Virus record (IMG/VR): IMGVR_UViG_3300050821_013430
Coordinates: 1 to 64,000 of that record
Strand: one strand, 5' to 3'
DNA: 64,000 nucleotides
Shown here one piece after another: positions 1 through 64,000 of the stretch (positions are counted from its first letter, which is position 1; every line of letters starts with the position of its first letter). The position numbers were made by a program, and so were the translations under genes. Under the pieces are notes generated by a model, which saw nothing but the letters and a program-made list of their open reading frames with translations, did not search any database and was not told the origin of the DNA.

Positions 1-2066
1 ACATACTTAGAAAGACCGCCGAACACTTCGTAAGGCTTATTGCCTAACATTCCTACAAAGATAGTCCAAGCCTCTCCTTGTACTTTGACTTTCTTGATTT
101 CACAGAGTAGTTCTAGGAGTCGTTTGGGGGCGTGGGCTTGTTGAATTTCAACGGGCCGATCGCCCTCCTTGGGAGGAGTGTTACTAATAAGCACACCATC
201 CTTACTTCCTTCTACATAGACGGTAACGCCTTTCAGACCTTGCTTCCAAGCGTTTATGTAGATGTTGCCAACCACATCAGAAGTGGTACCTCGTGGTAAA
301 TTGATGGTAGAACTAATTGAGTGATCAATATATTGTTGTTCGGTGCTTTGAATTTCAATACGTTTCTTCCAATTGATTTCATCAGAGGTAACGAAATAAT
401 TTGGGAGTTTATCAGCATCCGTTAGCCCTTTGGTATCCAAATAATTCTGAACATTAGAATGGAATACCTTGAACTCTTGCCACTTATCTCCTACTACATC
501 AGTAAAATCAGTACGAGAAGCCTTATCATCGTGATTGATTTTCTTACGACGAGTATAAGCATTCCTGAATACCGGCTCAACCCCAGAGGATACATTGTAG
601 CGTGGAAAACTTCCTACCTTACTGAGAATAGAAATAGAGCCAGTAGGAGCTTGTGTTAGAATAGAAATGTTTCTTCTACCATACTGATCCATTTTGTCTT
701 TTATGGATTTAGGCAGTCGCTTGATGAAATCACACTTTTGCTCCTTCTCCTTATCGTAGAGCGGAAACGCACCCCGTTCTTTAGCCAGATCAATAGATGC
801 CTCATATGCCGTATTTCTCAATGTCTTGTAAATTTTATCAACCGTATCAATAGCCTGATCAGTGTCGTATCGAATGCATAATTGCGCCAAAGTATCTGCT
901 AGACCGTGAGTGCCCAATCCAGTTCTGCGACCATTATTTCCAGCATTCCATAGTTTGCCCCACAATTCTTTCTCAGAGGCAGTATCACAAGCGGCCTTGA
1001 TTTTACCAATCAATTCCAATTCAATATCAACAATATTGTCTGCCATTTGTTGGGCAAGCGTTACATCACTAGCAAACTTCTTGAAATCAAACTCAGCATT
1101 TTTACTGAAAGCCTCAATAACATAACCCGTAAGATTGACAGAGATCAACCGACAAGAATCATAAGCGGAAAGAGCTATTTCACTGCATGGATTTGTGGAA
1201 CAAGTTTTAAATTCTGGATAACAATGCGCTGGCAAATTATCCAGCATATTGTCCCACATAATCAAACCCGGATCAGCGGTCTTGGTAGCACTTTCAACAA
1301 TTACATTCCAAACTTCCCGAGCACTAACTTGTTTCCGAATCTTGGGTTCGCCTTCTAGTGGCCACCGTTGTTCGTATTTTTTATCAGCTTCTACCGCTTT
1401 GAGAAACTCGTTAGAAAGTTTGATCGAAATATTGGCGCCCGTTACCTTAGTAACATCGTGTTTCATCGTCGCAAACTGCACTACATCTGGGTGATGAACA
1501 TCCAATGTCACCATCAGGGCTCCTCTTCTTCCCTTTTGCCCTATCATCCTGGTGATATAGGAATATAGATCAGCAAAACTATATGCGCCTGATGTAGTAC
1601 GAGCGGCATTACTTACCTTAGTTCCTTCCGGACGAAGGGAAGAGATATCAATTCCGACACCACATCTTCGCTTGTAAAGTTGTGCCAAATCCAATGCAGA
1701 AAGTATGATGCCTTCGATACTGTCTTTCGGGCTCTCTACTACTACACAATTAGAGGCTGACATTATTTGATATGGATTGCCAATAGCGCTCATCGGAGAG
1801 CCTTGGGCTACAATCCGAGCAAAATGATCCATTGCATCACGATAGACACAAAATCTCTCAGCAGAATCAGCACCATATTTCTCACTATCTATCCTGGCAA
1901 ATTCTTTTGCCAATCGATCGTGCAACGCATCGGGCGTTGGTTCCATAATATTGTCATCCTCATTGCGCAAGGCATACTTATCCACAAACACTTTCGCTGC
2001 CAGCTCGTCGCCATTGAAATAAGTTGTTGATGCTTCCAGTGCTTGAAGGTAAGAGAATCCTGTCAT
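1..2066 (-). CDS. nrdJ: Class II (B12-dependent) ribonucleotide reductase, 3' end runs off the window
   Basis: Not in the ORF track. Read manually from ATG 2066 (MTGFSYLQALEAS...KYAL), open to position 1. Contains SNCVV, GVGIDISSLRP, GRRGALM, TNPCSEI, RRTGLGTHG, QAPTGSIS, SSGVEP and QQYIDHSISSTINLP. No intein or intron seen. Confidence 0.92.
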   Translation of the reverse strand, partial: MTGFSYLQALEASTTYFNGDELAAKVFVDKYALRNEDDNIMEPTPDALHDRLAKEFARIDSEKYGADSAERFCVYRDAMDHFARIVAQGSPMSAIGNPYQIMSASNCVVVESPKDSIEGIILSALDLAQLYKRRCGVGIDISSLRPEGTKVSNAARTTSGAYSFADLYSYITRMIGQKGRRGALMVTLDVHHPDVVQFATMKHDVTKVTGANISIKLSNEFLKAVEADKKYEQRWPLEGEPKIRKQVSAREVWNVIVESATKTADPGLIMWDNMLDNLPAHCYPEFKTCSTNPCSEIALSAYDSCRLISVNLTGYVIEAFSKNAEFDFKKFASDVTLAQQMADNIVDIELELIGKIKAACDTASEKELWGKLWNAGNNGRRTGLGTHGLADTLAQLCIRYDTDQAIDTVDKIYKTLRNTAYEASIDLAKERGAFPLYDKEKEQKCDFIKRLPKSIKDKMDQYGRRNISILTQAPTGSISILSKVGSFPRYNVSSGVEPVFRNAYTRRKKINHDDKASRTDFTDVVGDKWQEFKVFHSNVQNYLDTKGLTDADKLPNYFVTSDEINWKKRIEIQSTEQQYIDHSISSTINLPRGTTSDVVGNIYINAWKQGLKGVTVYVEGSKDGVLISNTPPKEGDRPVEIQQAHAPKRLLELLCEIKKVKVQGEAWTIFVGMLGNKPYEVFGGLSKY

Positions 2067-2111
2067 AATCATCCTTGATTAAGTCGTTGTGATCCGAGCG
2101 AGGGATCGGGT

Positions 2112-2741
2112 TTAGAGTTTTATAGTGCTTCGAAGAACATCCGAAGCGTCATGAATCAGCTTGATGCACTGACTCCTTGAAATATGAAGTTTCTTGCAGA
2201 TACGATTGATCGATGTTGGTTTATCACCATCAAAACCGTAGTAGAGAGTGATTACGTCTTGTTGTTCTGTTGTCAGAGTAGAAATAGCCGTTTGTACGAT
2301 ATGAGAAAGCTCAGACGCTTCTTGCTGCTTATCGGGGCACATCTTTTCTTCAATCATTACTGGCAATTCAGTTTCACGATGTGGAACCATTTCACGCGCA
2401 ACTTTAATTGGATAGCGAATAGCAGTATGAGCATTTGCCGCACGAGCAATTTTGGTATCAATATATTTGTGAGCCCAGTAAAACCAACTTCCCTTTTTTG
2501 GATCGTAGTTTCGCATCGCTCGCAATAATGATTCGTGTCCCTCCTGCACTAAGTCTTCGTAATTATTGAAGTTGCGATAGCGACTTGTTCTCATTGTAAT
2601 TAAGTATTTGAACTTGTCAATACAAATTAATTCGTGTTGCCTAAATGCTTCAATTGTTGATGAACTTTTATTTTCCTGAGAGATTTTTCTCAGTTCGATC
2701 AATTTGATCATCAGATCTTGCGCTTCTTGTTCGGTAATCAT
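2112..2741 (-). CDS. Phage sigma-70 family sigma factor
   Basis: Region 2 YEDLVQEGHESLLRAMRNYDPKKGSW; region 4 HTH LTTEQQDVITLYYG...SINRICKKLHISRSQC. Confidence 0.88.
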   Translation of the reverse strand: MITEQEAQDLMIKLIELRKISQENKSSSTIEAFRQHELICIDKFKYLITMRTSRYRNFNNYEDLVQEGHESLLRAMRNYDPKKGSWFYWAHKYIDTKIARAANAHTAIRYPIKVAREMVPHRETELPVMIEEKMCPDKQQEASELSHIVQTAISTLTTEQQDVITLYYGFDGDKPTSINRICKKLHISRSQCIKLIHDASDVLRSTIKL

Positions 2742-2795
2742 TCGGGCTCGCTATCAGTTCAGTAAAATAATGCTTCGTTATTGATATTCAGAGGA

Positions 2796-2930
2796 TCAAA
2801 CTTCTTCTGTTTCTTCTTCGAGCATCTCTATCACCGCTTCGATTGTTGAATTGATAATCTCTCGATCATCAACTGAGAGAAGAAAGCGCAAAATTTCGAT
2901 GGCTTGCCGAATGTTTGGAGAGGCGCTCAT
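2796..2930 (-). CDS. Small acidic hypothetical protein (44 aa, MSASPNIRQAIEILRFLL...EEETEEV)
   Basis: Below the ORF-track cutoff; ATGA overlap with the upstream gene stop; fills the gap. Confidence 0.6.
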   Translation of the reverse strand: MSASPNIRQAIEILRFLLSVDDREIINSTIEAVIEMLEEETEEV

Positions 2931-3133
2931 TTGTTAGTGCTACTATATCCGGAACTAGCCCATCCACCACCGCTTAATACAAAAGAAGTACCCCCGGCAA
3001 TCAGGCGCCGAGGCGGATCAGATTTGATGTTTTCTTCTTTACATTTTGGACATTCGGTAAGTACTTCGTGAATAGAATGGGTAGTTTCAAATTCGCCGTG
3101 TTTCTTCTCACATAGATAAACATAAACGGGCAT
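2927..3133 (-). CDS. FmdB-family zinc-ribbon protein
   Basis: MPVYVYLCEKKHGEFE...CPKC...RRLIAGGTSFVLSGGGWASSGY pattern. Confidence 0.8.
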   Translation of the reverse strand: MPVYVYLCEKKHGEFETTHSIHEVLTECPKCKEENIKSDPPRRLIAGGTSFVLSGGGWASSGYSSTNK

Positions 3134-3135
3134 TA

Positions 3136-4116
3136 TTATTTTTTCCTTTGATTTTTGTAGTGTGGAATATTATTCGTTTCGTCAAAATCATATTCCCATA
3201 CTGCCTCAACTTTGAAACCATTCTTCTTCAATAAACTTTCTCTCTTCAATGTTTTTGAGTAAAGAGATTCAAAACTTGTGTTGAGAGCATCATTGATATC
3301 TTTTCCTGCATAAACTTTTGGATTACCGTGCCAAAAATCTCCGTAAAATTCATAGACAGTATTTGTCTTTGGATCAAAACCATCAACAATAAATTTTTTC
3401 TTTCCTAATTTGATGATTACTGTTCTGTGAATATTATCATCTGGTAATCCAATAGCATCGAGCCATAATTTTTCTTTCTTGGATTTACCAACAATACATT
3501 TTGGACAACGCTGTTTATGATTGATATGATTTGCCGGAAGTTGTCTAAATATACCGTGCAGCGGACAAATAATGGATATTTTATCAAACATTCTTGTAAA
3601 TTCAACTAATGAATAATCATAAAAATTATTGTGTATTTTGTTGCCCATCGTTATAAAATAATCTAAATCTTTGCGGGCAGATTTTTTGCAACGGGGGCAT
3701 CCCTGCCCTCCGTTGATATGTTTATCAGGACGTTGCTCAAAATCGCCGTGTATTTTACAAGTGATCAGTATTGGCGCCTTAACACTAACAAACATTACGT
3801 TATCATATAGATAAGTTTCTCCGTGAATACTAACTGCTTTATCAATAAAACTTTGTGTATTATACATAAAACCGCTACAAATTTTACAACCTCTTTTATA
3901 AGACAAATGATCTTTGGGTGCAATAGTGAAATCACCGTGTTTAGGACACGTAAGAATAATCTCTGTCCAACTATTCACATAAACAACCTTAGAATAATCG
4001 AGAGTGTTTCCAAAAATAATACGAGATTTAGTAATAAATTCTTCTTGTGTTTGTTTTTCGGCACTACCTTCTCCTACGATCCATTTGGGTTTGGATTGCG
4101 TGATAGCGCTCTTCAC
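3136..4116 (-). CDS. Putative homing endonuclease: three Zn-binding repeats plus C-terminal Vsr/PD-(D/E)XK-like domain
   Basis: Three repeats of YxYxxV...IxCxxHGxFxxxPxxH...CxxC; C-terminal VDGFDPKTNTVYEFYGDFWHG. Confidence 0.75.
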   Translation of the reverse strand: MKSAITQSKPKWIVGEGSAEKQTQEEFITKSRIIFGNTLDYSKVVYVNSWTEIILTCPKHGDFTIAPKDHLSYKRGCKICSGFMYNTQSFIDKAVSIHGETYLYDNVMFVSVKAPILITCKIHGDFEQRPDKHINGGQGCPRCKKSARKDLDYFITMGNKIHNNFYDYSLVEFTRMFDKISIICPLHGIFRQLPANHINHKQRCPKCIVGKSKKEKLWLDAIGLPDDNIHRTVIIKLGKKKFIVDGFDPKTNTVYEFYGDFWHGNPKVYAGKDINDALNTSFESLYSKTLKRESLLKKNGFKVEAVWEYDFDETNNIPHYKNQRKK

Positions 4117-4369
4117 CTATAAGGGATGCGTAAGTATTAGCATCTTGAGCAGCCTCTTGTTTTATTTTTTGTGCATCTTCCTTGATCTTCGCAGTTAGTT
4201 CATTCCCCGTCAATACAACTTTTCCCTTGCCAGAACCACCACTAATCAAACGAATAATATCGCCTTTGGCATGGCACTGGGGGCATTCTTCGGGATCGGG
4301 AGCCTTGATTGACATCTCAACTTCCCATTCGTGCCCACATTCTTTCCTCAAAAATTCATAGGTTGGCAT
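4064..4369 (-). CDS. FmdB-family zinc-ribbon protein (second copy)
   Basis: MPTYEFLRKECGHEWE...CPQC...RLISGG. Confidence 0.75.
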   Translation of the reverse strand: MPTYEFLRKECGHEWEVEMSIKAPDPEECPQCHAKGDIIRLISGGSGKGKVVLTGNELTAKIKEDAQKIKQEAAQDANTYASLIGEERYHAIQTQMDRRRR

Positions 4370-4371
4370 AA

Positions 4372-4557
4372 CTATTCATCCTTCTCTAAAACTAATTTCT
4401 TATCTATTAAACGAAATTCTATATCAGCAGTCCAGTTTTTCTTTATGTCTTGCTTGTGGCGTTCATTTGTGATCTCAAATACCAGAAAAAGCCTACCAGT
4501 TTTTTCTTCTAACTCTACTCTCACCGCTTCGCCTACTATTTCTTCAGTAGATTTCAT
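4372..4557 (-). CDS. Hypothetical protein
   Basis: Translationally coupled to the DnaB stop; no motif recognised. Confidence 0.6.
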   Translation of the reverse strand: MKSTEEIVGEAVRVELEEKTGRLFLVFEITNERHKQDIKKNWTADIEFRLIDKKLVLEKDE

Positions 4558-5951
4558 AACTCTAACTCCTCCATCTCTCCTGAGATGTCATAAACGTCAC
4601 TTACTTCCGTAAAATCTGTAGAGGGGGAGTCGCTCGGAGAATCTAACAAGGTAGCACAAGCCAAATTCTTTAGCAAAGCTCCCTTAGTCTTAATGCCTTT
4701 GCGATTTTTGATAATATGCAGGAGTAGATTGGGATGCAACTCTTCATTCTGACGACTTTCAATTTGTATAACTGTCGTAGCGTGGGTCGCTATCGTGGCC
4801 GAACGAGCCAAACGAGCTAATCCAATATTTTCCGATGAATCTTTGGTAGGTGATTTGCGATTCAATTGCACTGCAGTAAATACTGGCAAATTGAATTTTC
4901 TTCCAATGGCGCGAGTTTCATAAGCAATAATGCCTTGCTTCAACCAATCGCTTTCTTCAACCGCTTGATTAGGCTTCATTATACCTAAATAATCGATAAA
5001 GACAGCATCTACATTATATGATACATCGCTAAGAATAGCCTCAATATCATTGGCAGAAGCATCGGGAATATCAACAATCTCAAACTGATAAGGATAGTTG
5101 CTTATGAAATCTAATGCTTGACGAATCTTGTTGGCCTCTTCCTTGCTAACTTGTGCATTCTCAATTTTACGAGAAGGCACTCCGGATAATCTACTGAGCA
5201 AACGATTGAAACAATCGTCATATGGCATTTCCAAAGAAAAATACAAAACATTTTTACCGGGAATGAAATTGTCTTTCATCTCGATTGTATTTTCTTGCAT
5301 CCAAACTTGGATACCCATATTATTGAGCAATAAACTCTTACCGAATCCGGATTCGCCAGCAATAATTACGAAATCTGCACTACCAATCCCGTTTGTCGCT
5401 TGATCTAAAAATGAATAACCAGTTTTGATTTTACTTTCAATAGTTGAATTAGTGCGACGAGCATTGAATTTGTCTCGAAAACTTGGGATGGCTTCTTTTA
5501 GAGTTCGGCGCTCAAAAGATTTGGCACGAGTAATTGAATCAACATTTTGACAAGTTCGTTGTACATCAGTAAATAATGTGGTGTCGTTGAGATCGGCAGT
5601 ATCCAATTTACTTTTCAGTGCGGACAATTGTCGTTCTACATACTTGGCTTTTAGTTTGTCCAAATCATATCGAAATTCTTTTTCGTCATATGATAGGGAT
5701 GAAATGGCACGCCAAACCTCATTGAGATATTCGATTTGAGCGCTATTACCAGACTTAGACATCTTGTCTGTCAGTACCCGTAATGTCGGTGGCTCTTTAT
5801 AGGTTTTGATATATCCAACTACAATATTGGCAAAATTCCAAACATCAGGTGAGAAAATTCGATGATCGCACTCATTGACAAAATCCAATGCGTGCTTCTT
5901 GCTGGAAGTAATGGCCTTGAGAACTGATAAATCTAATTGGTTATATTTCAT
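4554..5951 (-). CDS. dnaB: DnaB-like replicative helicase
   Basis: Walker A GESGFGKS, FSLEM, VFIDYL, VQLNR, IKNRKG. Confidence 0.9.
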   Translation of the reverse strand: MKYNQLDLSVLKAITSSKKHALDFVNECDHRIFSPDVWNFANIVVGYIKTYKEPPTLRVLTDKMSKSGNSAQIEYLNEVWRAISSLSYDEKEFRYDLDKLKAKYVERQLSALKSKLDTADLNDTTLFTDVQRTCQNVDSITRAKSFERRTLKEAIPSFRDKFNARRTNSTIESKIKTGYSFLDQATNGIGSADFVIIAGESGFGKSLLLNNMGIQVWMQENTIEMKDNFIPGKNVLYFSLEMPYDDCFNRLLSRLSGVPSRKIENAQVSKEEANKIRQALDFISNYPYQFEIVDIPDASANDIEAILSDVSYNVDAVFIDYLGIMKPNQAVEESDWLKQGIIAYETRAIGRKFNLPVFTAVQLNRKSPTKDSSENIGLARLARSATIATHATTVIQIESRQNEELHPNLLLHIIKNRKGIKTKGALLKNLACATLLDSPSDSPSTDFTEVSDVYDISGEMEELEL

Positions 5952-6685
5952 TTTGACTTTCTTATATCTTCACCAATGATTGGAAAGATTTCGAGATAAC
6001 CGCTCATCAGTGATTGAACACTTTCTTTTAGAGGCCCTGAAAACGATTCAATTACATTAGGACTATTACTTGCCATTAATGTAGGTAATTTGTTTTGACT
6101 TCGAGTACGAAAAATACTTTCTAATGTTCGAGCATATAAGTCAGCAGCAGTACTAGATGGCAAGAAACGAGGATCAAATTCATCGATCGTCAAGTAATCT
6201 ACCATAACCAATTCACGACGAGCAATAAATTTGTCATCAGACTGAACTAATACATTGACCGCATCAGAAAGCGTTGTATATAGCGCTGTAAAACCTTTCT
6301 GTACTGCTTTTTTAAGTACGCAGGTGAGAGTCATCGTTTTTCCTGTCCCGTGATTACCAGCAAAACATACCGAAGTGCCATTTAGATAAGTGGTTTTGAT
6401 ATCTTTAGTTAGTCCTTGATATTTTTCCATCAAACCCGGAAATCCCCTAAAATCTTTTTTCATTCGAAGCTCCCAATATTCGATAGGGATATTGCTTTCA
6501 TAATACCTATTATAGGCAATATGCTGCACGGAACATTTCTGACATAACCCATCAAAATTACCATCCAATGATAATTCTTTGAGAGAACATTCAGGACAGG
6601 TCTTGACTACTGAAAATAATTTCTCCTGCAGTTTTTTGATAGGTAAATTATTTAGTGCCGGGCTTCTTGAAAAAGTGTGATTCAT
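5948..6685 (-). CDS. DnaC/IstB-like AAA+ helicase loader
   Basis: N-terminal CxxC...CxxC, Walker A GNHGTGKT, Walker B LTIDEF, R...LPTLMASN; adjacent to DnaB. Confidence 0.82.
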   Translation of the reverse strand: MNHTFSRSPALNNLPIKKLQEKLFSVVKTCPECSLKELSLDGNFDGLCQKCSVQHIAYNRYYESNIPIEYWELRMKKDFRGFPGLMEKYQGLTKDIKTTYLNGTSVCFAGNHGTGKTMTLTCVLKKAVQKGFTALYTTLSDAVNVLVQSDDKFIARRELVMVDYLTIDEFDPRFLPSSTAADLYARTLESIFRTRSQNKLPTLMASNSPNVIESFSGPLKESVQSLMSGYLEIFPIIGEDIRKSK

Positions 6686-7058
6686 ATCTTACTGGCCTTA
6701 CTTCGGTGAGGGTATGCGATTTGAGTTTTTCGCCGATGATCTTTTTATCTTGCTGATCGAGTTCTTTTCTCAGATCAGCAAGTTTCTTTAGACGCAGACC
6801 ATCGCGACTAGGTTCTAAATAAGTTTCGTCAAAACTCTCTGCTAATTCTTCTTTTTCTTCTTCCAATTCTTCAATGGTAGGAGCAGTGGTAATTTTGATT
6901 AGCATTACATCTTCTAATGTCTTAGTGATAATCATCTTACCACTTCCATCTTCGAGAAGAAGAACGCTTTCTTTTTCTGACCAACTCTCTACAATACCAT
7001 CTACTTGAATAGAATTTCTAAGAACTACTTTGACCCTATCATCTTTTTTGATTAGCAT
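6648..7058 (-). CDS. Hypothetical protein with N-terminal Sm/Hfq-like barrel and C-terminal coiled coil
   Basis: RVKVVLRNSIQVDGIVESWSEKESVLL resembles the Hfq Sm1 strand pattern. Confidence 0.5.
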   Translation of the reverse strand: MLIKKDDRVKVVLRNSIQVDGIVESWSEKESVLLLEDGSGKMIITKTLEDVMLIKITTAPTIEELEEEKEELAESFDETYLEPSRDGLRLKKLADLRKELDQQDKKIIGEKLKSHTLTEVRPVRYESHFFKKPGTK

Positions 7059-7669
7059 TATACGATCCTTTTGAGTGCCGAACGATCAAGGCCCAATCTT
7101 TGGAGTGTTGAAATTATTCCCTCCCACTCAAATTGGCCAGCAAACACCTGATCAGCAAATGTTAGGTCGCCGTAAGTTTTTATGTTGCTATGTTGTGCAT
7201 AGGCAAGAACATCTAAATATTCGGCCGGTAAATTGACTGTGCGGCTCATATTTGAGTCCTTCTGAATTGGCTGCCCCAATAGAAAAATTCGTTTATACTC
7301 ATTGACATTTTCTTCTTTGGTGAGAAAAGAGATGGAAGTAAAGCGCCGTTTCAATTGAGACACTTTTGCCGCAAATACCCAATCAATGTATCCGATCAGG
7401 ATGGAAGGCTTAGAAGACAAAAGTTGGGCCAGTCGCTTTATTTGAAAAATCTCGAACGAAGTAGATGGATTAGGAGTATTGAATTTGAATTCGTATCTTA
7501 TATTATATTTACTACGATATTTACGACAAAAATAAGAGATCAAATGCACTGGCTTATATTGATCAATAGAAATTGAATCAATTTCTTGAAAATGATCAAA
7601 AAACTTTTTGTATTTTTCATTAGGAAGATCCGTTAGTTCTCCTCCAACATTTTCTTCTTTATTTTTCAC
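7058..7669 (-). CDS. Hypothetical protein in the replication block
   Basis: 203 aa ORF overlapping both neighbours. Confidence 0.65.
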   Translation of the reverse strand: MKNKEENVGGELTDLPNEKYKKFFDHFQEIDSISIDQYKPVHLISYFCRKYRSKYNIRYEFKFNTPNPSTSFEIFQIKRLAQLLSSKPSILIGYIDWVFAAKVSQLKRRFTSISFLTKEENVNEYKRIFLLGQPIQKDSNMSRTVNLPAEYLDVLAYAQHSNIKTYGDLTFADQVFAGQFEWEGIISTLQRLGLDRSALKRIV

Positions 7670-9135
7670 GGCATCTTACCTATCAACTTGAATCCTGGCT
7701 CGGATGTATATACTTCACATCTCTTTTTAGAGTGTTGTTTGAGGAACGGAGCGTTGTCCATAAAATCTACGACCGCGACGTGCTTCTTACCAGGATAGGC
7801 TCTTAAAATTCTACCTAATCTCTGGCGGGCTCGCAATGAACTCTTACCACTTCCTGCCAAAACTAATCCGGATAACATTGGCAAATCTAATCCAATATCA
7901 AAGATAGTGCTGGCAAAAATCACATCAATTTCCTTATTCACCAATTTCTCCTTGACGCTGGTTCGATTGTCGAGGTCATCCACACCCGACAACATATCGC
8001 ACCTGATCCCATCTGTCAACGCCGCGTCAAATAGTATCTTACCGTGCTTGATTTGCTTGAATAAAACTAAAACGGTGTATTTCTTAGCCACTAATTCTTT
8101 GACTTGCTCAACGATAATTCTATTTCTTACTTCGTTTTCTACAATATACTCTTTATACCAAGTTTGATATACACGCTGCAACTTCCTACCGAGAGGAGGC
8201 ACGGGCACAAACTTGATAATAGGCTGGGCCAATACATTTTTTTCTATCAACTCAGAAGCGGTGATATCAACCAACTGCTCACCTAAAATCCCGGAAATGA
8301 GGAGGTCGGTTCCGTCATCACGAAATGGCGTGCCACTAAATCCATAAATGTATTCAGGATTAATGACATCAAAAATGCCAGTGATAGTTTTGGTCGCAAC
8401 CACGTGGCTCTCATCAAAAATATGAACATTGGCAGCAGTCAGCATTTTGACAATTTTTTCACTTTGGCTCTCGTCAATTTTTTCATCGATGTTGTCTTCG
8501 CCCTCCATCACAATGCTTTTGGCATCGATTTTCAGGGCCCGGCCAACCGTCCAAATACTGGCAATGTTTATTCTCTCAATTTGACATACTCCATTACCAA
8601 TAAATCCAATGGGCTCATCGAAAAGAGAAGAGAATAGATCGTGAAACTGTTTCAATAAGTCCAAACCAATTACATAGATAATAGATGGCTTATTGATTTT
8701 AGCAATAATAGAAGCAATACATAGTGTCTTACCGGAACCAGTACAAGCCCTAATAATACCTTTTGGGTTATTAGAGGCTATTTCTACGATTTTGCTTTGA
8801 TAATCTCGTAATTGAATGCCCAAATCAGTCAATTTTGGAGTCAAATCTAATCGTATAGAATTTGGAGCCTGTTCAACTCTTTTGTCTTCTACCGTAAATT
8901 CAATACGATTTTTGGTCAAAAAGGCCTTAGTCTTTTCTAAAAGGCCAGAATAGAAAATACCTTTCTTGCTAAGAAGAAAGGTACGACCATCCCATCCATA
9001 TTGGTAGGCAGGCATATATTCTGCACCCGCAATCTTATAGGATAAGAAATTTCTAAGCGACTCAAAAACCGATTCATCCTGAGTAATGAGGCGACAGTAT
9101 TTATTGTCTAATACGACTAATTTGGTGTCGCTCAT
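7666..9135 (-). CDS. Superfamily 2 DExH helicase (UvsW-like)
   Basis: LRDYQ, CTGSGKT, DESH, SGTP, GLDLP, QRLGRILR. Confidence 0.9.
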   Translation of the reverse strand: MSDTKLVVLDNKYCRLITQDESVFESLRNFLSYKIAGAEYMPAYQYGWDGRTFLLSKKGIFYSGLLEKTKAFLTKNRIEFTVEDKRVEQAPNSIRLDLTPKLTDLGIQLRDYQSKIVEIASNNPKGIIRACTGSGKTLCIASIIAKINKPSIIYVIGLDLLKQFHDLFSSLFDEPIGFIGNGVCQIERINIASIWTVGRALKIDAKSIVMEGEDNIDEKIDESQSEKIVKMLTAANVHIFDESHVVATKTITGIFDVINPEYIYGFSGTPFRDDGTDLLISGILGEQLVDITASELIEKNVLAQPIIKFVPVPPLGRKLQRVYQTWYKEYIVENEVRNRIIVEQVKELVAKKYTVLVLFKQIKHGKILFDAALTDGIRCDMLSGVDDLDNRTSVKEKLVNKEIDVIFASTIFDIGLDLPMLSGLVLAGSGKSSLRARQRLGRILRAYPGKKHVAVVDFMDNAPFLKQHSKKRCEVYTSEPGFKLIGKMP

Positions 9136-9140
9136 TGATA

Positions 9141-9929
9141 TTAGCGAGAGAAAAGGTTCTTAAAAACCCCGGTAATTATACTAACAATAAAATTGACAAC
9201 ACCATTCGCGGGAGGATTGACCACGGGGGGAGGGACGGGAGCTGGGATAGGGTCTGGCGCCACAGGATCGGGCACAGGAGCGACTTCGGGAGGGGGTGCG
9301 GGGGTAGGCGCTACCATGGGGTCAGGGCCCCATAAACTCAAATCTGCGGCGACATCGGTATCTACGGCAACACCACCAGGTAGTTGTAATGCAGTTCCAC
9401 CCGCCGTTTGCCAAACTACATCAGTTGTCCAGGGAGCGGGAATGGCGGGAGAAGAGGTATAACTAGCAATCCATAATTTGCATTGAGCAGTAAAATCCGC
9501 AGACGTAAAAGCACAGGCTTTTAGGAAACTGGGATAAGAATAGATTAGCATTTGTCTGCCATCTAATTCGCTATATTTTGCTTGATAGCGATTACAGTAA
9601 TCTCGGACTTGTGCGGCAGTCATTCCACGGGCAACCCAGTCCTGAGGGTAGGGATACTCAATATCGCTTGAGGCTAATTCACCGCCTGCTAGAGAGTAGT
9701 GATATGCTGCTATTTGTTCGGGAATATCCCCAACGATCGGATAAAATACGTGATAAGCCATCACCTTGAGCCCAACAGCCTTGGCGCCAGCAACATTTTG
9801 AGTATAATTAGGATCGTGTTGATTTGAACCGATCCCGCATCTAATAACAACGAAGCTTATCCCCTGTTGCACGCACCAGTCCCAGGGAACTACGGATTGG
9901 ATACTACTGACGTCGATTCCTTTATACAT
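9141..9929 (-). CDS. GH25 muramidase (endolysin) with Pro-rich linker and amphipathic C-terminal helix
   Basis: GIDVS, FVVIR, DPNY..N..GA..VGL.V.AYH, DIE, LWIASY, WQ, VDTD. Confidence 0.85.
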   Translation of the reverse strand: MYKGIDVSSIQSVVPWDWCVQQGISFVVIRCGIGSNQHDPNYTQNVAGAKAVGLKVMAYHVFYPIVGDIPEQIAAYHYSLAGGELASSDIEYPYPQDWVARGMTAAQVRDYCNRYQAKYSELDGRQMLIYSYPSFLKACAFTSADFTAQCKLWIASYTSSPAIPAPWTTDVVWQTAGGTALQLPGGVAVDTDVAADLSLWGPDPMVAPTPAPPPEVAPVPDPVAPDPIPAPVPPPVVNPPANGVVNFIVSIITGVFKNLFSR

Positions 9930-9933
9930 CTAC

Positions 9934-10296
9934 TTATTCCTTTTCTTTTTCTATTTCCGGATGCACGATCACCTTGAAATCGGGATCGTTTTTCGCATCC
10001 TTGAAGACTTCGCGCCAAGTTTCCAAGTCTTGAGTCGTAGGTTTGGTAATACCCTCTAATGCCTTCTTGAAATCCTTCAATTCTTGCCTCTGTTTATCCA
10101 ACATTTTATTGGTCATTAATTCTCTGTTTTCTTCCGGAACAACCGAAGCGATGTCTTCCAATCGACTTAGTTTGATATCTACCGCTTCTACCAATAGTTT
10201 GAGAAATCCCTCAAACGAATTAGTATCCATCATCACCATTAGATGATTGAGATGCGGCAGTTGTTCCTGCATTTTGTAAAATGTTTTGTAATCCAT
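9934..10296 (-). CDS. Hypothetical helical protein
   Basis: 120 aa, coupled to the upstream ORF. Confidence 0.6.
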   Translation of the reverse strand: MDYKTFYKMQEQLPHLNHLMVMMDTNSFEGFLKLLVEAVDIKLSRLEDIASVVPEENRELMTNKMLDKQRQELKDFKKALEGITKPTTQDLETWREVFKDAKNDPDFKVIVHPEIEKEKE

Positions 10297-10481
10297 TAGA
10301 CTTCCTTGATGGCCGAAATTGATGCTATATCAATTATGGTTGATTTGGACATACGAGAAGTACAATTGAGAATTACAAAATCAGCCTCTTGAGTTTCTTT
10401 GAGAGTACCCTCAAACCAATGACCATTTATAAAAATATATATTTCTTTGCCGAAATATGTTGATAGTGTTGTGAAATTCAT
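10296..10481 (-). CDS. Small Sm/LSm-like beta-barrel protein
   Basis: LSTYFGKEIYIFINGHWFEGTL...DFVIL...IIDIASISAI. Confidence 0.6.
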   Translation of the reverse strand: MNFTTLSTYFGKEIYIFINGHWFEGTLKETQEADFVILNCTSRMSKSTIIDIASISAIKEV

Positions 10482-10693
10482 TTTGCTACCTCTTCTGCTG
10501 GTGCGTCATCTGCCATCCAAAATCCTACTACCTTGTCTGCATCTACATAGTGTTTGCAAGACTTCTTAGTACTGAGAACCAGGTGGTTTTCTCCGACACT
10601 GACCAGTTTGCCGGTTAGTGCGGCACTGCTGCCCATAACTTGCAAGTTGATTTCCTTACCTTTTAGATTACCGTGAAATAATGTTGTTTGCAT
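10478..10693 (-). CDS. Small Sm/LSm-like beta-barrel protein
   Basis: LKGKEINLQVMGSSAALTGKLVSVGENHLVL...HYVDADKVVGF. Confidence 0.6.
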   Translation of the reverse strand: MQTTLFHGNLKGKEINLQVMGSSAALTGKLVSVGENHLVLSTKKSCKHYVDADKVVGFWMADDAPAEEVAK

Positions 10694-10698
10694 TGTTA

Positions 10699-10932
10699 TT
10701 ATCCTTGTTTAGTTTCATTTAGTTCATAATGATCAATTTGCGATACTCTAATGGCGACCATTATTCCAGCACACCAATCAGCTTTCATCAAAATGGCAGG
10801 TGAGAAGCCACTATCTTCTGCCATACCTAACTCACCTATAACGGCTTCAACATCGCCAATTAGGCAGCTACCATCAAATGTATGAACTCTGAGATTCTTA
10901 CCTTCTAATCCATCGAAATCTTGCTTTTGCAT
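10699..10932 (-). CDS. Small Sm/LSm-like beta-barrel protein
   Basis: LEGKNLRVHTFDGSCLIGDVEAV...AILM...VAIRVSQIDHYE. Confidence 0.55.
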   Translation of the reverse strand: MQKQDFDGLEGKNLRVHTFDGSCLIGDVEAVIGELGMAEDSGFSPAILMKADWCAGIMVAIRVSQIDHYELNETKQG

Positions 10933-11809
10933 TTACTTTCTCCTGTCTTGTTATATGTCTTGTTATATGTCTTGTTCTATTTGAACCTTCAATAATATTA
11001 AGTTTAGCCGAATATGGCCGCAAATTTTCGAGGGCCCAACATTTCTTGAAATTTTCCTCTTTCATATTTTTATATGGTAAATCGGATTGAGGAATGATAT
11101 GATCTAATTGCCAAGTCCAAGTCGAGGAGTCATTATCATCCCAAGTTTTAGCATTATATCGACCGTGATTTTCCCAAGTCATCCAAAAGTTTTTGTCTTT
11201 CCATTGGCTTTCGATATGAAAAGCTAGACTATCAGGAGTCCAATCCACAAAATCAAGAAAAGAATAATTATTTTTGGAAGAGCCTATTTTGTTCAGAGCG
11301 GCATTCACCATTCTTGAAATATTTACCCTGATTTTATATACTGGATCGTTCTTTTTCTTTTCTCTTTGCCATTTATTATAAGATTGTGTAATTTTCTCTC
11401 TATTATCTTCCCTGTATTGTTTTTTATATCGTTTTGTTCGTTCTCTAATTTGTGGCTGCGCGCGATACTTCTTATCTTTTGCAAGAATTTCTTCTTTATT
11501 ATTACTATAATATGTGCGTTTTCTTATACTAATATAGTTATTGTTTTCTTTCCTATATTCTTTATTATATTGATCTATCGATTCCTTATTTTCAGCATAA
11601 TATTCTTTTTTCTGTGTAATAATATTTTCACTGTTATGAGCATAATAATTTCTATTCTTGGCCAAAATAGTTAATTTATTTTTCTTATAGAAGGCCTGTT
11701 GATTTAGTGCAAGACATTCTTTACATTGACCGGTTAGCCTCCCGGTATCAGATCGAATTCTAAATTCACTATTTTCTTTGGTCTCTTTACACTGAATACA
11801 TTGTTTCAC
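10898..11809 (-). CDS. Free-standing HNH homing endonuclease (family copy 1)
   Basis: CxxC...CxxC, basic helical Y/K/E repeats, WTWQLDHIIPQS...KCWALENLRPYSAKLN. Confidence 0.85.
   Translation of the reverse strand: MKQCIQCKETKENSEFRIRSDTGRLTGQCKECLALNQQAFYKKNKLTILAKNRNYYAHNSENIITQKKEYYAENKESIDQYNKEYRKENNNYISIRKRTYYSNNKEEILAKDKKYRAQPQIRERTKRYKKQYREDNREKITQSYNKWQREKKKNDPVYKIRVNISRMVNAALNKIGSSKNNYSFLDFVDWTPDSLAFHIESQWKDKNFWMTWENHGRYNAKTWDDNDSSTWTWQLDHIIPQSDLPYKNMKEENFKKCWALENLRPYSAKLNIIEGSNRTRHITRHITRQEKVNAKARFRWIRR
10944..10976. repeat. 12-bp tandem repeat (tgtcttgttata, about 2.75 copies) in the HNH gene tail
   Basis: Visible directly; encodes TRHITRHITR. Confidence 0.8.
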
Positions 11810-11811
11810 TG

Positions 11812-13173
11812 TTATTTTCTCCGATCTACTACCGTATTCTGTACAAGTTTTCCAAACTGACTAGACTTTTGGGAAATACGATCCTTTATTTTTTGAGCGG
11901 CGGAAACATTTTCTTCGGTACCAGTTTCTAATTTGAGATTTAGATTACGAGTCTCGTCCTTGATTTTGGATTTTTGCACTAGTTCGCGGGCATCCTTTTT
12001 CAATTGATCTATTCTATTATCAGGAAGCGATAGTCCCGAAAACATTGAATATACTTTCACTACATTTTCTGGAATATCAACTTCATAAATTCCCTTGAAC
12101 ACTCCCTTTGGGGATGAACATAAATCATTTACCATTGCCATTGCATAATTTACACTAGAACTTGGAATTTCTTTCCAAACTTTAGCATTAGCTACGATGA
12201 TCGCTCCTACATATTTGGCTTGTTTCAAATCGAAACCACTAGCTAAAAGATTATTATTTAGATTATCAATCACGGCTTTTGCAATTGACACTTCATCCTT
12301 ATAGTCTGGCACTGTTAGCTCACCATAAACACTTAGTCCCTCACCATCGCACAAAAGTCTGGCAAACTCAGTAGGGTCTAATCCTTTTACGCTAGAGGGC
12401 ATTGCCGAAAAAGTATTGAAAACATCTAGTGGCTCTACAATAGTTTTGTTGGCTACTTGGAAAAATTCCATTTGAGAAACGCCACTTAGAATTGTTTCTA
12501 ACTTAGCATTATCAACGACAATAAGATTAGCGATCTTTTTGTCTCGAGCCATTCCTGCAAGCTTTGATAATGTTTCTAATGCATTAGCTTTTGTTTGCGT
12601 ATCATCTGAGTCCATCGGAAGAACCGTCAAAACTACCAGTGGTTTATTGGTTTCAGTAAGAATATCTACTAGAGTTTCACAAGAACCGGCCCCACTTCCA
12701 CCACCGAGCGATAGACACAAAACATTGACCTGAGAACGAAGCAACTTATCATTGATCATTTGCGCAATATCTGAACGGAAAGTCTCTGCAGCGGCTTTAC
12801 CAAATTCTAAATCTTTTGCTGCGCCACCGAGCCCATATTCTAACAATAACTTATTAGAATCTGGCAAATCAAGAAATTTTAGGTCTTGATTGGCGGTATT
12901 GATTGCTATAGCATCATATCCTAATTTAGAAAAGGAAACAGCAAGTCTCCCACCGGCTTGACCGCTTCCCACTACACCTAAGTTTAGACTTCGCTCTTTC
13001 TTTGCTACAATTTTCGCTGACATTCTCTGCTCCATTTGTTTTGCTTGACTTTGGGCCTTTAAGGCCACTAATTTACCGGCATCGACCGACGCAGGTTCGG
13101 AAACCTCAACGGTAGAAATATCATCCACTACTTGCTCTGGTGTGATTTCTTCGGTAATTGATTTTGCTGTCAT
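11812..13173 (-). CDS. Tubulin/FtsZ-family GTPase (PhuZ/TubZ-like)
   Basis: GVVGSGQAGGR (T1), AINTA, GGAAKD, signature SLGGGSGAG, VVDN, T7-like GLDPTEF. Confidence 0.88.
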   Translation of the reverse strand: MTAKSITEEITPEQVVDDISTVEVSEPASVDAGKLVALKAQSQAKQMEQRMSAKIVAKKERSLNLGVVGSGQAGGRLAVSFSKLGYDAIAINTANQDLKFLDLPDSNKLLLEYGLGGAAKDLEFGKAAAETFRSDIAQMINDKLLRSQVNVLCLSLGGGSGAGSCETLVDILTETNKPLVVLTVLPMDSDDTQTKANALETLSKLAGMARDKKIANLIVVDNAKLETILSGVSQMEFFQVANKTIVEPLDVFNTFSAMPSSVKGLDPTEFARLLCDGEGLSVYGELTVPDYKDEVSIAKAVIDNLNNNLLASGFDLKQAKYVGAIIVANAKVWKEIPSSSVNYAMAMVNDLCSSPKGVFKGIYEVDIPENVVKVYSMFSGLSLPDNRIDQLKKDARELVQKSKIKDETRNLNLKLETGTEENVSAAQKIKDRISQKSSQFGKLVQNTVVDRRK

Positions 13174-13184
13174 TTGTTTTCCTT

Positions 13185-13192
13185 TATATCGG
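13185..13192 (-). promoter_or_regulatory. SSGATATA motif (CCGATATA) upstream of the tubulin gene
   Basis: Same motif recurs in 8 intergenic gaps. Confidence 0.55.
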
Positions 13193-13202
13193 TTGAATCA
13201 AT

Positions 13203-13231
13203 AGTGTAATAAATAATAATTAGAGTGTCAA
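13203..13231 (-). promoter_or_regulatory. Sigma70-type promoter TTGACA-N17-TACACT
   Basis: Perfect -35, 17-bp spacer and 4/6 -10, in the gap upstream of the tubulin gene. Confidence 0.7.
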
Positions 13232-13242
13232 GAGGCATCAAT

Positions 13243-14169
13243 TTATTGTAATGCCCATCTGTTAGTCTCATACCAGCCAACAGTCTTTTCCAGCCGTTCC
13301 TTGAATTTCAATTTAGGAGTCCAATCCAAAGATTTAAGTTTGCTCCCATCCATACTATATCTAAAACCAACATCTGATTTTTCGGTAAAAGAAATCAAAT
13401 GATGTCCACGTCCTAAAATATTGCAAATATGATTGGCAATTTCTAAATTGGAAAATTCTTGCCCTGCCGAAAGATTGTATACCTGCTCTGAATGCTCTTT
13501 TTCTAAGACGGTAAAGAGGGCGGAACAAATCTCGGAAGTATGTAGCCAATCTCGTAATTCTAATCCTTGATTGTACAGGGTAATCGTGGTTTCATCCAAA
13601 ATACTCTTGATGGTATGAGGAATGAAACAATAACTACCCTGCCGAGGGCCAAATCCTTTAGCCAGCCTTACTATAAGGTATGGTAGATTTTGACTTTTTC
13701 CAGCGGCTTGTACCAAAAGTTCGGCCGCTGCTTGAGAGGCCACGAATTTAGTGATGGGAATCAATAAGTCATTTTCTTTGGAAGGATGTGCGTTTTCATC
13801 CGAAAGGCTTCCATATACTTTGCCAGTAGAAAGGTGAATCAATCTTTTTGTTTTCCATCTGAGGCAAGCATCAATAACTTTTTGAGTTCCCAATGCGTTA
13901 GTTTCAATAGCATCTTGCCCCTTAGAAAAAGCTCCGTGAATAACAATATCTGGTCGCTCATATTCAAAAAGAACATCCAAAAAATGTTCATCTAAAACAT
14001 TACCAATATAAAACTGATAATTTTTACTGACATAAAGATTACTAAGTGCTAATGAATTTTTCACTCTATCTACCCCAATAAAAGAATATGGAAGTTTATA
14101 GTGAATAGCTTTTCTTATTAGATTCTCGCATATAAAACTACCAGAACCCGTGATCAAAACTTTCTGCAT
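13243..14169 (-). CDS. dTDP-glucose 4,6-dehydratase (RmlB)-like extended SDR with degenerate catalytic motifs
   Basis: KVLITG...PDIVIH...TNALGT...LST.KVYG...FGPRQ...FIP...RDWLH...YNL...RYSMD.SKL..L.W.P...L.KTV.WY..N backbone. Confidence 0.8.
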   Translation of the reverse strand: MQKVLITGSGSFICENLIRKAIHYKLPYSFIGVDRVKNSLALSNLYVSKNYQFYIGNVLDEHFLDVLFEYERPDIVIHGAFSKGQDAIETNALGTQKVIDACLRWKTKRLIHLSTGKVYGSLSDENAHPSKENDLLIPITKFVASQAAAELLVQAAGKSQNLPYLIVRLAKGFGPRQGSYCFIPHTIKSILDETTITLYNQGLELRDWLHTSEICSALFTVLEKEHSEQVYNLSAGQEFSNLEIANHICNILGRGHHLISFTEKSDVGFRYSMDGSKLKSLDWTPKLKFKERLEKTVGWYETNRWALQ

Positions 14170-15200
14170 TAGAATCCTACGCTGATATTAGCCCCTAACA
14201 TTACATTGCCGGATGGATCAATTTGAACTGATGGTCCAACATAGGTATTATTTACTAATCCTTTTGGTAATAGGGCTCCGATATTATAATTAGCGGGATT
14301 GACAATCAAAGATACATTGTGCGTATCAGTCTGATAACTTGCGCCTAATTGCAAAAATGACCAGGAAGGGTTTGGTTTCGACTGCCCATAACTCATAATA
14401 CCTAGAGTTCCGCCCGCATTGAAAGAACCCGTTAGTGGCAGAGAGCTTACGCCTAATCCTCCCCCTGCAGTCATAAAGAGGCGAGGATTCCAAAAACTGA
14501 ATGAAGCTTGGGGATATTGTTGTAAAGTTTTAGAATTAGTGATTTTGACATCATAGCTTTTATTGGCCACTTTAATACTAAACTTATTGTAAATGGTTTC
14601 TCGTTCCTGATCATCTACACCGACGGTAGTGGTGACATCGTATTCTCGTGGCTGAATAGTGTATTGCCACGGTTTCTCTTGCCAAGCTGAGAAGCCAACA
14701 CTACCAAAAGGTATCGTAGTGCCATCACTAAACTGCTCATTCAATTGTAATGTTTGCGTATTATGCAAAAATCCAAATGGGTCAGGACAAGGTAACTGCT
14801 GTCCATTACAAGTAACAGTTTGCGGGGGAGGCTGAGAGTTTGGCGGGGCGGGTGTACTCGATGAGGAAGGAACATTAGTAGCTATTTGACCAGTACTATT
14901 TACCGTGGCCTCGTTGATGGCAGTAAGCTGTGCTCCTAGTTTTTCCATATCAGATTGAATAGTCGATAAATCCAAACTATTTTGTTTGGCGAAAGCAGCC
15001 AAATCATCCTTAGTAGCCCATTGTGACGAAGAACGAACAATATTGTCTTGTAATTGCTGCATTCCAACCATTTGGGTTTGGATAGCCTCTTGTTGAACAG
15101 TTACTTGATGTTGTTGCCATAAGATCACACCGATAGCAATAGCCAGAGCTATGAGCCCCGTATATACTAAAACTTTGGTCAATGTTGGGGGTATAGTCAT
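14169..15200 (-). CDS. Membrane-anchored protein, spanin-like architecture
   Basis: N-terminal TM helix, Q-rich coiled coil, Pro linker, C-terminal amphipathic beta strands ending in Phe. Confidence 0.5.
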   Translation of the reverse strand: MTIPPTLTKVLVYTGLIALAIAIGVILWQQHQVTVQQEAIQTQMVGMQQLQDNIVRSSSQWATKDDLAAFAKQNSLDLSTIQSDMEKLGAQLTAINEATVNSTGQIATNVPSSSSTPAPPNSQPPPQTVTCNGQQLPCPDPFGFLHNTQTLQLNEQFSDGTTIPFGSVGFSAWQEKPWQYTIQPREYDVTTTVGVDDQERETIYNKFSIKVANKSYDVKITNSKTLQQYPQASFSFWNPRLFMTAGGGLGVSSLPLTGSFNAGGTLGIMSYGQSKPNPSWSFLQLGASYQTDTHNVSLIVNPANYNIGALLPKGLVNNTYVGPSVQIDPSGNVMLGANISVGF

Positions 15201-15253
15201 TTATTCTTTCCTATAATAATGAAAGTCATAATTTAATCATGGTTCTAAAACTG

Positions 15254-16018
15254 TCAATCATTTTTCTTTTGATGGCGAGTTCGTCTAATGCCATCTAAAA
15301 TATTTTGTTTTGCGCTCAGTGGGCGAAGATTTTCTAATGCCCAGCATTTCTTAAAATCTTCATCTTCCATTGTTTCGTAGTGAAATTCTGAATGAGGAAT
15401 AATATGATCTATTTGCCAAGTCCAAGTGGAAGGATCATTATCATCCCAGGTTTTAGCATTATATATCCCATGATTTTTAAAATGCATCCAAACGTTCTCA
15501 CCGATCATCTGAGATGCTAAATGATTTAAAAACTCCTGAATTGTATAATCAAGATATTGAATACACGATTCGCCCAATTTAGAGCCACCATTTCTTTTAA
15601 GACCGTAATTAATTGCACTTGACATCAAACATCTAAAAGCGTAAGCAGGATCGTTTTTCTTGCGATCTCTTTCATATTTATTTTTCTGTTCGCGAATAAA
15701 TTCTTTATTTTCCTCTTTATATTTTTTATTATAGATGCTTATAGTTTCTTTATTTTCTTTACGATATTCAGCATATGCTTCTTTATTTTCTTTTTTGTAT
15801 TTTTTCGCGTAAATTTTACGGTCTTCGCTATTTACTTGATAATAATCTTTACCATATTGCCTAATATTTTCTTTATGCTTTTCATAATATTTTTTGTTCT
15901 TGGAATCATGACAATTTTTACAATTGTTTCTATATTTATTTGTATCTTTTCTGAAATAAAATTCATCTAATGATTTATTTAATCCACAAATACAACATTT
16001 TTTAATATTTTCTTGCAT
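15254..16018 (-). CDS. Free-standing HNH homing endonuclease (family copy 2)
   Basis: Start moved to MQENIKKCCICG (ATG 16018) to avoid overlap; WTWQIDHIIPHS...KCWALENLRPLSAKQN. Confidence 0.85.
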   Translation of the reverse strand: MQENIKKCCICGLNKSLDEFYFRKDTNKYRNNCKNCHDSKNKKYYEKHKENIRQYGKDYYQVNSEDRKIYAKKYKKENKEAYAEYRKENKETISIYNKKYKEENKEFIREQKNKYERDRKKNDPAYAFRCLMSSAINYGLKRNGGSKLGESCIQYLDYTIQEFLNHLASQMIGENVWMHFKNHGIYNAKTWDDNDPSTWTWQIDHIIPHSEFHYETMEDEDFKKCWALENLRPLSAKQNILDGIRRTRHQKKND

Positions 16019-16031
16019 TGTATGCCCAAAA

Positions 16032-17153
16032 TTATTCAAACGGAATTTGATCAACAATTTTAGACCAATCATAATGGTCACAGATATTCATTCGTTGTTT
16101 TTCAAGTTCAGCATTCAATAATGAAAAATCTGAATAAGCCTTTCTAAGTTGTTCTATCGCACTTTCCATGTTAGGCATAAACCATTTAGTGCCTCTTTTT
16201 TGTTCCCAATACATACTGGTGGGTTCCGCCTCCACTTCATCACCTTCAATAAGTAATGAGTTATCGGTAGTAAGGAAATCTTTTTGACCGCCATAGTTGG
16301 GACATATATTAACTTTACCGGAAGCGAGACCCTCTAATCCCGGAATATAAAAACACTCTGTATGACTCATAGTAAATACTGCGTCAATACTTCGATATAG
16401 AACAGATATATCATCTATATAATTAGTTATTAACTTTACTTCGGCGTGTTTGGGAAACTGTTTATAAAACGAATTTAAATATTCATTTAAATCTATATCG
16501 AATGTTTGAACGGCTCTTTTAGGTCGTGCCTTTAAAAGTAAACAAACATCATCATCTATTGTAAATGCTTTTCCATAAGCAGTTAATAGTCCAGAAATAT
16601 TTTTTCTCTTATGATTTTGTGCGATATTAGATAGTATTTTAAATTTTTTTTTGGTGGGGAGACTGATAGTCGTGGCTTGTCCAAACTGAGCGCCATTAAT
16701 CCCATGTGAGAGTACTTGCATTTTATTTTTAGGAACACCAGAATTAGCAAATGTTTCCATAGATGATTCAGATGGTGGTAATAATGTATCGCAATATACG
16801 TGCTGTTGAGCAAATCCTGTTGGTAAAGCATTCACTCCGGCCCACTCGTATGACCAAATACCAAAACGATTTTTTTTACTGTGCGAAAGATATCGAGAAA
16901 AATTTTTCATGCAGGTATAACTAATACACGCGTCATAATTAGGGCCCGGCTGATTTCCATACATTTTCCCACTTGGATTACCATCACTATATCCAATTAA
17001 ATATGGCATTAAATCTCGTGGTAAATGATCTATGCCATCGGTAGAGTATAACTTTACATCATGTTGTTTTTTAAGTAGGGCGCGGGCCATTTCTCTACCG
17101 ATCACTCCCCAACTATGATTGGCTCCTAAAAATTGTCTAATTAATATTTTCAT
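16032..17153 (-). CDS. GT-B glycosyltransferase (GT4-like)
   Basis: HKRKNI, SHTECFYIPGLEGLASG (Ex7E), NYGGQKDF, YDW at the C-terminus. Confidence 0.82.
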   Translation of the reverse strand: MKILIRQFLGANHSWGVIGREMARALLKKQHDVKLYSTDGIDHLPRDLMPYLIGYSDGNPSGKMYGNQPGPNYDACISYTCMKNFSRYLSHSKKNRFGIWSYEWAGVNALPTGFAQQHVYCDTLLPPSESSMETFANSGVPKNKMQVLSHGINGAQFGQATTISLPTKKKFKILSNIAQNHKRKNISGLLTAYGKAFTIDDDVCLLLKARPKRAVQTFDIDLNEYLNSFYKQFPKHAEVKLITNYIDDISVLYRSIDAVFTMSHTECFYIPGLEGLASGKVNICPNYGGQKDFLTTDNSLLIEGDEVEAEPTSMYWEQKRGTKWFMPNMESAIEQLRKAYSDFSLLNAELEKQRMNICDHYDWSKIVDQIPFE

Positions 17154-17162
17154 GATATTAAC

Positions 17163-20100
17163 TTAACCAGCATTAATCGCTGGTGCAAGCCCAAGTAAAT
17201 TGCTTATCTGTAATTGATCCACAAACAGCGGTGTATTCTTAAATCCTGATTTTTTCAAATAAACTATGATTTCGACCTTGGTTGAAAGTGAAAGAATAGT
17301 TGGGTCTGTATATATGTATGCGAAGTCCAAACGCAAAATACCTGTATTTGGATCAATGTAGCACCCCCAACGATCATCGGCAAGAATGCCCTGATAACCA
17401 TCAATACTGACACCATTTAAATTGGGTGAGAGTGCTTGCAAACTAACCGCAAATTTGACACGCCCCAATTCTAAATCGAGGGGCTGTACAAAACTACAGT
17501 CAGAATATCTCACTGCCGGATAGCCGAGACGAGTTATTCCCGTTCCATTATGATCTGATACAAATGTATCGAATATATTTACATTGACTTCTTGACCAAG
17601 AAAAGTATTAGGTATTTCGAGTGTGATAACCTGTGTCTCAAAATCGACAGCATAATTTGATCCATCTGGATTAACAATTTCTCCACCGTTTCCGATAATC
17701 AAATTATTGGGAACATAAACATCGATGCGCCCTGGATCAAAATCCGCAGGAATGGGATATGTTTCGCACTGATTTCCTACCAATGAACAATTATTGATTA
17801 CAAATCCGGTTGGAGTTGTGAAAACTGTTGGAACATATCTCGCATCACCACTTACTACAATGCGGGAAGCGTCCCAAGTAAGTTCTTTGATAATATTGAA
17901 TGCGACTGGATGATCCAAGAAATCGTGATTTTCGAGAGTACCGCCAGTGTATCCATCGAGAGTAAAAATATCTGGTAATGTATGAAGTGTAGTGGCTCTA
18001 TTTCCCGCTTCATTAAGAAAATCATCTGTTCTATCTGGAATTGAATTGGGTATATCTTTATATAGAAAAGGCTCTACTGTTAATGCAATAACATTGAATC
18101 GGGTCCCAATTCTATTTTCCGGAGAAGAAACGGGCGGAAAAGGCGGAGAACGATTTACATAACTTTGTAATAAGTAGCCATCATTTGAATCGACAATAAA
18201 GTCAGCATCAATATCGGCTCTCAGAATTTGACCCATTGTGGAAGCGTTAAGATAAAGTTTTCTAATATCAATGATATGATTACTAGTAATATCTAATGCT
18301 TGAATGAAGAAAGAGCCATTATTTTGTTGGTCTGGTGAGCTAAAAATTACCAAATTGAGATTAGTGAGGTTGGTAACGGTACTAAAATCAATAAACAAAC
18401 TTTCGAAAGAAGCCAATGAGCCATCATTGGGATTAACGGTTAGAATGCCATCAAAACCTGATGCGATTACGTTTGTAGTATTAGGATCGACTAATTGAAA
18501 TGATAAACCAGAATCATTAGTGAATGCATTTACATAAGCATTATAACCATTGATGACGGTAGTATTAATACCATTAGTAGTAATTTGAGAGTTTAGCGGT
18601 GGAGAAGAATTGAGATTAAAGCCAATCAAATTATTGAGAGCTACTACATCATTTTCATCAACAATGCCATCATTATTAACATCGCCATACATCATTGAAC
18701 AAAGAGTTGCGCTTGAGATTCTATAAAATACTGAGGAATCGGAAGCGTCCGGGACAATTTGGGCTCCGGCAAAAGCCCCATTGACAAAATCAGTTACCAG
18801 TGCCAAAACACTGGGATCATAGCGATAACCATCCGTCACATCATCAATAATTTTGATAAAGATTTGATTCTTGAAAAAAGTCCAAGCGTGCAAAGCAGAA
18901 GAAATAGTAGAAGTAGCAATATTATACGATTTGACATTTCCATCTTCGATTATACCAATTGAAAGTGGTTCGGTTGTCGTTTGAAGACTGGAAAAATCAA
19001 GTGGATTTAATAATTGTACAGAAGGGATAAACTCTTGACGAGAATTAATAAGATTACCGGTTCTTTGATCTTGCACCGGCACACTTTGCTGTAGAGTAGC
19101 GGAAAGGACGCTTGTAAAAACATCATTACCAAAAAATGAAACAGCATTAAGAGCAAAATCAGATTGGGCGCCAGTTATTGGGTCAGGGGCAGTTTTAGGA
19201 ATGATTATTCCTTGACCGGTATCATAAGCTTGTCCATCAGAAACTTTGGCTGCATCCGTCCAAACCTGAAACCATAGATTACTTTCTAGAATATCTACCC
19301 AACTAGTACCAGTAAAAGTGGTAACCCATGAATTACTAATTAAAGTTGCGCCAGTGCTAATTAGAATATCACACTGATTAGCTGCGCCAGATCGTTTGAC
19401 TGTAGCCGCATAATAACCACCAGGTTTAATGGCGCTACCATTAGCTATTTGAGTATTGCTAAAAATAAAATCAATGGGCTGAGGGTTACCATCCAACAAA
19501 ATCCCAGCTTGTTGTAATGTATTATAGTTAAAACTAATTTGAGCTAATGGAATATTAGAAGGAGGAAAATTGATAGCTAAATTAGGAACTATGTCAGTAG
19601 GACATTGTATTGCTGATTGTAATGGATAAATACTAATTACCAAATCACCTTGCCAAACTAAATTAGTACTCTGGCCAGGAGCGGTGTTTTGCACCGAAAG
19701 TAGAAGAGTTAATTTTTGGATATTATTAGTGGTGGCTAAAAATTTCTCTCCAATTTGAGTAGTAACATCGTTAGCGGCAATAACAAGATTTTCCTTAATC
19801 GCTGTAAAGATATTAAGGCTATCAGTATTGTAGAGGGGGAGTGAGGCCGCTAAGAAAGTTCCTAAAGTACTACCGTTGGCTACGAAAAAATCTCTGAAAA
19901 ATAAATTAGGTTGCAGGGCCTGCGAAACCATAATAGGATCTCTGGACAAAGAAACCGGAAGTGCTTCTTTGATAACGACTCGTCCACCTAAATTAAGAGA
20001 TTGGGTAGCGGAACCAACAAAATCATTGAATAAAATAAGCAAAATGCTAGTATAATGTTTAGAAGAAATTTGAGTATCATTTTGATCAAAAACAAAAGTA

Positions 20101-20456
20101 TCAAATTGTAAGTTACTTTGGAAGTCTAATCCAATAATGGCTATTTTAACTGTTCGTCTCCCGGCCGCAAGTGAGCCGGTTAATTGAATTGAAAGCTGAG
20201 CACCGAGATTAGAATCGATTGGTTGATTTTGGGCCGATACGGCAACACCATCCAAAAGTCCCGTAGTCAGAGAGGAGTCAAAAATAACATTTTGGCTTAG
20301 AGAATTAGGCAGAATACCAGAGCCAATTTGGTTATTGATAAGGCTACTTTGCCAAGCATTATTAAAATTTTGCTCAGTAGTCAGATCATCATCTGTCACC
20401 TGTTCGGAGTCGAACCAAACATTTTGAATTGTGGTAACTGGGCTGCGCTTAGTCAT
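17163..20456 (-). CDS. Large virion/baseplate-associated protein with dockerin-like Ca-binding repeats
   Basis: Beta-rich N/T/S composition; YGDVNNDGIVDENDV and RADIDADFIVDSNDG; follows baseplate genes. Confidence 0.65.
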   Translation of the reverse strand: MTKRSPVTTIQNVWFDSEQVTDDDLTTEQNFNNAWQSSLINNQIGSGILPNSLSQNVIFDSSLTTGLLDGVAVSAQNQPIDSNLGAQLSIQLTGSLAAGRRTVKIAIIGLDFQSNLQFDTFVFDQNDTQISSKHYTSILLILFNDFVGSATQSLNLGGRVVIKEALPVSLSRDPIMVSQALQPNLFFRDFFVANGSTLGTFLAASLPLYNTDSLNIFTAIKENLVIAANDVTTQIGEKFLATTNNIQKLTLLLSVQNTAPGQSTNLVWQGDLVISIYPLQSAIQCPTDIVPNLAINFPPSNIPLAQISFNYNTLQQAGILLDGNPQPIDFIFSNTQIANGSAIKPGGYYAATVKRSGAANQCDILISTGATLISNSWVTTFTGTSWVDILESNLWFQVWTDAAKVSDGQAYDTGQGIIIPKTAPDPITGAQSDFALNAVSFFGNDVFTSVLSATLQQSVPVQDQRTGNLINSRQEFIPSVQLLNPLDFSSLQTTTEPLSIGIIEDGNVKSYNIATSTISSALHAWTFFKNQIFIKIIDDVTDGYRYDPSVLALVTDFVNGAFAGAQIVPDASDSSVFYRISSATLCSMMYGDVNNDGIVDENDVVALNNLIGFNLNSSPPLNSQITTNGINTTVINGYNAYVNAFTNDSGLSFQLVDPNTTNVIASGFDGILTVNPNDGSLASFESLFIDFSTVTNLTNLNLVIFSSPDQQNNGSFFIQALDITSNHIIDIRKLYLNASTMGQILRADIDADFIVDSNDGYLLQSYVNRSPPFPPVSSPENRIGTRFNVIALTVEPFLYKDIPNSIPDRTDDFLNEAGNRATTLHTLPDIFTLDGYTGGTLENHDFLDHPVAFNIIKELTWDASRIVVSGDARYVPTVFTTPTGFVINNCSLVGNQCETYPIPADFDPGRIDVYVPNNLIIGNGGEIVNPDGSNYAVDFETQVITLEIPNTFLGQEVNVNIFDTFVSDHNGTGITRLGYPAVRYSDCSFVQPLDLELGRVKFAVSLQALSPNLNGVSIDGYQGILADDRWGCYIDPNTGILRLDFAYIYTDPTILSLSTKVEIIVYLKKSGFKNTPLFVDQLQISNLLGLAPAINAG

Positions 20457-20501
20457 TGATATCCTTATTACTATGCCTTATTTTTGCTTGTGCCATTATT
20501 T

Positions 20502-23500
20502 TCATCTTGTATAGGTTATGAAAGCGCTCGAATTGGCTGGTTTCAGGATTTCTACCAAGGCCTCAAGTACATTTTGTGCTTGTGGATTCTCAAGTAATAT
20601 ATCGAATGAATCGAACACATCGATTGTAAAATCAAATGATCCATTTTTTAATAGAACAGCAAAGTCTTGGTTTAGAGTAACTAAGGTATTGAAATCTAAC
20701 AATAAAGTAGTGTAAAGGTCTTGGGTAACCGGGAATACTACATTCAAATTACTATTGTAATTGACATCAATTGATTCTCCAAACGGAATAAATAGGGGTC
20801 TAGCGATATCGCTAATCCTAAAATTATCAATCAATGCAAACGCAGGATTTTGTCCGTTGAATTGGCTTCCTAAGTATAACTCATTGAAAGTATCCTTAAA
20901 GTTTATTTCAGCAGCAATACCGCCAATTCCAAGAGTTGTGGCCCCAGCGATGTGGGGGTCTCCAAAAAGTAATCCACTACCGAGGGTTAAGTTGCCTCGT
21001 TCATACCCATCTATGAAAAGCCGAATTTCATCATTAGTAGTACCGCTATTGAAACTATAGGTGGCCTTGACTCGATGCCAAGTGCCCTGAGACCAGAAAG
21101 TCTGACCGCGTAATTTATATTCAATTCCACTAGCCATTACACTAAAATTGACATAGCCAAATGGGTCTTTATAAATGGAAATCCTATCACCTTGTAGTCC
21201 ACTAGGAATATAACTAACTATTACTGGCATATTTTGGGACGGTAGTCTTTTCTTGAGTCTGATAACCTGTCGATTAAGGGCTTTGTTGGCCGCACTTGTT
21301 GGTTTATAGATAACTACTACCGGCAAACTGGCCTGTGGTAATGTAACATCTAGGAAGATGGTATGACCATCCGTTCCGATTGCGCCTTTGTTGAAATAAT
21401 TAGTACCACTTGGGTCTCCAATGATTTTAACTGATATTACTTGTAAAATAGATTGAGAAACAATAACGGTATTAGTATTGAGGCTGGTTGTATTTTCTGA
21501 AATGGCACCAGAAGTATCAAATCCTACACTTCCACCATCAAAATAATCAATTGATTGATCGCCGTGTTGCAATTTAACACTTAATACTCGTCCAACATCT
21601 CCGACTACTTGTACAGCAGTATCATTAATGCTAACTACATTTTCAATAGTAATGCCGCTAGCATCAAAATAATATCGATAGTTAGGATCATTTCCAGTAT
21701 CGAAAATTGGATTGACCCAAAATTCAATAGTCCCTTGTTGTTTAGTATTCAATATCCCGGCATTGTCAATTACTAATGGTTTATCAGTAATATAAACACT
21801 CTGATTAAAATTACTATTGACACTAAATCCAGCCTGCACAAACCCAGTGTTCTGACTAATTACATAATATCTCGCATCATTAGTAAATGGAAAAGTATCA
21901 AAAGTGGTTAGCATTACTGTATTAATGTCATCTTTCAATGGTTTTAATGAATTGAAATCCTTAGTGATAGATTCCTGAGAACTCGGAATTGTTTCTCCGA
22001 CACGGGTATCAGTTAGTTTGATAGAACTGCTCTTTAGAGCGTCAATTAGCCCATCAAATACATTATTACTATTGAAATCAGTACCTAAGAAAGCGTCCTT
22101 GTTAATGGGATCAAGTTTTACGGAAAGGTAAGTATAATAATCAAAATCATAGCGACCCCTGGCTAATGGGTAAGGTTGTCCTGGCGTCAATGCTTGTTCA
22201 AAGAAAAAGAATCCGCTTTGGAAACCACTACGAAAATCACTAGCATTCAATATTTGATAAAATCCACTACTGAACGCTGCCAGCGGGGTGGCTAGTGTTA
22301 GACTATGGTGATCGGCTGAAACTCCAGTAATTTGATAAGTGCCCGCTACCGCAAGCGGTGTTGAGATAACCAAATAATTATTGATATCTGGGGAACTGAA
22401 AAAACTATTTGGGTCAGTAACCACGTTTGTTCCGGAACCGATTAGAGTAGTGCCAGCATCAATTTGATAACTGTACTTAATAGTAGGATAATCGGCATTA
22501 CTATTTTCTGGTACGGTAATAGAAAACTCTTCTTCGACAAACAGAGTCATAAAGGCTTTGGATGTATTATTAGCCATACCACTAACTATTATCGAATTGA
22601 TTCCGGCATATTTATTAACACTATTTTGTGTGCCAAGAGAAGTAAAAGTGATTGTTTCGCTGGAAGGATTTCCGTTGATAGTTACAGAAACTGGTGTGGA
22701 GAAGTTTATATTGTTAGTGCTATTGATTGTAACAGATAAGGTTCGTCCATTGATTGATGTAGATGGTTGATCCGTAGTCAAAGCATTAGAGGTAAAATTA
22801 TTAAGTATCAAAGTAGAATTAGATGAATTGATAATTGTGATGGGAAGGATTTCGTGAAATACATTTACACCCGCTAAGGCTACTGGGATTGGTAAATGAG
22901 TGGCGATAACAGTGCTTCCGCCACTAACGGTTCCGCCGGTACTCATAGTGCCAGTTCCACCAGTACAGCCAGTAAAAATATTGGAAGTAAGACCAGTGTA
23001 AGATACTAATTGAAATCCTTTGTTAGTAAAAACATAAAGTGAGCCAGATGTTGGGAATCCGGCAGTAGATACAACATGGATAGTGGCTTGTGGCAATGTT
23101 TGTCCGTTAGAGCCAACATCAATGGTAGTATCGCCACCCCATTGATAATAGGGTTGTCTTATTCTTCGATGATTGATCCCAAGAGTAATTATATGGATCA
23201 GATCATTGGTATGAGCGTTGTTTGTAATAGTAAGAATATTATTGAAGTTAGCGTCTTTAGTCAAAGTGTAAGACGGATTAACTGCTCGCAGTCCGGGGAT
23301 TTCGACCGGGGTATTGGGATAGACATGGAAAACTGCGTTATTCAATGTTAGGGAAACGGCACTATCCAAAGTCAATGTGTTACCAGAGACTGCCAAGATA
23401 TTGTAATGTGATTGTAAAGTGGGATTTCCATCAATTCGCAGCAAATAACCAGGCACTATGCCGTGAGCAGTAAAATTTATAGAGGCCGAGGATACGGTAG

Positions 23501-26500
23501 CGCTTCCACTTATAGTATTGAGATCGCTTCCATTTAGAGTGGCGCTTATCGTAGAAATCGCAAAATTAGGAAATATATCGATTTCGGTTTGAACAATAAA
23601 AGAAGTTGGATTAACTGAAAATTTACCATTAGTAATAGAAGAAGGCATTGCAGTATTAAGAATAAGGGTTTGTCCCAATACTGTCAAAACCGTATAACCA
23701 CCAGGCGCAAAGCCAGGCTCATTGATAAAAATTGTTGCAGGGGCAACAACACCATATTGATCAAAATTGATGGAAGAAGAAACGCTAGCGGAGCCTGCCG
23801 TGGTAACTAAATCAGTAGAAGATACAACACCATTGGTAATGACTCCGGCAATTTCTTCCGGATCAACAGTACGGAAAAGTTCATGAGGATAAGGCCCAAT
23901 TCTACTACCATACTTTATGATATTGGGTACCTCAAATCCGTCAATGAAAAGATGCAATTCATCTCTTCCATTTTTGGAGTTTAGAATCCAAGACGCGGCG
24001 ACGTGATGGAGATCGTTTATTCTCCATTTAGAAACATCGGCACTGACCGAATAGGCCCGACCGCCATTGTCATACACTCTAAAATTGAAATATCCACTAG
24101 GATCTTTATAAAGGGATAATCGATTTTTATTTTTGTCGATTCCAAAATCTAATAGATAATGATCGAAATCTGCTAGAAAAGTCGCAGCAACATCTAATGG
24201 GACAGGGCCCCTGAAAACAAAAGTAGCCGTACTAATGCCTGATGTGATTTGCAAATCCACAGGTTGTGGTGAAACCACCGATCTTACATCATAAAATTTA
24301 CCATCAGTAGTGATTTTGATATTGTAAATAGTAGAATAACCATCGCTATATCCGTCAGAATAACCATCTACCACTTCTAAATACCAACGATTGAATAATC
24401 CGCTGGCATCGGGCGCATAATAAAGATAAACTCCATCTTTATTTAGATTTGGCAATCCTTGAACTTCTTGTCTTTTATTGGTGGTGAAAGAATTAGAGAT
24501 ATTATATTGGGGATGGTTTTCTGCTGCACCTAGAAAAATCTGATCGGATGGAATTGGAAGTCCATCTTTGGTAATAGTAACAGTCAAATCAGCGTCATTA
24601 TCTAACCCATTCCAATGAGGAGAAACCCAAGTTTGGAAGCTGCCTTGTTCAATTCTCAAATTAGAAGAAGCCGGGAAAGTAATTGTTTGTCCCAACGTAT
24701 CAACTAATACGCCATTACCAAATTTGGCCGGGAGAAGCTGTAAAATGCCGGTAGTTTCGATGGCTCTTGGATTTAACAAACTAGATCCTAAAGACCAATT
24801 TTGGAAAATAGATTCAGTGATCTGCGGCTTGACATGCGAAATTTGTTCTACCAAATTAGTCATCGCTGTTACTGTTGGGCCCTGCAAGAAAGAAGAGAGG
24901 GCCGCACTAAGCGCATCTCGGTATCGCTCTCTGGGTAAATTGATATCCACACTAGTGAGAGCTGGTACATTGATAAGAGAGCCAAAATTATTGATTAGAG
25001 CATTTCGTAATGCGCCAACTTTATAGGTAACATAGTAGACATCATTAGTAGAAACCGTTTCAGATTGTCGAAAATCAATTACATTATCGCCATATTCATA
25101 ACTGATTTCAATTTCATCTGCTAAATAAGTATAATCGATAAAAAGGTCTCCCTTGTTGTAATCTACAATTGCTCTAGAAAGAGCATTGATGGATAAAGTA
25201 TAATTTACCGCCACGGCATCACCAGTTTGTGGTGCATTGGCGCCAGAAAGAATTAATCTTACTCCGTTGCCTAAAACGATAGTACCAGGAATGCTCCAAA
25301 GATTAGCGCTATCTGAAAGACGAACAACATTAACAGTTAGCGTAACATTAGGAGAAAGATATGGTAAATTAAGATTAGTTTGGACATAGTGATTAGTTCC
25401 ATCAAATTCGACCGTGGTATATTGTTGTAAATTGACCGGAGCCAGAGTAATAGTTTGTCCAGAAAAAGTAGCCCCTGATACAAAATTGAAAGGAGTTGTA
25501 CTATTTTTTAGATCATCAAACTCAAAAATGCCACGGATAAAATTGATAGCGTTTGATACTCCTGGAACAAATACTGCCCCCGTGGTGAAAACACCAATTT
25601 GTTGATTAAAAATTTCATAAGGAGCACCAATATTACCGTTGAGAAGAGTTTCATCAGAGGGATCTAAACTTGTTGGTAAGATAAAACCATCTCCAAAATC
25701 AACAAATGTAAAATGCTTATTTTTTGGATTTAATAAACTAATACGGTAGTAGATATCATCAACACTAATAAGATGAGGATTTTGTGGCACGATATTACTA
25801 TTTTTATAACTAATCGTTCCAATGCTAAGGCTTTGACCTATACTAACTGCCACGTAAACAACACCATTTAAATAATCTATTTGATACAGGCCAATTTTGC
25901 TTAGACGCGCGACATTGAGAGTTTCAGTTTCATTTTCATCAAACCATATTTCATTTTGGAAAATATTGGAATTGGAAAAATTTACAGTGCTATTAAGGGA
26001 AAATCCGATACCATCGGCGGTGGCATTTGTTAAACTATTGTTGCTGAGAAAAATCTTGAAAATAGATAGTCCGCCCGTATTAGTTAAAGTTTGATTAACA
26101 AAGAGTAATTCATTTAAAACATCCTGAAAAGAAACTCTTTCTCCCGTTAATTGAGTAATGTTAGGGGGAGTATTATAAGTAAAATAAACAGTATTTTCGT
26201 TCCATCGTAATAGATTATATACTTCTCCGGATGTCTGATTGAAAATTCTAAATACATCAGTGACGGGGCCATTGAGTGTCATAAGTGCGTTTAGTGCTAC
26301 TAATCTATTTTCTATACTTTCAGATAAAGATTCTAAATGCACTTCAGCGCGATAATCAGTACCGGGTATTAAAACTTGTTCATAGTTAAAAGTGATTGTA
26401 GCTGAATTGTTTAGCAAGTTACCAGTCGGAATTGGTGCCACATCATTCGGGGTGGGGTCATAAGCGTAATCTAAATTATTTTGATAAGTAAAAAGATAAT

Positions 26501-27833
26501 TATAGGTGGCCAAGGGTGGGGTAGGGCCTGTCCCATCATTAGTAAAATCTGCACCATAGACGTAAACAGTGCCGGTAGCATAATCTACTGAATATTCTCC
26601 TGGTCGGGCGGGTAATGCTGCCAAATTGAACGTAACCTCATAAAGAAAGGCTGGATGAGGGATAGATGGATTTGGCGCATTCGGATTAGTAAGAATTAAT
26701 CCACCCAATGTTTCTACATTACTATTACTATCTACAACGGGAGCGTGTTGTAAATTAAAAATATTTTCGATTGGAGGCATAGCCTCACGAGCCGATGTCA
26801 ATACATTTGTTATTACTACATTGTCTGAATTGATGACTCTCCCCAAATCTTTATATTGATAAGAAACAATAATCTGAAAAATATTGTTGAGTGAAAAGGC
26901 AGAATCATTTAGAATACTTTGACTCAAACCAAATTGATTGTCCTGAAGTAAAAGATAGGTAAATCCAAATTCTTGGTCATACAAAGAATTTAGTAATTGA
27001 TATCCGTGGATATCAATAGGATAGGTATATGGCAATCGACCATCAGTATAGGTAAAGATAACGCTTTCTAAAATAATAACTGGGCTATTGGAAACGGTAA
27101 GTACAAAGTTGTCTATATTGAAAGTGTCTGTAGTATTACTAGATGAAAGAGAAAGAATGTCAGTGGCAGATGCTGCTAACAGCGAGACTGGATTGTCTGG
27201 AAAACTAGTAAAAGAAACTGAAATGGTTGAATTAGCGCCAGTCGGATTGATTCCGACCCGATCAATTTCGTAGGCCCCCTCTTCTACCAAACGATCGAAA
27301 GGGCCTGGGCCTCTAATTTTTCTTTCATCCACCACGGTGAAAGAAAGATAATTTTCATTTTTGCTCTGTCGAATGTCGTAAAGGGCTCTAGCCATATTGA
27401 CAGCATACGATTGGAGCAATTTATAGACAAATGAACTACTATCATGGATACCATCATAAACTTGATCTCGTAAATAATTGATTAGAAAATTCAGGACAGG
27501 ATTATCGGAATCTGCTGGGCCCAATATCAATATGACATTTGTTACTCCGTCTTCTACAAGAAGAGCGTCGCCATTTAAAGATCGAAAAAAAGAACTCGGA
27601 GTGGATGCGAAAGTAATAAAATAAGCGGCTTGCGTAGTCAGCGGCTGAGTGGTAATAGTTAGAGTATTGCCGGATACTGATGTGATCAATACTTGTGGAT
27701 TAGGAACAATATCTAAATTTGAAACGATCGATACATTAGTAGTGTTGATCGTAGGAGCAATGTTCTCCGTAAAAGTAGCAGTAATAGTTGTACTATCTAT
27801 TACGCTAACAGATAAAACTCGAAGAGCGCCCAT
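20502..27833 (-). CDS. Very large baseplate wedge/tail protein with LamG (concanavalin A-like) domains
   Basis: 2443 aa; QGSFQTWV / QGTIEFWV, HHVAASW / WHRVKATY, LFIDG, IDNFRISD; directly after baseplate J. Confidence 0.7.
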   Translation of the reverse strand: MGALRVLSVSVIDSTTITATFTENIAPTINTTNVSIVSNLDIVPNPQVLITSVSGNTLTITTQPLTTQAAYFITFASTPSSFFRSLNGDALLVEDGVTNVILILGPADSDNPVLNFLINYLRDQVYDGIHDSSSFVYKLLQSYAVNMARALYDIRQSKNENYLSFTVVDERKIRGPGPFDRLVEEGAYEIDRVGINPTGANSTISVSFTSFPDNPVSLLAASATDILSLSSSNTTDTFNIDNFVLTVSNSPVIILESVIFTYTDGRLPYTYPIDIHGYQLLNSLYDQEFGFTYLLLQDNQFGLSQSILNDSAFSLNNIFQIIVSYQYKDLGRVINSDNVVITNVLTSAREAMPPIENIFNLQHAPVVDSNSNVETLGGLILTNPNAPNPSIPHPAFLYEVTFNLAALPARPGEYSVDYATGTVYVYGADFTNDGTGPTPPLATYNYLFTYQNNLDYAYDPTPNDVAPIPTGNLLNNSATITFNYEQVLIPGTDYRAEVHLESLSESIENRLVALNALMTLNGPVTDVFRIFNQTSGEVYNLLRWNENTVYFTYNTPPNITQLTGERVSFQDVLNELLFVNQTLTNTGGLSIFKIFLSNNSLTNATADGIGFSLNSTVNFSNSNIFQNEIWFDENETETLNVARLSKIGLYQIDYLNGVVYVAVSIGQSLSIGTISYKNSNIVPQNPHLISVDDIYYRISLLNPKNKHFTFVDFGDGFILPTSLDPSDETLLNGNIGAPYEIFNQQIGVFTTGAVFVPGVSNAINFIRGIFEFDDLKNSTTPFNFVSGATFSGQTITLAPVNLQQYTTVEFDGTNHYVQTNLNLPYLSPNVTLTVNVVRLSDSANLWSIPGTIVLGNGVRLILSGANAPQTGDAVAVNYTLSINALSRAIVDYNKGDLFIDYTYLADEIEISYEYGDNVIDFRQSETVSTNDVYYVTYKVGALRNALINNFGSLINVPALTSVDINLPRERYRDALSAALSSFLQGPTVTAMTNLVEQISHVKPQITESIFQNWSLGSSLLNPRAIETTGILQLLPAKFGNGVLVDTLGQTITFPASSNLRIEQGSFQTWVSPHWNGLDNDADLTVTITKDGLPIPSDQIFLGAAENHPQYNISNSFTTNKRQEVQGLPNLNKDGVYLYYAPDASGLFNRWYLEVVDGYSDGYSDGYSTIYNIKITTDGKFYDVRSVVSPQPVDLQITSGISTATFVFRGPVPLDVAATFLADFDHYLLDFGIDKNKNRLSLYKDPSGYFNFRVYDNGGRAYSVSADVSKWRINDLHHVAASWILNSKNGRDELHLFIDGFEVPNIIKYGSRIGPYPHELFRTVDPEEIAGVITNGVVSSTDLVTTAGSASVSSSINFDQYGVVAPATIFINEPGFAPGGYTVLTVLGQTLILNTAMPSSITNGKFSVNPTSFIVQTEIDIFPNFAISTISATLNGSDLNTISGSATVSSASINFTAHGIVPGYLLRIDGNPTLQSHYNILAVSGNTLTLDSAVSLTLNNAVFHVYPNTPVEIPGLRAVNPSYTLTKDANFNNILTITNNAHTNDLIHIITLGINHRRIRQPYYQWGGDTTIDVGSNGQTLPQATIHVVSTAGFPTSGSLYVFTNKGFQLVSYTGLTSNIFTGCTGGTGTMSTGGTVSGGSTVIATHLPIPVALAGVNVFHEILPITIINSSNSTLILNNFTSNALTTDQPSTSINGRTLSVTINSTNNINFSTPVSVTINGNPSSETITFTSLGTQNSVNKYAGINSIIVSGMANNTSKAFMTLFVEEEFSITVPENSNADYPTIKYSYQIDAGTTLIGSGTNVVTDPNSFFSSPDINNYLVISTPLAVAGTYQITGVSADHHSLTLATPLAAFSSGFYQILNASDFRSGFQSGFFFFEQALTPGQPYPLARGRYDFDYYTYLSVKLDPINKDAFLGTDFNSNNVFDGLIDALKSSSIKLTDTRVGETIPSSQESITKDFNSLKPLKDDINTVMLTTFDTFPFTNDARYYVISQNTGFVQAGFSVNSNFNQSVYITDKPLVIDNAGILNTKQQGTIEFWVNPIFDTGNDPNYRYYFDASGITIENVVSINDTAVQVVGDVGRVLSVKLQHGDQSIDYFDGGSVGFDTSGAISENTTSLNTNTVIVSQSILQVISVKIIGDPSGTNYFNKGAIGTDGHTIFLDVTLPQASLPVVVIYKPTSAANKALNRQVIRLKKRLPSQNMPVIVSYIPSGLQGDRISIYKDPFGYVNFSVMASGIEYKLRGQTFWSQGTWHRVKATYSFNSGTTNDEIRLFIDGYERGNLTLGSGLLFGDPHIAGATTLGIGGIAAEINFKDTFNELYLGSQFNGQNPAFALIDNFRISDIARPLFIPFGESIDVNYNSNLNVVFPVTQDLYTTLLLDFNTLVTLNQDFAVLLKNGSFDFTIDVFDSFDILLENPQAQNVLEALVEILKPANSSAFITYTR

Positions 27834-30800
27834 TAGATTGAAACCTGATTGATAATAATATTATTTGCAACAAAGTATTGATCATTATGGGCTTGCAAAC
27901 TCAATACCTGACCAGGAGAACCATCCAAATTGAATGTTTCAATTCGTGCAGCATTTACTCCGGCTACTGAAAATGCCTTATTAATCAAATTAGAGGCATC
28001 CAAAGTAGTTCCAAGAGAAGTGGCATTAATAGAAGAAATTAGTGTAGATTTAACATTTTGTAATACTAAGTTTGGAACAACATTTGGTTGATTTGACACA
28101 ACAATATCCATGGTGAGATCAATCAAAAGTTCTTTGGCCTCTCTAACTAAAACATCGGCATTGATTGGTCTGCTAGTTTCAATATTGAATGTAGTGGCCG
28201 AAATCAATTGATTATAGTTATACGAAATAGTAATTCTCTCATTGGTTTTTGGAGCAGTATAATCGTAATTAATAGTATACCTTGAACCAGTAATTGGCTG
28301 ATTGAAATTAGCTAATGTGATCTTGGCTGACTGAGAGGAGGTAAATCCGCTAGAAATATAAAACTTGTCGATAAGAGCAAATTGTTTATTGGTATAAAGT
28401 GTTCCATTACGAGTAAAAGTTAGGCTTTCAGTATCTCCAAAAGTAGAATAATAGAAGGTAATGCGAAGACGGTCTCCGATCTTTATTTCATTAGTGCCAA
28501 TATTGTTGATAGTATTTGGCAGAATAAAATCAATCGGACCTAGATTTGGTTTTCTAACAAATTCGGAATCAAAAAAGGTAGTGTCTTGCAAAGCAGATAA
28601 TGCCGTGTCATAAATTACTTCCGTTGTCAATACTTCACTACTAGTAATGGTTGGTGTAGTAACCTTTTCTAATTTTGCTATTTTGATTAGTTTGACATTT
28701 AATGGCACTGTGCTTGCATTTCCCAAATTCAATACTTGTGAAAACGCTCCCAAAGTTGTTTGCTGTAATCCAGTAGCGGTGGCGGTAAAAACAATGTCGG
28801 TTGCTTTAGTAATAGTAGTGCCAATAAAAGAAAGAACGCCCGAATTATTTACTTGATCATTAACATTAACTGCTACGCGGGTGGGCGTACTTCTCAAATT
28901 GGATGGAACATAGTAGAACACAATTACTTCATCCAAATGAGACGCATTGGTAGTTACAGGGAAACTCAATTTATTATTGACTGTATCAATGGTTCCCGCA
29001 TCTGACCATAATTCTTTTCCATCAAGAATCCTAATAACACTAACTTGTCTAGAGCTAATTTCTGCAAAATAATTTCCAATAACAAGTTCATCAGTTTGAG
29101 AATTGAAAGACAAGATATCATAAGTGTTTATATTATTGGGAAAGATCGAGGAAGAAATAGTAATTTTTTTAGAAGTGATATCTAATAGCTGCCCACTGCT
29201 ATTAAAAATATTACCAAACTGAACAGTAGGACTACCGAACAGAGCGGTTGAGGGTGGAGAATTTGGAATAATATAACCATCTACTCCTGAAGCGATAACA
29301 ATATCTGTGTGGGGCTCAAAAATGGTAAAACTGACGTAACCATCTGCCACGAAATCATGAATATCTACCGAAAAATTAATGAGATCAGATTGTAGAGAGC
29401 CCAAATCTCTTTCGATTATTCTATCAGAAAAAGTAAAAGGTTGAAAGCGATTAGTATCATCTGCAAAATAACAAATAAGTACTCGATCTCCGGCACTAGG
29501 AGTATTATAGCCAGTAAAAATCAATTGATAATTAGTAGTTGTGTTGTTGATGGCAATACTACCAGCATTACCAGAATTCCATAATTCAGCGTTATCAGAT
29601 AAACGAATTACTGAAATTACTTGTGACGCTAAAAGCGAAGTATTGGTGCTGGATAAATTGAGTTCTACATACAATTGGTTACTAAGGTTCTTCTGGACAG
29701 GTTGAAAATCCCGTCGCATGGTGTTATCTAAATTTGTATTATTAAAACCAATAGCACTATTAAGTAAATAACCATTAGCCACACGACTAGATGGAAGAGA
29801 TGTGATGCCGGGAGCGAAGAAATTCTGTACATTGGCAATATAAGTAACACTAAGTAGAAGATTGTTAGCGGTGGTGGTGATATTGGATACTGGAATAGTA
29901 ATTTGATTATTTGCTATACTACCAACAGAATTTGTAATATTGAAAGTATCTATTGTATTCCAAAGAATAGTCGCCTTGTCACCTGGTTGGGCCTGCGTAT
30001 CAGTTGGAAGAATTATGGTAGAAGTAAATTCAATTTCGATACCCACTACAATAGTAGAATTGATGAATGTTCCATTATTTTGGGCAGTACTATAAACTTC
30101 GGTTGTAGTATTTTTTAGATAAACATGATCCACGGTATTAGGAGCTACTATCAAATTGGTGACAACTATTGATTGACGTCCAGCATAAATACCAGAAACT
30201 ACTGTTACTACAATTCCATCAATTTCATTGTAAAGGCTGGCAGTAATGACCGAGGAAATTGGATGTTTGGCTACCCCAGTAAATAAAGTGTTACTTCCAT
30301 TACGAGTAAAATTGATTTTTTCTTCTCTTACTAAATTAGAAAAACTCCAATCAGCACTATCAGTAACTACCCGGGGGTTATTGGTATATAATCTGCCATC
30401 ATAATCGGCATATTGATCGTAAGTAATTACCCAATTATAATCTACTTGCAAAATATCATTGAAAGCGGGAAAAGTATTGCCAGAAATCTGAATAACACCA
30501 GAAGTGTTTATGGTACCCGTTCCATTGAAATTTTGGCTAGTAACTGTATAACGTTCTCCGGTAGTAGCATTAAAGACGCGCGTTACGTTGGTTGCGGGAG
30601 TATGCAATAGTTGTATTAGTGATCTATTAGAAGGCAGTACTGTACTATTTTCATTGGTGATAGAAATATTTTGTTGTATTTGCGGTATTTCAATTACGCC
30701 AGGGAAAGTGGTAGCATCCTGCCCGTTGAATTGTCCTTTAATAAGATCTTCTGAAAAATTAATTTGATTACTAATCCAAGCAAAAGTATCAAATCCCCAA

Positions 30801-31939
30801 GGACTTCCGCCATAAAGACCAGTGTCTTTAATTAACTTATAGTTGCCCGATACTCGTCCAAACTCATCGGTACTCATAGTGGTAAAATTAGAACCACTAA
30901 GAGAGCCGGTCACTTGTAAGATAGCATCCACAGGCTGGGCTGGCAGCGTACCTGCCGCGATATCAGCTACGCGCTTCTGAGTGATAGTTTTATTGGTATC
31001 TCCTGGAATTTGACCCAACACAACATTATTAGCAGCATTAGTTGGATCATTTCTATTGCTCTTATCCTGATAGATATAACTATCAGAATGTTGAACCAAA
31101 TTGGTTCCTAAAATTACCACATCTACTTTCCCACCAGTACCATCTGAAACAATAGTTTGATTTCCTTGATTATCAGTAGTTACCACACTTCCGTCTCTAG
31201 TCATAAGGGGGTCGCCAGGGCCCACAACATAAGCATCCTCTACTCCGGTAGTGGCAAGAGCGGTGTTTTTATAACCAAGTGCGGTACCTACACTGGAACC
31301 ACTGAAAACAGACAAAATTCTATTTCGGAATGTGGCATCATCTTCTTGATCAGTGCCACCTAAAAAGGCTGTCACGTTAGTAACGTTGGACACACCAACA
31401 ATACTAGTTCGATTAATTGAATACTGACCAATATTACCAATAGTCCCACTGGTAGTTGCTTGTACAGAAACTTCAACGGCATATTGATCTGTAATTCCAA
31501 CAAAAGCAAAATTGGCTGAATATTTAGTTGCAATAGAGCGATAAAAATTAGTTTGCGCAGGGTTGACTGCAATACCAGTTAGAACAGCAAAAGATACCCC
31601 ATTGTTAGCAATTACTACATCTCCCTTATTAACATTCGTTACACCAACAATAGAACTAAAAGTTAATATAGCGATTCCGGCAGATGGTGTTGCAGTTTTT
31701 CGAGAAAGACCAAAATTACGAGCTAGTTTGTCTAAATCACTACCAACCACAAGGCGAAGAGATTGTTGAGTGGAAACTTTAGAGAGTTCATCGTAAAGTA
31801 GAGCGATTTGATTGGCAGGGGCATCGATAGCAAGATCACGAGCGACAGCGCCAGGTTTTGTGTCGAGATTGGGCTGGTTTAACCGAAAATAGTCGATTAG
31901 ACTAAGAATGATCTCGTTAGAAGATCGTATAGTCACCAT
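27833..31939 (-). CDS. Baseplate J / gp6-like wedge protein with large insertions
   Basis: DLDKLARNFGLSRK...A...GTIGN...GGTDQEDDATFRNRI...GGKVDVVI. Confidence 0.85.
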   Translation of the reverse strand: MVTIRSSNEIILSLIDYFRLNQPNLDTKPGAVARDLAIDAPANQIALLYDELSKVSTQQSLRLVVGSDLDKLARNFGLSRKTATPSAGIAILTFSSIVGVTNVNKGDVVIANNGVSFAVLTGIAVNPAQTNFYRSIATKYSANFAFVGITDQYAVEVSVQATTSGTIGNIGQYSINRTSIVGVSNVTNVTAFLGGTDQEDDATFRNRILSVFSGSSVGTALGYKNTALATTGVEDAYVVGPGDPLMTRDGSVVTTDNQGNQTIVSDGTGGKVDVVILGTNLVQHSDSYIYQDKSNRNDPTNAANNVVLGQIPGDTNKTITQKRVADIAAGTLPAQPVDAILQVTGSLSGSNFTTMSTDEFGRVSGNYKLIKDTGLYGGSPWGFDTFAWISNQINFSEDLIKGQFNGQDATTFPGVIEIPQIQQNISITNENSTVLPSNRSLIQLLHTPATNVTRVFNATTGERYTVTSQNFNGTGTINTSGVIQISGNTFPAFNDILQVDYNWVITYDQYADYDGRLYTNNPRVVTDSADWSFSNLVREEKINFTRNGSNTLFTGVAKHPISSVITASLYNEIDGIVVTVVSGIYAGRQSIVVTNLIVAPNTVDHVYLKNTTTEVYSTAQNNGTFINSTIVVGIEIEFTSTIILPTDTQAQPGDKATILWNTIDTFNITNSVGSIANNQITIPVSNITTTANNLLLSVTYIANVQNFFAPGITSLPSSRVANGYLLNSAIGFNNTNLDNTMRRDFQPVQKNLSNQLYVELNLSSTNTSLLASQVISVIRLSDNAELWNSGNAGSIAINNTTTNYQLIFTGYNTPSAGDRVLICYFADDTNRFQPFTFSDRIIERDLGSLQSDLINFSVDIHDFVADGYVSFTIFEPHTDIVIASGVDGYIIPNSPPSTALFGSPTVQFGNIFNSSGQLLDITSKKITISSSIFPNNINTYDILSFNSQTDELVIGNYFAEISSRQVSVIRILDGKELWSDAGTIDTVNNKLSFPVTTNASHLDEVIVFYYVPSNLRSTPTRVAVNVNDQVNNSGVLSFIGTTITKATDIVFTATATGLQQTTLGAFSQVLNLGNASTVPLNVKLIKIAKLEKVTTPTITSSEVLTTEVIYDTALSALQDTTFFDSEFVRKPNLGPIDFILPNTINNIGTNEIKIGDRLRITFYYSTFGDTESLTFTRNGTLYTNKQFALIDKFYISSGFTSSQSAKITLANFNQPITGSRYTINYDYTAPKTNERITISYNYNQLISATTFNIETSRPINADVLVREAKELLIDLTMDIVVSNQPNVVPNLVLQNVKSTLISSINATSLGTTLDASNLINKAFSVAGVNAARIETFNLDGSPGQVLSLQAHNDQYFVANNIIINQVSI

Positions 31940-31940
31940 A

Positions 31941-32066
31941 TTATACCGCCTTCTTTATTTTATGTCGGATTCGATAAACACCATCTCTTGTATTTTGTTT
32001 GGCGCTTAGAGGGCGCCCGCTATATTTTTCTTTTTTTAACTTACAGTTTTTACAAATAATCAACAT
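31941..32066 (-). pseudogene. Internally deleted, in-frame miniature of the HNH endonuclease family (41 aa)
   Basis: MLIICKNCKLKKEKYSG|RPLSAKQNTRDGVYRIRHKIKKAV* matches both ends of the 44054..44746 protein. Confidence 0.85.
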
Positions 32067-32092
32067 ATCGCTACTATCCCTTATTCCAATAA

Positions 32093-32100
32093 TATATCCG
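32093..32100 (-). promoter_or_regulatory. SSGATATA motif (CGGATATA)
   Basis: Recurrent intergenic motif. Confidence 0.55.
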
Positions 32101-32104
32101 ACAT

Positions 32105-32536
32105 TTATAGACTATTGAACCCAAATTGAATTGTTATGGGTTTTAGGCCCTTACTCGTTACTTTGATACTAACCTGTAATAGGCGAGGATCACTGGTATT
32201 TCTTACTACATCGATGCTTAAAATTGAGCTTATTTGTTCATCGGGCGTTAGCTTCTGAAAACTTTTGAGCTGCTTGATCTGCAAAGTCCGTAAATTTTCA
32301 ATAGCGTTTTGTAATTGAGTTTGTGCTACTTGTAAAATAATACTGGTAGATAAGGGGGATCCAATTAAAGAACGAGAGATAAAAGAGCCGTACCAAGGCT
32401 GTAATGGATTTCCACCTACAGGCGTCAGGCAAATTTTTAGAATATCCTGAACTAACTTGTTGCTATCTTGTACAATAGCTAGTTCTCCATTTTGGATGAC
32501 CAGATCTCCATTAAATAGTTGTAAATCAAACGACAT
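32105..32536 (-). CDS. gp25-like baseplate wedge protein
   Basis: LVQDILKICLTPVGGNPLQPWYGS; immediately upstream of baseplate J. Confidence 0.8.
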   Translation of the reverse strand: MSFDLQLFNGDLVIQNGELAIVQDSNKLVQDILKICLTPVGGNPLQPWYGSFISRSLIGSPLSTSIILQVAQTQLQNAIENLRTLQIKQLKSFQKLTPDEQISSILSIDVVRNTSDPRLLQVSIKVTSKGLKPITIQFGFNSL

Positions 32537-32605
32537 TCGTCCTTCCTCTTAGGAATGCGTGAATATTGAGGGGGTCTAACCTCATAATTTCACTAATGAA
32601 TTTGA

Positions 32606-34300
32606 TCATGTAGAAACTCGACCTAATTGTAGTCGATCTTCTAAGAACTTGTCCATAATGCTATAAATTTCTTTGATGCGATCTTCGAAGGTAGTTAGAG
32701 ACTTAGTAATAGAGAATCCGGCCCCTCCAATTCTAGACTGAACAGAAGGATCATTGAAGGCCGAATTAGTTCTAAGTCGAGCGAATGCCTTTTCATCTAG
32801 TAACCCCACTAGAGCATTGACGTCCATTGACCAGAGAGCGGTATAAATAGCAATAATATCACAAAGTCCTAATCCACTAAATTCTCCCATAATGATTTCA
32901 ATGGTCTGGAGGGCAGTATTGGCTTGATCAGTAAGATTAGTGCGATCTTGCTGTAGTTTATCTAAATTATCTTGTCGCTTATTACCAAAACCAGAAGTTG
33001 TATTTTCATCGGGTACTGGTTGAGCGGAGGCAAAATCAAAAGCAAAATTTCCTAAATCAACACTAGTAACACCTGATGTTTGATTGGTAATTTGATCTAT
33101 CGCTGCTTGAGATTGAAGTTTTAGAATGGAGGCCTCGACCGGGCCATTTAGTGGATCAGATGGGTTGATTGAGGCGGTTGAACTACCGAACTCAGGCCCA
33201 CCTGCATTAGGAATTGGAATCCATTGAAGTGTGCCAATAGAAGGAACCGATAGAGACCCAATTTGTTGCATTGATTCTACCAACCGATCGATCATAGAGC
33301 GTAATAGGTTTAAGTATTTCAACAAAATTTCTTGTCCTATGGTAGTAGTATTATTAGCATATATTTTGGCCAACAAATCTGGATCGACTGAAGTATTAAT
33401 GGATTTGATATAGTTTTGTGCATTTTGGAAAGTTTGACTCAAATCATCTTGATTAGGAGGAAGTGTTAGTCGAACACGACATACATATTCTAAGAGTGGG
33501 CGAAAAAGATATTCATCATCTCTAAGTTTTGTTTTAGACTTATCTGTGGTGAATGGCACGCATACCAAACCGGTATCTGGACTTACCGTTATATCAATTC
33601 GAGGATCAACCATCAATGGCTTAATAAAATGAGAACGTTGTTGTAGAAATTGTCCCCTTTGAATAGTAGAATCTATTGTATCTCCGTTAGAATCTTTGTA
33701 ATCACTAAAATCAGCAGTGTTAGCGATATTACGTTGTTCAACGGCATATTTTTGATTATTGGGATCTTGATCGAAGGGATCGGTGGAGCCCGTATCCACG
33801 AAAAAATTGAATTTGCGAGGTGTTTGGCTGGACAGTGCGGTAACACTAGAAGTAATATCAGGCACTGAGAATATTTGTCGTATATCTTGAATATATCTTT
33901 CTCTAGCATCCATAAGAGGGTATAGACCGGCTGCGCTGATGGCGATGCCTTGCTTATTGAGCTGGGGAGTGGTAGAATTAGCGGTCCCACTAAAAGCTTC
34001 TAAATCATATCCAGGATTATAGAATTGTGTTCCGTCAGAGGCTACCACTGGTAGCCCAATCAACCTATAGAAAGCGTGGCAACGACTTTCCTGTGGATTT
34101 GGGTCAATACTAATAAAATTATTAGAATTGATAGTAACTACTGATTGTGCTTTTGGATTGTTTATAACGCTAACATGGCTTCTAATTTGATCAATCTGTT
34201 GAATAAAACTGGTGTAGATCTGCTGAATATCAACATCATAATTTTGATTATCAGTAAAATCATTAGAATTGTCGGTAGTGGAGATATCAATTTTAGTCAT
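32606..34300 (-). CDS. Hypothetical virion protein
   Basis: 564 aa within the baseplate operon. Confidence 0.6.
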   Translation of the reverse strand: MTKIDISTTDNSNDFTDNQNYDVDIQQIYTSFIQQIDQIRSHVSVINNPKAQSVVTINSNNFISIDPNPQESRCHAFYRLIGLPVVASDGTQFYNPGYDLEAFSGTANSTTPQLNKQGIAISAAGLYPLMDARERYIQDIRQIFSVPDITSSVTALSSQTPRKFNFFVDTGSTDPFDQDPNNQKYAVEQRNIANTADFSDYKDSNGDTIDSTIQRGQFLQQRSHFIKPLMVDPRIDITVSPDTGLVCVPFTTDKSKTKLRDDEYLFRPLLEYVCRVRLTLPPNQDDLSQTFQNAQNYIKSINTSVDPDLLAKIYANNTTTIGQEILLKYLNLLRSMIDRLVESMQQIGSLSVPSIGTLQWIPIPNAGGPEFGSSTASINPSDPLNGPVEASILKLQSQAAIDQITNQTSGVTSVDLGNFAFDFASAQPVPDENTTSGFGNKRQDNLDKLQQDRTNLTDQANTALQTIEIIMGEFSGLGLCDIIAIYTALWSMDVNALVGLLDEKAFARLRTNSAFNDPSVQSRIGGAGFSITKSLTTFEDRIKEIYSIMDKFLEDRLQLGRVST

Positions 34301-34303
34301 TGA

Positions 34304-36451
34304 TTACTCACTTTCTCTAGCCACATCACCGGCATCTCGTTCCGGCTTGCCGCGGTCATCGCCTTCTGGTGTTCCAACTACCGACGGAATTGGTGAATAG
34401 ATGAATGTATATTTTAGTTGTTGAGTCGTCACCGTGGGTGTCTGAGTCAAATCTGTTGGTACTGATACACTAACAAACTGCTGACCTTCATATTGCATTT
34501 CAATAGTTCCAGAGCCCGATGTAGTAGAGGTAATATTGGCATCAAAGAACTGAACGCCATCATAAATAAACTGACTGATTTCTCCAAAGGTAATTTGTGG
34601 CGTGATATTGAGCGCCAAAGCTGCCGCTACATCAGTAGCCATATTGGCGGTTAGCGGGAGTCCGTTTCTATCATTGAGAGAAACTTGAACCAAAATCGAT
34701 TCAGTAGTAAATTGTGTATTAGGGGTGATTGTAAAAGTACTTTGACTAGGATCGAAACCCAAATTGACGAGCGATTGTAGTGATGCTGCTGCGCCACTTC
34801 TCAAAGTATTTAGACAAGCGGTGGTAGTGGCTTGAAAATCTGCTACACCTTGATTGCTAACATTGCTTTGTAGAGCAGTGATCGCGGTTGCCAAGCAAGC
34901 CTGCGCACCTGCGAAACTAGGGATACCATTTACAATATTGACCAAAGCTGCTGGATTGGTTGTTCCGAATACAGTATTAATGAAAGTTTTATCGAAATTG
35001 ATTGCGGGTACGCATCCCAAAGTAATCAATGCTTTACTCAATAGAACGGTGTGATTGATATGCAAAGTGTATTCAACATTGGTGAAATTAGCACCATCGG
35101 TTGGATTGAGTGGGGGACTGAACAACAATCCGATATTATCGCCTAGGTGAATAAATGATTCTAATGTTCCCTGAGAACCACCAAGCATAACGGGCGTCGT
35201 ACCATCATCTTCAAAAACTAACCCACCTACTAATTCCAAAACTCCGTTAGTGATATTGGTTGTGCTGTTATCGAAATTATTGAGATTGGTGGTCGGTGCA
35301 AACTGTACTATGCAGCCATTGATTCTGATAAATCTGGCGCCCAATGGATCGGAACGGCCCCAAGGCGTGGCTGGGTTATAGAAAATTCGTAAATCGATAG
35401 TATATGGAACCTGAGAGATGGGGGTTGATGCAGTATAGTTAGCATCGGTGGGGAAAAAGACAGCACTGGTTCCGGCTGGCAAATCAAAAGCCTGTGTAAT
35501 ATTGATGAAAGCATTCTGAATAGAGGCCATTGCATCATAGAACTGCCAACTTTCTGGACGAGTGCTGCCCAATAATTTTCCGAATTGGGGTGGTAAATCT
35601 GGGATGAGTGCAACTAAATTGGCGTCAATAGCGACTTTGTTGTAGTATTGGAAAGTGCCACTACCGGTGATGGTAGTATTATTTCGAATGAAGGAGGGGC
35701 AAACATCCGGCGTGCAGCACTGCTCAGGGTTACCATTGCTGCTACTGCATGGGGGGATACTAAAGATAAGGGCTAGAATTTTCTTGATAACATCAATAAT
35801 GATTTCAAATAAGGCAAGTAGAACGAAAAGGTTTTGAAAGGCACATAGAATGAGTCCTATTTTGTTGATAGCGGCAAGAATAGAAGGGGCATCTGCCATT
35901 CCCGCGGCGCGCTCGATGACTTGAATATTTTTCAAGATCAATTCAATGAGAGTAAGAAGCTGAGCAAGAATGTATTCAATAAGTGCAAGTAAAAGAAGAA
36001 GAAGCGAAATGATCATTACTATCATCGCAAAATATGGAAATAAACTTAGAAATTCAGGAAGGCAAACGCGAAAAAGCCGCTCCATCGCACGGATTAGCTT
36101 GAAGGGATTGGGAATTGCGCATAGAATTTCGATGATGCAAATAATCATATCCAAAATAGGAAGAATAAACTTATAGGACATCAAAAACGGTAAAAAGAAA
36201 TCCATCAACTTGAGTATCTGATCGAGGACGCTTCTACCATATGAAGCGGGGAGAACTCCTTTTAGAGTGCCAGAAGGAAGAATAAGTTGAAGAGCATTAA
36301 AGAGGCCCAGCAAGTCCTCAGGCATACCCGCCGGAAACGGAATATTGAATGAGGGTAGTGCCGGAGTAAAAGGCAAACCAAAGCCTGGAATAGGATTCGC
36401 CGGAAGCGGCGGGATATTGGTTTGAATTGCACTAGGATTACAGGGGGACAT
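34304..36451 (-). CDS. Baseplate-region protein with a long hydrophobic helical N-terminal region
   Basis: FAMIVMIISLLLLLLALIEYILAQLLTLIELIL and further hydrophobic helices; Cys-rich; located between spike and gp25. Confidence 0.6.
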   Translation of the reverse strand: MSPCNPSAIQTNIPPLPANPIPGFGLPFTPALPSFNIPFPAGMPEDLLGLFNALQLILPSGTLKGVLPASYGRSVLDQILKLMDFFLPFLMSYKFILPILDMIICIIEILCAIPNPFKLIRAMERLFRVCLPEFLSLFPYFAMIVMIISLLLLLLALIEYILAQLLTLIELILKNIQVIERAAGMADAPSILAAINKIGLILCAFQNLFVLLALFEIIIDVIKKILALIFSIPPCSSSNGNPEQCCTPDVCPSFIRNNTTITGSGTFQYYNKVAIDANLVALIPDLPPQFGKLLGSTRPESWQFYDAMASIQNAFINITQAFDLPAGTSAVFFPTDANYTASTPISQVPYTIDLRIFYNPATPWGRSDPLGARFIRINGCIVQFAPTTNLNNFDNSTTNITNGVLELVGGLVFEDDGTTPVMLGGSQGTLESFIHLGDNIGLLFSPPLNPTDGANFTNVEYTLHINHTVLLSKALITLGCVPAINFDKTFINTVFGTTNPAALVNIVNGIPSFAGAQACLATAITALQSNVSNQGVADFQATTTACLNTLRSGAAASLQSLVNLGFDPSQSTFTITPNTQFTTESILVQVSLNDRNGLPLTANMATDVAAALALNITPQITFGEISQFIYDGVQFFDANITSTTSGSGTIEMQYEGQQFVSVSVPTDLTQTPTVTTQQLKYTFIYSPIPSVVGTPEGDDRGKPERDAGDVARESE

Positions 36452-36458
36452 TATGCTA

Positions 36459-36899
36459 CTATTTTCTTCCCAATTGATGTATTTTCATTACTATCGCACC
36501 CCTCGGGGCTGTCAAACGCGATGACCACCGTTGATTGATAGCGACATGACCTTTTGCATCCCGTTTATTACGCCTCTTACGACAATTATTATTGGCCTTG
36601 CATAATGAATTCTCATAGTAAAACCATACTATTCGGAGTTTTGGCACCAATTGTTTCAAATGTTTTACTACCACTCTACGACGAGCAGACCATCCACACC
36701 ATAAATCACCTACATAAACATCAAATCCATTTTTGAGTGCTATGGCCACCTTTTTTCGTCGATCAATGCCAGATTGGCCCCTATCACTTAGTCCTTCATC
36801 AAAAAATTTAGCCACTGGATGAGACTTTTGCATTGTGTTTAGAAACCAAGATTTACCCGAGCCGCATAGACCAATAACGATTGTGAGAGTTCCGACCAT
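36459..36899 (-). CDS. Small basic P-loop kinase-like protein
   Basis: LTIVIGLCGSGKS Walker A; Arg/Lys rich. Confidence 0.6.
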   Translation of the reverse strand: MVGTLTIVIGLCGSGKSWFLNTMQKSHPVAKFFDEGLSDRGQSGIDRRKKVAIALKNGFDVYVGDLWCGWSARRRVVVKHLKQLVPKLRIVWFYYENSLCKANNNCRKRRNKRDAKGHVAINQRWSSRLTAPRGAIVMKIHQLGRK

Positions 36900-36908
36900 A
36901 TCTTACTC

Positions 36909-36916
36909 TATATCCG
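36909..36916 (-). promoter_or_regulatory. SSGATATA motif (CGGATATA), 9 nt before ATG
   Basis: Recurrent intergenic motif. Confidence 0.55.
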
Positions 36917-36920
36917 ATCT

Positions 36921-37274
36921 TTATTCTTGACCCGGTACTTTGGGTTCATTTCCCCCAATTTTGCCAGACACTTTTAAGGCTTCTTCCAGTTCCTCTATAA
37001 CCCGTGATTTCAGAAGTTTGACTGCCTGATCCACTTTCTGAATATCTACCTTAGTCAAATCGTGGTAACTGATCACTTCGACAGCCATTTTCCACATATT
37101 TTGATACAAGGTTTGATCTAGTTCTTTCTGGGTGTAGGTCATCCCAGCGTTTTCTTCGAATACAGGTCCCAGAGCAGAAAGCACTACATCCGCTAATTTA
37201 GTTTGTTTTAGTTCCTTGGCTTCTTCGGCCTGAGCCAATAGTCTTTTATATGTTTGTTGTCCTAGTTTTCTCAT
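36921..37274 (-). CDS. Hypothetical protein
   Basis: 117 aa with a good GGAG Shine-Dalgarno. Confidence 0.65.
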   Translation of the reverse strand: MRKLGQQTYKRLLAQAEEAKELKQTKLADVVLSALGPVFEENAGMTYTQKELDQTLYQNMWKMAVEVISYHDLTKVDIQKVDQAVKLLKSRVIEELEEALKVSGKIGGNEPKVPGQE

Positions 37275-37284
37275 ATCATTCTCC

Positions 37285-39249
37285 TTATATAGTTCCAGCG
37301 GTCGGTAATTTATTTACCCATCTGTTTTGTATAAATACATTGTCTCCCGTAATATTGATATCTCCCGTAGCACTAAAATTCATTTCTCTCGCCTGAACTG
37401 CCACTCTATTTGGTGTAGAAACGATTACACCGTCATTACTAATTCTTACCATTGTCATAGTAAAGCCATCGTGTAATACCCTAATATCTATATTTCCACC
37501 CCTAAATGCATTATTGACACTTTGGAATCGACTATCATTGCTAACCGTTGTTCCACCGATTTGTAAAATTAAATCGCCATCCATACTGATGGCAGCACTA
37601 ACATTGTTTAGGTCTCTACCGAAATTGGCAACCATTCCACCAGCCGTGTCTAACCATAATGATTGTCGATCAATTGTATTAGCGCCAACATTAAGGGAAA
37701 GAAACCCGTCTAAATTGATGGTACCGCTGCGACCACCGGCATTAGCATTATCACCGGAAACATTGATAGTACTATTGACTAAATTATTTATGAGAGGAAT
37801 TGATGAAAGATCAAAGTTAGGGAAGTAAAGGGATTGTTGAAAAAGAGAAAAATTAGCAGATTGCAAAGTATAACAAGTATCGGTAATCGAGTGAAAAGTA
37901 GTACCGTATTGAATATGCTGTCCGGTAAGACGATCAATTGGGGTCGCAGCAGAACCGCCATCCAAAACCGATATCTCTCCAGTTCCGAAAGCATCTAAGT
38001 AGATATCCAAGTTATCATTATTTTTGATTAATTTGTTTGGATTGCTATTATCATCCGTTCCAAATGTAGAATAATTTTCATATCTGGTCAATAGTGAAAT
38101 GTTTCCAGTTTCAGAAGAAGCTGGAATATTGATCTTGAATTGCCCTTCTTTATCGACATCAAAAAAGAATCGGCTGCGGGTGCGGGCATAATCAGCAGAA
38201 GAGTTGATATCTGGTAATTGAAGCTGTCCGTTAGATCCGGTCAAATCTTTTCGAGCATTTATCTCAAAATGATAGGCGATACTTTTTCTTTCCAAAGTTT
38301 TGATTTGATCGAAAATTTTATCTTTAGTAGTATTACCTTGTGAAGTTTTCAGAGTAAGATTATTTTGTCCAATTGGAATGGCAGACCTATTAAGATCTAG
38401 AACATTTCCAAATATATCCACTACTGTACCCGACACCTTCTCCATTAGAAAATTAGGAGATACTAAAGAAAGACTGAGAGTATCAGAACGAGAGGCGCGG
38501 CGGTTAGGAAGAATATATGTGGGAGCCATTTGTCCCGTATTAGCATAGATATTGGCCTCAGTAATATCATCTGAGACATTACTACTATAGGCAAATTCAT
38601 ATACCATTTCCCGATGTTCTACGAAGGGAGGATTTTTACTGGTGCTGCGAGAAGCAAAATTAGTTCCCATAGAGGGATCCAGTCCTACCGGAAATAAATT
38701 AGAATCGTACATATCATCAGTAAGCTTCATCGAATCTGGATAATTAGTATTAGGGGCCAAATCTCTTTTTACAACGCCATTTACAAATCTGGAAGATTCC
38801 GTAAAAGAATAGATATTACTAAAATTGGTAGTATATTTATTAAGAATATGACTACTACTTGTGTCCAAATGGATATTTTGATTATCAGATCCTATAAAAA
38901 TGTCAGGATCACTCAGAGACATTTTAGTAGTATCAGTGGCTTGAACTAATATCTCACCATCCACCAAATCAGGAATTTGAGATATATTACTAACCCTAAA
39001 TGATACGAAATACCAACTACCGCCCTCGCCTTGTCCAATAATAATTGGGGTGCCTGCTTGTACTTTGCCACCAATAAAGGCACCAGAAACTGAATAAAAA
39101 GAAAAAGGAATTTGGACTCTCCTTTTTTTGTCTTGTGGAATAGTTTGGGCAGACATATCCAATTCAGCTTCAATAAATCCTCTTTGAGGGTTGTGACTAA
39201 CTACTTTGGCTAATCGAAGTAGCCCTACTGGTTGAACATTACTGGTCAT
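37285..39249 (-). CDS. Central spike protein (gp5/VgrG-like)
   Basis: N-terminal OB-fold-like segment (LAKVVSHNPQRGFIEA), C-terminal beta-strand repeats (ATGDINITGDNVFI); follows the hub gene. Confidence 0.6.
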   Translation of the reverse strand: MTSNVQPVGLLRLAKVVSHNPQRGFIEAELDMSAQTIPQDKKRRVQIPFSFYSVSGAFIGGKVQAGTPIIIGQGEGGSWYFVSFRVSNISQIPDLVDGEILVQATDTTKMSLSDPDIFIGSDNQNIHLDTSSSHILNKYTTNFSNIYSFTESSRFVNGVVKRDLAPNTNYPDSMKLTDDMYDSNLFPVGLDPSMGTNFASRSTSKNPPFVEHREMVYEFAYSSNVSDDITEANIYANTGQMAPTYILPNRRASRSDTLSLSLVSPNFLMEKVSGTVVDIFGNVLDLNRSAIPIGQNNLTLKTSQGNTTKDKIFDQIKTLERKSIAYHFEINARKDLTGSNGQLQLPDINSSADYARTRSRFFFDVDKEGQFKINIPASSETGNISLLTRYENYSTFGTDDNSNPNKLIKNNDNLDIYLDAFGTGEISVLDGGSAATPIDRLTGQHIQYGTTFHSITDTCYTLQSANFSLFQQSLYFPNFDLSSIPLINNLVNSTINVSGDNANAGGRSGTINLDGFLSLNVGANTIDRQSLWLDTAGGMVANFGRDLNNVSAAISMDGDLILQIGGTTVSNDSRFQSVNNAFRGGNIDIRVLHDGFTMTMVRISNDGVIVSTPNRVAVQAREMNFSATGDINITGDNVFIQNRWVNKLPTAGTI

Positions 39250-42200
39250 TGTGGTATTGGATTAGTGTTAGAAAAATAAACTGTGCAGTCTATAATATAT
39301 CGATAAAGAGAATCAGAAACATCGGTATTAATAGCATCAGTACTACTACTTGTGAGATTGGCTTGATTTCTAGCTAAATCCCAAGCCTTCTGACTAGGGC
39401 TTCTAAAATTATTGGCATTACCAAGATTTACCGCTACCACACTAACTGCGTTAGATGGCAGTGATTTGGTAGTGCTGCCACCTAAAGTGGGATTAGTGGG
39501 CGAAAAGCCGGTACCAGTTAGTTTTTGTTGTAGAGAATTTGCTGCTGATTGTAATGTTTCATCAACGGCGCCACCATTATAGAAGATGCGAAGCTCAACG
39601 GTAGGGCTTACATTAGAGCCTGGTAAATTGAGAGAGCCTACCGCATAAGAAGCGACATATTGTACATTTGAGAACACTGTATTATTGAGAGTAGCGTTGC
39701 TACCGCTGAAAAGTTGGTCATCAATTGAACTAAAACCAGAAGAATCTGGATTGATAGCAAAAGCCCCAATGTTAGATTCATTAAAATTACTCTGATGGCG
39801 ATAGGTAACATAGTTAGATTGGTCTCGATTATTATAGAGTAATTTACCAATGATGTCAGTTGGGGTTGGAATATATTCACCTGGATTATGACCATAACTT
39901 AATTCTAATGTGGTGGTGAATGTGCCACCAAAATTGAACTGATGTGAGACGCTATGTACGTAAAATAATATATCTAAATCTTCAATATATACGACCTCGC
40001 CTGGCTGCATATATTCATTTCCTGCTATAGCAACTCTACCGTGAAAAATGTTTCGGCGGGCGCGGGATAGTAATGATGCAGCATACGGGGCGCACTGAGA
40101 TTGGGGATTAGAAAGGAATGGAACTGGAATTGCATGCCTATTTTGCACTCCATAAATTCTCCAAAGATCATAATCGATCGCAGCGCCGGTAACTAAAGCA
40201 TTTCCGCCTTCTGCGAAAGCATTGAGGTCAGATGGTAATAATCCATTGTTAATGTAGGGATCTAATAATCCTTGAACTTCGATATAAGTAAATTCCGGCT
40301 TTTGCTCCAAAATATTCATTGAAATAATTTGATAGTTATGAATTACATATCTAGAACCAGAGCCCGGGCCTAAATCATCATAAGATTCATCTTCAATCAT
40401 ATTCTCGAATATTTCAGGAATATTACTGTTACCATAGAGATCCGGAAGCAAAAGTTTATTGGCTACCGTTTTGTCATTTGGATCATTGAGGGCTATTGCT
40501 TCCTGTGCATTTTTAATAGCAACGCTGAGATTTTTTAACGCTTTTTGTCTATTAGAAACCTGAGTTGCCATATCATTAGTTACTTTAATTATATCTACCT
40601 GACTTTTGGCAGAAGTTAATAAGGTAAGATTTCCCTGCGCGTCTTGTTGTAGGAAATTATCAAGTGTCACTGGCTGGCCGGTTTTACTACTTATGATCTT
40701 TTTCAGCGAATTTATTCTATCAATGCTGATAGTAAGAGACGGAGCCTCTATCAGTGATACCGCTAATTGGGCCCTAACTGCACTATTGAAAAGATTGGTG
40801 TTGGTAGAAAGTTGATTACTAAGATTAGCGGTGAAAGTTTGATCAATAGAACTAAATTTTAGGTCTGGATTTGTTTCTTTGTCAAATTGTGAGAAATCAG
40901 AAATACTACCACCTGTATCTCCGACAACCGGATCGCTAATAAAAGTAAAATTACCGTTAGCACCTAATCCAATAGCATTATTGGTATTTAATGCCGATTG
41001 AACTGAAATGTCATCGTTATATCCAATTAATGCTCCATCTAGTCTTATCTGGTTTTCCACTATTTCTACTTGATTTCTAAGACTAGTAATTTGGTCTACG
41101 AATAAGTCTTCAATAAATTGAGGAAATAGTTGTATTCCGGATTGCTGTCTAAGTTGTATCATCCGATAGAAAACTGAACTTGGCATTCTATTATATTGCT
41201 CTGGTCTAATTCTGATGTGACCCTGAGTATCGCAAAAAACTTCCAAATTCAATAATTGAGCTACCGTTCCAATTTGTTGTTTAACGGTAGTAAATTCGCT
41301 CTTAAACAAACTCAAATTATCTGATAGAGATTTGCCGAAAGCGATGATATCATAATCCTTATCATAAGAATCATCTACGATAAGTAAATTTTTATCTTGA
41401 TTGGATCGGACTGCCCAGGACATTCTTCGAGTTAGAAAATTGACTTTCTTTCTTAGAAGCGCTCTATTCCCGGGCTGAGTAATATCAGCATTGCTAGTGG
41501 AATTATTTAGAAACTCACCACTATCATATGAAACATCATTTCCTACTACTGTTAGCGGAATTGCTGACGAACCCAAAGAACCGGTGATATTACCTGAGAT
41601 ATTGCCTAATTGAGTTTGTAAGGTCTGAATCTGATTTTGTAAATTTTGGCTCTCATCGGGGCCAGCTTTGGCCATCAAATTTTGAGTGTCCTGAATTTGT
41701 TGTAATAAACTATCCACCTGAGAATTGATCTGACCAATAAAAATGGATTGCTGAGCCATTGCTTGAAAAGTTTGTTCTGGTACCACCAATTTCTTGAACG
41801 GAATAAAATCTCCCCATAATAAATTATTCTTTTGTAAGTTAGAAGTAATTCCTAAATAGAAAGAGAATGATGAATCTCGATTATTTTGGGGGTCTCGTTG
41901 AATATTATCTAACTCCGCTACTGCCTTAAAATAAGTGGCATAATTGTACGGTAGGCCAGTAATAAGTAGAGACAAGACGTTCATAATATCTTGCCCAGCA
42001 AACGGTTCGGATGTAATAGCGGGCGTTCTTACGGTATTAGGGTCGTTAGCATTAAACGAATCGCCAAACTGAACGAAAATACCAATACCCTGTTTCCATT
42101 TATAGACTAAACCATCTGGTAAATACATAATATTCCGCGTACCACCACGACTATCTATTTCTACCGCCTGTACCAAATTATCAGTCGAGGCTAATTGACC

Positions 42201-44054
42201 GGCCAATCTACCACTTTTGTGCTTGATGATATTTTCTTCCAAAATGGCTTGATTTTCTGGAAGAAGCGGGGGAGCGTTGCCCTTGAAGTTATCGGAGACT
42301 GTATCGAATTTAGTCTGAAACGGGGTTAGCGGATCAAATAGGGGGCCATTGAAAGTATCTACGGCTGGTTTGAGATTGACTACACCCATCTCTAAATAGC
42401 CCATATTATCAGTGCCTTGTACCTCCAATACATATTTGCCATTAGACCAATTACTTTGAGATTGACTTACTAATCCACCAAAAACATGTATCCCTTCTTT
42501 TTCTGTAACGAAAAGATTTCGTAATAGTGTCCATAATTGATCAGGACAATCAACGCCAACATATATAGATTTTTCAATCTGTGTATTCAGATCCCCGGAT
42601 GGATTGAAAAGTGTATTGAATTGGTTTTTCAGATCAAAAACGGTGTTATTGAGATTTTGTAAATAGCCAAGGCCAGTTAGCATATTTTGCAGCCCGCCTA
42701 TTACCTTATTATCTAATCTAGATTTGGAGTTCATGTAAACATTGACTTGATCCAAGGGTTGGGCGATGAATTTGCCACCGTAATGAAACCTCAACATTTT
42801 TCGAGCATGTCGAGTAATATTGGAAAACTGATTGAAATTAGCCTGAGAACTATTCATCAAAGTCATCTGATCAAAGATAGACTTGATTGCGGCAGTAAAA
42901 AGAGTCAGTTCAGAAGGGCTCAGTCCTTGATCTTCTACGGCAGGGGCACCCTGCAAACTATCAGGGCTAACATTGACTCCGTTGCTAGAAGAAAATGGAT
43001 CAGAGAACGGATTGAAAGTGAAATTGAGCTCTACTCCTAAGGCATCAATAATGGCGCGCACTTTTTTACCAAGTAAGGTATTAGGACTAATAGAAAATTC
43101 AATAGCACTAGCACCACGTGCTACTCGTGCTTGATTTAGTTGATTGATGTTATCGGCTACTACATTGTTGATATCGTTTTGTCCTTGTACAAAGGCCGGA
43201 CTGGTAAAGAAAATATTGTTGGCATCACTTAGAGCCTGCTCAATGTCATAGTTAGTGATACGGGTAATTTTATATGGGTCTTCAATTGAAAAATTGAAAG
43301 TACCACCGGAGCCACCCATAGAATCGATATGAATACTAGTACTTATATTAGTGATATTGGTCAATTCAATAACACCAGTGCCATATGCCATATCAGTCCT
43401 AAATAATGGATTGACATCAGTTAGCCAGGTGGTGTAAGGGGTATCATGAGAAAAGGCTTGCACCGTACGAATTTTGTCAATGACTCCACTAAGTTGGGAA
43501 AAGGCTTGTAGAAAACCACCCGGATCGTCAGACTGTGGACTAAAATTACTAGTCAGATCACTGAAAGAATCGGCAGCATCATCCACTAAATTGATGATCA
43601 ACGGCATTAGATGGTAGTCTAATCTTCCGGTGGTAGTACTAACTCGTTCGATTTTAGCCAATTTTTCTAGAGCTGCGATTTGACGACATTTATTGAGGAA
43701 GAGAAATTTGGATGCGCGATAATAGAGTTTCTCATCCTGATCCATATACTCGCTGCGAAAATTTTCCGCCAGTGTGGAAAACGCACGTTTTTTAAGTAAA
43801 ACAGTCATATCTGGTTCTTGCCATAACATCTCATATGGCTCAGGATCAACATTGAATTGATCAAATCTGATATAGCCTTGTTCTAGGTATCTTCGTTCCG
43901 CTGACTGATCAATTTTACTGGCAAAATCACCAAGAGCGCCTAGTTTTTTGACCTGACCATTCTCGACAATATCGAGGGTATTCATTTGATTTTCACCAAT
44001 TCCAAATTGTTCTTGGATTTGATTGGAAAGACCGGTCAAAAAATCGTTAGACAT
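39246..44054 (-). CDS. Baseplate hub protein (gp27/gpD-like) with large insertions
   Basis: LEVFCDTQGHIRIRP and GRVAIAGNEYMQPGEVVYI...FYVHSVSHQF..GGTFTTTLELSYG. Confidence 0.72.
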   Translation of the reverse strand: MSNDFLTGLSNQIQEQFGIGENQMNTLDIVENGQVKKLGALGDFASKIDQSAERRYLEQGYIRFDQFNVDPEPYEMLWQEPDMTVLLKKRAFSTLAENFRSEYMDQDEKLYYRASKFLFLNKCRQIAALEKLAKIERVSTTTGRLDYHLMPLIINLVDDAADSFSDLTSNFSPQSDDPGGFLQAFSQLSGVIDKIRTVQAFSHDTPYTTWLTDVNPLFRTDMAYGTGVIELTNITNISTSIHIDSMGGSGGTFNFSIEDPYKITRITNYDIEQALSDANNIFFTSPAFVQGQNDINNVVADNINQLNQARVARGASAIEFSISPNTLLGKKVRAIIDALGVELNFTFNPFSDPFSSSNGVNVSPDSLQGAPAVEDQGLSPSELTLFTAAIKSIFDQMTLMNSSQANFNQFSNITRHARKMLRFHYGGKFIAQPLDQVNVYMNSKSRLDNKVIGGLQNMLTGLGYLQNLNNTVFDLKNQFNTLFNPSGDLNTQIEKSIYVGVDCPDQLWTLLRNLFVTEKEGIHVFGGLVSQSQSNWSNGKYVLEVQGTDNMGYLEMGVVNLKPAVDTFNGPLFDPLTPFQTKFDTVSDNFKGNAPPLLPENQAILEENIIKHKSGRLAGQLASTDNLVQAVEIDSRGGTRNIMYLPDGLVYKWKQGIGIFVQFGDSFNANDPNTVRTPAITSEPFAGQDIMNVLSLLITGLPYNYATYFKAVAELDNIQRDPQNNRDSSFSFYLGITSNLQKNNLLWGDFIPFKKLVVPEQTFQAMAQQSIFIGQINSQVDSLLQQIQDTQNLMAKAGPDESQNLQNQIQTLQTQLGNISGNITGSLGSSAIPLTVVGNDVSYDSGEFLNNSTSNADITQPGNRALLRKKVNFLTRRMSWAVRSNQDKNLLIVDDSYDKDYDIIAFGKSLSDNLSLFKSEFTTVKQQIGTVAQLLNLEVFCDTQGHIRIRPEQYNRMPSSVFYRMIQLRQQSGIQLFPQFIEDLFVDQITSLRNQVEIVENQIRLDGALIGYNDDISVQSALNTNNAIGLGANGNFTFISDPVVGDTGGSISDFSQFDKETNPDLKFSSIDQTFTANLSNQLSTNTNLFNSAVRAQLAVSLIEAPSLTISIDRINSLKKIISSKTGQPVTLDNFLQQDAQGNLTLLTSAKSQVDIIKVTNDMATQVSNRQKALKNLSVAIKNAQEAIALNDPNDKTVANKLLLPDLYGNSNIPEIFENMIEDESYDDLGPGSGSRYVIHNYQIISMNILEQKPEFTYIEVQGLLDPYINNGLLPSDLNAFAEGGNALVTGAAIDYDLWRIYGVQNRHAIPVPFLSNPQSQCAPYAASLLSRARRNIFHGRVAIAGNEYMQPGEVVYIEDLDILFYVHSVSHQFNFGGTFTTTLELSYGHNPGEYIPTPTDIIGKLLYNNRDQSNYVTYRHQSNFNESNIGAFAINPDSSGFSSIDDQLFSGSNATLNNTVFSNVQYVASYAVGSLNLPGSNVSPTVELRIFYNGGAVDETLQSAANSLQQKLTGTGFSPTNPTLGGSTTKSLPSNAVSVVAVNLGNANNFRSPSQKAWDLARNQANLTSSSTDAINTDVSDSLYRYIIDCTVYFSNTNPIPQ

Positions 44055-44746
44055 TAGGTAGCCTTCTTTCGATGACGTGTTCGTCTAACACCATCCAGTA
44101 AATTTTGTTTGGCACTCAGTGGTCGAAGATTTTCGAGTGCCCAACATTTCTTGAAATTTTCATCTTCCATAGAAGTATAAGGAAGATCGGATTGTGGAGT
44201 AATATGATCGATCTGCCAAGTCCAAGTAGCGGGATCGTTGTCGTCCCACGTTTTGACATTGTATGGGCCACGATTTCCCCAATTCATCCAAGCATTATGG
44301 CCAACCCATTGACTCTCAATATGAGCCATAACTTCTGATATAGGATTAGGAAGGTAAGTTTTGACCGATTTCCCTTTTTTGGAAGAACCGGCCCTTTTGA
44401 GATCAGCAGATACGCGCCTAGAAATATCCTGCCTCATAGCAAAAGAAGGATCCTTAGACCTTCTTTTCTTTTCTGTTTCTCTCCGTGAAACCCTAATGGT
44501 CTCTATATTCTGATTGTAGTATGCTTTCTTAGCCTCTTTGGTACGTTCATAATAGTTTTTCGCGGAGGCCTTGATGCGTTCTTTATTTGTTTCACGATAC
44601 GTTTTGAAGTATTCATGTCTAACTTCGCTAATAGATTCTTTATGTTCGTTTCGATATTCTATAAGATATGAGAGCCTGCACTCACGACACTGGCATCCGT
44701 GGTATTTCTCTTTCTCCAATCCGCAATCTTTACAAATGATCAACAT
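44054..44746 (-). CDS. Free-standing HNH homing endonuclease (family copy 3)
   Basis: CKDC...CREC; WTWQIDHITPQS...KCWALENLRPLSAKQN. Confidence 0.85.
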   Translation of the reverse strand: MLIICKDCGLEKEKYHGCQCRECRLSYLIEYRNEHKESISEVRHEYFKTYRETNKERIKASAKNYYERTKEAKKAYYNQNIETIRVSRRETEKKRRSKDPSFAMRQDISRRVSADLKRAGSSKKGKSVKTYLPNPISEVMAHIESQWVGHNAWMNWGNRGPYNVKTWDDNDPATWTWQIDHITPQSDLPYTSMEDENFKKCWALENLRPLSAKQNLLDGVRRTRHRKKAT

Positions 44747-44754
44747 GCTTTACC

Positions 44755-44762
44755 TATATCCC
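44755..44762 (-). promoter_or_regulatory. SSGATATA motif (GGGATATA), 8 nt before ATG
   Basis: Recurrent intergenic motif. Confidence 0.5.
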
Positions 44763-44801
44763 GTTCGCCCTAAATTTACGCCAGATCATATTCATTGATT
44801 T

Positions 44802-45749
44802 TTAGAACTGATTATTGTTCAATTTAGCGAAAGTGAGTGGGATTCCGCCAGCCACATCGTTATTGGAGGGGCCGGAAATAGCAGACCTCTGAAAAGCGAA
44901 ACTATTGGTGCGATATCCGCGACGCTGTGACGCAGTAAATTGAATGTCGTACTCAAAAAGACTGAAATGATCTGAACTTTCGGTCCAACTCATCGACTCG
45001 AACCACCCCCTGTACACCCAACCTGAGTAATACATCTCTACCGCAAATGCTAATGATGCTAAACTAGGTATATTTCTGGGGGCCAGAGAATTTAGTTGAT
45101 TAGTCCCAAATATTCCTTGAGCAATTCCCGACCCCAGTAATCCACCTATATCCCCTCCAATACTACTTCCACCAGCACCAAACGCTCCTCCGATTACATT
45201 ACCAGCGGCACTACCAATAGAATTACCAATTCCAGTGACCAACTGATTGGCTGCGCCAATTGCGGCATTATTGGCCGCAAGGGATAAGCCTACCGCGTCA
45301 AAAGCGTATTGTTCGGCTCGATAAATTTCATAAAGGACGTTGATGCCTTCGATGCCAGAACTACCGGTAGTACCCCTTATGCTAATGTTGGTAAGTTCCT
45401 CACCCCAATACTGGGCGACGAACCCGCCCTTAGTGCGCTCTTTGCTGATGATCTTCTTATTGGAGATAACCAAGTTATTCGGATTGACATACATCTTAAT
45501 CACTCCAAACTCGGGTATAAAAAAGCTGATTAGGTTTCTCTGACGCTCTGCCAACAGACCATATTGTTGATGGCTAGATGGTAAGCCATCGCCATCCGCT
45601 AGTGGTACACCTGGCACAGTAAAACCATTGTTAGTATCGTCATTGCCATTATTAGGATTGGCTAATGAATTAACGCCAGTATTTAGCCCGGTTACTGCGC
45701 TATTGATGCCATTGATTGCATTTGAGAGTGTTTGGTCGATTCCTGCCAT
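44802..45749 (-). CDS. Tail tube initiator / baseplate tube-like protein
   Basis: MYVNPNNL...ERTKGG...YWGEELTNISIRGTTG...YRGWFESMSWTE; between tape measure and hub. Confidence 0.6.
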   Translation of the reverse strand: MAGIDQTLSNAINGINSAVTGLNTGVNSLANPNNGNDDTNNGFTVPGVPLADGDGLPSSHQQYGLLAERQRNLISFFIPEFGVIKMYVNPNNLVISNKKIISKERTKGGFVAQYWGEELTNISIRGTTGSSGIEGINVLYEIYRAEQYAFDAVGLSLAANNAAIGAANQLVTGIGNSIGSAAGNVIGGAFGAGGSSIGGDIGGLLGSGIAQGIFGTNQLNSLAPRNIPSLASLAFAVEMYYSGWVYRGWFESMSWTESSDHFSLFEYDIQFTASQRRGYRTNSFAFQRSAISGPSNNDVAGGIPLTFAKLNNNQF

Positions 45750-45763
45750 TAGTTATCCTTAGT

Positions 45764-47863
45764 TTAGTATCCTGGTTCGTTCGAGGGAATAGGTGCGATT
45801 GCGTGAACTTGCGCATCTTGTAAAGTGCCTTGATTACCTTTGATTACTAGTGTTCCGGTTAGTTGCATCTTTCTGGGTTGTTGAGGCGGGGCGGTATGAT
45901 GACCAGCTGGGGCGGGGCCTCCGGGATTCGGTCTAGCTAAAGACGCTTGCACTTGATCTCGAATGGTGCCTGGTGGCATTTGACGAGGCATCGTTCCGCG
46001 CTGAGGCATCATTGGTTCGCTGGTAAAAAGTTGCTTGAAAGTATCTGGCATACCCTTAGCAACACCTAATAACTGAGGTATATCTTGACCCAAAGACTGT
46101 AATAAGGCCTGCCAATTGCCAGGAGACCGTTCTGCTTCGGAAGCGAATATTCTGCCTGTTGCCCCTCTTTCTGCTTGTCTTCCTTCTGAACGCATCCTAT
46201 TCATCAAATCTGTGGCTGCAGGATTCTGCACCTCTCCGGCCCCGCCGAGCATACCTCGTGCGGTACGAGCAGTCGCAATTCCTCCCATCATCTTCCCCCA
46301 CTCAGTGTTAGCAACGATTTGATTGAGGGCGGTGAGAGAACGTGATTGAATATCCGCTCCCTTTTCAGTAGTCTTAGCGAGAAGGGAAGCGGCATCTTTT
46401 TCTTGCAGTTTTCCTCCCGGTTTGGCTAAAGCGGCGATGATATCAGTGGCCTGTGCTTCACTCATGCCTTTTCCAATCCCGAATACTCCGCTGGTTATCA
46501 TTTGACGTTCACGAGTGAATTGGGCTGCCGATGCCTGACTCTGCGTAGCTTGCTGTAGAGTAGTAATTTGTCCGCCCATTTGTTGAGTCATAAGTTGGCG
46601 AACCTTATCAAAGACCTCGCCTGATTTTCCGGTTTTCAACATCTGTTCGATTTGTGCCGCTCCCATTAGACCACCAGGGCCACCAGTTCGAGAAGAAATC
46701 AAAGCCTCCTGTGCAGTACTAAGATGAGCCAATTGCCCCTGCAAATCGCCCGCAAGCTCAGCCGCGGTCTTCATACTCACTCCGCCATCGCGAAGGCCTT
46801 GAAAGAGTTTGGCAAAATTCTCTGCAGCACCGTCAGCATTGTCGCCTAAGAACTTGAATTGGCTGGATACATCTTCCATATAACTAACTGCATCTGACAT
46901 TCCAACGCCTAATTCTTGGCTTAATTCAGCGGTTCTAGCGATATATTCATTGGCCTGTTGTCCGCTCAAACCATAATTGGCCTGTGCCACTGACAATTGT
47001 TGCATCACTTGATCCAAGGTTTGCCCAGTACCAGCTGCTAACTTGCTGACGTCACTAAAAGCATGAGTCTGATCTATAACGTTTTGGGTAGCATCACCTA
47101 CCGTGCGTAAATTGCCTGGTATCCTAGCCCATTGATTGTAATAATTGACTACATCTTCAGCTGACATTCCGGTAGTTTTACTTACACCTTGCAAAAGTTC
47201 AGTTTGAGTCTCTAACATTGAATCGAGATTACGTAAGTGAGGACCTGCGGCCTCTATCACTTGACCAAAAGAACCGCCTGCAGCTGCTGCTTGTAGGAAT
47301 CCCATCTGCAATTTGATGGCACTATCTGCGCCAGCAGCAAAACGATCAACTAACCCACCCATTATTTCTTTGGCTTTGTCTAGCCCAAATTGACCCGCCA
47401 CTTTTCCCAGATCGATTCCAAACATCTTGGTAAGAGCGCCTATCATAGGATCAGCAATAGTAGTAATGCCACTGATGCTAGATTTGAGGGACGTCAATTG
47501 ATTATTGAAAGTGCTAACGCCCCTAACATCACCAAACCCATCAAATGCTTTGGAAGCGCCGAAAGCGGCCACAGTCAATACACCAATAGCGTTAGCGGCC
47601 TGAGGGCTCTGAACAGTAATATCCGATAGATTAGATTTCAGTTTGTCGAGGGCCTTATTCGCCTCTTCTTCAATGATCTTATCTACATTCTTGAACTTAT
47701 CACCTAATCTTTGTAATGCGTCTTTTGCGGACGTGATTCCTTGATTAGCAAGTTCTTGTAGTTTCTGCTTATACTTTTCGATGCTAGCAGACGACTCATC
47801 CAGAATCTTTTGTTGAGATTCTATCTGCTGTGTAAGACCACTGATGTCGACGGTATCGGCCAC
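45764..47863 (-). CDS. Tape measure protein
   Basis: Ala/Gly/Gln-rich helical protein directly after the frameshifted chaperone pair. Confidence 0.7.
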   Translation of the reverse strand: MADTVDISGLTQQIESQQKILDESSASIEKYKQKLQELANQGITSAKDALQRLGDKFKNVDKIIEEEANKALDKLKSNLSDITVQSPQAANAIGVLTVAAFGASKAFDGFGDVRGVSTFNNQLTSLKSSISGITTIADPMIGALTKMFGIDLGKVAGQFGLDKAKEIMGGLVDRFAAGADSAIKLQMGFLQAAAAGGSFGQVIEAAGPHLRNLDSMLETQTELLQGVSKTTGMSAEDVVNYYNQWARIPGNLRTVGDATQNVIDQTHAFSDVSKLAAGTGQTLDQVMQQLSVAQANYGLSGQQANEYIARTAELSQELGVGMSDAVSYMEDVSSQFKFLGDNADGAAENFAKLFQGLRDGGVSMKTAAELAGDLQGQLAHLSTAQEALISSRTGGPGGLMGAAQIEQMLKTGKSGEVFDKVRQLMTQQMGGQITTLQQATQSQASAAQFTRERQMITSGVFGIGKGMSEAQATDIIAALAKPGGKLQEKDAASLLAKTTEKGADIQSRSLTALNQIVANTEWGKMMGGIATARTARGMLGGAGEVQNPAATDLMNRMRSEGRQAERGATGRIFASEAERSPGNWQALLQSLGQDIPQLLGVAKGMPDTFKQLFTSEPMMPQRGTMPRQMPPGTIRDQVQASLARPNPGGPAPAGHHTAPPQQPRKMQLTGTLVIKGNQGTLQDAQVHAIAPIPSNEPGY

Positions 47864-47866
47864 TTA

Positions 47867-48217
47867 TTACTCCTTGAGGTGTTTCTTCCGCTTCTTACGC
47901 ACTGGCTCTGGACTTGCGTTCTTATCTTGCTGCACAAACTCCCATGACTTCTCAAATTCCTTGTCCGAAGACGCATACTGATTACTTCCTTCTCCGGTTA
48001 GTTGTTTGACTGCTTCCGGATTCCAGAAGGATCCTATTAGATATGCAGTATTTTTAGCCAGTTCTGCTTCGTCTAATTGATCGGCCCACCAGTTATGAAA
48101 CATCCAAACCTTCATAATTGGATCTAAATCCTCTAACATTTGACTGTCGGGAGCCTGGCTAAACATTTCGCATAGGTGCCAATGGAAACGTTGTTCCGGC
48201 TCGTTGGCTATTTTTTT
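47867..48217 (-). CDS. Tail assembly chaperone, C-terminal (GT-type) part reached by -1 frameshift
   Basis: The -1 frame is open from the slippery site through IANEPEQRFHWHLCE into MFSQAPDS. Confidence 0.75.
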   Translation of the reverse strand, partial: KKIANEPEQRFHWHLCEMFSQAPDSQMLEDLDPIMKVWMFHNWWADQLDEAELAKNTAYLIGSFWNPEAVKQLTGEGSNQYASSDKEFEKSWEFVQQDKNASPEPVRKKRKKHLKE

Positions 48218-48879
48218 AGGTCTTCCCCTAACTGAGCCGCGTCTTCAGGCGTCTTGATGGCGTACTTTTGATTGATTTCTGCGGCTAATAGTTGATATTC
48301 CGCATAAAGTCGCGCTAAAATGGCTTCATCTTGATCCTCGACAAAATTCAATGCTGCATCTAAAGATGGGGTTCCCAGAAACAAATCCAAGTCAGTATCG
48401 GCTACCCGACATAAGGAACGAGCCAGGGTCTGTCTCCGGAGCTCAAAAGATAGCTCAACCGTACCATCAAAAGGGGCTACAGCCAAGAAAATCTCTCGTA
48501 ATTCTCGACCTTTGAGAGATCGGAGCACGAATCGAACATCGTCAATTTCTACCTCTCGGGTCAATCGGCCTAGCCCAGTCAAAACTTCGATTCTGGTTCG
48601 AGCGGTATCTCCCAGTTTTTCTTTTCCAGAGAATTTGGCTTTTCTAGCATCAGAGATGGATTTCTCGATCTCGTCCAGACTCATTTCCTTTACGGCCGTA
48701 CGAGCCTTCATTGCCTCCTGGGCGCTGTTTGAGAGCGGGGGTAGGCCTCTAGCCCTGAGGCGCTCGTTGGCTTGTTCTAGGTCAAATTCGGAAGGTCCAG
48801 AGGCATCTGGTACTTCTAGCTCTTTCATAGGCTGGGAAGTAAAGGTGCGATTAGAGATGGTGCTTTTGATACTTGACAT
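48208..48879 (-). CDS. Tail assembly chaperone (G-type)
   Basis: Between tube and tape measure; FVLRSLKGRE; ends in a slippery sequence. Confidence 0.75.
   Translation of the reverse strand: MSSIKSTISNRTFTSQPMKELEVPDASGPSEFDLEQANERLRARGLPPLSNSAQEAMKARTAVKEMSLDEIEKSISDARKAKFSGKEKLGDTARTRIEVLTGLGRLTREVEIDDVRFVLRSLKGRELREIFLAVAPFDGTVELSFELRRQTLARSLCRVADTDLDLFLGTPSLDAALNFVEDQDEAILARLYAEYQLLAAEINQKYAIKTPEDAAQLGEDLKK
48211..48217 (-). other. Programmed -1 ribosomal frameshift heptamer A AAA AAA
   Basis: GAC CTA AAA AAA TAG; a -1 shift joins the two chaperone ORFs in frame. Confidence 0.8.
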
Positions 48880-48911
48880 AATATACTCCTGAGAAAGTTT
48901 CTATGAGAGTA

Positions 48912-48919
48912 TATATCCG
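48912..48919 (-). promoter_or_regulatory. SSGATATA motif (CGGATATA)
   Basis: Recurrent intergenic motif. Confidence 0.55.
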
Positions 48920-48925
48920 AGAGTT

Positions 48926-49963
48926 TTAGAGGCTTGCTTCAATTGTCTGGGGAATAGTGTGCCTGACTTGCCTAGCACCTTCCGAGATGTTTTGTTTGGC
49001 ATTTAGAGGCCGCAAGTTTTCTAATGCCCAGCATTTCTGAAACGCTTCATCCGCCATTGAGGCATAAATAAACTCACTATGAGGAACAATATGGTCTATG
49101 TGCCACTTCCAGGTGGCAGAATCGTTATCATCCCAAGTGTTTTTCCTATAATGCCCCCAATTATCCCAGGTCATCCACGGCTCGAACTGTTTTTCGAGAT
49201 GATCTTTGAGTTCGTGCATCGTATAGGGTAAGTAATCATTGATAGAATGGTTTCTGACGCTCGTTGCATCTCTAAGTCCCCTATGAATGGCTTTAGAAAC
49301 AACTTTCCTGAGTTTGCGAATGCGTTTGAGATTTTCTTCATCAACGTGGGGGATTATATTGTGTTTGACGCAGTAATCTTGAACATTGGATTTGTGTATG
49401 CCAATAAGCCTGCCAATCTGTGCAGAGTTCCAGCCCCGCCATTTTAGATCACGTATTTGTTGCCCAATTTCTTCGGTAATTTTGCCGGAACAATTGGAAT
49501 TTGAGCTTTTGAGGCCGTGTTGCTTGCAAAAATTCCTGATAGTCGCTTCACCCAAGCCAGTAATTTCAGCGATTTTTGCTCGCCCATATCCTTGGGCCAC
49601 TAGGTCAATGATTTGATGTTTTAGTTCCAAAGCGAGGCGCGTTTCTATTAGCCTACCATCAACGAAAATCCCTTTTCGCTTACAAAAACGAGCAACTGAG
49701 GATTCAGCAAGATCAAACAATATGGCTATTTCGGCCGTGCCCGTTTTTTGAGCATATAGACTAATTATTTTGTCGCCCATTTCTGGAGTGATTTTGACGT
49801 TTCTCTTGATCCCATATTTGGCGAATATCTTACTGACCGATTTGATATTGATGAGAATAGCATCAGCTATCTTGTCTATTGATAGACCCTGCGAGCGTAA
49901 GGCTAAAACCTTGTCTTCAATTTCTTTGGTTAGAGTGGTTCTACGGCGCTTTTGTTGTTCCAT
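48926..49963 (-). CDS. Free-standing HNH homing endonuclease with four HTH repeats (family copy 4)
   Basis: Repeated I..L...G.....IA...G HTH units; WKWHIDHIVPHS...KCWALENLRPLNAKQN. Confidence 0.85.
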   Translation of the reverse strand: MEQQKRRRTTLTKEIEDKVLALRSQGLSIDKIADAILINIKSVSKIFAKYGIKRNVKITPEMGDKIISLYAQKTGTAEIAILFDLAESSVARFCKRKGIFVDGRLIETRLALELKHQIIDLVAQGYGRAKIAEITGLGEATIRNFCKQHGLKSSNSNCSGKITEEIGQQIRDLKWRGWNSAQIGRLIGIHKSNVQDYCVKHNIIPHVDEENLKRIRKLRKVVSKAIHRGLRDATSVRNHSINDYLPYTMHELKDHLEKQFEPWMTWDNWGHYRKNTWDDNDSATWKWHIDHIVPHSEFIYASMADEAFQKCWALENLRPLNAKQNISEGARQVRHTIPQTIEASL

Positions 49964-49972
49964 ACAGCACTC

Positions 49973-49980
49973 TATATCGG
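49973..49980 (-). promoter_or_regulatory. SSGATATA motif (CCGATATA), 9 nt before ATG
   Basis: Recurrent intergenic motif. Confidence 0.55.
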
Positions 49981-50026
49981 ACGCTACAGAAGTTTTGCAC
50001 TTTTCTGACCAAGGGCATCAAAAAGA

Positions 50027-50665
50027 TTAGTATGGGAGTACGGCAGCGAGTAGGCCTGGCACGTCCAGTGCTCCCCTTCGACCACCTACGTCCGCACTCT
50101 GCTCGATATCACTGGTCGGGCTCTGTATTGCCAGCGGAATATTGAGAGTTCCACCTGTTGAACCGGGACCATTGGAAAGGGTTGTAAAGATGTCTTCTGC
50201 TTCCCATTGCATACGGTCAGTGATGATCCAATCAGTAGCCTGATATCCATAACTGATTTCTCTAATCCATACGTTTTTGATGGTAGTAATTAGAGCGTTA
50301 TTGCCATTACCATTCCAAACGTCAATGATTACAATATCGAAAGGGTACCGTTGAGACTTAGCGTGCAGGAAACTGCGTGAAAAGGCTTCAGAAATCCGCA
50401 TCCGCTCGAAACGAATACGCTCGCAGGTGCCACGGACATTAGTAGAACGAACAGGAACAGAATCAATGTGACCATCTGTTCCCACTTCATCAATCATTCT
50501 AATTTCACGATCCTCAGTAATTTCCATACGTTGGACTGCACCGACCGCATTAGGCCCAACCTTGATGATAATATTGGTAGAAATGGCAGTCGAAGTAAGG
50601 TTGCTCCCATTACTATTGAGTAACTGACTTCCGGTGTTCGAAGCAAATTGTTGGGGAATAGCCAT
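50027..50665 (-). CDS. Tail tube protein
   Basis: IIIKVGPNAVGAVQRM...IDEVGTDG...ERIRF...PFDIVIID...TTIKNVWI; follows the sheath gene. Confidence 0.75.
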   Translation of the reverse strand: MAIPQQFASNTGSQLLNSNGSNLTSTAISTNIIIKVGPNAVGAVQRMEITEDREIRMIDEVGTDGHIDSVPVRSTNVRGTCERIRFERMRISEAFSRSFLHAKSQRYPFDIVIIDVWNGNGNNALITTIKNVWIREISYGYQATDWIITDRMQWEAEDIFTTLSNGPGSTGGTLNIPLAIQSPTSDIEQSADVGGRRGALDVPGLLAAVLPY

Positions 50666-50698
50666 CTAGTGAATCCTTTGTAGTAGTCCTACATACTA

Positions 50699-50706
50699 TA
50701 TATCAG
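50699..50706 (-). promoter_or_regulatory. GATATA motif variant (CTGATATA) upstream of the tube gene
   Basis: Recurrent intergenic motif. Confidence 0.45.
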
Positions 50707-50720
50707 GATATTACCGGCTC

Positions 50721-51650
50721 TTACTTATTTCTTGGCTTTCGTTTCTTGCTTTGATGTCGGATTAGTTTGACACCATCTGAATGATTTTGCTTGGAATTGA
50801 GCGGCCTAAGATTTTCCAGGGCCCAGCACTTTCGGAAATTTTCGTCCTCCATTGAAGCATAGGGCAGATCAGTTTGTGGAATGATATGATCGATTTGCCA
50901 AGTCCAAGTGGTTTGATCTGCGTCTTTCCAAGTTTTTCGATGGTAGGCTCCATAAGTGTTCCACGTCATCCAAGACTCAAACTGACCTTCTAAATGGACT
51001 TTTAGTTCTTCTATAGTATAGCCGAGAAAATCGAGACAACTTCGACCTTCTTTCGTGACATTGAAGCCTTTCAGCATTTTCCAGATACTGTATGAAATGC
51101 TTTTACGAAGGACAAAACAAGGATCGGTTTGGCGAAGTTCTTTGGCTCGTTTGTTCCCTTTCTCTTTGTTGAGAAGGTATTCACAGTCTTTACAAACCGT
51201 TTCAAAGGAGACCCGATCACCTTTTACCCTCTTCCTAAAATCAGAGATTGGCTTGGTGATCTGGCAGATTTTGCAGCAGTGCTCGGTTTTGAGGTGGGCG
51301 ATGCGAGGCGGGGTTCTACTACGGGTATCGATTCCAAACTCATCGCGAATGGCATTGACACAATGTCGTGTAATCACAAGCTCTTTGGCAATCTTGCGCG
51401 AGCCCATTCCCTGATCAAACATTTCCTTTACTCGCTGTTTGATATTATAGGACACAACGTTCTCGACTCCTGCTCGATACCACTTTCCGTCACCATATCG
51501 AGGAACAGCCTCATTATCCGATAAAACAAGAACGACGGTTCTTTCACTCATATTGAAGCGTTTGGCTAGATTTTCAACCTCAGTCCCCGCTGTGTAGAGC
51601 ATAATGATTTCCGCTTCTATTTCGGGAGTACGCTTCGTTTTGGCAGTCAT
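50721..51650 (-). CDS. Free-standing HNH homing endonuclease with two HTHs and a Zn finger (family copy 5)
   Basis: HTH units, CCKIC...CKDC, WTWQIDHIIPQT...KCWALENLRPLNSKQN. Confidence 0.85.
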   Translation of the reverse strand: MTAKTKRTPEIEAEIIMLYTAGTEVENLAKRFNMSERTVVLVLSDNEAVPRYGDGKWYRAGVENVVSYNIKQRVKEMFDQGMGSRKIAKELVITRHCVNAIRDEFGIDTRSRTPPRIAHLKTEHCCKICQITKPISDFRKRVKGDRVSFETVCKDCEYLLNKEKGNKRAKELRQTDPCFVLRKSISYSIWKMLKGFNVTKEGRSCLDFLGYTIEELKVHLEGQFESWMTWNTYGAYHRKTWKDADQTTWTWQIDHIIPQTDLPYASMEDENFRKCWALENLRPLNSKQNHSDGVKLIRHQSKKRKPRNK

Positions 51651-51656
51651 AAAGAG

Positions 51657-51685
51657 AACCTAATCACCAGAGGAGTGATTGTCAA
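51657..51685 (-). promoter_or_regulatory. Sigma70-type promoter TTGACA-N17-TAGGTT, 6 nt before the HNH start codon
   Basis: Perfect -35 and 17-bp spacer; short inverted repeat AATCAC...GTGATT spans the spacer; no SD. Confidence 0.5.
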
Positions 51686-51709
51686 TATGCCCTAGTTGAG
51701 TTACGTGGA

Positions 51710-54520
51710 TTATAGCAATCCAATGCTAATTGTCACATAAATGAAATCGATCGGAAATACGGGGGCTACACGCACACTGATATCGATCTGCGTTGGATCC
51801 ACCGAATCCTGCTCAATCAGTAAATCTTTCCACTGCGTGAGCCATCCTTGTGAGATAAAGCTATTGAGTAATCCGTTAGCCCTGGCACTCAAATCTGCAA
51901 CGATAGTATCAGTTTGAGGTAAGCCTATGAAAGCAGCCATTCCGGAACGCATAGATTTAGCAATACGATCTCGAATAAAGACGATTGAAATTTCTTCCTC
52001 TTCGACGAATCCACTTTGTGTAGTTGTAATGCCCCAAACTACTCTACCACCACCAGTTACTGGTTGTAGCACCGTTACACCTGCTTGCGCTAGCTGCGCC
52101 AGCGTCAATGGAGAGTACATCTTATTGCTAAGGATAGTAAAGCCTGACAAAACCTTATTGGTTAGTGGCATTGCAATGTTATTATTACCAGAGCAATAGC
52201 CAGCCGCGGCCGCTGCAAGGAAGTATCCGCTTACTATAACGTTAGATGTTCCTGCTTGAACTACGATTTGGTCGGGGAAGAAGTATACGGCTCGGAAAGT
52301 TTCTCCATAAGAATTGGAAACTGAATAATTAGCCAAATCTTCCGTATCACCATCCAAAATTTCTGCAACCGTATTGCCATGGATACCTTCTAGCACTCCT
52401 AGGCTTTCTACCGCTGCTAACGAGGTTCCAATTAGATTACTTGGAGTCAAACCATTGATAGCGCCAATGAAAGTCACGCGTTCCAACTTGTTAGCGATAT
52501 TACTCATTGTTATGCAGTGAGTAACGGTGTTTTGGAAAATGACCGAAATAGTCTGTAGTGGTAGGGGTACAATGATATCTACATCTACCTTTTCCAATGC
52601 TGCCAAAGCGTTGATCCACCCGGCATCATAAAACGATGCATCACGGGCGTCCACGATGGTAACACGAAGACCAAATCCATTAGGAACAATATTCTTATTG
52701 ACTACAATGTATTCGCTGACATTGAGCGGATCAATTATCTCGTAACGAACATCAGTTTCAGTGATGAAAACTCTCTCAATAGTGAGAGTATTGGTGCCAG
52801 AGTTGTAGGCTGTAATAGCATATGCGCCGTTGTTAGTGCCTACTGGTTGACCAGCAATTTTCAATTGTAAGCCAAGCAGACCGGCTCCCCCTACAGTTCC
52901 AAAATTGATGACAGAGCTGGTAAAACTACCGATGCCATCTTGAAGGCCATCATCTGTTAGCGTGCCATCAGTACCAGAGCTACCAGTTATTGGCGCCCCA
53001 GTGAGAGGATTTATCAACTCGAAGGTGATTCCAGATCCGCTGGTGAAGCTGGTAAAACCATTAGTACTAAACTGTAATTGACCATTGACTACTGAATTGA
53101 TGGTAAAATAAGGGTGAGTACTACTATGAGTGGCATTTTCACTAATGTTAGAGGTATTCTGAGCATCGATGATTAGAAGGATTTTACCGATGTAAGAAGA
53201 ATCAAACACGATAGAAGAACCAAAAACACCTTGCAATCTGCTAAGTCCAGGCGTAATATACCCGTCAAATCCAGTTGCATCAGTAGCAAATTCTTGAATT
53301 ACGCTATAAGAGAAGGAGTTACCGGCAGGAGCCTGAGTGTTATCACCGACAAATGCACAGAGGGTGGGCTGGCCAGCCAATCCTAACTCATAGTATGGAA
53401 ACTGATTAGGAAGTACTTGTGTTTCTACACTAGTCGTATTATTCTGAATGAAGAAGTGGATCTGAGAATTGGGATCGGGAACCACGCCTAACGGAAGTGG
53501 GAAAATAAAGTCATCAATATTAGCGCAGCCCGCCTCTAACGTAGCTACCATATTATCAGTTAGCTGATAGGATGTTCTGCGGGGAAGGCCTGGCATTGTT
53601 TGTACGCACATAATGCCGGGAGTATTGTTGGCAAAAGCCAATTGACAGCCCAATGAAAGAGCATTAGAAGTGCTGGCAAGGCCGAAATTCTTGGCCACAT
53701 CATTCATGCTCTGTAAAAATATTGGAGCATTGATATTTCCAACTGGAATGTAATTAGCCGTGAGAGTATCATTATGCGTTAGTACACCAGAACTAACTTC
53801 GATGGTAAACGAGTCGCCTTGTCTAAACGGTACGCCGTTGGTCTCTTGAATAGAGAAAGAAAGAACGCCATTGTTGATTACTACGTTGTCAGCTGTCCAG
53901 AGGATAGTATTTCCGTTAGCATCCAATTTGTTGCCTGAAACGGTACCAAACGCTACGAAACTGGCGGTTCCAGCAATTGGATTATTCATATTATCACGTT
54001 GCACGCTGATGCACTTGATAATCCAAGTTTCGTTGGGGGCGTCTACGTCAATGAGAGATAAGTTATTGATGACTCCTACGCCTACATTTGAGGCGCCGGG
54101 GGTCCAAAAAGTACCACCCTGATCTACGAGATGGGCTGCCTGAAGTAGAATATGACCATTAGAAGGATCTACCATATAGTCATAAACATTACTAAATGTA
54201 GTAGTTGGAGTTATAGATCCTTCTAAGCCTTGAAGCAAAATACCATCACGAAAAACTTGAGTTCGATTTGAAATGATAGGAGCTGTCGAGAGCGCGAAGT
54301 GTCTCCCGTCTTGACCCGTTGTAGTAGTGTAGGTGGGGTCTAAGCCATCTTTGCCGTTGCCGAGAGCTGCCGTGACTACAATTTCTGGTTTCAGGCCTTC
54401 GCCTAAAATAGCAGCTATGCGAATTCCGCCGGGAACCGAAACTCCAGTAGAAAGAGTCTGCACATTTGTGAACACCCCCGGCGTAATCAGGCCACCGGTG
54501 CCAGGAATATTACCAGCCAT
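51710..54520 (-). CDS. Tail sheath protein with insertion domains
   Basis: N-terminal TPGVFT; C-terminal LAQAGVTVL...RVVWGITT...EISIVFIRDRI...PVFPIDFIYVTI. Confidence 0.9.
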   Translation of the reverse strand: MAGNIPGTGGLITPGVFTNVQTLSTGVSVPGGIRIAAILGEGLKPEIVVTAALGNGKDGLDPTYTTTTGQDGRHFALSTAPIISNRTQVFRDGILLQGLEGSITPTTTFSNVYDYMVDPSNGHILLQAAHLVDQGGTFWTPGASNVGVGVINNLSLIDVDAPNETWIIKCISVQRDNMNNPIAGTASFVAFGTVSGNKLDANGNTILWTADNVVINNGVLSFSIQETNGVPFRQGDSFTIEVSSGVLTHNDTLTANYIPVGNINAPIFLQSMNDVAKNFGLASTSNALSLGCQLAFANNTPGIMCVQTMPGLPRRTSYQLTDNMVATLEAGCANIDDFIFPLPLGVVPDPNSQIHFFIQNNTTSVETQVLPNQFPYYELGLAGQPTLCAFVGDNTQAPAGNSFSYSVIQEFATDATGFDGYITPGLSRLQGVFGSSIVFDSSYIGKILLIIDAQNTSNISENATHSSTHPYFTINSVVNGQLQFSTNGFTSFTSGSGITFELINPLTGAPITGSSGTDGTLTDDGLQDGIGSFTSSVINFGTVGGAGLLGLQLKIAGQPVGTNNGAYAITAYNSGTNTLTIERVFITETDVRYEIIDPLNVSEYIVVNKNIVPNGFGLRVTIVDARDASFYDAGWINALAALEKVDVDIIVPLPLQTISVIFQNTVTHCITMSNIANKLERVTFIGAINGLTPSNLIGTSLAAVESLGVLEGIHGNTVAEILDGDTEDLANYSVSNSYGETFRAVYFFPDQIVVQAGTSNVIVSGYFLAAAAAGYCSGNNNIAMPLTNKVLSGFTILSNKMYSPLTLAQLAQAGVTVLQPVTGGGRVVWGITTTQSGFVEEEEISIVFIRDRIAKSMRSGMAAFIGLPQTDTIVADLSARANGLLNSFISQGWLTQWKDLLIEQDSVDPTQIDISVRVAPVFPIDFIYVTISIGLL

Positions 54521-54562
54521 ATTTATTTCCTTTGAGTTTCATAGTCATCGCTAAAATGCGGG

Positions 54563-54570
54563 TATATCCC
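54563..54570 (-). promoter_or_regulatory. SSGATATA motif (GGGATATA) upstream of the sheath gene
   Basis: Recurrent intergenic motif. Confidence 0.5.
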
Positions 54571-54604
54571 CATACGATTTTATGCAGGAATTGATTATTC
54601 CTTG

Positions 54605-54658
54605 TTTTCTTTTAGTATGCCTTGTCTTATAGATATCACCTAAAATGCTCAGTTTAGC
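54605..54658 (-). pseudogene. Possible C-terminal remnant of an HNH family gene
   Basis: AKLSILGDIYKTRHTKRK resembles AKQNILDGIRRTRHQKK. Confidence 0.4.
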
Positions 54659-54660
54659 CT

Positions 54661-55476
54661 CTATGGTGTTGGGGGAGTAAATTCGTACTGTTTGGCCATA
54701 ATGTCTAAGAATTGAATATTGCTGTTTATGGTCAGATTTTTGGCTACTGGGGCAAGCGGATTATGCAAATCAACAAATTCAATAGAAAAATTGATAACAT
54801 CTAGAATATTTGCTATTGGTATTGCCCGCCTCCACTCAGAACGGATATCTATGGTGATAGTTTGTCGAAAGAGCTTATCATTACGATCATCTATTTCCGA
54901 AGGAGATCCCACTACAAGGGGCTTACAAATTACCCCGGCTTTTTGCAAGCTCTTGAAGGCAATATCAGTTAAACAAATACTAACCAAGTCGATCAAATCA
55001 TCACGAGAACGAAGAGAGCGGGTCATAATATCAATAGAAAGGGCCCCTTCCCAGGCACCTGCAAAAATGAAACTGACGGGATTACGGAAAGAAACAGTAT
55101 TGCCATAACCATCAATAAAGGTGCGAAAATCCCATTGAACGGCTCCTTCTTCCCGATTGATAGAGGTAGGTACATATCGTGACCCAGCATTTTTGATCAA
55201 AATGGCAGGATAGAAAATAGAATCGAAACGATAGTTTTCTCCAATGAATAAGCGAGTTGTAACATCGTCATGCAGTCCGGCATCTATTGGAAGATCAGTG
55301 TGGTCTGGCGTATTAGGGAAACCAAAATGATCCTTAGAATAGTGATAATAACTATCACGCTTGAAAAAATTTCGGAGAGTAGCAATGACTATTTCTTTGG
55401 GGTACATTATCATTGAATTTTGTACCACATTATGGATCGAGTAGAGATCGCTCTTGAATACGTTGTTAGTGGCCAT
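54661..55476 (-). CDS. Neck / tail completion protein
   Basis: YPAILIK...SIDIMTRSLRSRDDLIDLV; directly upstream of the sheath gene. Confidence 0.6.
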   Translation of the reverse strand: MATNNVFKSDLYSIHNVVQNSMIMYPKEIVIATLRNFFKRDSYYHYSKDHFGFPNTPDHTDLPIDAGLHDDVTTRLFIGENYRFDSIFYPAILIKNAGSRYVPTSINREEGAVQWDFRTFIDGYGNTVSFRNPVSFIFAGAWEGALSIDIMTRSLRSRDDLIDLVSICLTDIAFKSLQKAGVICKPLVVGSPSEIDDRNDKLFRQTITIDIRSEWRRAIPIANILDVINFSIEFVDLHNPLAPVAKNLTINSNIQFLDIMAKQYEFTPPTP

Positions 55477-55479
55477 CGG

Positions 55480-58400
55480 TTACCATCTATATTGAATAAC
55501 TAATGGTGAAAGTGCCCAAGTTACTGTTGACCCACCAGTATTTACATAGTTCATATCTACGGAAGCCGCAATACGGAAATTGTTGCCTGTTATAAAAGAA
55601 TTTGATGGAAGGCCTGCAGTTATATCGCAATACTGCGTAGCGCTATTAATGGTAGCAGGGGTTACTACTTGATATCCGGCGCCCGCGCTTGCGGCTGTAT
55701 AAGTAATCGTAGTATATTGTAGTGAGGTCCTATTACTGATATCAGAACCGGCGACGATATTATTTTTGACGTCAGCGATACCATTACTGCCCGGCGCTCC
55801 GGATGCGGTTGGATAGTAAGAGTTTAGTGTAAGAGTAATTTGATTATTATTCTGAGAAGACGTTGTGTCCAAACTTCCTATACTGGCTAGCCAAATACCA
55901 AGTTTAGCATCAGTAATTTTGACACCTGATGGTAAAATATCATCCAGAGAAATAGTAAATGAAAAATCTTTATTTCCACTATCTGCTGCGGTGCTAGTTA
56001 TCAAAGTATAATTAGCATTACTAAATTGAGCACCAAAGAATCCAGGAGTTACTCTTTCGACTTGGAAAGTTGCAGAACCAGTGAAGGGGGCAAAAAATGC
56101 CACGGCATTTTGATAGGCCGGACCATTTGGATTAGAACTAATAGCAGTCGCACTTGGAGTGACATAATGAGCATAATCGAGCAATGAAATAGCGGCATAT
56201 CCAGTTTGATTGATATTAGAGTTAGCAACTACAAATAGTGATATATTAGTGATCAAATTAGTATGTAGAGGATTACTGTCTAATGTAGGCTGATCAAAAA
56301 AGTTATTTACGATGGTATGTTGAGAGATAGCAAAAGTGCCAGCACCACTTACATTGTCACCTCCATCAACATAACTACTCCAAGTAGTAGCTCCACGATA
56401 TAGTTTATTACCACTAACAATGGAATTGTTATTGGCTAACGCAATGCCGGTAGGAGAGCCGGGAGAGAATAGAGCGGGAGCCACTCCACTGATGATATTG
56501 TCAGTGATAGTAGCATTTTGACCAGCAAAAATACCGGTGTCGTAACTATATGTAGTAACAGAAGATGTAGGAGGAGATGTAGTAGATTCTTCTCCGGTAT
56601 TGATATGATTTCCAGTAATTAGTACATCGGTAAAATAACTAGCATTGACGTTACCGCCAGTACTCATCGACCCGCCACCAGTAGAAATCAAACTGCATCC
56701 AGTAAAAGAAGTGCTAGTGGTTCCAGAATATGTCACAATTTGGATTCCAGCACTAGTAGTCACGAAGATAGTACCAGAGGTAGGAAAGCCTATAGTGGAA
56801 GCAACATTGATAATAGATTGGGGTAAGAATTGTCCATTAGAAGGTGCAGCAATAGTAGTGAAAATAGCAGTAGGATTGAAGACATGGATCGCGCTATTAT
56901 CCGATGGGCTAGACCCACCATTGAAACTTCTGCGCCAGCTGAAATCAAAGGCGTTTAGGATATTGCTCTTGAAAATTGAGGTGGCTTTATGATCCTTGAT
57001 ATTAGATGAAGCAACTGCAATTGGCATTCTAATCCAAGAGCAAGTATTCTCACTAACAATGATGGCGCCAGAAGTCAAAGAAATTGGAGAACCAGCGGCC
57101 CATTCAGTACCAGTAGAATCGGTAGCCGTAATATATTGGCAAGTATTACCAACGATTCTAAGACTAAAATACTTATCGTATGGTTTTCCAAGATCGGTAT
57201 TGAAAGTGTTTGATGGGGTATCTGCCCTTACCATCGCACTAATTGTTCCGCATTCATTTTTTTCAATCACGCAATTAACGGTCGCTAACATTTCCGAAAG
57301 AGGAGCCGAGGGGGATGGGGGAGCCGTGATAGCAATCATTTGATTCTTATCGCAAATATTCCCACTGATAGTACAATCAACCAATCGCACAGCGGCCGTA
57401 CTGGTGTTACCCGAATTGAGTTTACAAGTGAAAGCGATAGCCGCTCGAATATCGTCCTCAGCGACAAGAGTAGAGAAGGTATTGTTGGAGATATTGACGT
57501 TTTGGAGAATATTACCCGCCGAAGCAAACTCAAAACTAATGAAAGGAAAACGAGCAATCGGATGAGCAAGCGTTGTAACCGTATAAACAAAGTTACAGTT
57601 TGTAATTGAGATATTACGATTGCTGAGATAACCATCAGCTCCGACATTGCTATATATGCAGGCCTTGTTACTATTGATTAGATTAGAGTAAGAAAAGGAA
57701 CCATCGAGAGATGCGTCATATCCGTCATTGAAGGTGATCCCATCAAAATGAACGTTACTTCCAATAATGAACCCGACGGAAGAACTAATATCAAAAATAC
57801 CACCATCACCCTTAAAATAGACAGGGGCAAAGAAATCCAAAGGTACTACGTTGGTAATTGGAAAATGTCCTTTGACCAGAACAGTATTAGAGATAGAGTT
57901 TGCGGTAGTGTTATTGTTAGATACAAATTGAGTTAGTTGTTGGAGCCAGGTAGTAAGAGAGGCAAACGAGCGAAAGCTAGCATTAGCTCCAAGAACAAAA
58001 GGATCAGTTAGACCACCATACCCGTTATAGATGAAGCGGCGGGCGTCCAATGAAGCGGCGGAAACGCTTGCCACCCCGCCAGAAACTGAAGTGTAGCCAT
58101 CTAGCACCGCAATAGGTACCAAATCCTTTTGATTGAGAACTAGATCAGAAAAGTAAGTACCGCGAAGTTGATAGGTATTACTACTAACTGGCTCAATAGC
58201 CCAAAACATTCTAGTGTTGTCTAGAGGAGAATAAGAGGCAGCAAAAGCACCATTGGGATCAAAATCGGTAGATGCGATAGTAACCAATTCACCGCTATCA
58301 CTGACACATAAAAACCAGGTTATATTGGGGACAGTTGTGCTACCACCACCGACTTCTAAATAAACAGCCTCATACACTGCTGGGATAGCCGCTACACTAT

Positions 58401-61272
58401 TATCCAACTGAATAACTTTTCCATTAACAATAGCAGTCCCGCCATTGACAAAAACGTTGTTATTAGCGATAGATACTACATCAAATCCACGAATAACACC
58501 ATTTTCACTCAATAGTTTGGTTGGCGTAGCAATGTAATCGAGAGCGGAGGTAGATAGATCTTTTTCACTGGTATTACCGAATTGCCTCTGATCAATAATG
58601 TATCGAATACGTTTATTTAGATCGTTGACCTGACAGGTGCCTACCAGTAATACTTCGTCGTCTAGGGATAGTGTCGGGAATAACTGAACATCTATGTTTT
58701 GTCCGGCAAAAGTAGGAACATTATCTTTTGGCTCAAAAATAAAATCGATGAAATCAATGTTAGTTTCATCGTAGAACCTGACAGGAATACCGAGTTTGCC
58801 TACGGTGGTAGGCCCAGCATTGGAAGCGGTAGAACCATCCCATCTACGAAGATTACCAGTAAAGATACCAGTAATACTATTGTACGAAGTGATTACTAAA
58901 TTGATTTTTCTAACTGAACCAAATGTATATCCGCGAAGTTTTGGTGATATCTTGTAAAGATTTACAAATTTGATAGCGCTATCAGAATACAACGTGGTAC
59001 TATTGATAGCAATATTGGATCCGGTGATATTGGCCCGACCTCGCTCTTGTGTGAAAGAGTTTCCATTTTGATCAACATATACTTCCATATGTCGGGCAAA
59101 ACCAGTGACTGAGGTATTATCGGAGAGATTTTCTTTGTTGAATCCGACCGAACCAGCATTATAGTACAAACGAACTATTGTACCATTTGGGGCAGAAACG
59201 AAAGGAGATATTCCAGTACTATGAATAGCATCAAAAACAGTAATGGTAGTATATCCCGTATAACCATCACAATTGCAGTTATTAAACTCTACATCGGTGA
59301 TAATAAAACGACCAAAATCAACAATGCTACCGCCTTGCCCAGTTTCTTGTTGTACTACGATAGTATTACCAATTTGTAGGCTAGAATTACTTAGATTGAA
59401 AAGGACTTTATATGTCTTGAAGACGTTGATCCCGGGAACTATCGTTTGATTTGTAATAGTAGCTGGCCAGTAACCATCCCCATAACCATCAATAAGTTGA
59501 TTTGGCTCTAAATTGAAAGAATCTCTCTCCACCCCATTGACATAAAAATTCTTTCGTTTAAGTGGTGGCCAAATAAAAGTTGGTAACTGAGATGCAGTTG
59601 GAATTGCATAAGAGGCGGAGAAAGGCGGACTTGCTACACCAGAACCATTGAGCCCCAATCCTAGAGCATCTTTTGGCGTAAAGACGTCAATTACGTTATT
59701 AGGAAATAGGGTGGCGCTACCACTCGGATCGTAATTGCCACTAGAAGTTACTGCCCCAGCAATAATTGAAAAACTTACATTGTTATAGTGGTCTGCCAAC
59801 ATAAGACCAAATTGACCAAAATAATTATAGGCAATAAAACGATAATTATATCCCTGTATGCGGAAAGCATTATTAATGTTCTGAACAATTGTGTCTAATG
59901 TATAGAGGCCGGGAGAAATCCCCTTTTCACCAGTGATATCAATAGCTGGCAAACTAATAACACCATCGTTTGGATTACCGGTCGGATACAATTGTAAATA
60001 CAAATTGTAATGTTTAGAATCAACTTGATCCGGGACGAAATCAGTTCCGATTACTTGCGCGCCTCGCGCGCTACCGAGAATCAAGGACGGATAAAGATTT
60101 GCGCTAGGATTCCAGGCAGGTGCCAAAGCTAATACACCAGTTTTATCAGTGTTGAATAGGGGTCGATTGACACTAGCAATCGCGGTGGTCGTGGCTAAAA
60201 GATTTTTTCCGTCAATTCTAACTAGAAATGTACCGATCCCGCCGCTAGAAATATATTTCGTTTCACGAATTATGAATGGAAGAACAACACTTCCATAATT
60301 AACCGTAAGAATATCACCAATTCTGATTTGAGCAAATTGTGAATCAAATACATAACCATCATCAGATAATGGGGTAAATCTTACTACATCATCGCCATCA
60401 GTAATGTTATCGACCGGAGTACTGCTACCCCCATCTAAAAGGAAAGTCGTAGCAGTGGTCGGAGGAACAATCAATTGTCCATGCGTTGCATCATTGAAAG
60501 AAGTGGCACGAGCAGTTCTCGGAATACCATTAGCATATAATGTCTGAATCCTAGTACCAAGTAATAGAATACCTGAACTGTCCAAAAAGTCCGCAAGTAA
60601 TTGAACATCTGTCGTAGTCTGAGGGATATAATTGAAAGTCGATACATTAAGATTGATGCCGGAAGCAACGTGAGCATAATTGATTGGTGGGATAGTGCCA
60701 AAGATAGTTCCATCATCTTTTTCATGAGTATTTAGATCGGTATTGATATCGGAAAGTAGAGTGTAAGCATTAGTATTATTTCGCGGCAATCCATACTTGT
60801 TGAGCAAGAAAGGAGTATTCACCATAATAGCACTTAGATCATGAAAATAACCGGTGCCATCGATATGCGGCTCTATTTTGATTCCAGTATCGGCCACAAA
60901 ACTTAAAACTGTTCCCAAATCCAAACTGAAATTGGAAATCATATTAAACAAATCAGCCGTACGATGATCGAGCGTAAGTTTGGATTCTAAGATACCGGCA
61001 GTAGGAGAAATTTGACTATTAGTAATTGGTAAAGAAACTAATCCTGCTGCGGCAATAGCGGATGGTAAAAGATTTCCTGCCGGATCAAGAGAAATACCAA
61101 GGCGAGCAGCTAGTGAGTTGGCCGTTCCGGCAATATTAGTTCCTAATGCGTCTTCGATAGCGAAAATAGCATCTCGGCATTGATCTATTGCCTGGCCTCC
61201 CAGCTCAGTAATAGCGTCATCAACTCGAATGATTGAAATATCATCATCTAAATTTTGGGGGTAATTGCTCAT
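55480..61272 (-). CDS. Large virion fibre protein with beta-helix region
   Basis: 1930 aa; N-terminal YPQNLDD...AIFAIE; repeated ISNN/ISGN/IVGN/ITGN/ITDN beta-helix rungs. Confidence 0.7.
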   Translation of the reverse strand: MSNYPQNLDDDISIIRVDDAITELGGQAIDQCRDAIFAIEDALGTNIAGTANSLAARLGISLDPAGNLLPSAIAAAGLVSLPITNSQISPTAGILESKLTLDHRTADLFNMISNFSLDLGTVLSFVADTGIKIEPHIDGTGYFHDLSAIMVNTPFLLNKYGLPRNNTNAYTLLSDINTDLNTHEKDDGTIFGTIPPINYAHVASGINLNVSTFNYIPQTTTDVQLLADFLDSSGILLLGTRIQTLYANGIPRTARATSFNDATHGQLIVPPTTATTFLLDGGSSTPVDNITDGDDVVRFTPLSDDGYVFDSQFAQIRIGDILTVNYGSVVLPFIIRETKYISSGGIGTFLVRIDGKNLLATTTAIASVNRPLFNTDKTGVLALAPAWNPSANLYPSLILGSARGAQVIGTDFVPDQVDSKHYNLYLQLYPTGNPNDGVISLPAIDITGEKGISPGLYTLDTIVQNINNAFRIQGYNYRFIAYNYFGQFGLMLADHYNNVSFSIIAGAVTSSGNYDPSGSATLFPNNVIDVFTPKDALGLGLNGSGVASPPFSASYAIPTASQLPTFIWPPLKRKNFYVNGVERDSFNLEPNQLIDGYGDGYWPATITNQTIVPGINVFKTYKVLFNLSNSSLQIGNTIVVQQETGQGGSIVDFGRFIITDVEFNNCNCDGYTGYTTITVFDAIHSTGISPFVSAPNGTIVRLYYNAGSVGFNKENLSDNTSVTGFARHMEVYVDQNGNSFTQERGRANITGSNIAINSTTLYSDSAIKFVNLYKISPKLRGYTFGSVRKINLVITSYNSITGIFTGNLRRWDGSTASNAGPTTVGKLGIPVRFYDETNIDFIDFIFEPKDNVPTFAGQNIDVQLFPTLSLDDEVLLVGTCQVNDLNKRIRYIIDQRQFGNTSEKDLSTSALDYIATPTKLLSENGVIRGFDVVSIANNNVFVNGGTAIVNGKVIQLDNSVAAIPAVYEAVYLEVGGGSTTVPNITWFLCVSDSGELVTIASTDFDPNGAFAASYSPLDNTRMFWAIEPVSSNTYQLRGTYFSDLVLNQKDLVPIAVLDGYTSVSGGVASVSAASLDARRFIYNGYGGLTDPFVLGANASFRSFASLTTWLQQLTQFVSNNNTTANSISNTVLVKGHFPITNVVPLDFFAPVYFKGDGGIFDISSSVGFIIGSNVHFDGITFNDGYDASLDGSFSYSNLINSNKACIYSNVGADGYLSNRNISITNCNFVYTVTTLAHPIARFPFISFEFASAGNILQNVNISNNTFSTLVAEDDIRAAIAFTCKLNSGNTSTAAVRLVDCTISGNICDKNQMIAITAPPSPSAPLSEMLATVNCVIEKNECGTISAMVRADTPSNTFNTDLGKPYDKYFSLRIVGNTCQYITATDSTGTEWAAGSPISLTSGAIIVSENTCSWIRMPIAVASSNIKDHKATSIFKSNILNAFDFSWRRSFNGGSSPSDNSAIHVFNPTAIFTTIAAPSNGQFLPQSIINVASTIGFPTSGTIFVTTSAGIQIVTYSGTTSTSFTGCSLISTGGGSMSTGGNVNASYFTDVLITGNHINTGEESTTSPPTSSVTTYSYDTGIFAGQNATITDNIISGVAPALFSPGSPTGIALANNNSIVSGNKLYRGATTWSSYVDGGDNVSGAGTFAISQHTIVNNFFDQPTLDSNPLHTNLITNISLFVVANSNINQTGYAAISLLDYAHYVTPSATAISSNPNGPAYQNAVAFFAPFTGSATFQVERVTPGFFGAQFSNANYTLITSTAADSGNKDFSFTISLDDILPSGVKITDAKLGIWLASIGSLDTTSSQNNNQITLTLNSYYPTASGAPGSNGIADVKNNIVAGSDISNRTSLQYTTITYTAASAGAGYQVVTPATINSATQYCDITAGLPSNSFITGNNFRIAASVDMNYVNTGGSTVTWALSPLVIQYRW

Positions 61273-61321
61273 GTGTTATCCACCAAAATGCCATAATATT
61301 CGGGGTGGAACGAATCTCGTA

Positions 61322-61747
61322 TTATTGGCCACGAGGAGGCAGATTAGTTGGAATTGTATCGTCAGTAGAAGTGGTGGTGCCTGTCGGAGGTGATGGGGGT
61401 ATAGGGATGCCCAATGAGGATACAAGTGCTTGTATAGAAGAGCCGAGTGTTCCTTTGATAACACTAAAAATGAGACCTGAGAGAAGCCCAGCTACGGCAC
61501 CAAAGAGAATATGGTCCAAATTGCTTGTCAAACCTGTGGAATATGGATAGGCCTTGAGAAGACGTGCCATTGTACCACCAATCAAAATAGGTGCAACTGG
61601 AAGAACAAGTGTATTCCAAAGTCTAGATGATTGAAGTTGAATGAAGAAGTATTGTAAAATAGTACGGAGAATGAATACTATCGTCATAACGCCAAGACTG
61701 AAAAGTATAAACTGCCAAGTGATAAATGACCAAAGATCGGGTCCCAT
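61322..61747 (-). CDS. Holin-like protein with three TM segments
   Basis: Three hydrophobic helices, LVLPVAPILIG and FGAVAGLLSGLIFSVIK, Pro/Thr-rich tail. Confidence 0.55.
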   Translation of the reverse strand: MGPDLWSFITWQFILFSLGVMTIVFILRTILQYFFIQLQSSRLWNTLVLPVAPILIGGTMARLLKAYPYSTGLTSNLDHILFGAVAGLLSGLIFSVIKGTLGSSIQALVSSLGIPIPPSPPTGTTTSTDDTIPTNLPPRGQ

Positions 61748-61828
61748 TAATTATCTACTTTCTTAGCACGATAAATTTCTTTCATACGAATAATGCTAAC
61801 TTAGCCATACCACTGTCAAAAGTCAGGC

Positions 61829-62629
61829 CTACGCAACCCAAAAAATGGCAATCAATCCGCCACCAGAATTACCACCGGAACCTCCATTTCCAGGAGTTGA
61901 GCTACCATTTCCACCCGCCCCACCCCCACCCGCTCCTGCCCCGTAATTACTAACACTTGACGCACTTTGTCCGTTTGATCCGGTACCGCCACTACTAATC
62001 CCACCGTTGCCACCAACGCCACCGTTACCAATAACAAATGGGCAATTACTTCCACCCGCTCCAGCACCAGGGAGGCCATCATTAATCCCTCCATTAAAAT
62101 TGCCTGAACTTCCACCAGCTCCACCTCCATTAGGGAATCCGCCTCCCACAGTATGTGTAACAACGCTTCCTCCCGCTCCAAAAGAAAAGGGAGCGCTACT
62201 GCCTATTTGGAACGGATAAGTTGCTCCGCCAAAATTATCAGCAGTGCCAATTCCTGCCTGTCCTCCTTGACCGCCGTTGAATACAAAAGGATGACCTAGG
62301 GTTAGAGAAAAAGAAGAAAGATGACCATTAAAACCATCTGTTGCGGCGGTTGAAGTGCTAAAAATACCGCCAGATCCACCAACGGCTGGTGCGGCCACAG
62401 TGTAACTATAAGATACGCCTGGTGTTACATTGATATAAACCCAACTTCCAGTCGCCCCACCACCCCCACTTCCACCACTTTTACTACCGCTACCTAAACC
62501 ACCACCAGCCGCACCGCCTCCTCCGGCTCCACCGGATCCAATTCCGAAAATCCAAACTTGAGTCACACCCGCTGGTGCTGTCCAGCTTGCTGTTCCTGGC
62601 GTTGTAAATTGTACTGATACTAAAACCAT
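61829..62629 (-). CDS. Glycine-rich tail fibre-associated protein
   Basis: FTTPGTASWTAPAGVTQVWI...GGAGGGG pattern ending GGLIAIFW. Confidence 0.75.
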   Translation of the reverse strand: MVLVSVQFTTPGTASWTAPAGVTQVWIFGIGSGGAGGGGAAGGGLGSGSKSGGSGGGGATGSWVYINVTPGVSYSYTVAAPAVGGSGGIFSTSTAATDGFNGHLSSFSLTLGHPFVFNGGQGGQAGIGTADNFGGATYPFQIGSSAPFSFGAGGSVVTHTVGGGFPNGGGAGGSSGNFNGGINDGLPGAGAGGSNCPFVIGNGGVGGNGGISSGGTGSNGQSASSVSNYGAGAGGGGAGGNGSSTPGNGGSGGNSGGGLIAIFWVA

Positions 62630-64000
62630 TTATATACTCCACCATCCGGTACTACCGTCTGAAATGAGTCTAACTGTTTGATAATCAGCAGATAACACAT
62701 AATCAGTTGGTAAGCCCTCTATATTATTGGTGCCAAATCTATGAACGGTAATAGGATTAGTTGCGGCATTACCAGAAATATCCTTGATGGTAATTACACG
62801 ACCTCTTGTACTCACGGCTGGCAAATTTACTTGATAGGGGGCCGATGCATTGACTAAAACCACCACATCCAAAGTGATGGAATAAGGAGAGCCGGTAGAA
62901 ACTATATTAGTGGCACTGTTGGCAAAATAAAGGGGCCCTAAAATACTAACATTAGCAATATCTACACCTGATGAACTTACATTGTTTGGTACCTGATTGA
63001 CATTGAAAGTGCCAGTCATATCGTTATTACCATAAACAATACAATTAGTATTATTGATCAAAGTAGAAGTGCTAGGACTGGTTTGCCAAACTATGATATT
63101 TATAGAGGTTGGGGTACCGCCAGAACTACTTACAGAAAGGATATTATTGTTGGAAATTACAATATTAGCTTTTGGTCCAGTAATAGAAGGAACTGTATTA
63201 GGAAATGACGCAATAACAGGTCCGGTTAGTAATACACTATTATCTACAAAATTAGTATAAAAATAATTTTCAGTAGCATTTATATTACAAACATTGAGTT
63301 GAAACGGCGCTGCTACGGCCGAAGTACCGTAACCATTTGCTGAATTACCATAACATCTAATTTTATTTTTGTTGCAATAAAAATAGTCAGCATTACCACC
63401 ACCGGCTTGAAAAATAATTGGAATGGTGAAACCATCAAAAGACGAATTACGAATAAATAATCCGGTACCAGTAGTAAAATTTATACTATCAGTGCCAATA
63501 GCGGCGCCAGTATTAGAAGAGGGTTTTCCGGCAGTATAAACCACTTTTCCTAAAAATCTAACTCCATCACAAACTAAATTGGAACTCTGATCTTGCACTA
63601 CCAATGGAAAAGATACTGATGTATTTCGTGGTACTAAATAAGACGTATCGCCCAAAAATTTTGGCTCTATAAAATTATCAGCAATAGTAAGGTTTAGAAA
63701 TACCGTATCTTTGGAAAAAATGAATAATGAGTCAGATCCGCCACCAGCAATAATTCCATTATCGCCTACTCTACTAGAATCAGATGAAATAGAAAACATC
63801 GGGGCGTTAGAGGAAGTTTGATTGATTAGTTTGGTGCCAAACCCTTCTCCCATCAATATAATGCCTGGGGGTACATTAACAGTATTAGAAATGGAATAAG
63901 TACCAGCTTTGATAAAAACAATACCACCATCTCTAACACGATGATAACTAGGATTAGATGGATTAGTAAAGAGATCATTGAGTACCGGATCTAACGGAGG
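62630..64000 (-). CDS. Tailspike/fibre protein with pectate-lyase-like beta helix, 5' end outside the window
   Basis: Frame is open to 64000 (GGIVFIKAGTYSISNTVNVPPGIILMGEG); C-terminal VNLPA...ITIKDISGNAATNPIT...DGSTGW domain. Confidence 0.75.
   Translation of the reverse strand, partial: PPLDPVLNDLFTNPSNPSYHRVRDGGIVFIKAGTYSISNTVNVPPGIILMGEGFGTKLINQTSSNAPMFSISSDSSRVGDNGIIAGGGSDSLFIFSKDTVFLNLTIADNFIEPKFLGDTSYLVPRNTSVSFPLVVQDQSSNLVCDGVRFLGKVVYTAGKPSSNTGAAIGTDSINFTTGTGLFIRNSSFDGFTIPIIFQAGGGNADYFYCNKNKIRCYGNSANGYGTSAVAAPFQLNVCNINATENYFYTNFVDNSVLLTGPVIASFPNTVPSITGPKANIVISNNNILSVSSSGGTPTSINIIVWQTSPSTSTLINNTNCIVYGNNDMTGTFNVNQVPNNVSSSGVDIANVSILGPLYFANSATNIVSTGSPYSITLDVVVLVNASAPYQVNLPAVSTRGRVITIKDISGNAATNPITVHRFGTNNIEGLPTDYVLSADYQTVRLISDGSTGWWSI

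What the first reader, a model, noticed from the sequence alone, without database searches (positions are those of the whole stretch)
17163..61272. DGY tripeptide enriched in virion proteins: candidate modification or docking motif
Seen: I count 19 DGY in six structural proteins totalling about 8,000 aa. The counts are 4 in 17163..20456, 4 in 20502..27833, 2 in baseplate J, 1 in the sheath, 1 in the neck protein and 7 in 55480..61272. I saw none in the RNR, helicases, sigma factor, tubulin or nucleases. A rough composition estimate gives about 2 expected. In the 1930-aa protein about 7 of 18 DG dipeptides are followed by Y. Tandem copies DGYSDGYSDGYS (24333..24368) and DGYGDGY (59470..59490) use different synonymous codons (GAT GGT TAT TCT GAC GGA TAT AGC), so selection acts on the peptide rather than DNA slippage. 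Inference: a virion-wide short linear motif, for example a Tyr O-glycosylation sequon for the co-transcribed glycosyltransferase, a docking site for a decoration protein, or an Asp-Gly isomerisation/crosslink site.
Basis: partly seen in the sequence, partly recalled or inferred. Interest (0 to 1): 0.85.

Follow-up and report, generated by a model that had tools for sequence, protein, structure and literature searches.

The report
Asp-Gly-Tyr motif on phage tail
In a large group of uncultured giant phages, the three-residue motif Asp-Gly-Tyr is 10-20 times over-represented in the outer tail proteins, keeps arising at new positions, and sits next to a conserved phage sugar-transferase gene, so it is a real selected motif and a good candidate for a new protein-glycosylation site.

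Summary
Shuffles give 1.3 (composition) or 4.4 (doublet-preserving, maximum 13 of 2000). DGY is the top tripeptide outlier in the whole window.

The signal is at the peptide level. Codons follow genome usage, and the pattern is in frame 367 times against 3-14 in other frames. It is order- and residue-specific: NGY, EGY, DGW and the permutations GDY, DYG, YGD and GYD are about 1x, DGF 1.8x, YDG 2.5x.

The window is part of a 473-kb IMG/VR jumbo-phage contig. More than 100 relatives at 30-55% identity show the same enrichment:
- Upstream of a conserved GT4 glycosyltransferase: 838 DGY against 48 expected.
- Downstream non-structural genes: 20 against 33 expected.
- T4 and phage G controls: no enrichment.

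Alignment columns give 100-124 distinct sites, most lineage-specific, with nearly free flanks and no single secondary-structure context.

The motif is not virion-wide. It marks peripheral tail proteins only.

GT4 directly follows the fibre genes in nearly all relatives. Three lineages lacking it there have zero DGY in the fibre.

Best reading, at moderate confidence: an exposed short linear motif serving as the acceptor site for the phage's own glycosyltransferase. Docking-site and structural readings remain open.

The parts
17163..20456 (-). 1097-aa distal tail-fibre-like protein. It has 4 DGY, all beyond residue 540, and dockerin/EF-hand-like loops at 590-616 and about 745-770.
   Evidence: Its 120 homologues hold 620 DGY against 25.7 expected, and 615 of these lie beyond residue 500.
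20502..27833 (-). 2443-aa tail protein with a LamG/ConA-like domain; 4 DGY.
   Evidence: There are 27 distinct DGY sites among 7 orthologues. Sites 1156 and 2275 are conserved in 7 of 7.
27833..31939 (-). Baseplate wedge protein (J-like N-terminus, residues 1-280) with a long C-terminal extension that carries 2 DGY.
   Evidence: All ortholog sites lie at residues 574-943, outside the J domain.
51710..54520 (-). Tail sheath; 1 DGY at residue 419.
   Evidence: Site 419 is conserved in 36 of 39. All 15 ortholog sites lie at residues 148-614, and none lies in the conserved C-terminal core (637-936).
54661..55476 (-).
   Evidence: conserved in 31 of 33.
55480..61272 (-). 1930-aa giant protein with beta-helix-like repeats; 7 DGY.
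   Evidence: (37 distinct DGY sites among 20 orthologues).
18825..18833 (-). DGY 542 of the 1097-aa protein.
   Evidence: In the model it lies in a confident loop between a strand and a helix.
18174..18182 (-). DGY 759 of the 1097-aa protein.
   Evidence: Asp is the 12th residue of a dockerin-like Ca loop, and Gly-Tyr begin the helix. Present in 20 of 34 orthologues.
17949..17957 (-). DGY 834 of the 1097-aa protein.
   Evidence: It lies in a low-confidence loop. Present in 27 of 34.
17394..17402 (-). DGY 1019 of the 1097-aa protein.
   Evidence: It lies in a long low-confidence loop. Present in 25 of 34.
24336..24368 (-). Tandem DGYSDGYSDGYS (residues 1156-1167 of the 2443-aa protein).
   Evidence: The copies are conserved in 7/7, 5/7 and 1/7 orthologues.
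21003..21011 (-). DGY 2275 of the 2443-aa protein (context IRLFIDGYERGN).
   Evidence: 7/7.
29336..29344 (-). DGY 866 of the baseplate protein.
   Evidence: 1/9, specific to the window.
29273..29281 (-). DGY 887 of the baseplate protein.
   Evidence: 6/9.
53258..53266 (-). DGY 419 of the sheath.
   Evidence: inside the strand run 405-424 of the model.
55105..55113 (-). DGY 122 of the 271-aa protein.
60352..60360 (-). DGY 305 of the 1930-aa protein.
   Evidence: 1/20.
59470..59490 (-). DGYGDGY (residues 595-601 of the 1930-aa protein).
   Evidence: 12/20 and 18/20.
59260..59268 (-). DGY 669 of the 1930-aa protein.
   Evidence: 2/20.
58093..58101 (-). DGY 1058 of the 1930-aa protein.
   Evidence: 1/20.
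57718..57726 (-). DGY 1183 of the 1930-aa protein.
   Evidence: 1/20.
57628..57636 (-). DGY 1213 of the 1930-aa protein.
   Evidence: 1/20.
16032..17153 (-). GT4-type (GT-B, Glycos_transf_1) glycosyltransferase. It is soluble and keeps the E-x7-E signature. It starts 9 bp after the fibre gene's stop.
   Evidence: It is syntenic in more than 100 relatives.
14169..15200 (-). Conserved 343-aa protein of unknown function in the same cassette.
13243..14169 (-). NDP-sugar 4,6-dehydratase (dTDP-glucose dehydratase-like).

Best explanation
DGY is a positively selected short linear motif displayed on the exposed, fast-evolving parts of the outer tail. These parts are the sheath's outer domains, the C-terminal extension of the baseplate wedge, the two giant fibre-like proteins downstream of it, the 1930-aa protein and the 271-aa protein.

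The most likely mechanism is that it is the acceptor site ('sequon') for the phage's own soluble GT4 glycosyltransferase, which is encoded directly after the fibre genes. In most relatives GT4 is followed by two GT2 enzymes and an NDP-sugar 4,6-dehydratase. On this reading, newly made tail proteins are glycosylated in the cytoplasm, probably on the Tyr hydroxyl with Asp at -2 and Gly at -1 as recognition elements. This would give the outside of the tail a glycan coat used for shielding or adhesion.

Shown here:
- The enrichment itself, and that it acts on the peptide.
- The order and residue specificity.
- The recurrent gain of new sites.
- The restriction to one class of proteins.
- The synteny with GT4.
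- The loss of DGY where the adjacent GT4 is lost.

Inferred only: that any modification occurs, that Tyr is the acceptor, and that GT4 is the enzyme.
For: 1. Strength and specificity.
- Window: 19 observed against 1.3 and 4.4 expected.
- Relatives: DG[Y] 6.6x, [D]GY 6.2x, D[G]Y 5.2x. NGY is 0.84x, EGY 0.86x, DGW 0.43x and DGF 1.8x. Four of the five permutations (GDY, DYG, YGD, GYD) are about 1x; YDG is 2.5x.

2. Peptide rather than DNA.
- Codons within DGY match genome codon usage.
- GAYGGNTAY occurs 367 times in frame against 3-14 in each of the other five frames.

3. Recurrent gain.
- There are 100 distinct alignment sites in six protein families, and 64 are lineage-specific.
- Sites per expected occurrence is 4.39, against a median of 0.50 and a next-best value of 1.63 among 3443 tripeptides.
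- The larger fibre alignment has 37 sites.

4. SLiM-like anatomy.
- Flanks are nearly unconstrained.
- Tandem and clustered copies are common.
- Sites occur in loops, a hairpin, a helix N-terminus and a strand, so there is no single structural context.

5. Protein-class restriction within the same genomes.
- Upstream of GT4: 838 against 48.4 expected (17x; 42% of DG are followed by Y).
- Downstream: 20 against 32.7 expected.
- Inner-tail proteins have essentially none.
- Sites avoid the conserved cores.

6. Clade specificity. Phage G has 2 against 1.8 expected, and T4 has 5 against 2.4.

7. Link to GT4.
- The gap is 9 bp with no terminator.
- GT4 is soluble and keeps E-x7-E.
- All 36 fibre-ascertained loci that extend far enough carry GT4.
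- GT4 orthologues were found in 106 viral contigs.
- Deep relatives with only 28-30% GT4 identity are still DGY-rich. L187 has 24 DGY in 4090 aa with GT4 as its only sugar gene; L188 has 18.
- Lineages with no GT4 after the fibre have 0 DGY in the fibre: L184, L183/L191 and the P0188 contig (0 of 6, 15, 10 and 10 DG). They are nested among DGY-rich sisters.
Against: - No modification has been observed.
- Tyr O-glycosylation by a GT4 enzyme has no precedent that I know of (own knowledge).
- The coupling is not strict. Genomes with the full cassette can be DGY-poor: L181 has 4 in 4641 aa, L116/L117 have 2 in 2398 aa, and L185 and L186 have none in the fibre.
- L191 lacks the adjacent GT4 yet has a 1102-aa ORF with 3 DGY among 9 DG. 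GT4 could lie elsewhere in that rearranged genome.
- The co-loss cases are few (3-4 lineages) and were found by looking up zero-DGY proteins.
- The cassette could instead modify DNA or host glycans. In relatives it contains an Fpg/Nei DNA glycosylase and lies beside replication genes.
- Some conserved DGY sites have a plausible purely structural role, for example D759 in a dockerin-like Ca loop and DGY 419 inside a strand.
Confidence: 0.4

Rival explanations
1. DGY is a docking motif. It is bound non-covalently by a clade-specific partner, such as a decoration protein, a fibre-assembly chaperone or another tail component. The neighbouring glycosyltransferase has an unrelated job.
For: The same SLiM-like properties apply: a strict core, free flanks, tandem copies, turnover, and restriction to peripheral tail proteins of one clade. 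GT4-positive but DGY-poor genomes fit a partner other than GT4.
Against: No candidate partner was identified. The loss of DGY in lineages lacking the adjacent GT4 would then be coincidence. Three residues with free flanks is very little surface for specific protein binding.
Confidence: 0.2
2. DGY is a clade-specific structural micro-motif. The Asp caps a turn or binds Ca2+, the Gly allows the backbone angle, and the Tyr packs on the surface. It was inherited and re-invented because it is a cheap way to build the beta-sandwich and beta-helix domains of these proteins. No modification or partner is involved.
For: - Hydrophobic residues are mildly preferred at -3, and Pro is avoided at +1.
- Ortholog site 628 is a tight hairpin turn.
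- D759 fits the 12th position of a dockerin-like Ca loop.
- Several sites are highly conserved: sheath 419, the 271-aa protein's 122, and 1156 and 2275 of the 2443-aa protein.
- A shared 95-aa domain is a hot spot.
Against: - Turn propensity predicts NG at least as much as DG, and F/W alongside Y. Observed values are NGY 0.84x, DGF 1.8x and DGW 0.43x, against 8.4x for DGY.
- Secondary-structure contexts are heterogeneous.
- Tandem DGYDGY and DGYSDGYSDGYS cannot all be hairpin turns.
- Beta-rich tail proteins of T4 and phage G show no enrichment.
- Inner-tail beta-rich proteins of the same phages lack the motif.
- 64 singleton gains replace unrelated residues.
Confidence: 0.2
3. DGY is itself a ligand-binding patch. 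Asp plus Tyr contact host polysaccharide or a metal ion such as Fe3+ or Ca2+. Many weak copies along the tail would give avidity for the host surface.
For: The sites are exposed, variable and multiple, and lie on proteins that face the cell. Asp and Tyr are common sugar and metal ligands (general knowledge). Weak structural matches are to CBM/lectin-like beta-sandwiches.
Against: The strict order and the obligatory Gly are hard to explain for a side-chain patch. YGD, GDY and DYG are all about 1x. The motif also occurs on the sheath and the 271-aa protein, far from the receptor-binding tips.
Confidence: 0.1
4. The signal is an artefact of chance, composition, DNA repeats, or a few conserved sites counted many times.
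For: Orthologous sites are not independent, and tandem copies inflate the counts. Tandem units 1 and 3 are identical DNA.
Against: - DGY is the rank-1 outlier after doublet-preserving shuffles and after collapsing tandem copies.
- Column-dereplicated site counts are still 4.4x, against at most 1.6x for every other tripeptide.
- There is no out-of-frame signal.
- The enrichment replicates in 120 + 60 further homologues.
Confidence: 0.01

Closest known systems
Mycobacteriophage virion glycosylation by phage-encoded glycosyltransferases (Freeman et al. 2023, as summarised in PMC12619734)
   Same: Phage-encoded GTs are proposed to glycosylate the phage's own structural proteins in the cytoplasm, giving a surface glycan coat.
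   Different: In that system the glycans are at the C-termini of the capsid and tail-tube subunits (PMC12619734). Here the candidate sites are a dispersed internal tripeptide on outer tail proteins. The acceptor would be Tyr, nothing has been shown biochemically, and the phages are unrelated 350-480-kb jumbo phages.
Short bacterial glycosylation sequons: Bacteroidota O-glycosylation D-(S/T)-(A/I/L/V/M/T) and Campylobacter PglB D/E-X-N-X-S/T (own knowledge, not tested here)
   Same: These are three- to five-residue motifs in which an acidic residue next to, or two positions before, the acceptor is part of recognition. Flanks are free and the sites are exposed.
   Different: Those systems use membrane oligosaccharyltransferases acting outside the cytoplasm on Ser/Thr or Asn. 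Here the enzyme would be a soluble GT-B enzyme acting on Tyr.
Cytoplasmic sequential glycosylation of serine-rich-repeat adhesins (GtfA/GtfB of family GT4, followed by further GTs; own knowledge)
   Same: A soluble GT4 starts protein O-glycosylation in the cytoplasm, and other GTs encoded alongside extend the glycan. The cassette here has the same make-up: GT4 plus two GT2 enzymes plus a sugar-nucleotide enzyme.
   Different: The acceptors there are Ser/Thr in long repeats. No specific sequence relationship of this GT4 to GtfA was found. The best solved-structure matches are an unnamed glycosyltransferase (7mi0), glycogen synthase, and weakly the chlorovirus GT B736L.
Tyrosine O-glycosylation (glycogenin; Photorhabdus/Yersinia Rho-modifying toxins, PMC4518317 and PMC11152714; Tyr-linked S-layer glycans, own knowledge)
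   Same: Tyr hydroxyl as the glycan acceptor.
   Different: The enzyme families differ (GT8 or GT-A-type toxins, or membrane O-oligosaccharyltransferases). No DGY context is known, and a full-text search for 'DGY motif' found no paper.
Type I' Asp/Asn-Gly beta-turns and EF-hand/dockerin DxDxDG loops
   Same: Asp-Gly is a classic turn and Ca-loop dipeptide. One or two DGY sites sit in such loops (759 in the window, 752 and 628 in orthologues).
   Different: These motifs do not require Tyr, and they tolerate or prefer Asn. They are universal in beta-rich proteins. The DGY excess is Tyr- and Asp-specific and clade-specific.

Membership tests
Protein glycosylation system with a short sequon | A dedicated glycosyltransferase is encoded with, and co-expressed with, its substrates. 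| tested here: met
   GT4 lies 9 bp downstream of the fibre gene on the same strand with no terminator. Synteny holds in 36 of 36 fibre-ascertained loci and in 77 further loci. Co-expression itself is inferred.
Protein glycosylation system with a short sequon | The enzyme appears catalytically competent and is in the same compartment as the substrate. | tested here: met
   Glycos_transf_1/GT4 matches. The E-x7-E block is conserved in 16 orthologues. No hydrophobic segment is present (maximum Kyte-Doolittle value 1.01).
Protein glycosylation system with a short sequon | The motif contains an acceptor residue, is enriched in substrates relative to non-substrates, and has free flanks. | tested here: met
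   Tyr is obligatory (DGF 1.8x, DGW 0.43x). Enrichment is 17x upstream of GT4 against 0.6x downstream. Flanks are free.
Protein glycosylation system with a short sequon | Motif and enzyme co-vary across genomes. | tested here: inconclusive
   Three lineages without the adjacent GT4 have 0 DGY in the fibre. Against that, several GT4-positive genomes are DGY-poor, L191 still has 3 DGY in another ORF, and whole genomes were not available.
Protein glycosylation system with a short sequon | A glycan is covalently attached at the motif. | not testable with these tools
   This needs mass spectrometry or an in vitro transfer assay.
Type I' beta-hairpin turn (Asn/Asp-Gly) | Asn-Gly is at least as favoured as Asp-Gly, and the following residue is any beta-former. 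| tested here: not met
   NGY 0.84x against DGY 8.4x. DGI, DGV, DGF and DGW are 0.4-1.8x.
Type I' beta-hairpin turn (Asn/Asp-Gly) | The motif sits in a two-residue turn between adjacent antiparallel strands. | tested here: not met
   The four window sites in the fibre model are a strand-to-helix loop, a helix N-terminus and two long loops. Sheath site 419 lies within a strand run. Only ortholog site 628 is a tight hairpin. The models are predictions.
EF-hand / dockerin Ca2+ loop (DxDxDG...D) | Asp/Asn residues occur at the spaced ligand positions around the DG. | tested here: not met
   Over 124 sites, acidic residues are 0.6x at -2 and 1.4x at -4 (Asp alone 1.7x at -4). Only site 759 (and 752 in orthologues) lies in a dockerin-like loop.
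DNA-level repeat or sequence signal | The nucleotide pattern is over-represented regardless of reading frame, or there is codon bias beyond genome usage. | tested here: not met
   367 in frame against 3-14 in each other frame. GATGGTTAT makes up 26% of DGY codon triplets, against 28% expected from codon usage.
Diversity-generating retroelement target | A reverse transcriptase and a template repeat lie nearby, and variability is focused on Asn (AAY) codons. | tested here: inconclusive
   Pfam scans of the window's ORFs of 100 aa or more found no reverse transcriptase. Only 64 of 473 kb was examined and no template-repeat search was run. A DGR would not favour one ordered tripeptide.

The most novel reading that the evidence does not exclude
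DGY is the sequon of a previously unknown cytoplasmic tyrosine O-glycosylation system. A phage GT4 enzyme starts the glycan and GT2 enzymes extend it with a deoxy-sugar-containing chain. The system coats the outer tail surface of a widespread clade of 350-480-kb jumbo phages. Sites are continually gained and lost as the exposed domains evolve.
Probability: 0.35. Interest if true: 0.9.

Novelty: new variant of a known kind. Interest (0 to 1): 0.72.

Why it matters
If DGY is a glycosylation sequon, it would be the first defined acceptor motif for glycosylation of a phage virion, and a new enzyme-acceptor pairing (a GT4 acting on Tyr). It would also show that huge uncultured phages invest in a glycan coat on their tails, which bears on host recognition, immune or defence evasion and environmental stickiness. 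A minimal three-residue tag recognised by a soluble enzyme would be a useful tool for glyco-engineering.

Even if the function turns out to be different, this is an unusually clean case of a three-residue motif under recurrent positive selection in one class of viral proteins. It is directly testable with a peptide and one recombinant enzyme.

Tried and rejected
Explanations rejected:
- DNA-level motif: rejected.
- Generic 'beta-rich proteins have DG turns': rejected by the NGY, DGF and DGW ratios and by the T4 and phage G controls.
- Antibody-CDR-like enrichment of sticky Y/G/D residues in any order: rejected, since four of the five permutations are about 1x and YDG only 2.5x.
- One repeated domain carrying a conserved DGY: rejected as a general explanation. 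Only limited paralogy exists among the six proteins, and the flanks show no extended consensus.
- Avoidance of DGY in non-virion proteins: not claimed. DG[Y] is 0.52x there, but Pro, Trp, Leu and Val after DG are equally low.

Searches that led nowhere:
- No cultured phage relative.
- Single-protein scans for GT4 and the fibre found only the source contig. Alignment queries were needed.
- Fold search of the fibre model gave only weak jelly-roll/CBM-like matches.
- No solved-structure relatives for the 1930- and 2443-aa proteins.
- The 343-aa cassette protein remains unknown.
- DNA around the GT4-less P0188 and P0144 lineages could not be fetched. The P0140 scan returned only other clade members.
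- The Freeman 2023 paper is not held in the library.
Full report
**Observation**

All genes in the window lie on the minus strand.
- 19 DGY in six proteins totalling 8045 aa.
- None in any ORF at 2112..17153. These include the sigma factor, DnaB- and UvsW-like helicases, TubZ/PhuZ-like tubulin, a GH25 lysozyme and endonucleases.
- None in several other structural ORFs: the tape-measure-like, tube-initiator-like, 1602-aa, 654-aa, 715-aa and 564-aa proteins.

Expectation in the six proteins is 1.3 from composition and 4.25 from a first-order Markov model. DGY is the single strongest tripeptide outlier in the six proteins, in all structural ORFs and in the whole window. In 2000 shuffles per model the composition-only mean was 1.30 (maximum 6) and the doublet-preserving mean was 4.43 (maximum 13). 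The observed count is 19, or 16 after collapsing tandem copies. In DGYSDGYSDGYS, units 1 and 2 differ at 5 of 12 nt, and units 1 and 3 are identical.

**Where the window comes from, and relatives**

The window is positions 1-64000 of IMGVR_UViG_3300050821_013430, a 472,749-bp contig. No GenBank phage is close. Only the core sheath and baseplate-J domains match distantly, for example in Bacillus phage G. Viral-contig scans with the sheath, the baseplate protein, an alignment of the 1097-aa protein and an alignment of the glycosyltransferase returned about 180 loci. Many come from 350-480-kb contigs, at 36-57% identity. The protein databases add 721 homologues of the 1097-aa protein, but only 164 clusters at the 50% level in 1.84 billion representatives. 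This is therefore one well-delimited clade.

**The enrichment is a property of the clade and of the peptide**

Almost every locus that covers the relevant genes shows the excess. Pooled over relatives:
- Y follows DG 6.6 times more often than its frequency predicts.
- D precedes GY 6.2 times more often, and G sits between D and Y 5.2 times more often.
- NGY is 0.84x, EGY 0.86x, SGY 1.0x, DGW 0.43x and DGF 1.8x. Of the five permutations of D, G and Y, four are 0.7-1.3x and YDG is 2.5x.
- Codon choice inside DGY equals genome usage.
- The degenerate nucleotide pattern occurs 367 times in frame against 3-14 times in each of the other five frames.

Selection therefore acts on the ordered tripeptide.

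**Conservation or turnover?**

Both occur. Some sites are nearly fixed:
- Sheath 419, in 36 of 39.
- Residue 122 of the 271-aa protein, in 31 of 33.
- Residues 1156 and 2275 of the 2443-aa protein, in 7 of 7.
- Residue 599 of the 1930-aa protein, in 18 of 20.

Mapping every DGY to its alignment column nevertheless gives 100 distinct sites in the six families, and 64 of them occur in a single sequence. These often stand opposite unrelated residues such as SST, TLN or MIV. Measured as sites per expected occurrence, DGY scores 4.39. The median tripeptide scores 0.50 and the next best 1.63, out of 3443 tripeptides. For singleton sites DGY scores 2.81, against 0.35 and 1.34. The 34-sequence fibre alignment alone has 37 sites. 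DGY is therefore gained again and again at new positions.

**Anatomy of the motif**

Across 124 dereplicated sites the flanks are almost free:
- Hydrophobic residues at -3, 1.4x.
- Small residues at -1, 1.4x.
- Charged residues depleted at -1 and +1.
- Gly 2x and Pro 0.2x at +1.

Copies are often tandem or clustered, for example DGYDGY, DGYAVDGY, DGYIVDGY, DGYCMLDGY and DGYAGTDGYVVPTITPGDGYF.

Sites avoid the conserved cores:
- Sheath: all 15 sites lie at residues 148-614 and none in the conserved C-terminal core.
- Baseplate protein: all sites lie beyond the J domain.
- 120 fibre homologues: 615 of 620 DGY lie beyond residue 500.

A 95-aa domain shared by the sheath and the fibre is a hot spot.

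In an AlphaFold model of the fibre (pLDDT 79), the four DGY of the window lie in different contexts:
- A confident strand-to-helix loop (542).
- The end of a dockerin-like Ca loop at a helix N-terminus (759).
- Two low-confidence loops (834 and 1019).
- Ortholog site 628 is a tight hairpin.

In the sheath model (pLDDT 63, good in the outer domains), DGY 419 lies within a strand run. There is thus no common secondary-structure context.

**Controls**

Within the same genomes, proteins upstream of the glycosyltransferase hold 838 DGY against 48.4 expected (17x; 42% of DG are followed by Y). Proteins downstream hold 20 against 32.7 expected. The low downstream value is not special, because Pro, Trp, Leu and Val after DG are equally low there. 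Structural proteins of phage G (2 against 1.8 expected) and T4 (5 against 2.4 expected, including the long tail fibres) show no comparable excess. A full-text search for 'DGY motif' found no paper.

**The neighbouring sugar genes**

Nine bp downstream of the fibre gene, with no terminator-like site between them, lies a GT4/GT-B glycosyltransferase. It is soluble and keeps the E-x7-E block. Next come a conserved 343-aa protein of unknown function and an NDP-sugar 4,6-dehydratase.

Relatives carry the order GT4 - GT2 - (Fpg/Nei glycosylase) - unknown - GT2 - dehydratase - tubulin. The window and a few relatives lack the two GT2 genes. In the window an HNH-type endonuclease ORF sits in their place. 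All 36 fibre-ascertained loci that extend far enough have GT4, and 106 viral contigs carry an orthologue.

**Does DGY track GT4?**

Distant fibre homologues (29-38% identity) are still about 10x enriched overall, but some have no DGY at all. Looking up the contigs gave the following.

DGY-rich distant relatives have GT4 directly after the fibre genes:
- L187 has 24 DGY in 4090 aa, and GT4 is its only sugar gene.
- L188 has 18 DGY and a large cassette.

Zero-DGY fibres fall into two groups.
- Fibres with no GT4 after them:
  - L184, with the order fibre - unknown - dehydratase.
  - L183 and L191, with the order Gp80 - VapE - fibre - unknown - dehydratase.
  - The P0188 contig, with the order fibre - 104 aa - UvsW helicase and no cassette.
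  - L182, which is ambiguous because its contig ends 2 kb after the fibre. It has 1 DGY in 4600 aa.
- Fibres in genomes that keep GT4, where the neighbouring tail proteins still hold 3-5 DGY: L181, L185 and L186.

On a tree of the fibre N-terminal domain, the GT4-less zero-DGY lineages form at least three separate groups nested among DGY-rich sisters.

Counting only clear cases, GT4 is absent in 3 of 6 zero-DGY look-ups and in 0 of 38 DGY-bearing loci. That is roughly p = 0.002 by hand, ignoring phylogeny.

Counter-evidence:
- Some cassette-positive genomes are DGY-poor (L116/L117 with 2 in 2398 aa, and L181).
- L191 has a 1102-aa ORF with 3 DGY.

**Interpretation**

Chance, composition and DNA repeats are excluded. 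A generic structural turn is hard to reconcile with five observations:
- The Asp and Tyr specificity.
- The heterogeneous structural contexts.
- The tandem copies.
- The absence of the excess in other myoviruses.
- Its absence in inner-tail proteins of the same phages.

The data fit a short linear motif on exposed tail surfaces that is read by a clade-specific factor. The only candidate factor visible is the conserved, co-oriented GT4, with its variable escort of GT2 enzymes and a sugar-nucleotide enzyme. I therefore favour a glycosylation sequon at confidence about 0.4, with Tyr as the only hydroxyl acceptor in the motif. The alternatives are a docking site for an unidentified partner (0.2), a lineage-specific structural or Ca-binding micro-motif (0.2), and a direct ligand-binding patch (0.1). 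The cassette could also serve DNA or host-glycan modification, in which case its adjacency to the fibre genes would be coincidental.

**Comparison with known systems**

Phage-encoded glycosylation of virions is known in mycobacteriophages, where the glycans are at the C-termini of capsid and tail-tube proteins (summarised in PMC12619734). From my own knowledge, short bacterial sequons with an acidic residue near the acceptor are known, as are cytoplasmic GT4-initiated pathways. A DGY motif, a Tyr acceptor for a GT4, and a dispersed, rapidly turning-over sequon on tail proteins are not described.

I rate this as a new variant of a known kind, unproven, and directly testable with one enzyme and one peptide.

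Noticed in passing
window 10898-11809, 15254-16081, 44054-44746, 48926-49963, 50721-51650 (all on the minus strand): Five paralogous HNH/EndoVII-type homing-endonuclease-like ORFs share a C-terminal block (...SMEDENFKKCWALENLRPL.AKQ). This block explains the KCW and CWA tripeptide outliers. Three of the ORFs interrupt the tail operon. One (15254-16081) sits where relatives carry a GT2 gene, and relatives carry copies at other positions.
   Followed up: partly
window 13243-17153; relatives such as L092:13646-19589: A conserved sugar cassette lies right after the tail-fibre genes: GT4, two GT2 enzymes, a protein of unknown function and an NDP-sugar 4,6-dehydratase. In many relatives an Fpg/Nei DNA glycosylase is embedded in it. 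The window genome has lost both GT2 genes.
   Followed up: yes
window 17163-20456, residues 590-616 and about 745-770: Two dockerin/EF-hand-like Ca-binding loops in the fibre protein (consensus YGDVNGDGIID..DL.LL and LRADIDGDF.IT..DGYLL). This is an unusual module for a phage fibre.
   Followed up: partly
window 51710-54520 residues 491-586 and 17163-20456 residues 644-736; 20502-27833 residues 1569-1624 and 55480-61272 residues 1472-1527: Domain sharing between tail proteins. A beta-sandwich domain of about 95 aa is common to the sheath and the fibre (34% identity). A 56-aa segment is 59% identical between the two giant proteins, which suggests a recent exchange.
   Followed up: partly
window 61829-62629 (minus strand): A 266-aa ORF with 32% glycine and no family match.
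   Followed up: no
window 11812-13173 (minus strand): A TubZ/PhuZ-like tubulin that is 60-68% identical across the clade. It is one of the best conserved genes near the cassette.
   Followed up: no
L191:1849-5160 (minus strand): The large subunit of ribonucleotide reductase in a distant relative carries an intein with a LAGLIDADG domain (precomputed Pfam hits).
   Followed up: no
L191:21135-24443 (minus strand): In a lineage whose fibre has no DGY and no adjacent GT4, a 1102-aa ORF of unknown function still has 3 DGY among 9 DG. It is unexplained and bears on the GT4 link.
   Followed up: no
window 34304-36451 (minus strand): Orthologues of this 715-aa tail protein carry a conserved DGY at the position aligned to residue 631 (7 of 10). 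The window has DGV there, so this family also belongs to the DGY set even though the window copy has none.
   Followed up: partly

What the first reader, a model, noticed from the sequence alone, without database searches (positions are those of the whole stretch)
31941..32066. In-frame miniature homing endonuclease kept in front of baseplate J
Seen: the apparent intergenic gap encodes MLIICKNCKLKKEKYSG-RPLSAKQNTRDGVYRIRHKIKKAV*. The first 17 aa match the start of the 44054..44746 nuclease (MLIICKDCGLEKEKYHG) and the last 24 aa match its end (RPLSAKQNLLDGVRRTRHRKKAT). About 190 central codons are missing, the frame is preserved, and the junction lies in a GGGCGCCC palindrome. The upstream CGGATATA motif is kept. 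The tail supplies an SD-like AAGGCGG and stops 1 nt before the baseplate J ATG. Inference: the nuclease was lost but its ends were retained because the essential downstream gene depends on them for expression.
Basis: partly seen in the sequence, partly recalled or inferred. Interest (0 to 1): 0.65.

Follow-up and report, generated by a model that had tools for sequence, protein, structure and literature searches.

The report
Decayed homing-nuclease gene before baseplate J
The 41-codon reading frame between two baseplate genes of this soil jumbo phage is the leftover of a selfish nuclease gene that once sat there; related phages show the same site empty, occupied or in other stages of decay, and the leftover's last codons now carry the ribosome-binding signal of the essential baseplate J gene.

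Summary
Window 31941..32066 (minus strand) is a 41-codon ORF. Its first 17 and last 24 codons match the two ends of the 230-aa nuclease at 44054..44746; about 190 central codons are missing and the frame is kept. It stops 1 nt before the baseplate J ATG.

Related phages settle what it is. Of 121 distinct relatives, 92 have gp25 and baseplate J no more than 40 nt apart. Ten or eleven carry a full-length homologous nuclease gene exactly there. At least four separate lineages carry decayed remnants.

Sister pairs with a full and an empty site show that the insertion replaced baseplate J's own leader. Its Shine-Dalgarno-like signal now lies in the nuclease's last codons, usually with a TAATG stop/start overlap. 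Every clear remnant keeps that 3' end.

Two remnants (L140, L150) are frameshifted or carry nonsense codons.

The window's remnant still carries the imprint of nuclease-type purifying selection, so the deletion is young and an open frame proves little.

This is a known kind of object, a degenerate free-standing homing endonuclease gene, with a well-documented comparative series. The nuclease's HNH identity rests on sub-threshold matches only. No expression data exist.

The parts
31941..32066 (-). 41-codon mini-ORF, an internally deleted nuclease gene (remnant)
   Evidence: the same ORF is called as a gene in other samples' contigs
32016..32066 (-). 5' segment, codons 1-17: start plus the first CxxC of the nuclease's zinc-ribbon-like N-terminus
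   Evidence: 13/17 aa and 36/51 nt identical to the start of the 44054..44746 gene; family-conserved C5 and C8 kept
31941..32015 (-). 3' segment, codons 18-41 plus stop: the last part of the nuclease motif (RPLSAKQN..DG..R.RH) and its basic tail
   Evidence: matches the C-termini of all five window paralogs; all family-conserved positions kept
31946..31952 (-). SD-like AAGGCGG, 6 nt upstream of the baseplate J ATG, inside the last codons of the mini-ORF
   Evidence: the same or similar run ends the full nucleases at this site in L148, L155, L183 and L177
32011..32018 (.). GGGCGCCC palindrome at the deletion junction; part of a small GGCGC-N7-GCGCC hairpin
   Evidence: not over-represented
32085..32092 (-). 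CGGATATA promoter-like motif of the native gp25-baseplate J spacer
   Evidence: about 7-fold enrichment upstream of genes; present in empty-site relatives
32067..32104 (-). 38-nt leader between the gp25-like stop and the mini-ORF start; also holds a degenerate second motif copy (GGGATAG)
32105..32536 (-). gp25-like baseplate wedge gene (143 aa)
   Evidence: PHROG 2669 baseplate protein E 2.8e-11, PHROG 120 and 43 baseplate wedge
27833..31939 (-). baseplate J-like gene (1368 aa), the gene served by the remnant's 3' end
   Evidence: Pfam PF04865 E 2.8e-18
44054..44746 (-). closest full-length paralog (230 aa); the only one with the MLIICK start. Its stop overlaps the ATG of the next structural gene (TAATG)
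15254..16081 (-). full-length paralog
10898..11809 (-). full-length paralog
48926..49963 (-). full-length paralog with a helix-turn-helix repeat N-terminus
50721..51650 (-). full-length paralog with a helix-turn-helix repeat N-terminus

Best explanation
The mini-ORF is the relic of a free-standing, HNH-like homing endonuclease gene. That gene had inserted between the gp25-like and baseplate J genes, a recurrent insertion hotspot in this group of soil jumbo phages.

The insertion displaced baseplate J's own short leader. From then on the SD-like signal of baseplate J, and the stop codon abutting its ATG, lay in the nuclease's last codons. Transcription presumably comes from the native GATATA-type promoter-like motif upstream; this step is inferred.

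An internal deletion of about 570 nt later removed the DNA-binding helical region and the catalytic Asp-His core. The interior was dispensable. The 3' end could not be lost without removing baseplate J's initiation region, so it stays.

Today the remnant acts at most as a short translated leader. Ribosomes ending at TAA, 1 nt before the ATG, could reinitiate, and the AAGGCGG run could also recruit ribosomes directly.

The open frame and the retained 5' end are most simply explained by the youth of the deletion, possibly helped by weak selection for continuous translation. They are not explained by a strict requirement.

Shown: homology of both ends, occupancy of the same site by full genes in relatives, replacement of the native leader, and retention of the 3' end in all remnants.

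Inferred: nuclease activity and homing, promoter function of the motif, and the dependence of baseplate J translation on the remnant's 3' end.
For: - Two-ended, colinear, in-frame homology to the 44054..44746 gene.
- Site states among 121 distinct relatives: 92 empty sites (spacer no more than 40 nt), 10-11 full nuclease genes at exactly this site, clear remnants in 4 separate places on the baseplate J tree, and full genes scattered, usually sister to an empty allele.
- Nine of 11 full genes end in a TAATG overlap with the baseplate J start, and 10 of 11 have a G-rich purine run 7-12 nt before the ATG.
- Sister pairs show the native leader replaced.
- Remnants L067 (58 aa), L081, L140, L150 and L138 all keep the nuclease 3' end up to the baseplate J start.
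- Deletion age: the window's remnant keeps all 14 family-conserved positions, and its 10 differences from the paralog lie at variable ones. pN is 0.18 against pS 0.74. So the deletion is young relative to the paralogs' divergence.
- The remnant is fixed and essentially invariant in at least 4 other samples' contigs of the same phage.
- The genome uses tight coupling generally: 49 ATGA overlaps and 21 one-nt overlaps.
Against: - No expression data exist; there is no RNA run.
- No stable RNA structure hides the baseplate J start (z 0.28), so an unfolding type of coupling is not indicated.
- AAGGCGG-like runs also occur in some 'empty' leaders (L090, L014). The last ~15 nt may therefore be native leader read through by the nuclease ORF rather than nuclease-derived. 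The dependence would then be on native sequence.
- Remnant detection relied on the conserved C-terminus. That biases the survey towards seeing 3' ends.
- HNH identity is sub-threshold only, and the fold searches were uninformative.
Confidence: 0.75

Rival explanations
1. Selected leader ORF. Translation of the mini-ORF from its own ATG through to the TAA is required to deliver ribosomes to baseplate J, so both ends and the frame are held by selection.
For: - The ORF is intact in the window, L067 and L081, and in four possible ultra-short versions (L082, L134, L154, L160), each bridging the gp25 stop to the baseplate J start.
- Nine of 19 long spacers hold such a bridging ORF, against 1.96 +/- 1.22 expected from shuffled interiors.
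- L081 remains open after further shortening relative to its sister L067.
Against: - L140 and L150 are broken, yet their baseplate J genes look intact.
- An in-frame deletion is expected one time in three by chance, and the window's deletion is young.
- A near-consensus SD at good spacing allows direct initiation.
- The shuffle null ignores descent from an ORF.
- Same-species contigs are 99.85-100% identical, so there is no polymorphism to test.
Confidence: 0.2
2. Purely neutral decay. The remnant has no role at all, its ends are simply what the last deletion happened to leave, and it will erode to an ordinary short leader.
For: - The young age of the deletion.
- A graded series of sizes in relatives, from 58 aa down to about 17 nt.
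- Broken frames in L140 and L150.
Against: Baseplate J needs some initiation region, and in occupied alleles the native one is gone. At least the last ~15-20 nt therefore cannot be neutral. All remnants retain exactly that part, and the stop/start abutment is conserved.
Confidence: 0.2
3. A functional micro-protein. For example, a 41-aa basic, half-zinc-knuckle peptide that binds DNA, or that interferes with the cognate nuclease of co-infecting phages.
For: Conserved residues of both ends are kept, and the peptide is very basic.
Against: - Only one CxxC of the zinc ribbon remains.
- No family or homolog of this length turned up.
- Remnants in other lineages have different breakpoints and compositions, and two are broken.
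- The conservation is explained by recent descent.
Confidence: 0.04
4. A non-autonomous miniature mobile element (MITE-like), moved in trans by the full-length paralog.
For: Both ends of the parent gene are kept, as in miniature derivatives of transposons.
Against: - There is only one such copy in 472.7 kb.
- Homing endonuclease genes move by break repair and do not recognise their own ends.
- The remnants in relatives sit at the same site, with lineage-specific breakpoints.
Confidence: 0.01

Closest known systems
Free-standing homing endonuclease genes of T4-like phages (seg and mob genes; e.g. mobE between nrdA and nrdB)
   Same: - An intergenic nuclease gene wedged between essential genes.
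- Sporadic presence among relatives and several paralogs per genome.
- The start or stop overlaps the neighbour's stop or start: T4 mobE/nrdA has UAAUGA (PMC2988022), and here there are ATGA and TAATG junctions.
   Different: - The family here has no Pfam model at gathering score and only weak HNH-type matches.
- The coupling emphasised here runs from the nuclease gene to the downstream host gene.
- Nuclease activity and homing are untested.
The homing endonuclease life cycle: invasion, fixation, degeneration, loss (Goddard and Burt model, as cited in PMC2988022)
   Same: One site shows empty, occupied and degenerate states scattered over the host phylogeny. The window's ORF is a degeneration stage.
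   Different: Loss appears not to run to a clean empty site. The 3' end stays because the native leader of the downstream gene was replaced. The classic cycle was described for intron- or intein-borne genes, where splicing shields the host gene.
HEGs clustered at essential structural genes in ICP1-like and other phages (Barth et al. 2023, PMC10055350)
   Same: Nuclease genes lie next to baseplate and tail genes. Different nuclease subfamilies are interchangeable at one site.
   Different: That work stresses gene fragments and HEG islands. It does not describe two-ended nuclease remnants serving as a leader.
Translationally coupled leader ORFs and termination-reinitiation (review PMC12548453)
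   Same: A stop codon within 1 nt of the next start, and an SD inside the upstream ORF.
   Different: Coupling is not demonstrated here, and the broken remnants L140 and L150 argue that it is dispensable.

Membership tests
HNH / His-Me finger nuclease (the parent gene family) | Significant match to an HNH-type profile | tested here: inconclusive
   No Pfam, NCBIfam or PADLOC hit at threshold. Sub-threshold hits among 71 homologs: HNH_4 in 27 (best E 0.0011), HNH_5 in 9, His_Me_b4a2 in 5, HNH in 4. GmrSD_C at E 0.0019 in one paralog. Atlas neighbours are auto-named 'endonuclease VII' and 'Nuclease family protein'.
HNH / His-Me finger nuclease (the parent gene family) | Conserved Asp-His ... Asn ... 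Asn/His motif | tested here: met
   D180, H181, N206 and N215 are invariant across 71 homologs and across the window paralogs. The mini-ORF keeps only the last Asn and lacks the Asp-His, so it cannot be an active nuclease.
HNH / His-Me finger nuclease (the parent gene family) | Beta-beta-alpha-metal fold | tested here: inconclusive
   In the AlphaFold2 models the nuclease core has pLDDT 53-76 in the full protein and a mean of 67 as a separate domain. Foldseek and VIA-align gave no meaningful match. PDB profile searches were blank.
Homing endonuclease gene (mobile, site-specific) | Presence/absence polymorphism at one precise site among related genomes | tested here: met
   10-11 occupied, 92 empty, the rest decayed or unclear. 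Occupied alleles are scattered on the tree and are sister to empty ones.
Homing endonuclease gene (mobile, site-specific) | Cleavage of the empty allele and copying by break repair | not testable with these tools
   Needs enzyme assays or co-infection crosses.
Degenerate HEG remnant (the mini-ORF itself) | Significant colinear homology to a full gene, with loss of catalytic parts | tested here: met
Degenerate HEG remnant (the mini-ORF itself) | A full-length gene at the orthologous site in relatives | tested here: met
   L036, L042, L076, L084, L148, L155, L163, L167, L176, L177, L183.
Translationally coupled leader ORF | Stop codon within a few nt of the downstream start, with the SD inside the upstream ORF | tested here: met
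   TAA, one nt, then ATG; AAGGCGG lies 6 nt upstream.
Translationally coupled leader ORF | Downstream translation depends on upstream translation | not testable with these tools
   No RNA or ribosome data. The comparative evidence is mixed: ORFs are intact in some lineages and broken in L140 and L150.

The most novel reading that the evidence does not exclude
Insertion of this nuclease gene works as a ratchet. By replacing the initiation region of an essential structural gene, it makes the phage permanently dependent on the selfish element's 3' end. The element can then never be cleanly lost. It erodes from the middle outward into a short leader ORF chained by overlapping stop/start codons to both neighbours (gp25, then mini-ORF, then baseplate J). 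The many 13-25-codon ORFs at this site in relatives, and even some 'empty' leaders carrying AAGGCGG, would then be such scars.
Probability: 0.3. Interest if true: 0.55.

Novelty: new member of a known kind. Interest (0 to 1): 0.4.

Why it matters
This one site gives a clean natural series of the homing-endonuclease life cycle in uncultured soil jumbo phages: empty, occupied by several nuclease subfamilies, and at least four independent decays.

It also shows a concrete cost of invasion. The host gene's own translation signals are overwritten, so the element's tail becomes part of an essential gene's expression apparatus.

For annotation, it warns that small ORFs between structural genes may be relics of this kind. 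It also flags a large nuclease family (over 1,400 homologs) that has no curated model.

Tried and rejected
- **Structure route to confirm HNH.** Two AlphaFold2 models were made. Foldseek against the PDB was run twice and VIA-align wide twice. The helical N-terminus dominated the matches or the core confidence was too low, so nothing was usable.
- **PDB profile searches.** Blank.
- **RNA evidence.** Only soil or seawater DNA-type runs hold the stretch and none is on record as RNA.
- **RNA structure masking the baseplate J start.** None beyond chance (z 0.28).
- **Rfam, sigma-70 and terminator scans.** Nothing relevant.
- **Special role for the GGGCGCCC palindrome.** Rejected, as it is not over-represented.
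- **Polymorphism-based selection test.** Same-species contigs are 99.85-100% identical, with one synonymous SNP in the ORF and one SNP 5 nt upstream of its start.
- **A second site, upstream of the 1602-aa gene, to generalise.** The pattern search found only the same phage.
- **MITE-like reading.** Rejected, since there is a single copy.
- **L082, L134, L154, L160 as sure remnants.** Too short to prove, so they are listed only as possible.

Full report
**The object.** The window is the first 64 kb of a 472,749-bp virus record (45% G+C). It is a jumbo phage, and the public runs that hold it are soil metagenomes.

On the minus strand, three features follow one another:
- A 143-aa gp25-like baseplate wedge gene at 32105..32536 (PHROG baseplate families).
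- After 38 nt, a 41-codon ORF at 31941..32066.
- After its TAA and one further nucleotide, the ATG of a 1368-aa Baseplate_J protein at 27833..31939 (Pfam PF04865, E 2.8e-18).

**The two-ended match is real.**
- Residues 1-17 of the ORF match residues 1-17 of the 230-aa protein at 44054..44746 (13/17).
- Residues 18-41 match that protein's residues 208-230 (17/24, with a one-codon indel).
- A genome-wide tblastn with the 230-aa protein finds nine full paralogs plus exactly these two short pieces. The pieces are adjacent, colinear and in one frame.
- About 190 codons are missing. They include the helical DNA-binding part and the invariant Asp-His of the nuclease motif.

All are present: the GGGCGCCC palindrome at 32011..32018, CGGATATA at 32085..32092 and AAGGCGG at 31946..31952. 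The palindrome is not over-represented in the genome.

**The parent family.**
- It is large, with 1,443 homologs at E no higher than 0.001, many of them on contigs of 200-500 kb.
- It has no curated model at threshold.
- It carries an invariant D-H ... N ... N pattern.
- It draws many sub-threshold HNH-type Pfam hits: HNH_4 in 27 of 71 members, best E 0.0011. Its Atlas neighbours are named endonuclease VII or nuclease.
- Structure prediction of the core was too uncertain to confirm a His-Me fold.

I therefore call it HNH-like, not proven HNH.

**The orthologous site in relatives.** Relatives were collected with the gp25-like protein and with a profile of the baseplate J N-terminus, from viral and metagenome contigs. 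Each gp25-baseplate J spacer was then measured. Among 121 distinct loci:
- 92 have the two genes no more than 40 nt apart.
- 10 carry a full-length homologous nuclease gene of 205-273 aa exactly between the two genes. An eleventh, L176, was found but is not in the tree.
- 5 carry clear remnants.
- 4 carry very short ORFs that may be remnants.
- 10 have longer spacers with no detectable similarity.

On baseplate J trees the occupied alleles are scattered, usually next to an empty allele. Clear remnants occur in four separate places:
- the window's phage, sister to the empty L033;
- L140;
- L150;
- the clade L067 + L081 + L138, next to the occupied L076.

This is the pattern expected of a homing endonuclease gene cycling through invasion, decay and loss.

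**How the nuclease gene is wired into its neighbours.**
- Nine of eleven full genes end with their stop codon overlapping the baseplate J ATG (TAATG).
- Ten of eleven have a G-rich purine run 7-12 nt before that ATG, inside their last five codons.
- Several start on or within a few nt of the gp25 stop (ATGA or TAATG). T4 mobE does the same with nrdA (PMC2988022).
- In the close pair L042 (occupied) and L048 (empty), the flanks are 82-86% identical. The empty allele's 15-nt leader with its AAGGA is absent from the occupied allele, whose only SD-like run (AGGAG) lies in the nuclease's tail.
- In L036/L044 the GATATAT motif stays upstream but the native SD is likewise replaced.

So after invasion the initiation region of baseplate J is supplied by the element's 3' end. 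The 230-aa paralog at 44054 is wired the same way to the next structural gene.

**What the remnants keep.**

| Locus | Length | State |
|---|---|---|
| L067 | 58 codons | N-terminal 10 residues joined in frame to the last 48. The start overlaps the gp25 stop and the stop overlaps the baseplate J start. |
| L081 (sister of L067) | 24 codons | Shares the first 24 nt at 22/24. Still bridges both genes. |
| L138 (same clade) | 53-nt spacer | Only about 17 nt of it resemble the tail. |
| L140 | 100-nt spacer (about 95 nt nuclease-derived) | Only the 3' part. Has a TGG>TAG nonsense codon and no start codon. |
| L150 | 178-nt spacer | Has both ends like the window, but the junction is out of frame and a Gln codon has become TAG. 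|

All of them keep the SD-like run and the stop/start abutment at baseplate J.

The retention of the 3' end is therefore general. The open frame and the 5' end are frequent but not obligatory. Bridging ORFs are more common in long spacers than shuffled sequence predicts: 9 of 19 against 1.96 +/- 1.22. That null ignores descent from an ORF, and an in-frame deletion has a prior of one third.

**Age of the window's deletion.** The mini-ORF and the 44054 copy were compared over 40 aligned codons:
- They are 70% identical in DNA.
- Synonymous sites are saturated (pS 0.74), while pN is 0.18.

All 14 positions conserved at 0.8 or more in the family are intact in the mini-ORF. Its ten differences lie at variable positions, with a hypergeometric probability of about 0.006.

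The sequence thus still bears nuclease-type purifying selection. Two things follow:
- The mini-ORF does not derive recently from the 44054 copy.
- The deletion is young relative to the paralogs' divergence.

An intact frame is then expected even without selection. Contigs of the same phage from other samples are 99.85-100% identical. They show one synonymous change in the ORF and one change 5 nt upstream of its start, so they give no power to test selection.

**The upstream motif.** (C/G)GATATA(T/G) is among the most enriched words upstream of genes in this genome, about 7-fold. It also sits in the gp25-baseplate J spacer of empty-site relatives such as L014, L016 and L044. It is thus a native, promoter-like element of baseplate J and not part of the nuclease cassette. 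In the window it precedes the mini-ORF, which would then be the first ORF of the transcript. This is an inference; no RNA data exist.

**A caveat.** AAGGCGG-type runs end nucleases of different subfamilies at this site. They also occur in two short leaders, L090 and L014. Tails of the 'KKA.' type are rare in the family at large, 4 of 85. There are two possible readings:
- The last ~15 nt are native leader that the nuclease ORFs read through.
- Those short leaders are themselves final scars.

I could not decide between these. In both cases the SD lies inside the mini-ORF's last codons.

**Verdict.**
- The identification as a nuclease-gene relic is strongly supported.
- The dependence of baseplate J on the relic's 3' end is supported by comparison, though untested.
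- The claim that the 5' end and the frame are kept by selection is not supported as a rule.

The object is a new member of a known kind, a degenerate free-standing homing endonuclease gene. Its comparative context is unusually informative.

Noticed in passing
window 10898..11809, 15254..16081, 44054..44746, 48926..49963, 50721..51650; genome 64358..65278, 146282..147112, 221975..222889, 224441..225436: There are nine paralogs of one nuclease family with a shared C-terminal domain and swapped N-termini. Most have a CxxC zinc ribbon plus lysine/glutamate-rich helical repeats; two have helix-turn-helix repeats (NCBIfam HTH_Cbp1 and transposase-type HTH hits). The family has more than 1,400 homologs and no curated model at threshold.
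   Followed up: partly
genome-wide; e.g. window 32085..32092, 44762..44768, 36915 region: (C/G)GATATA(T/G) is among the top enriched 7-mers within 70 nt upstream of genes (about 7-fold). It often lies only 15-18 nt before the ATG, which would imply very short leaders. It is conserved in the same spacer in related phages and is a candidate phage promoter.
   Followed up: partly
window 44054..44060: The 230-aa paralog ends with a Lys-Lys-Ala-Thr tail and a TAATG overlap onto the 1602-aa structural gene. That tail type is rare in the family but typical of nucleases at the gp25/baseplate J site. This hints that the copy moved from that site and took the tail with it.
   Followed up: partly
L010 3244..3987 and L014 3334..3996: A second nuclease gene of the same family lies immediately upstream of the gp25-like gene in two relatives, so the baseplate module has more than one insertion hotspot.
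   Followed up: no
L002 2013..2022 (window about 31380): In one sample's contig of the same phage, baseplate J is split into 188-aa and 1180-aa ORFs by a one-base indel. This is either a population variant or an assembly error.
   Followed up: no
L107 2014..2500: A 487-nt spacer between gp25 and baseplate J has no nuclease similarity. It holds a short tandem run encoding alternating Asp-Lys. The origin of this insert is unknown.
   Followed up: no
L150 (upstream part of its 178-nt spacer): A long AT-rich inverted repeat lies between the gp25 stop and the remnant's start. Its function is unknown.
   Followed up: no
window 32001..32017: A small GC hairpin (GGCGC, 7 nt, GCGCC) is formed exactly across the deletion junction. 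It could be chance, or a trace of how the deletion arose.
   Followed up: partly
whole genome: Gene packing is very tight: 49 same-strand neighbour pairs overlap by 4 nt (ATGA) and 21 by 1 nt. Coupled translation therefore seems to be the norm in this phage.
   Followed up: partly
L004 (LR745208.1, 485 kb uncultured phage) 5305..9805: In a distant relative (gp25-like protein 34% identical), the gp25-like ORF and the baseplate J-like ORF lie 4 nt apart. This fits adjacency being the ancestral state.
   Followed up: partly
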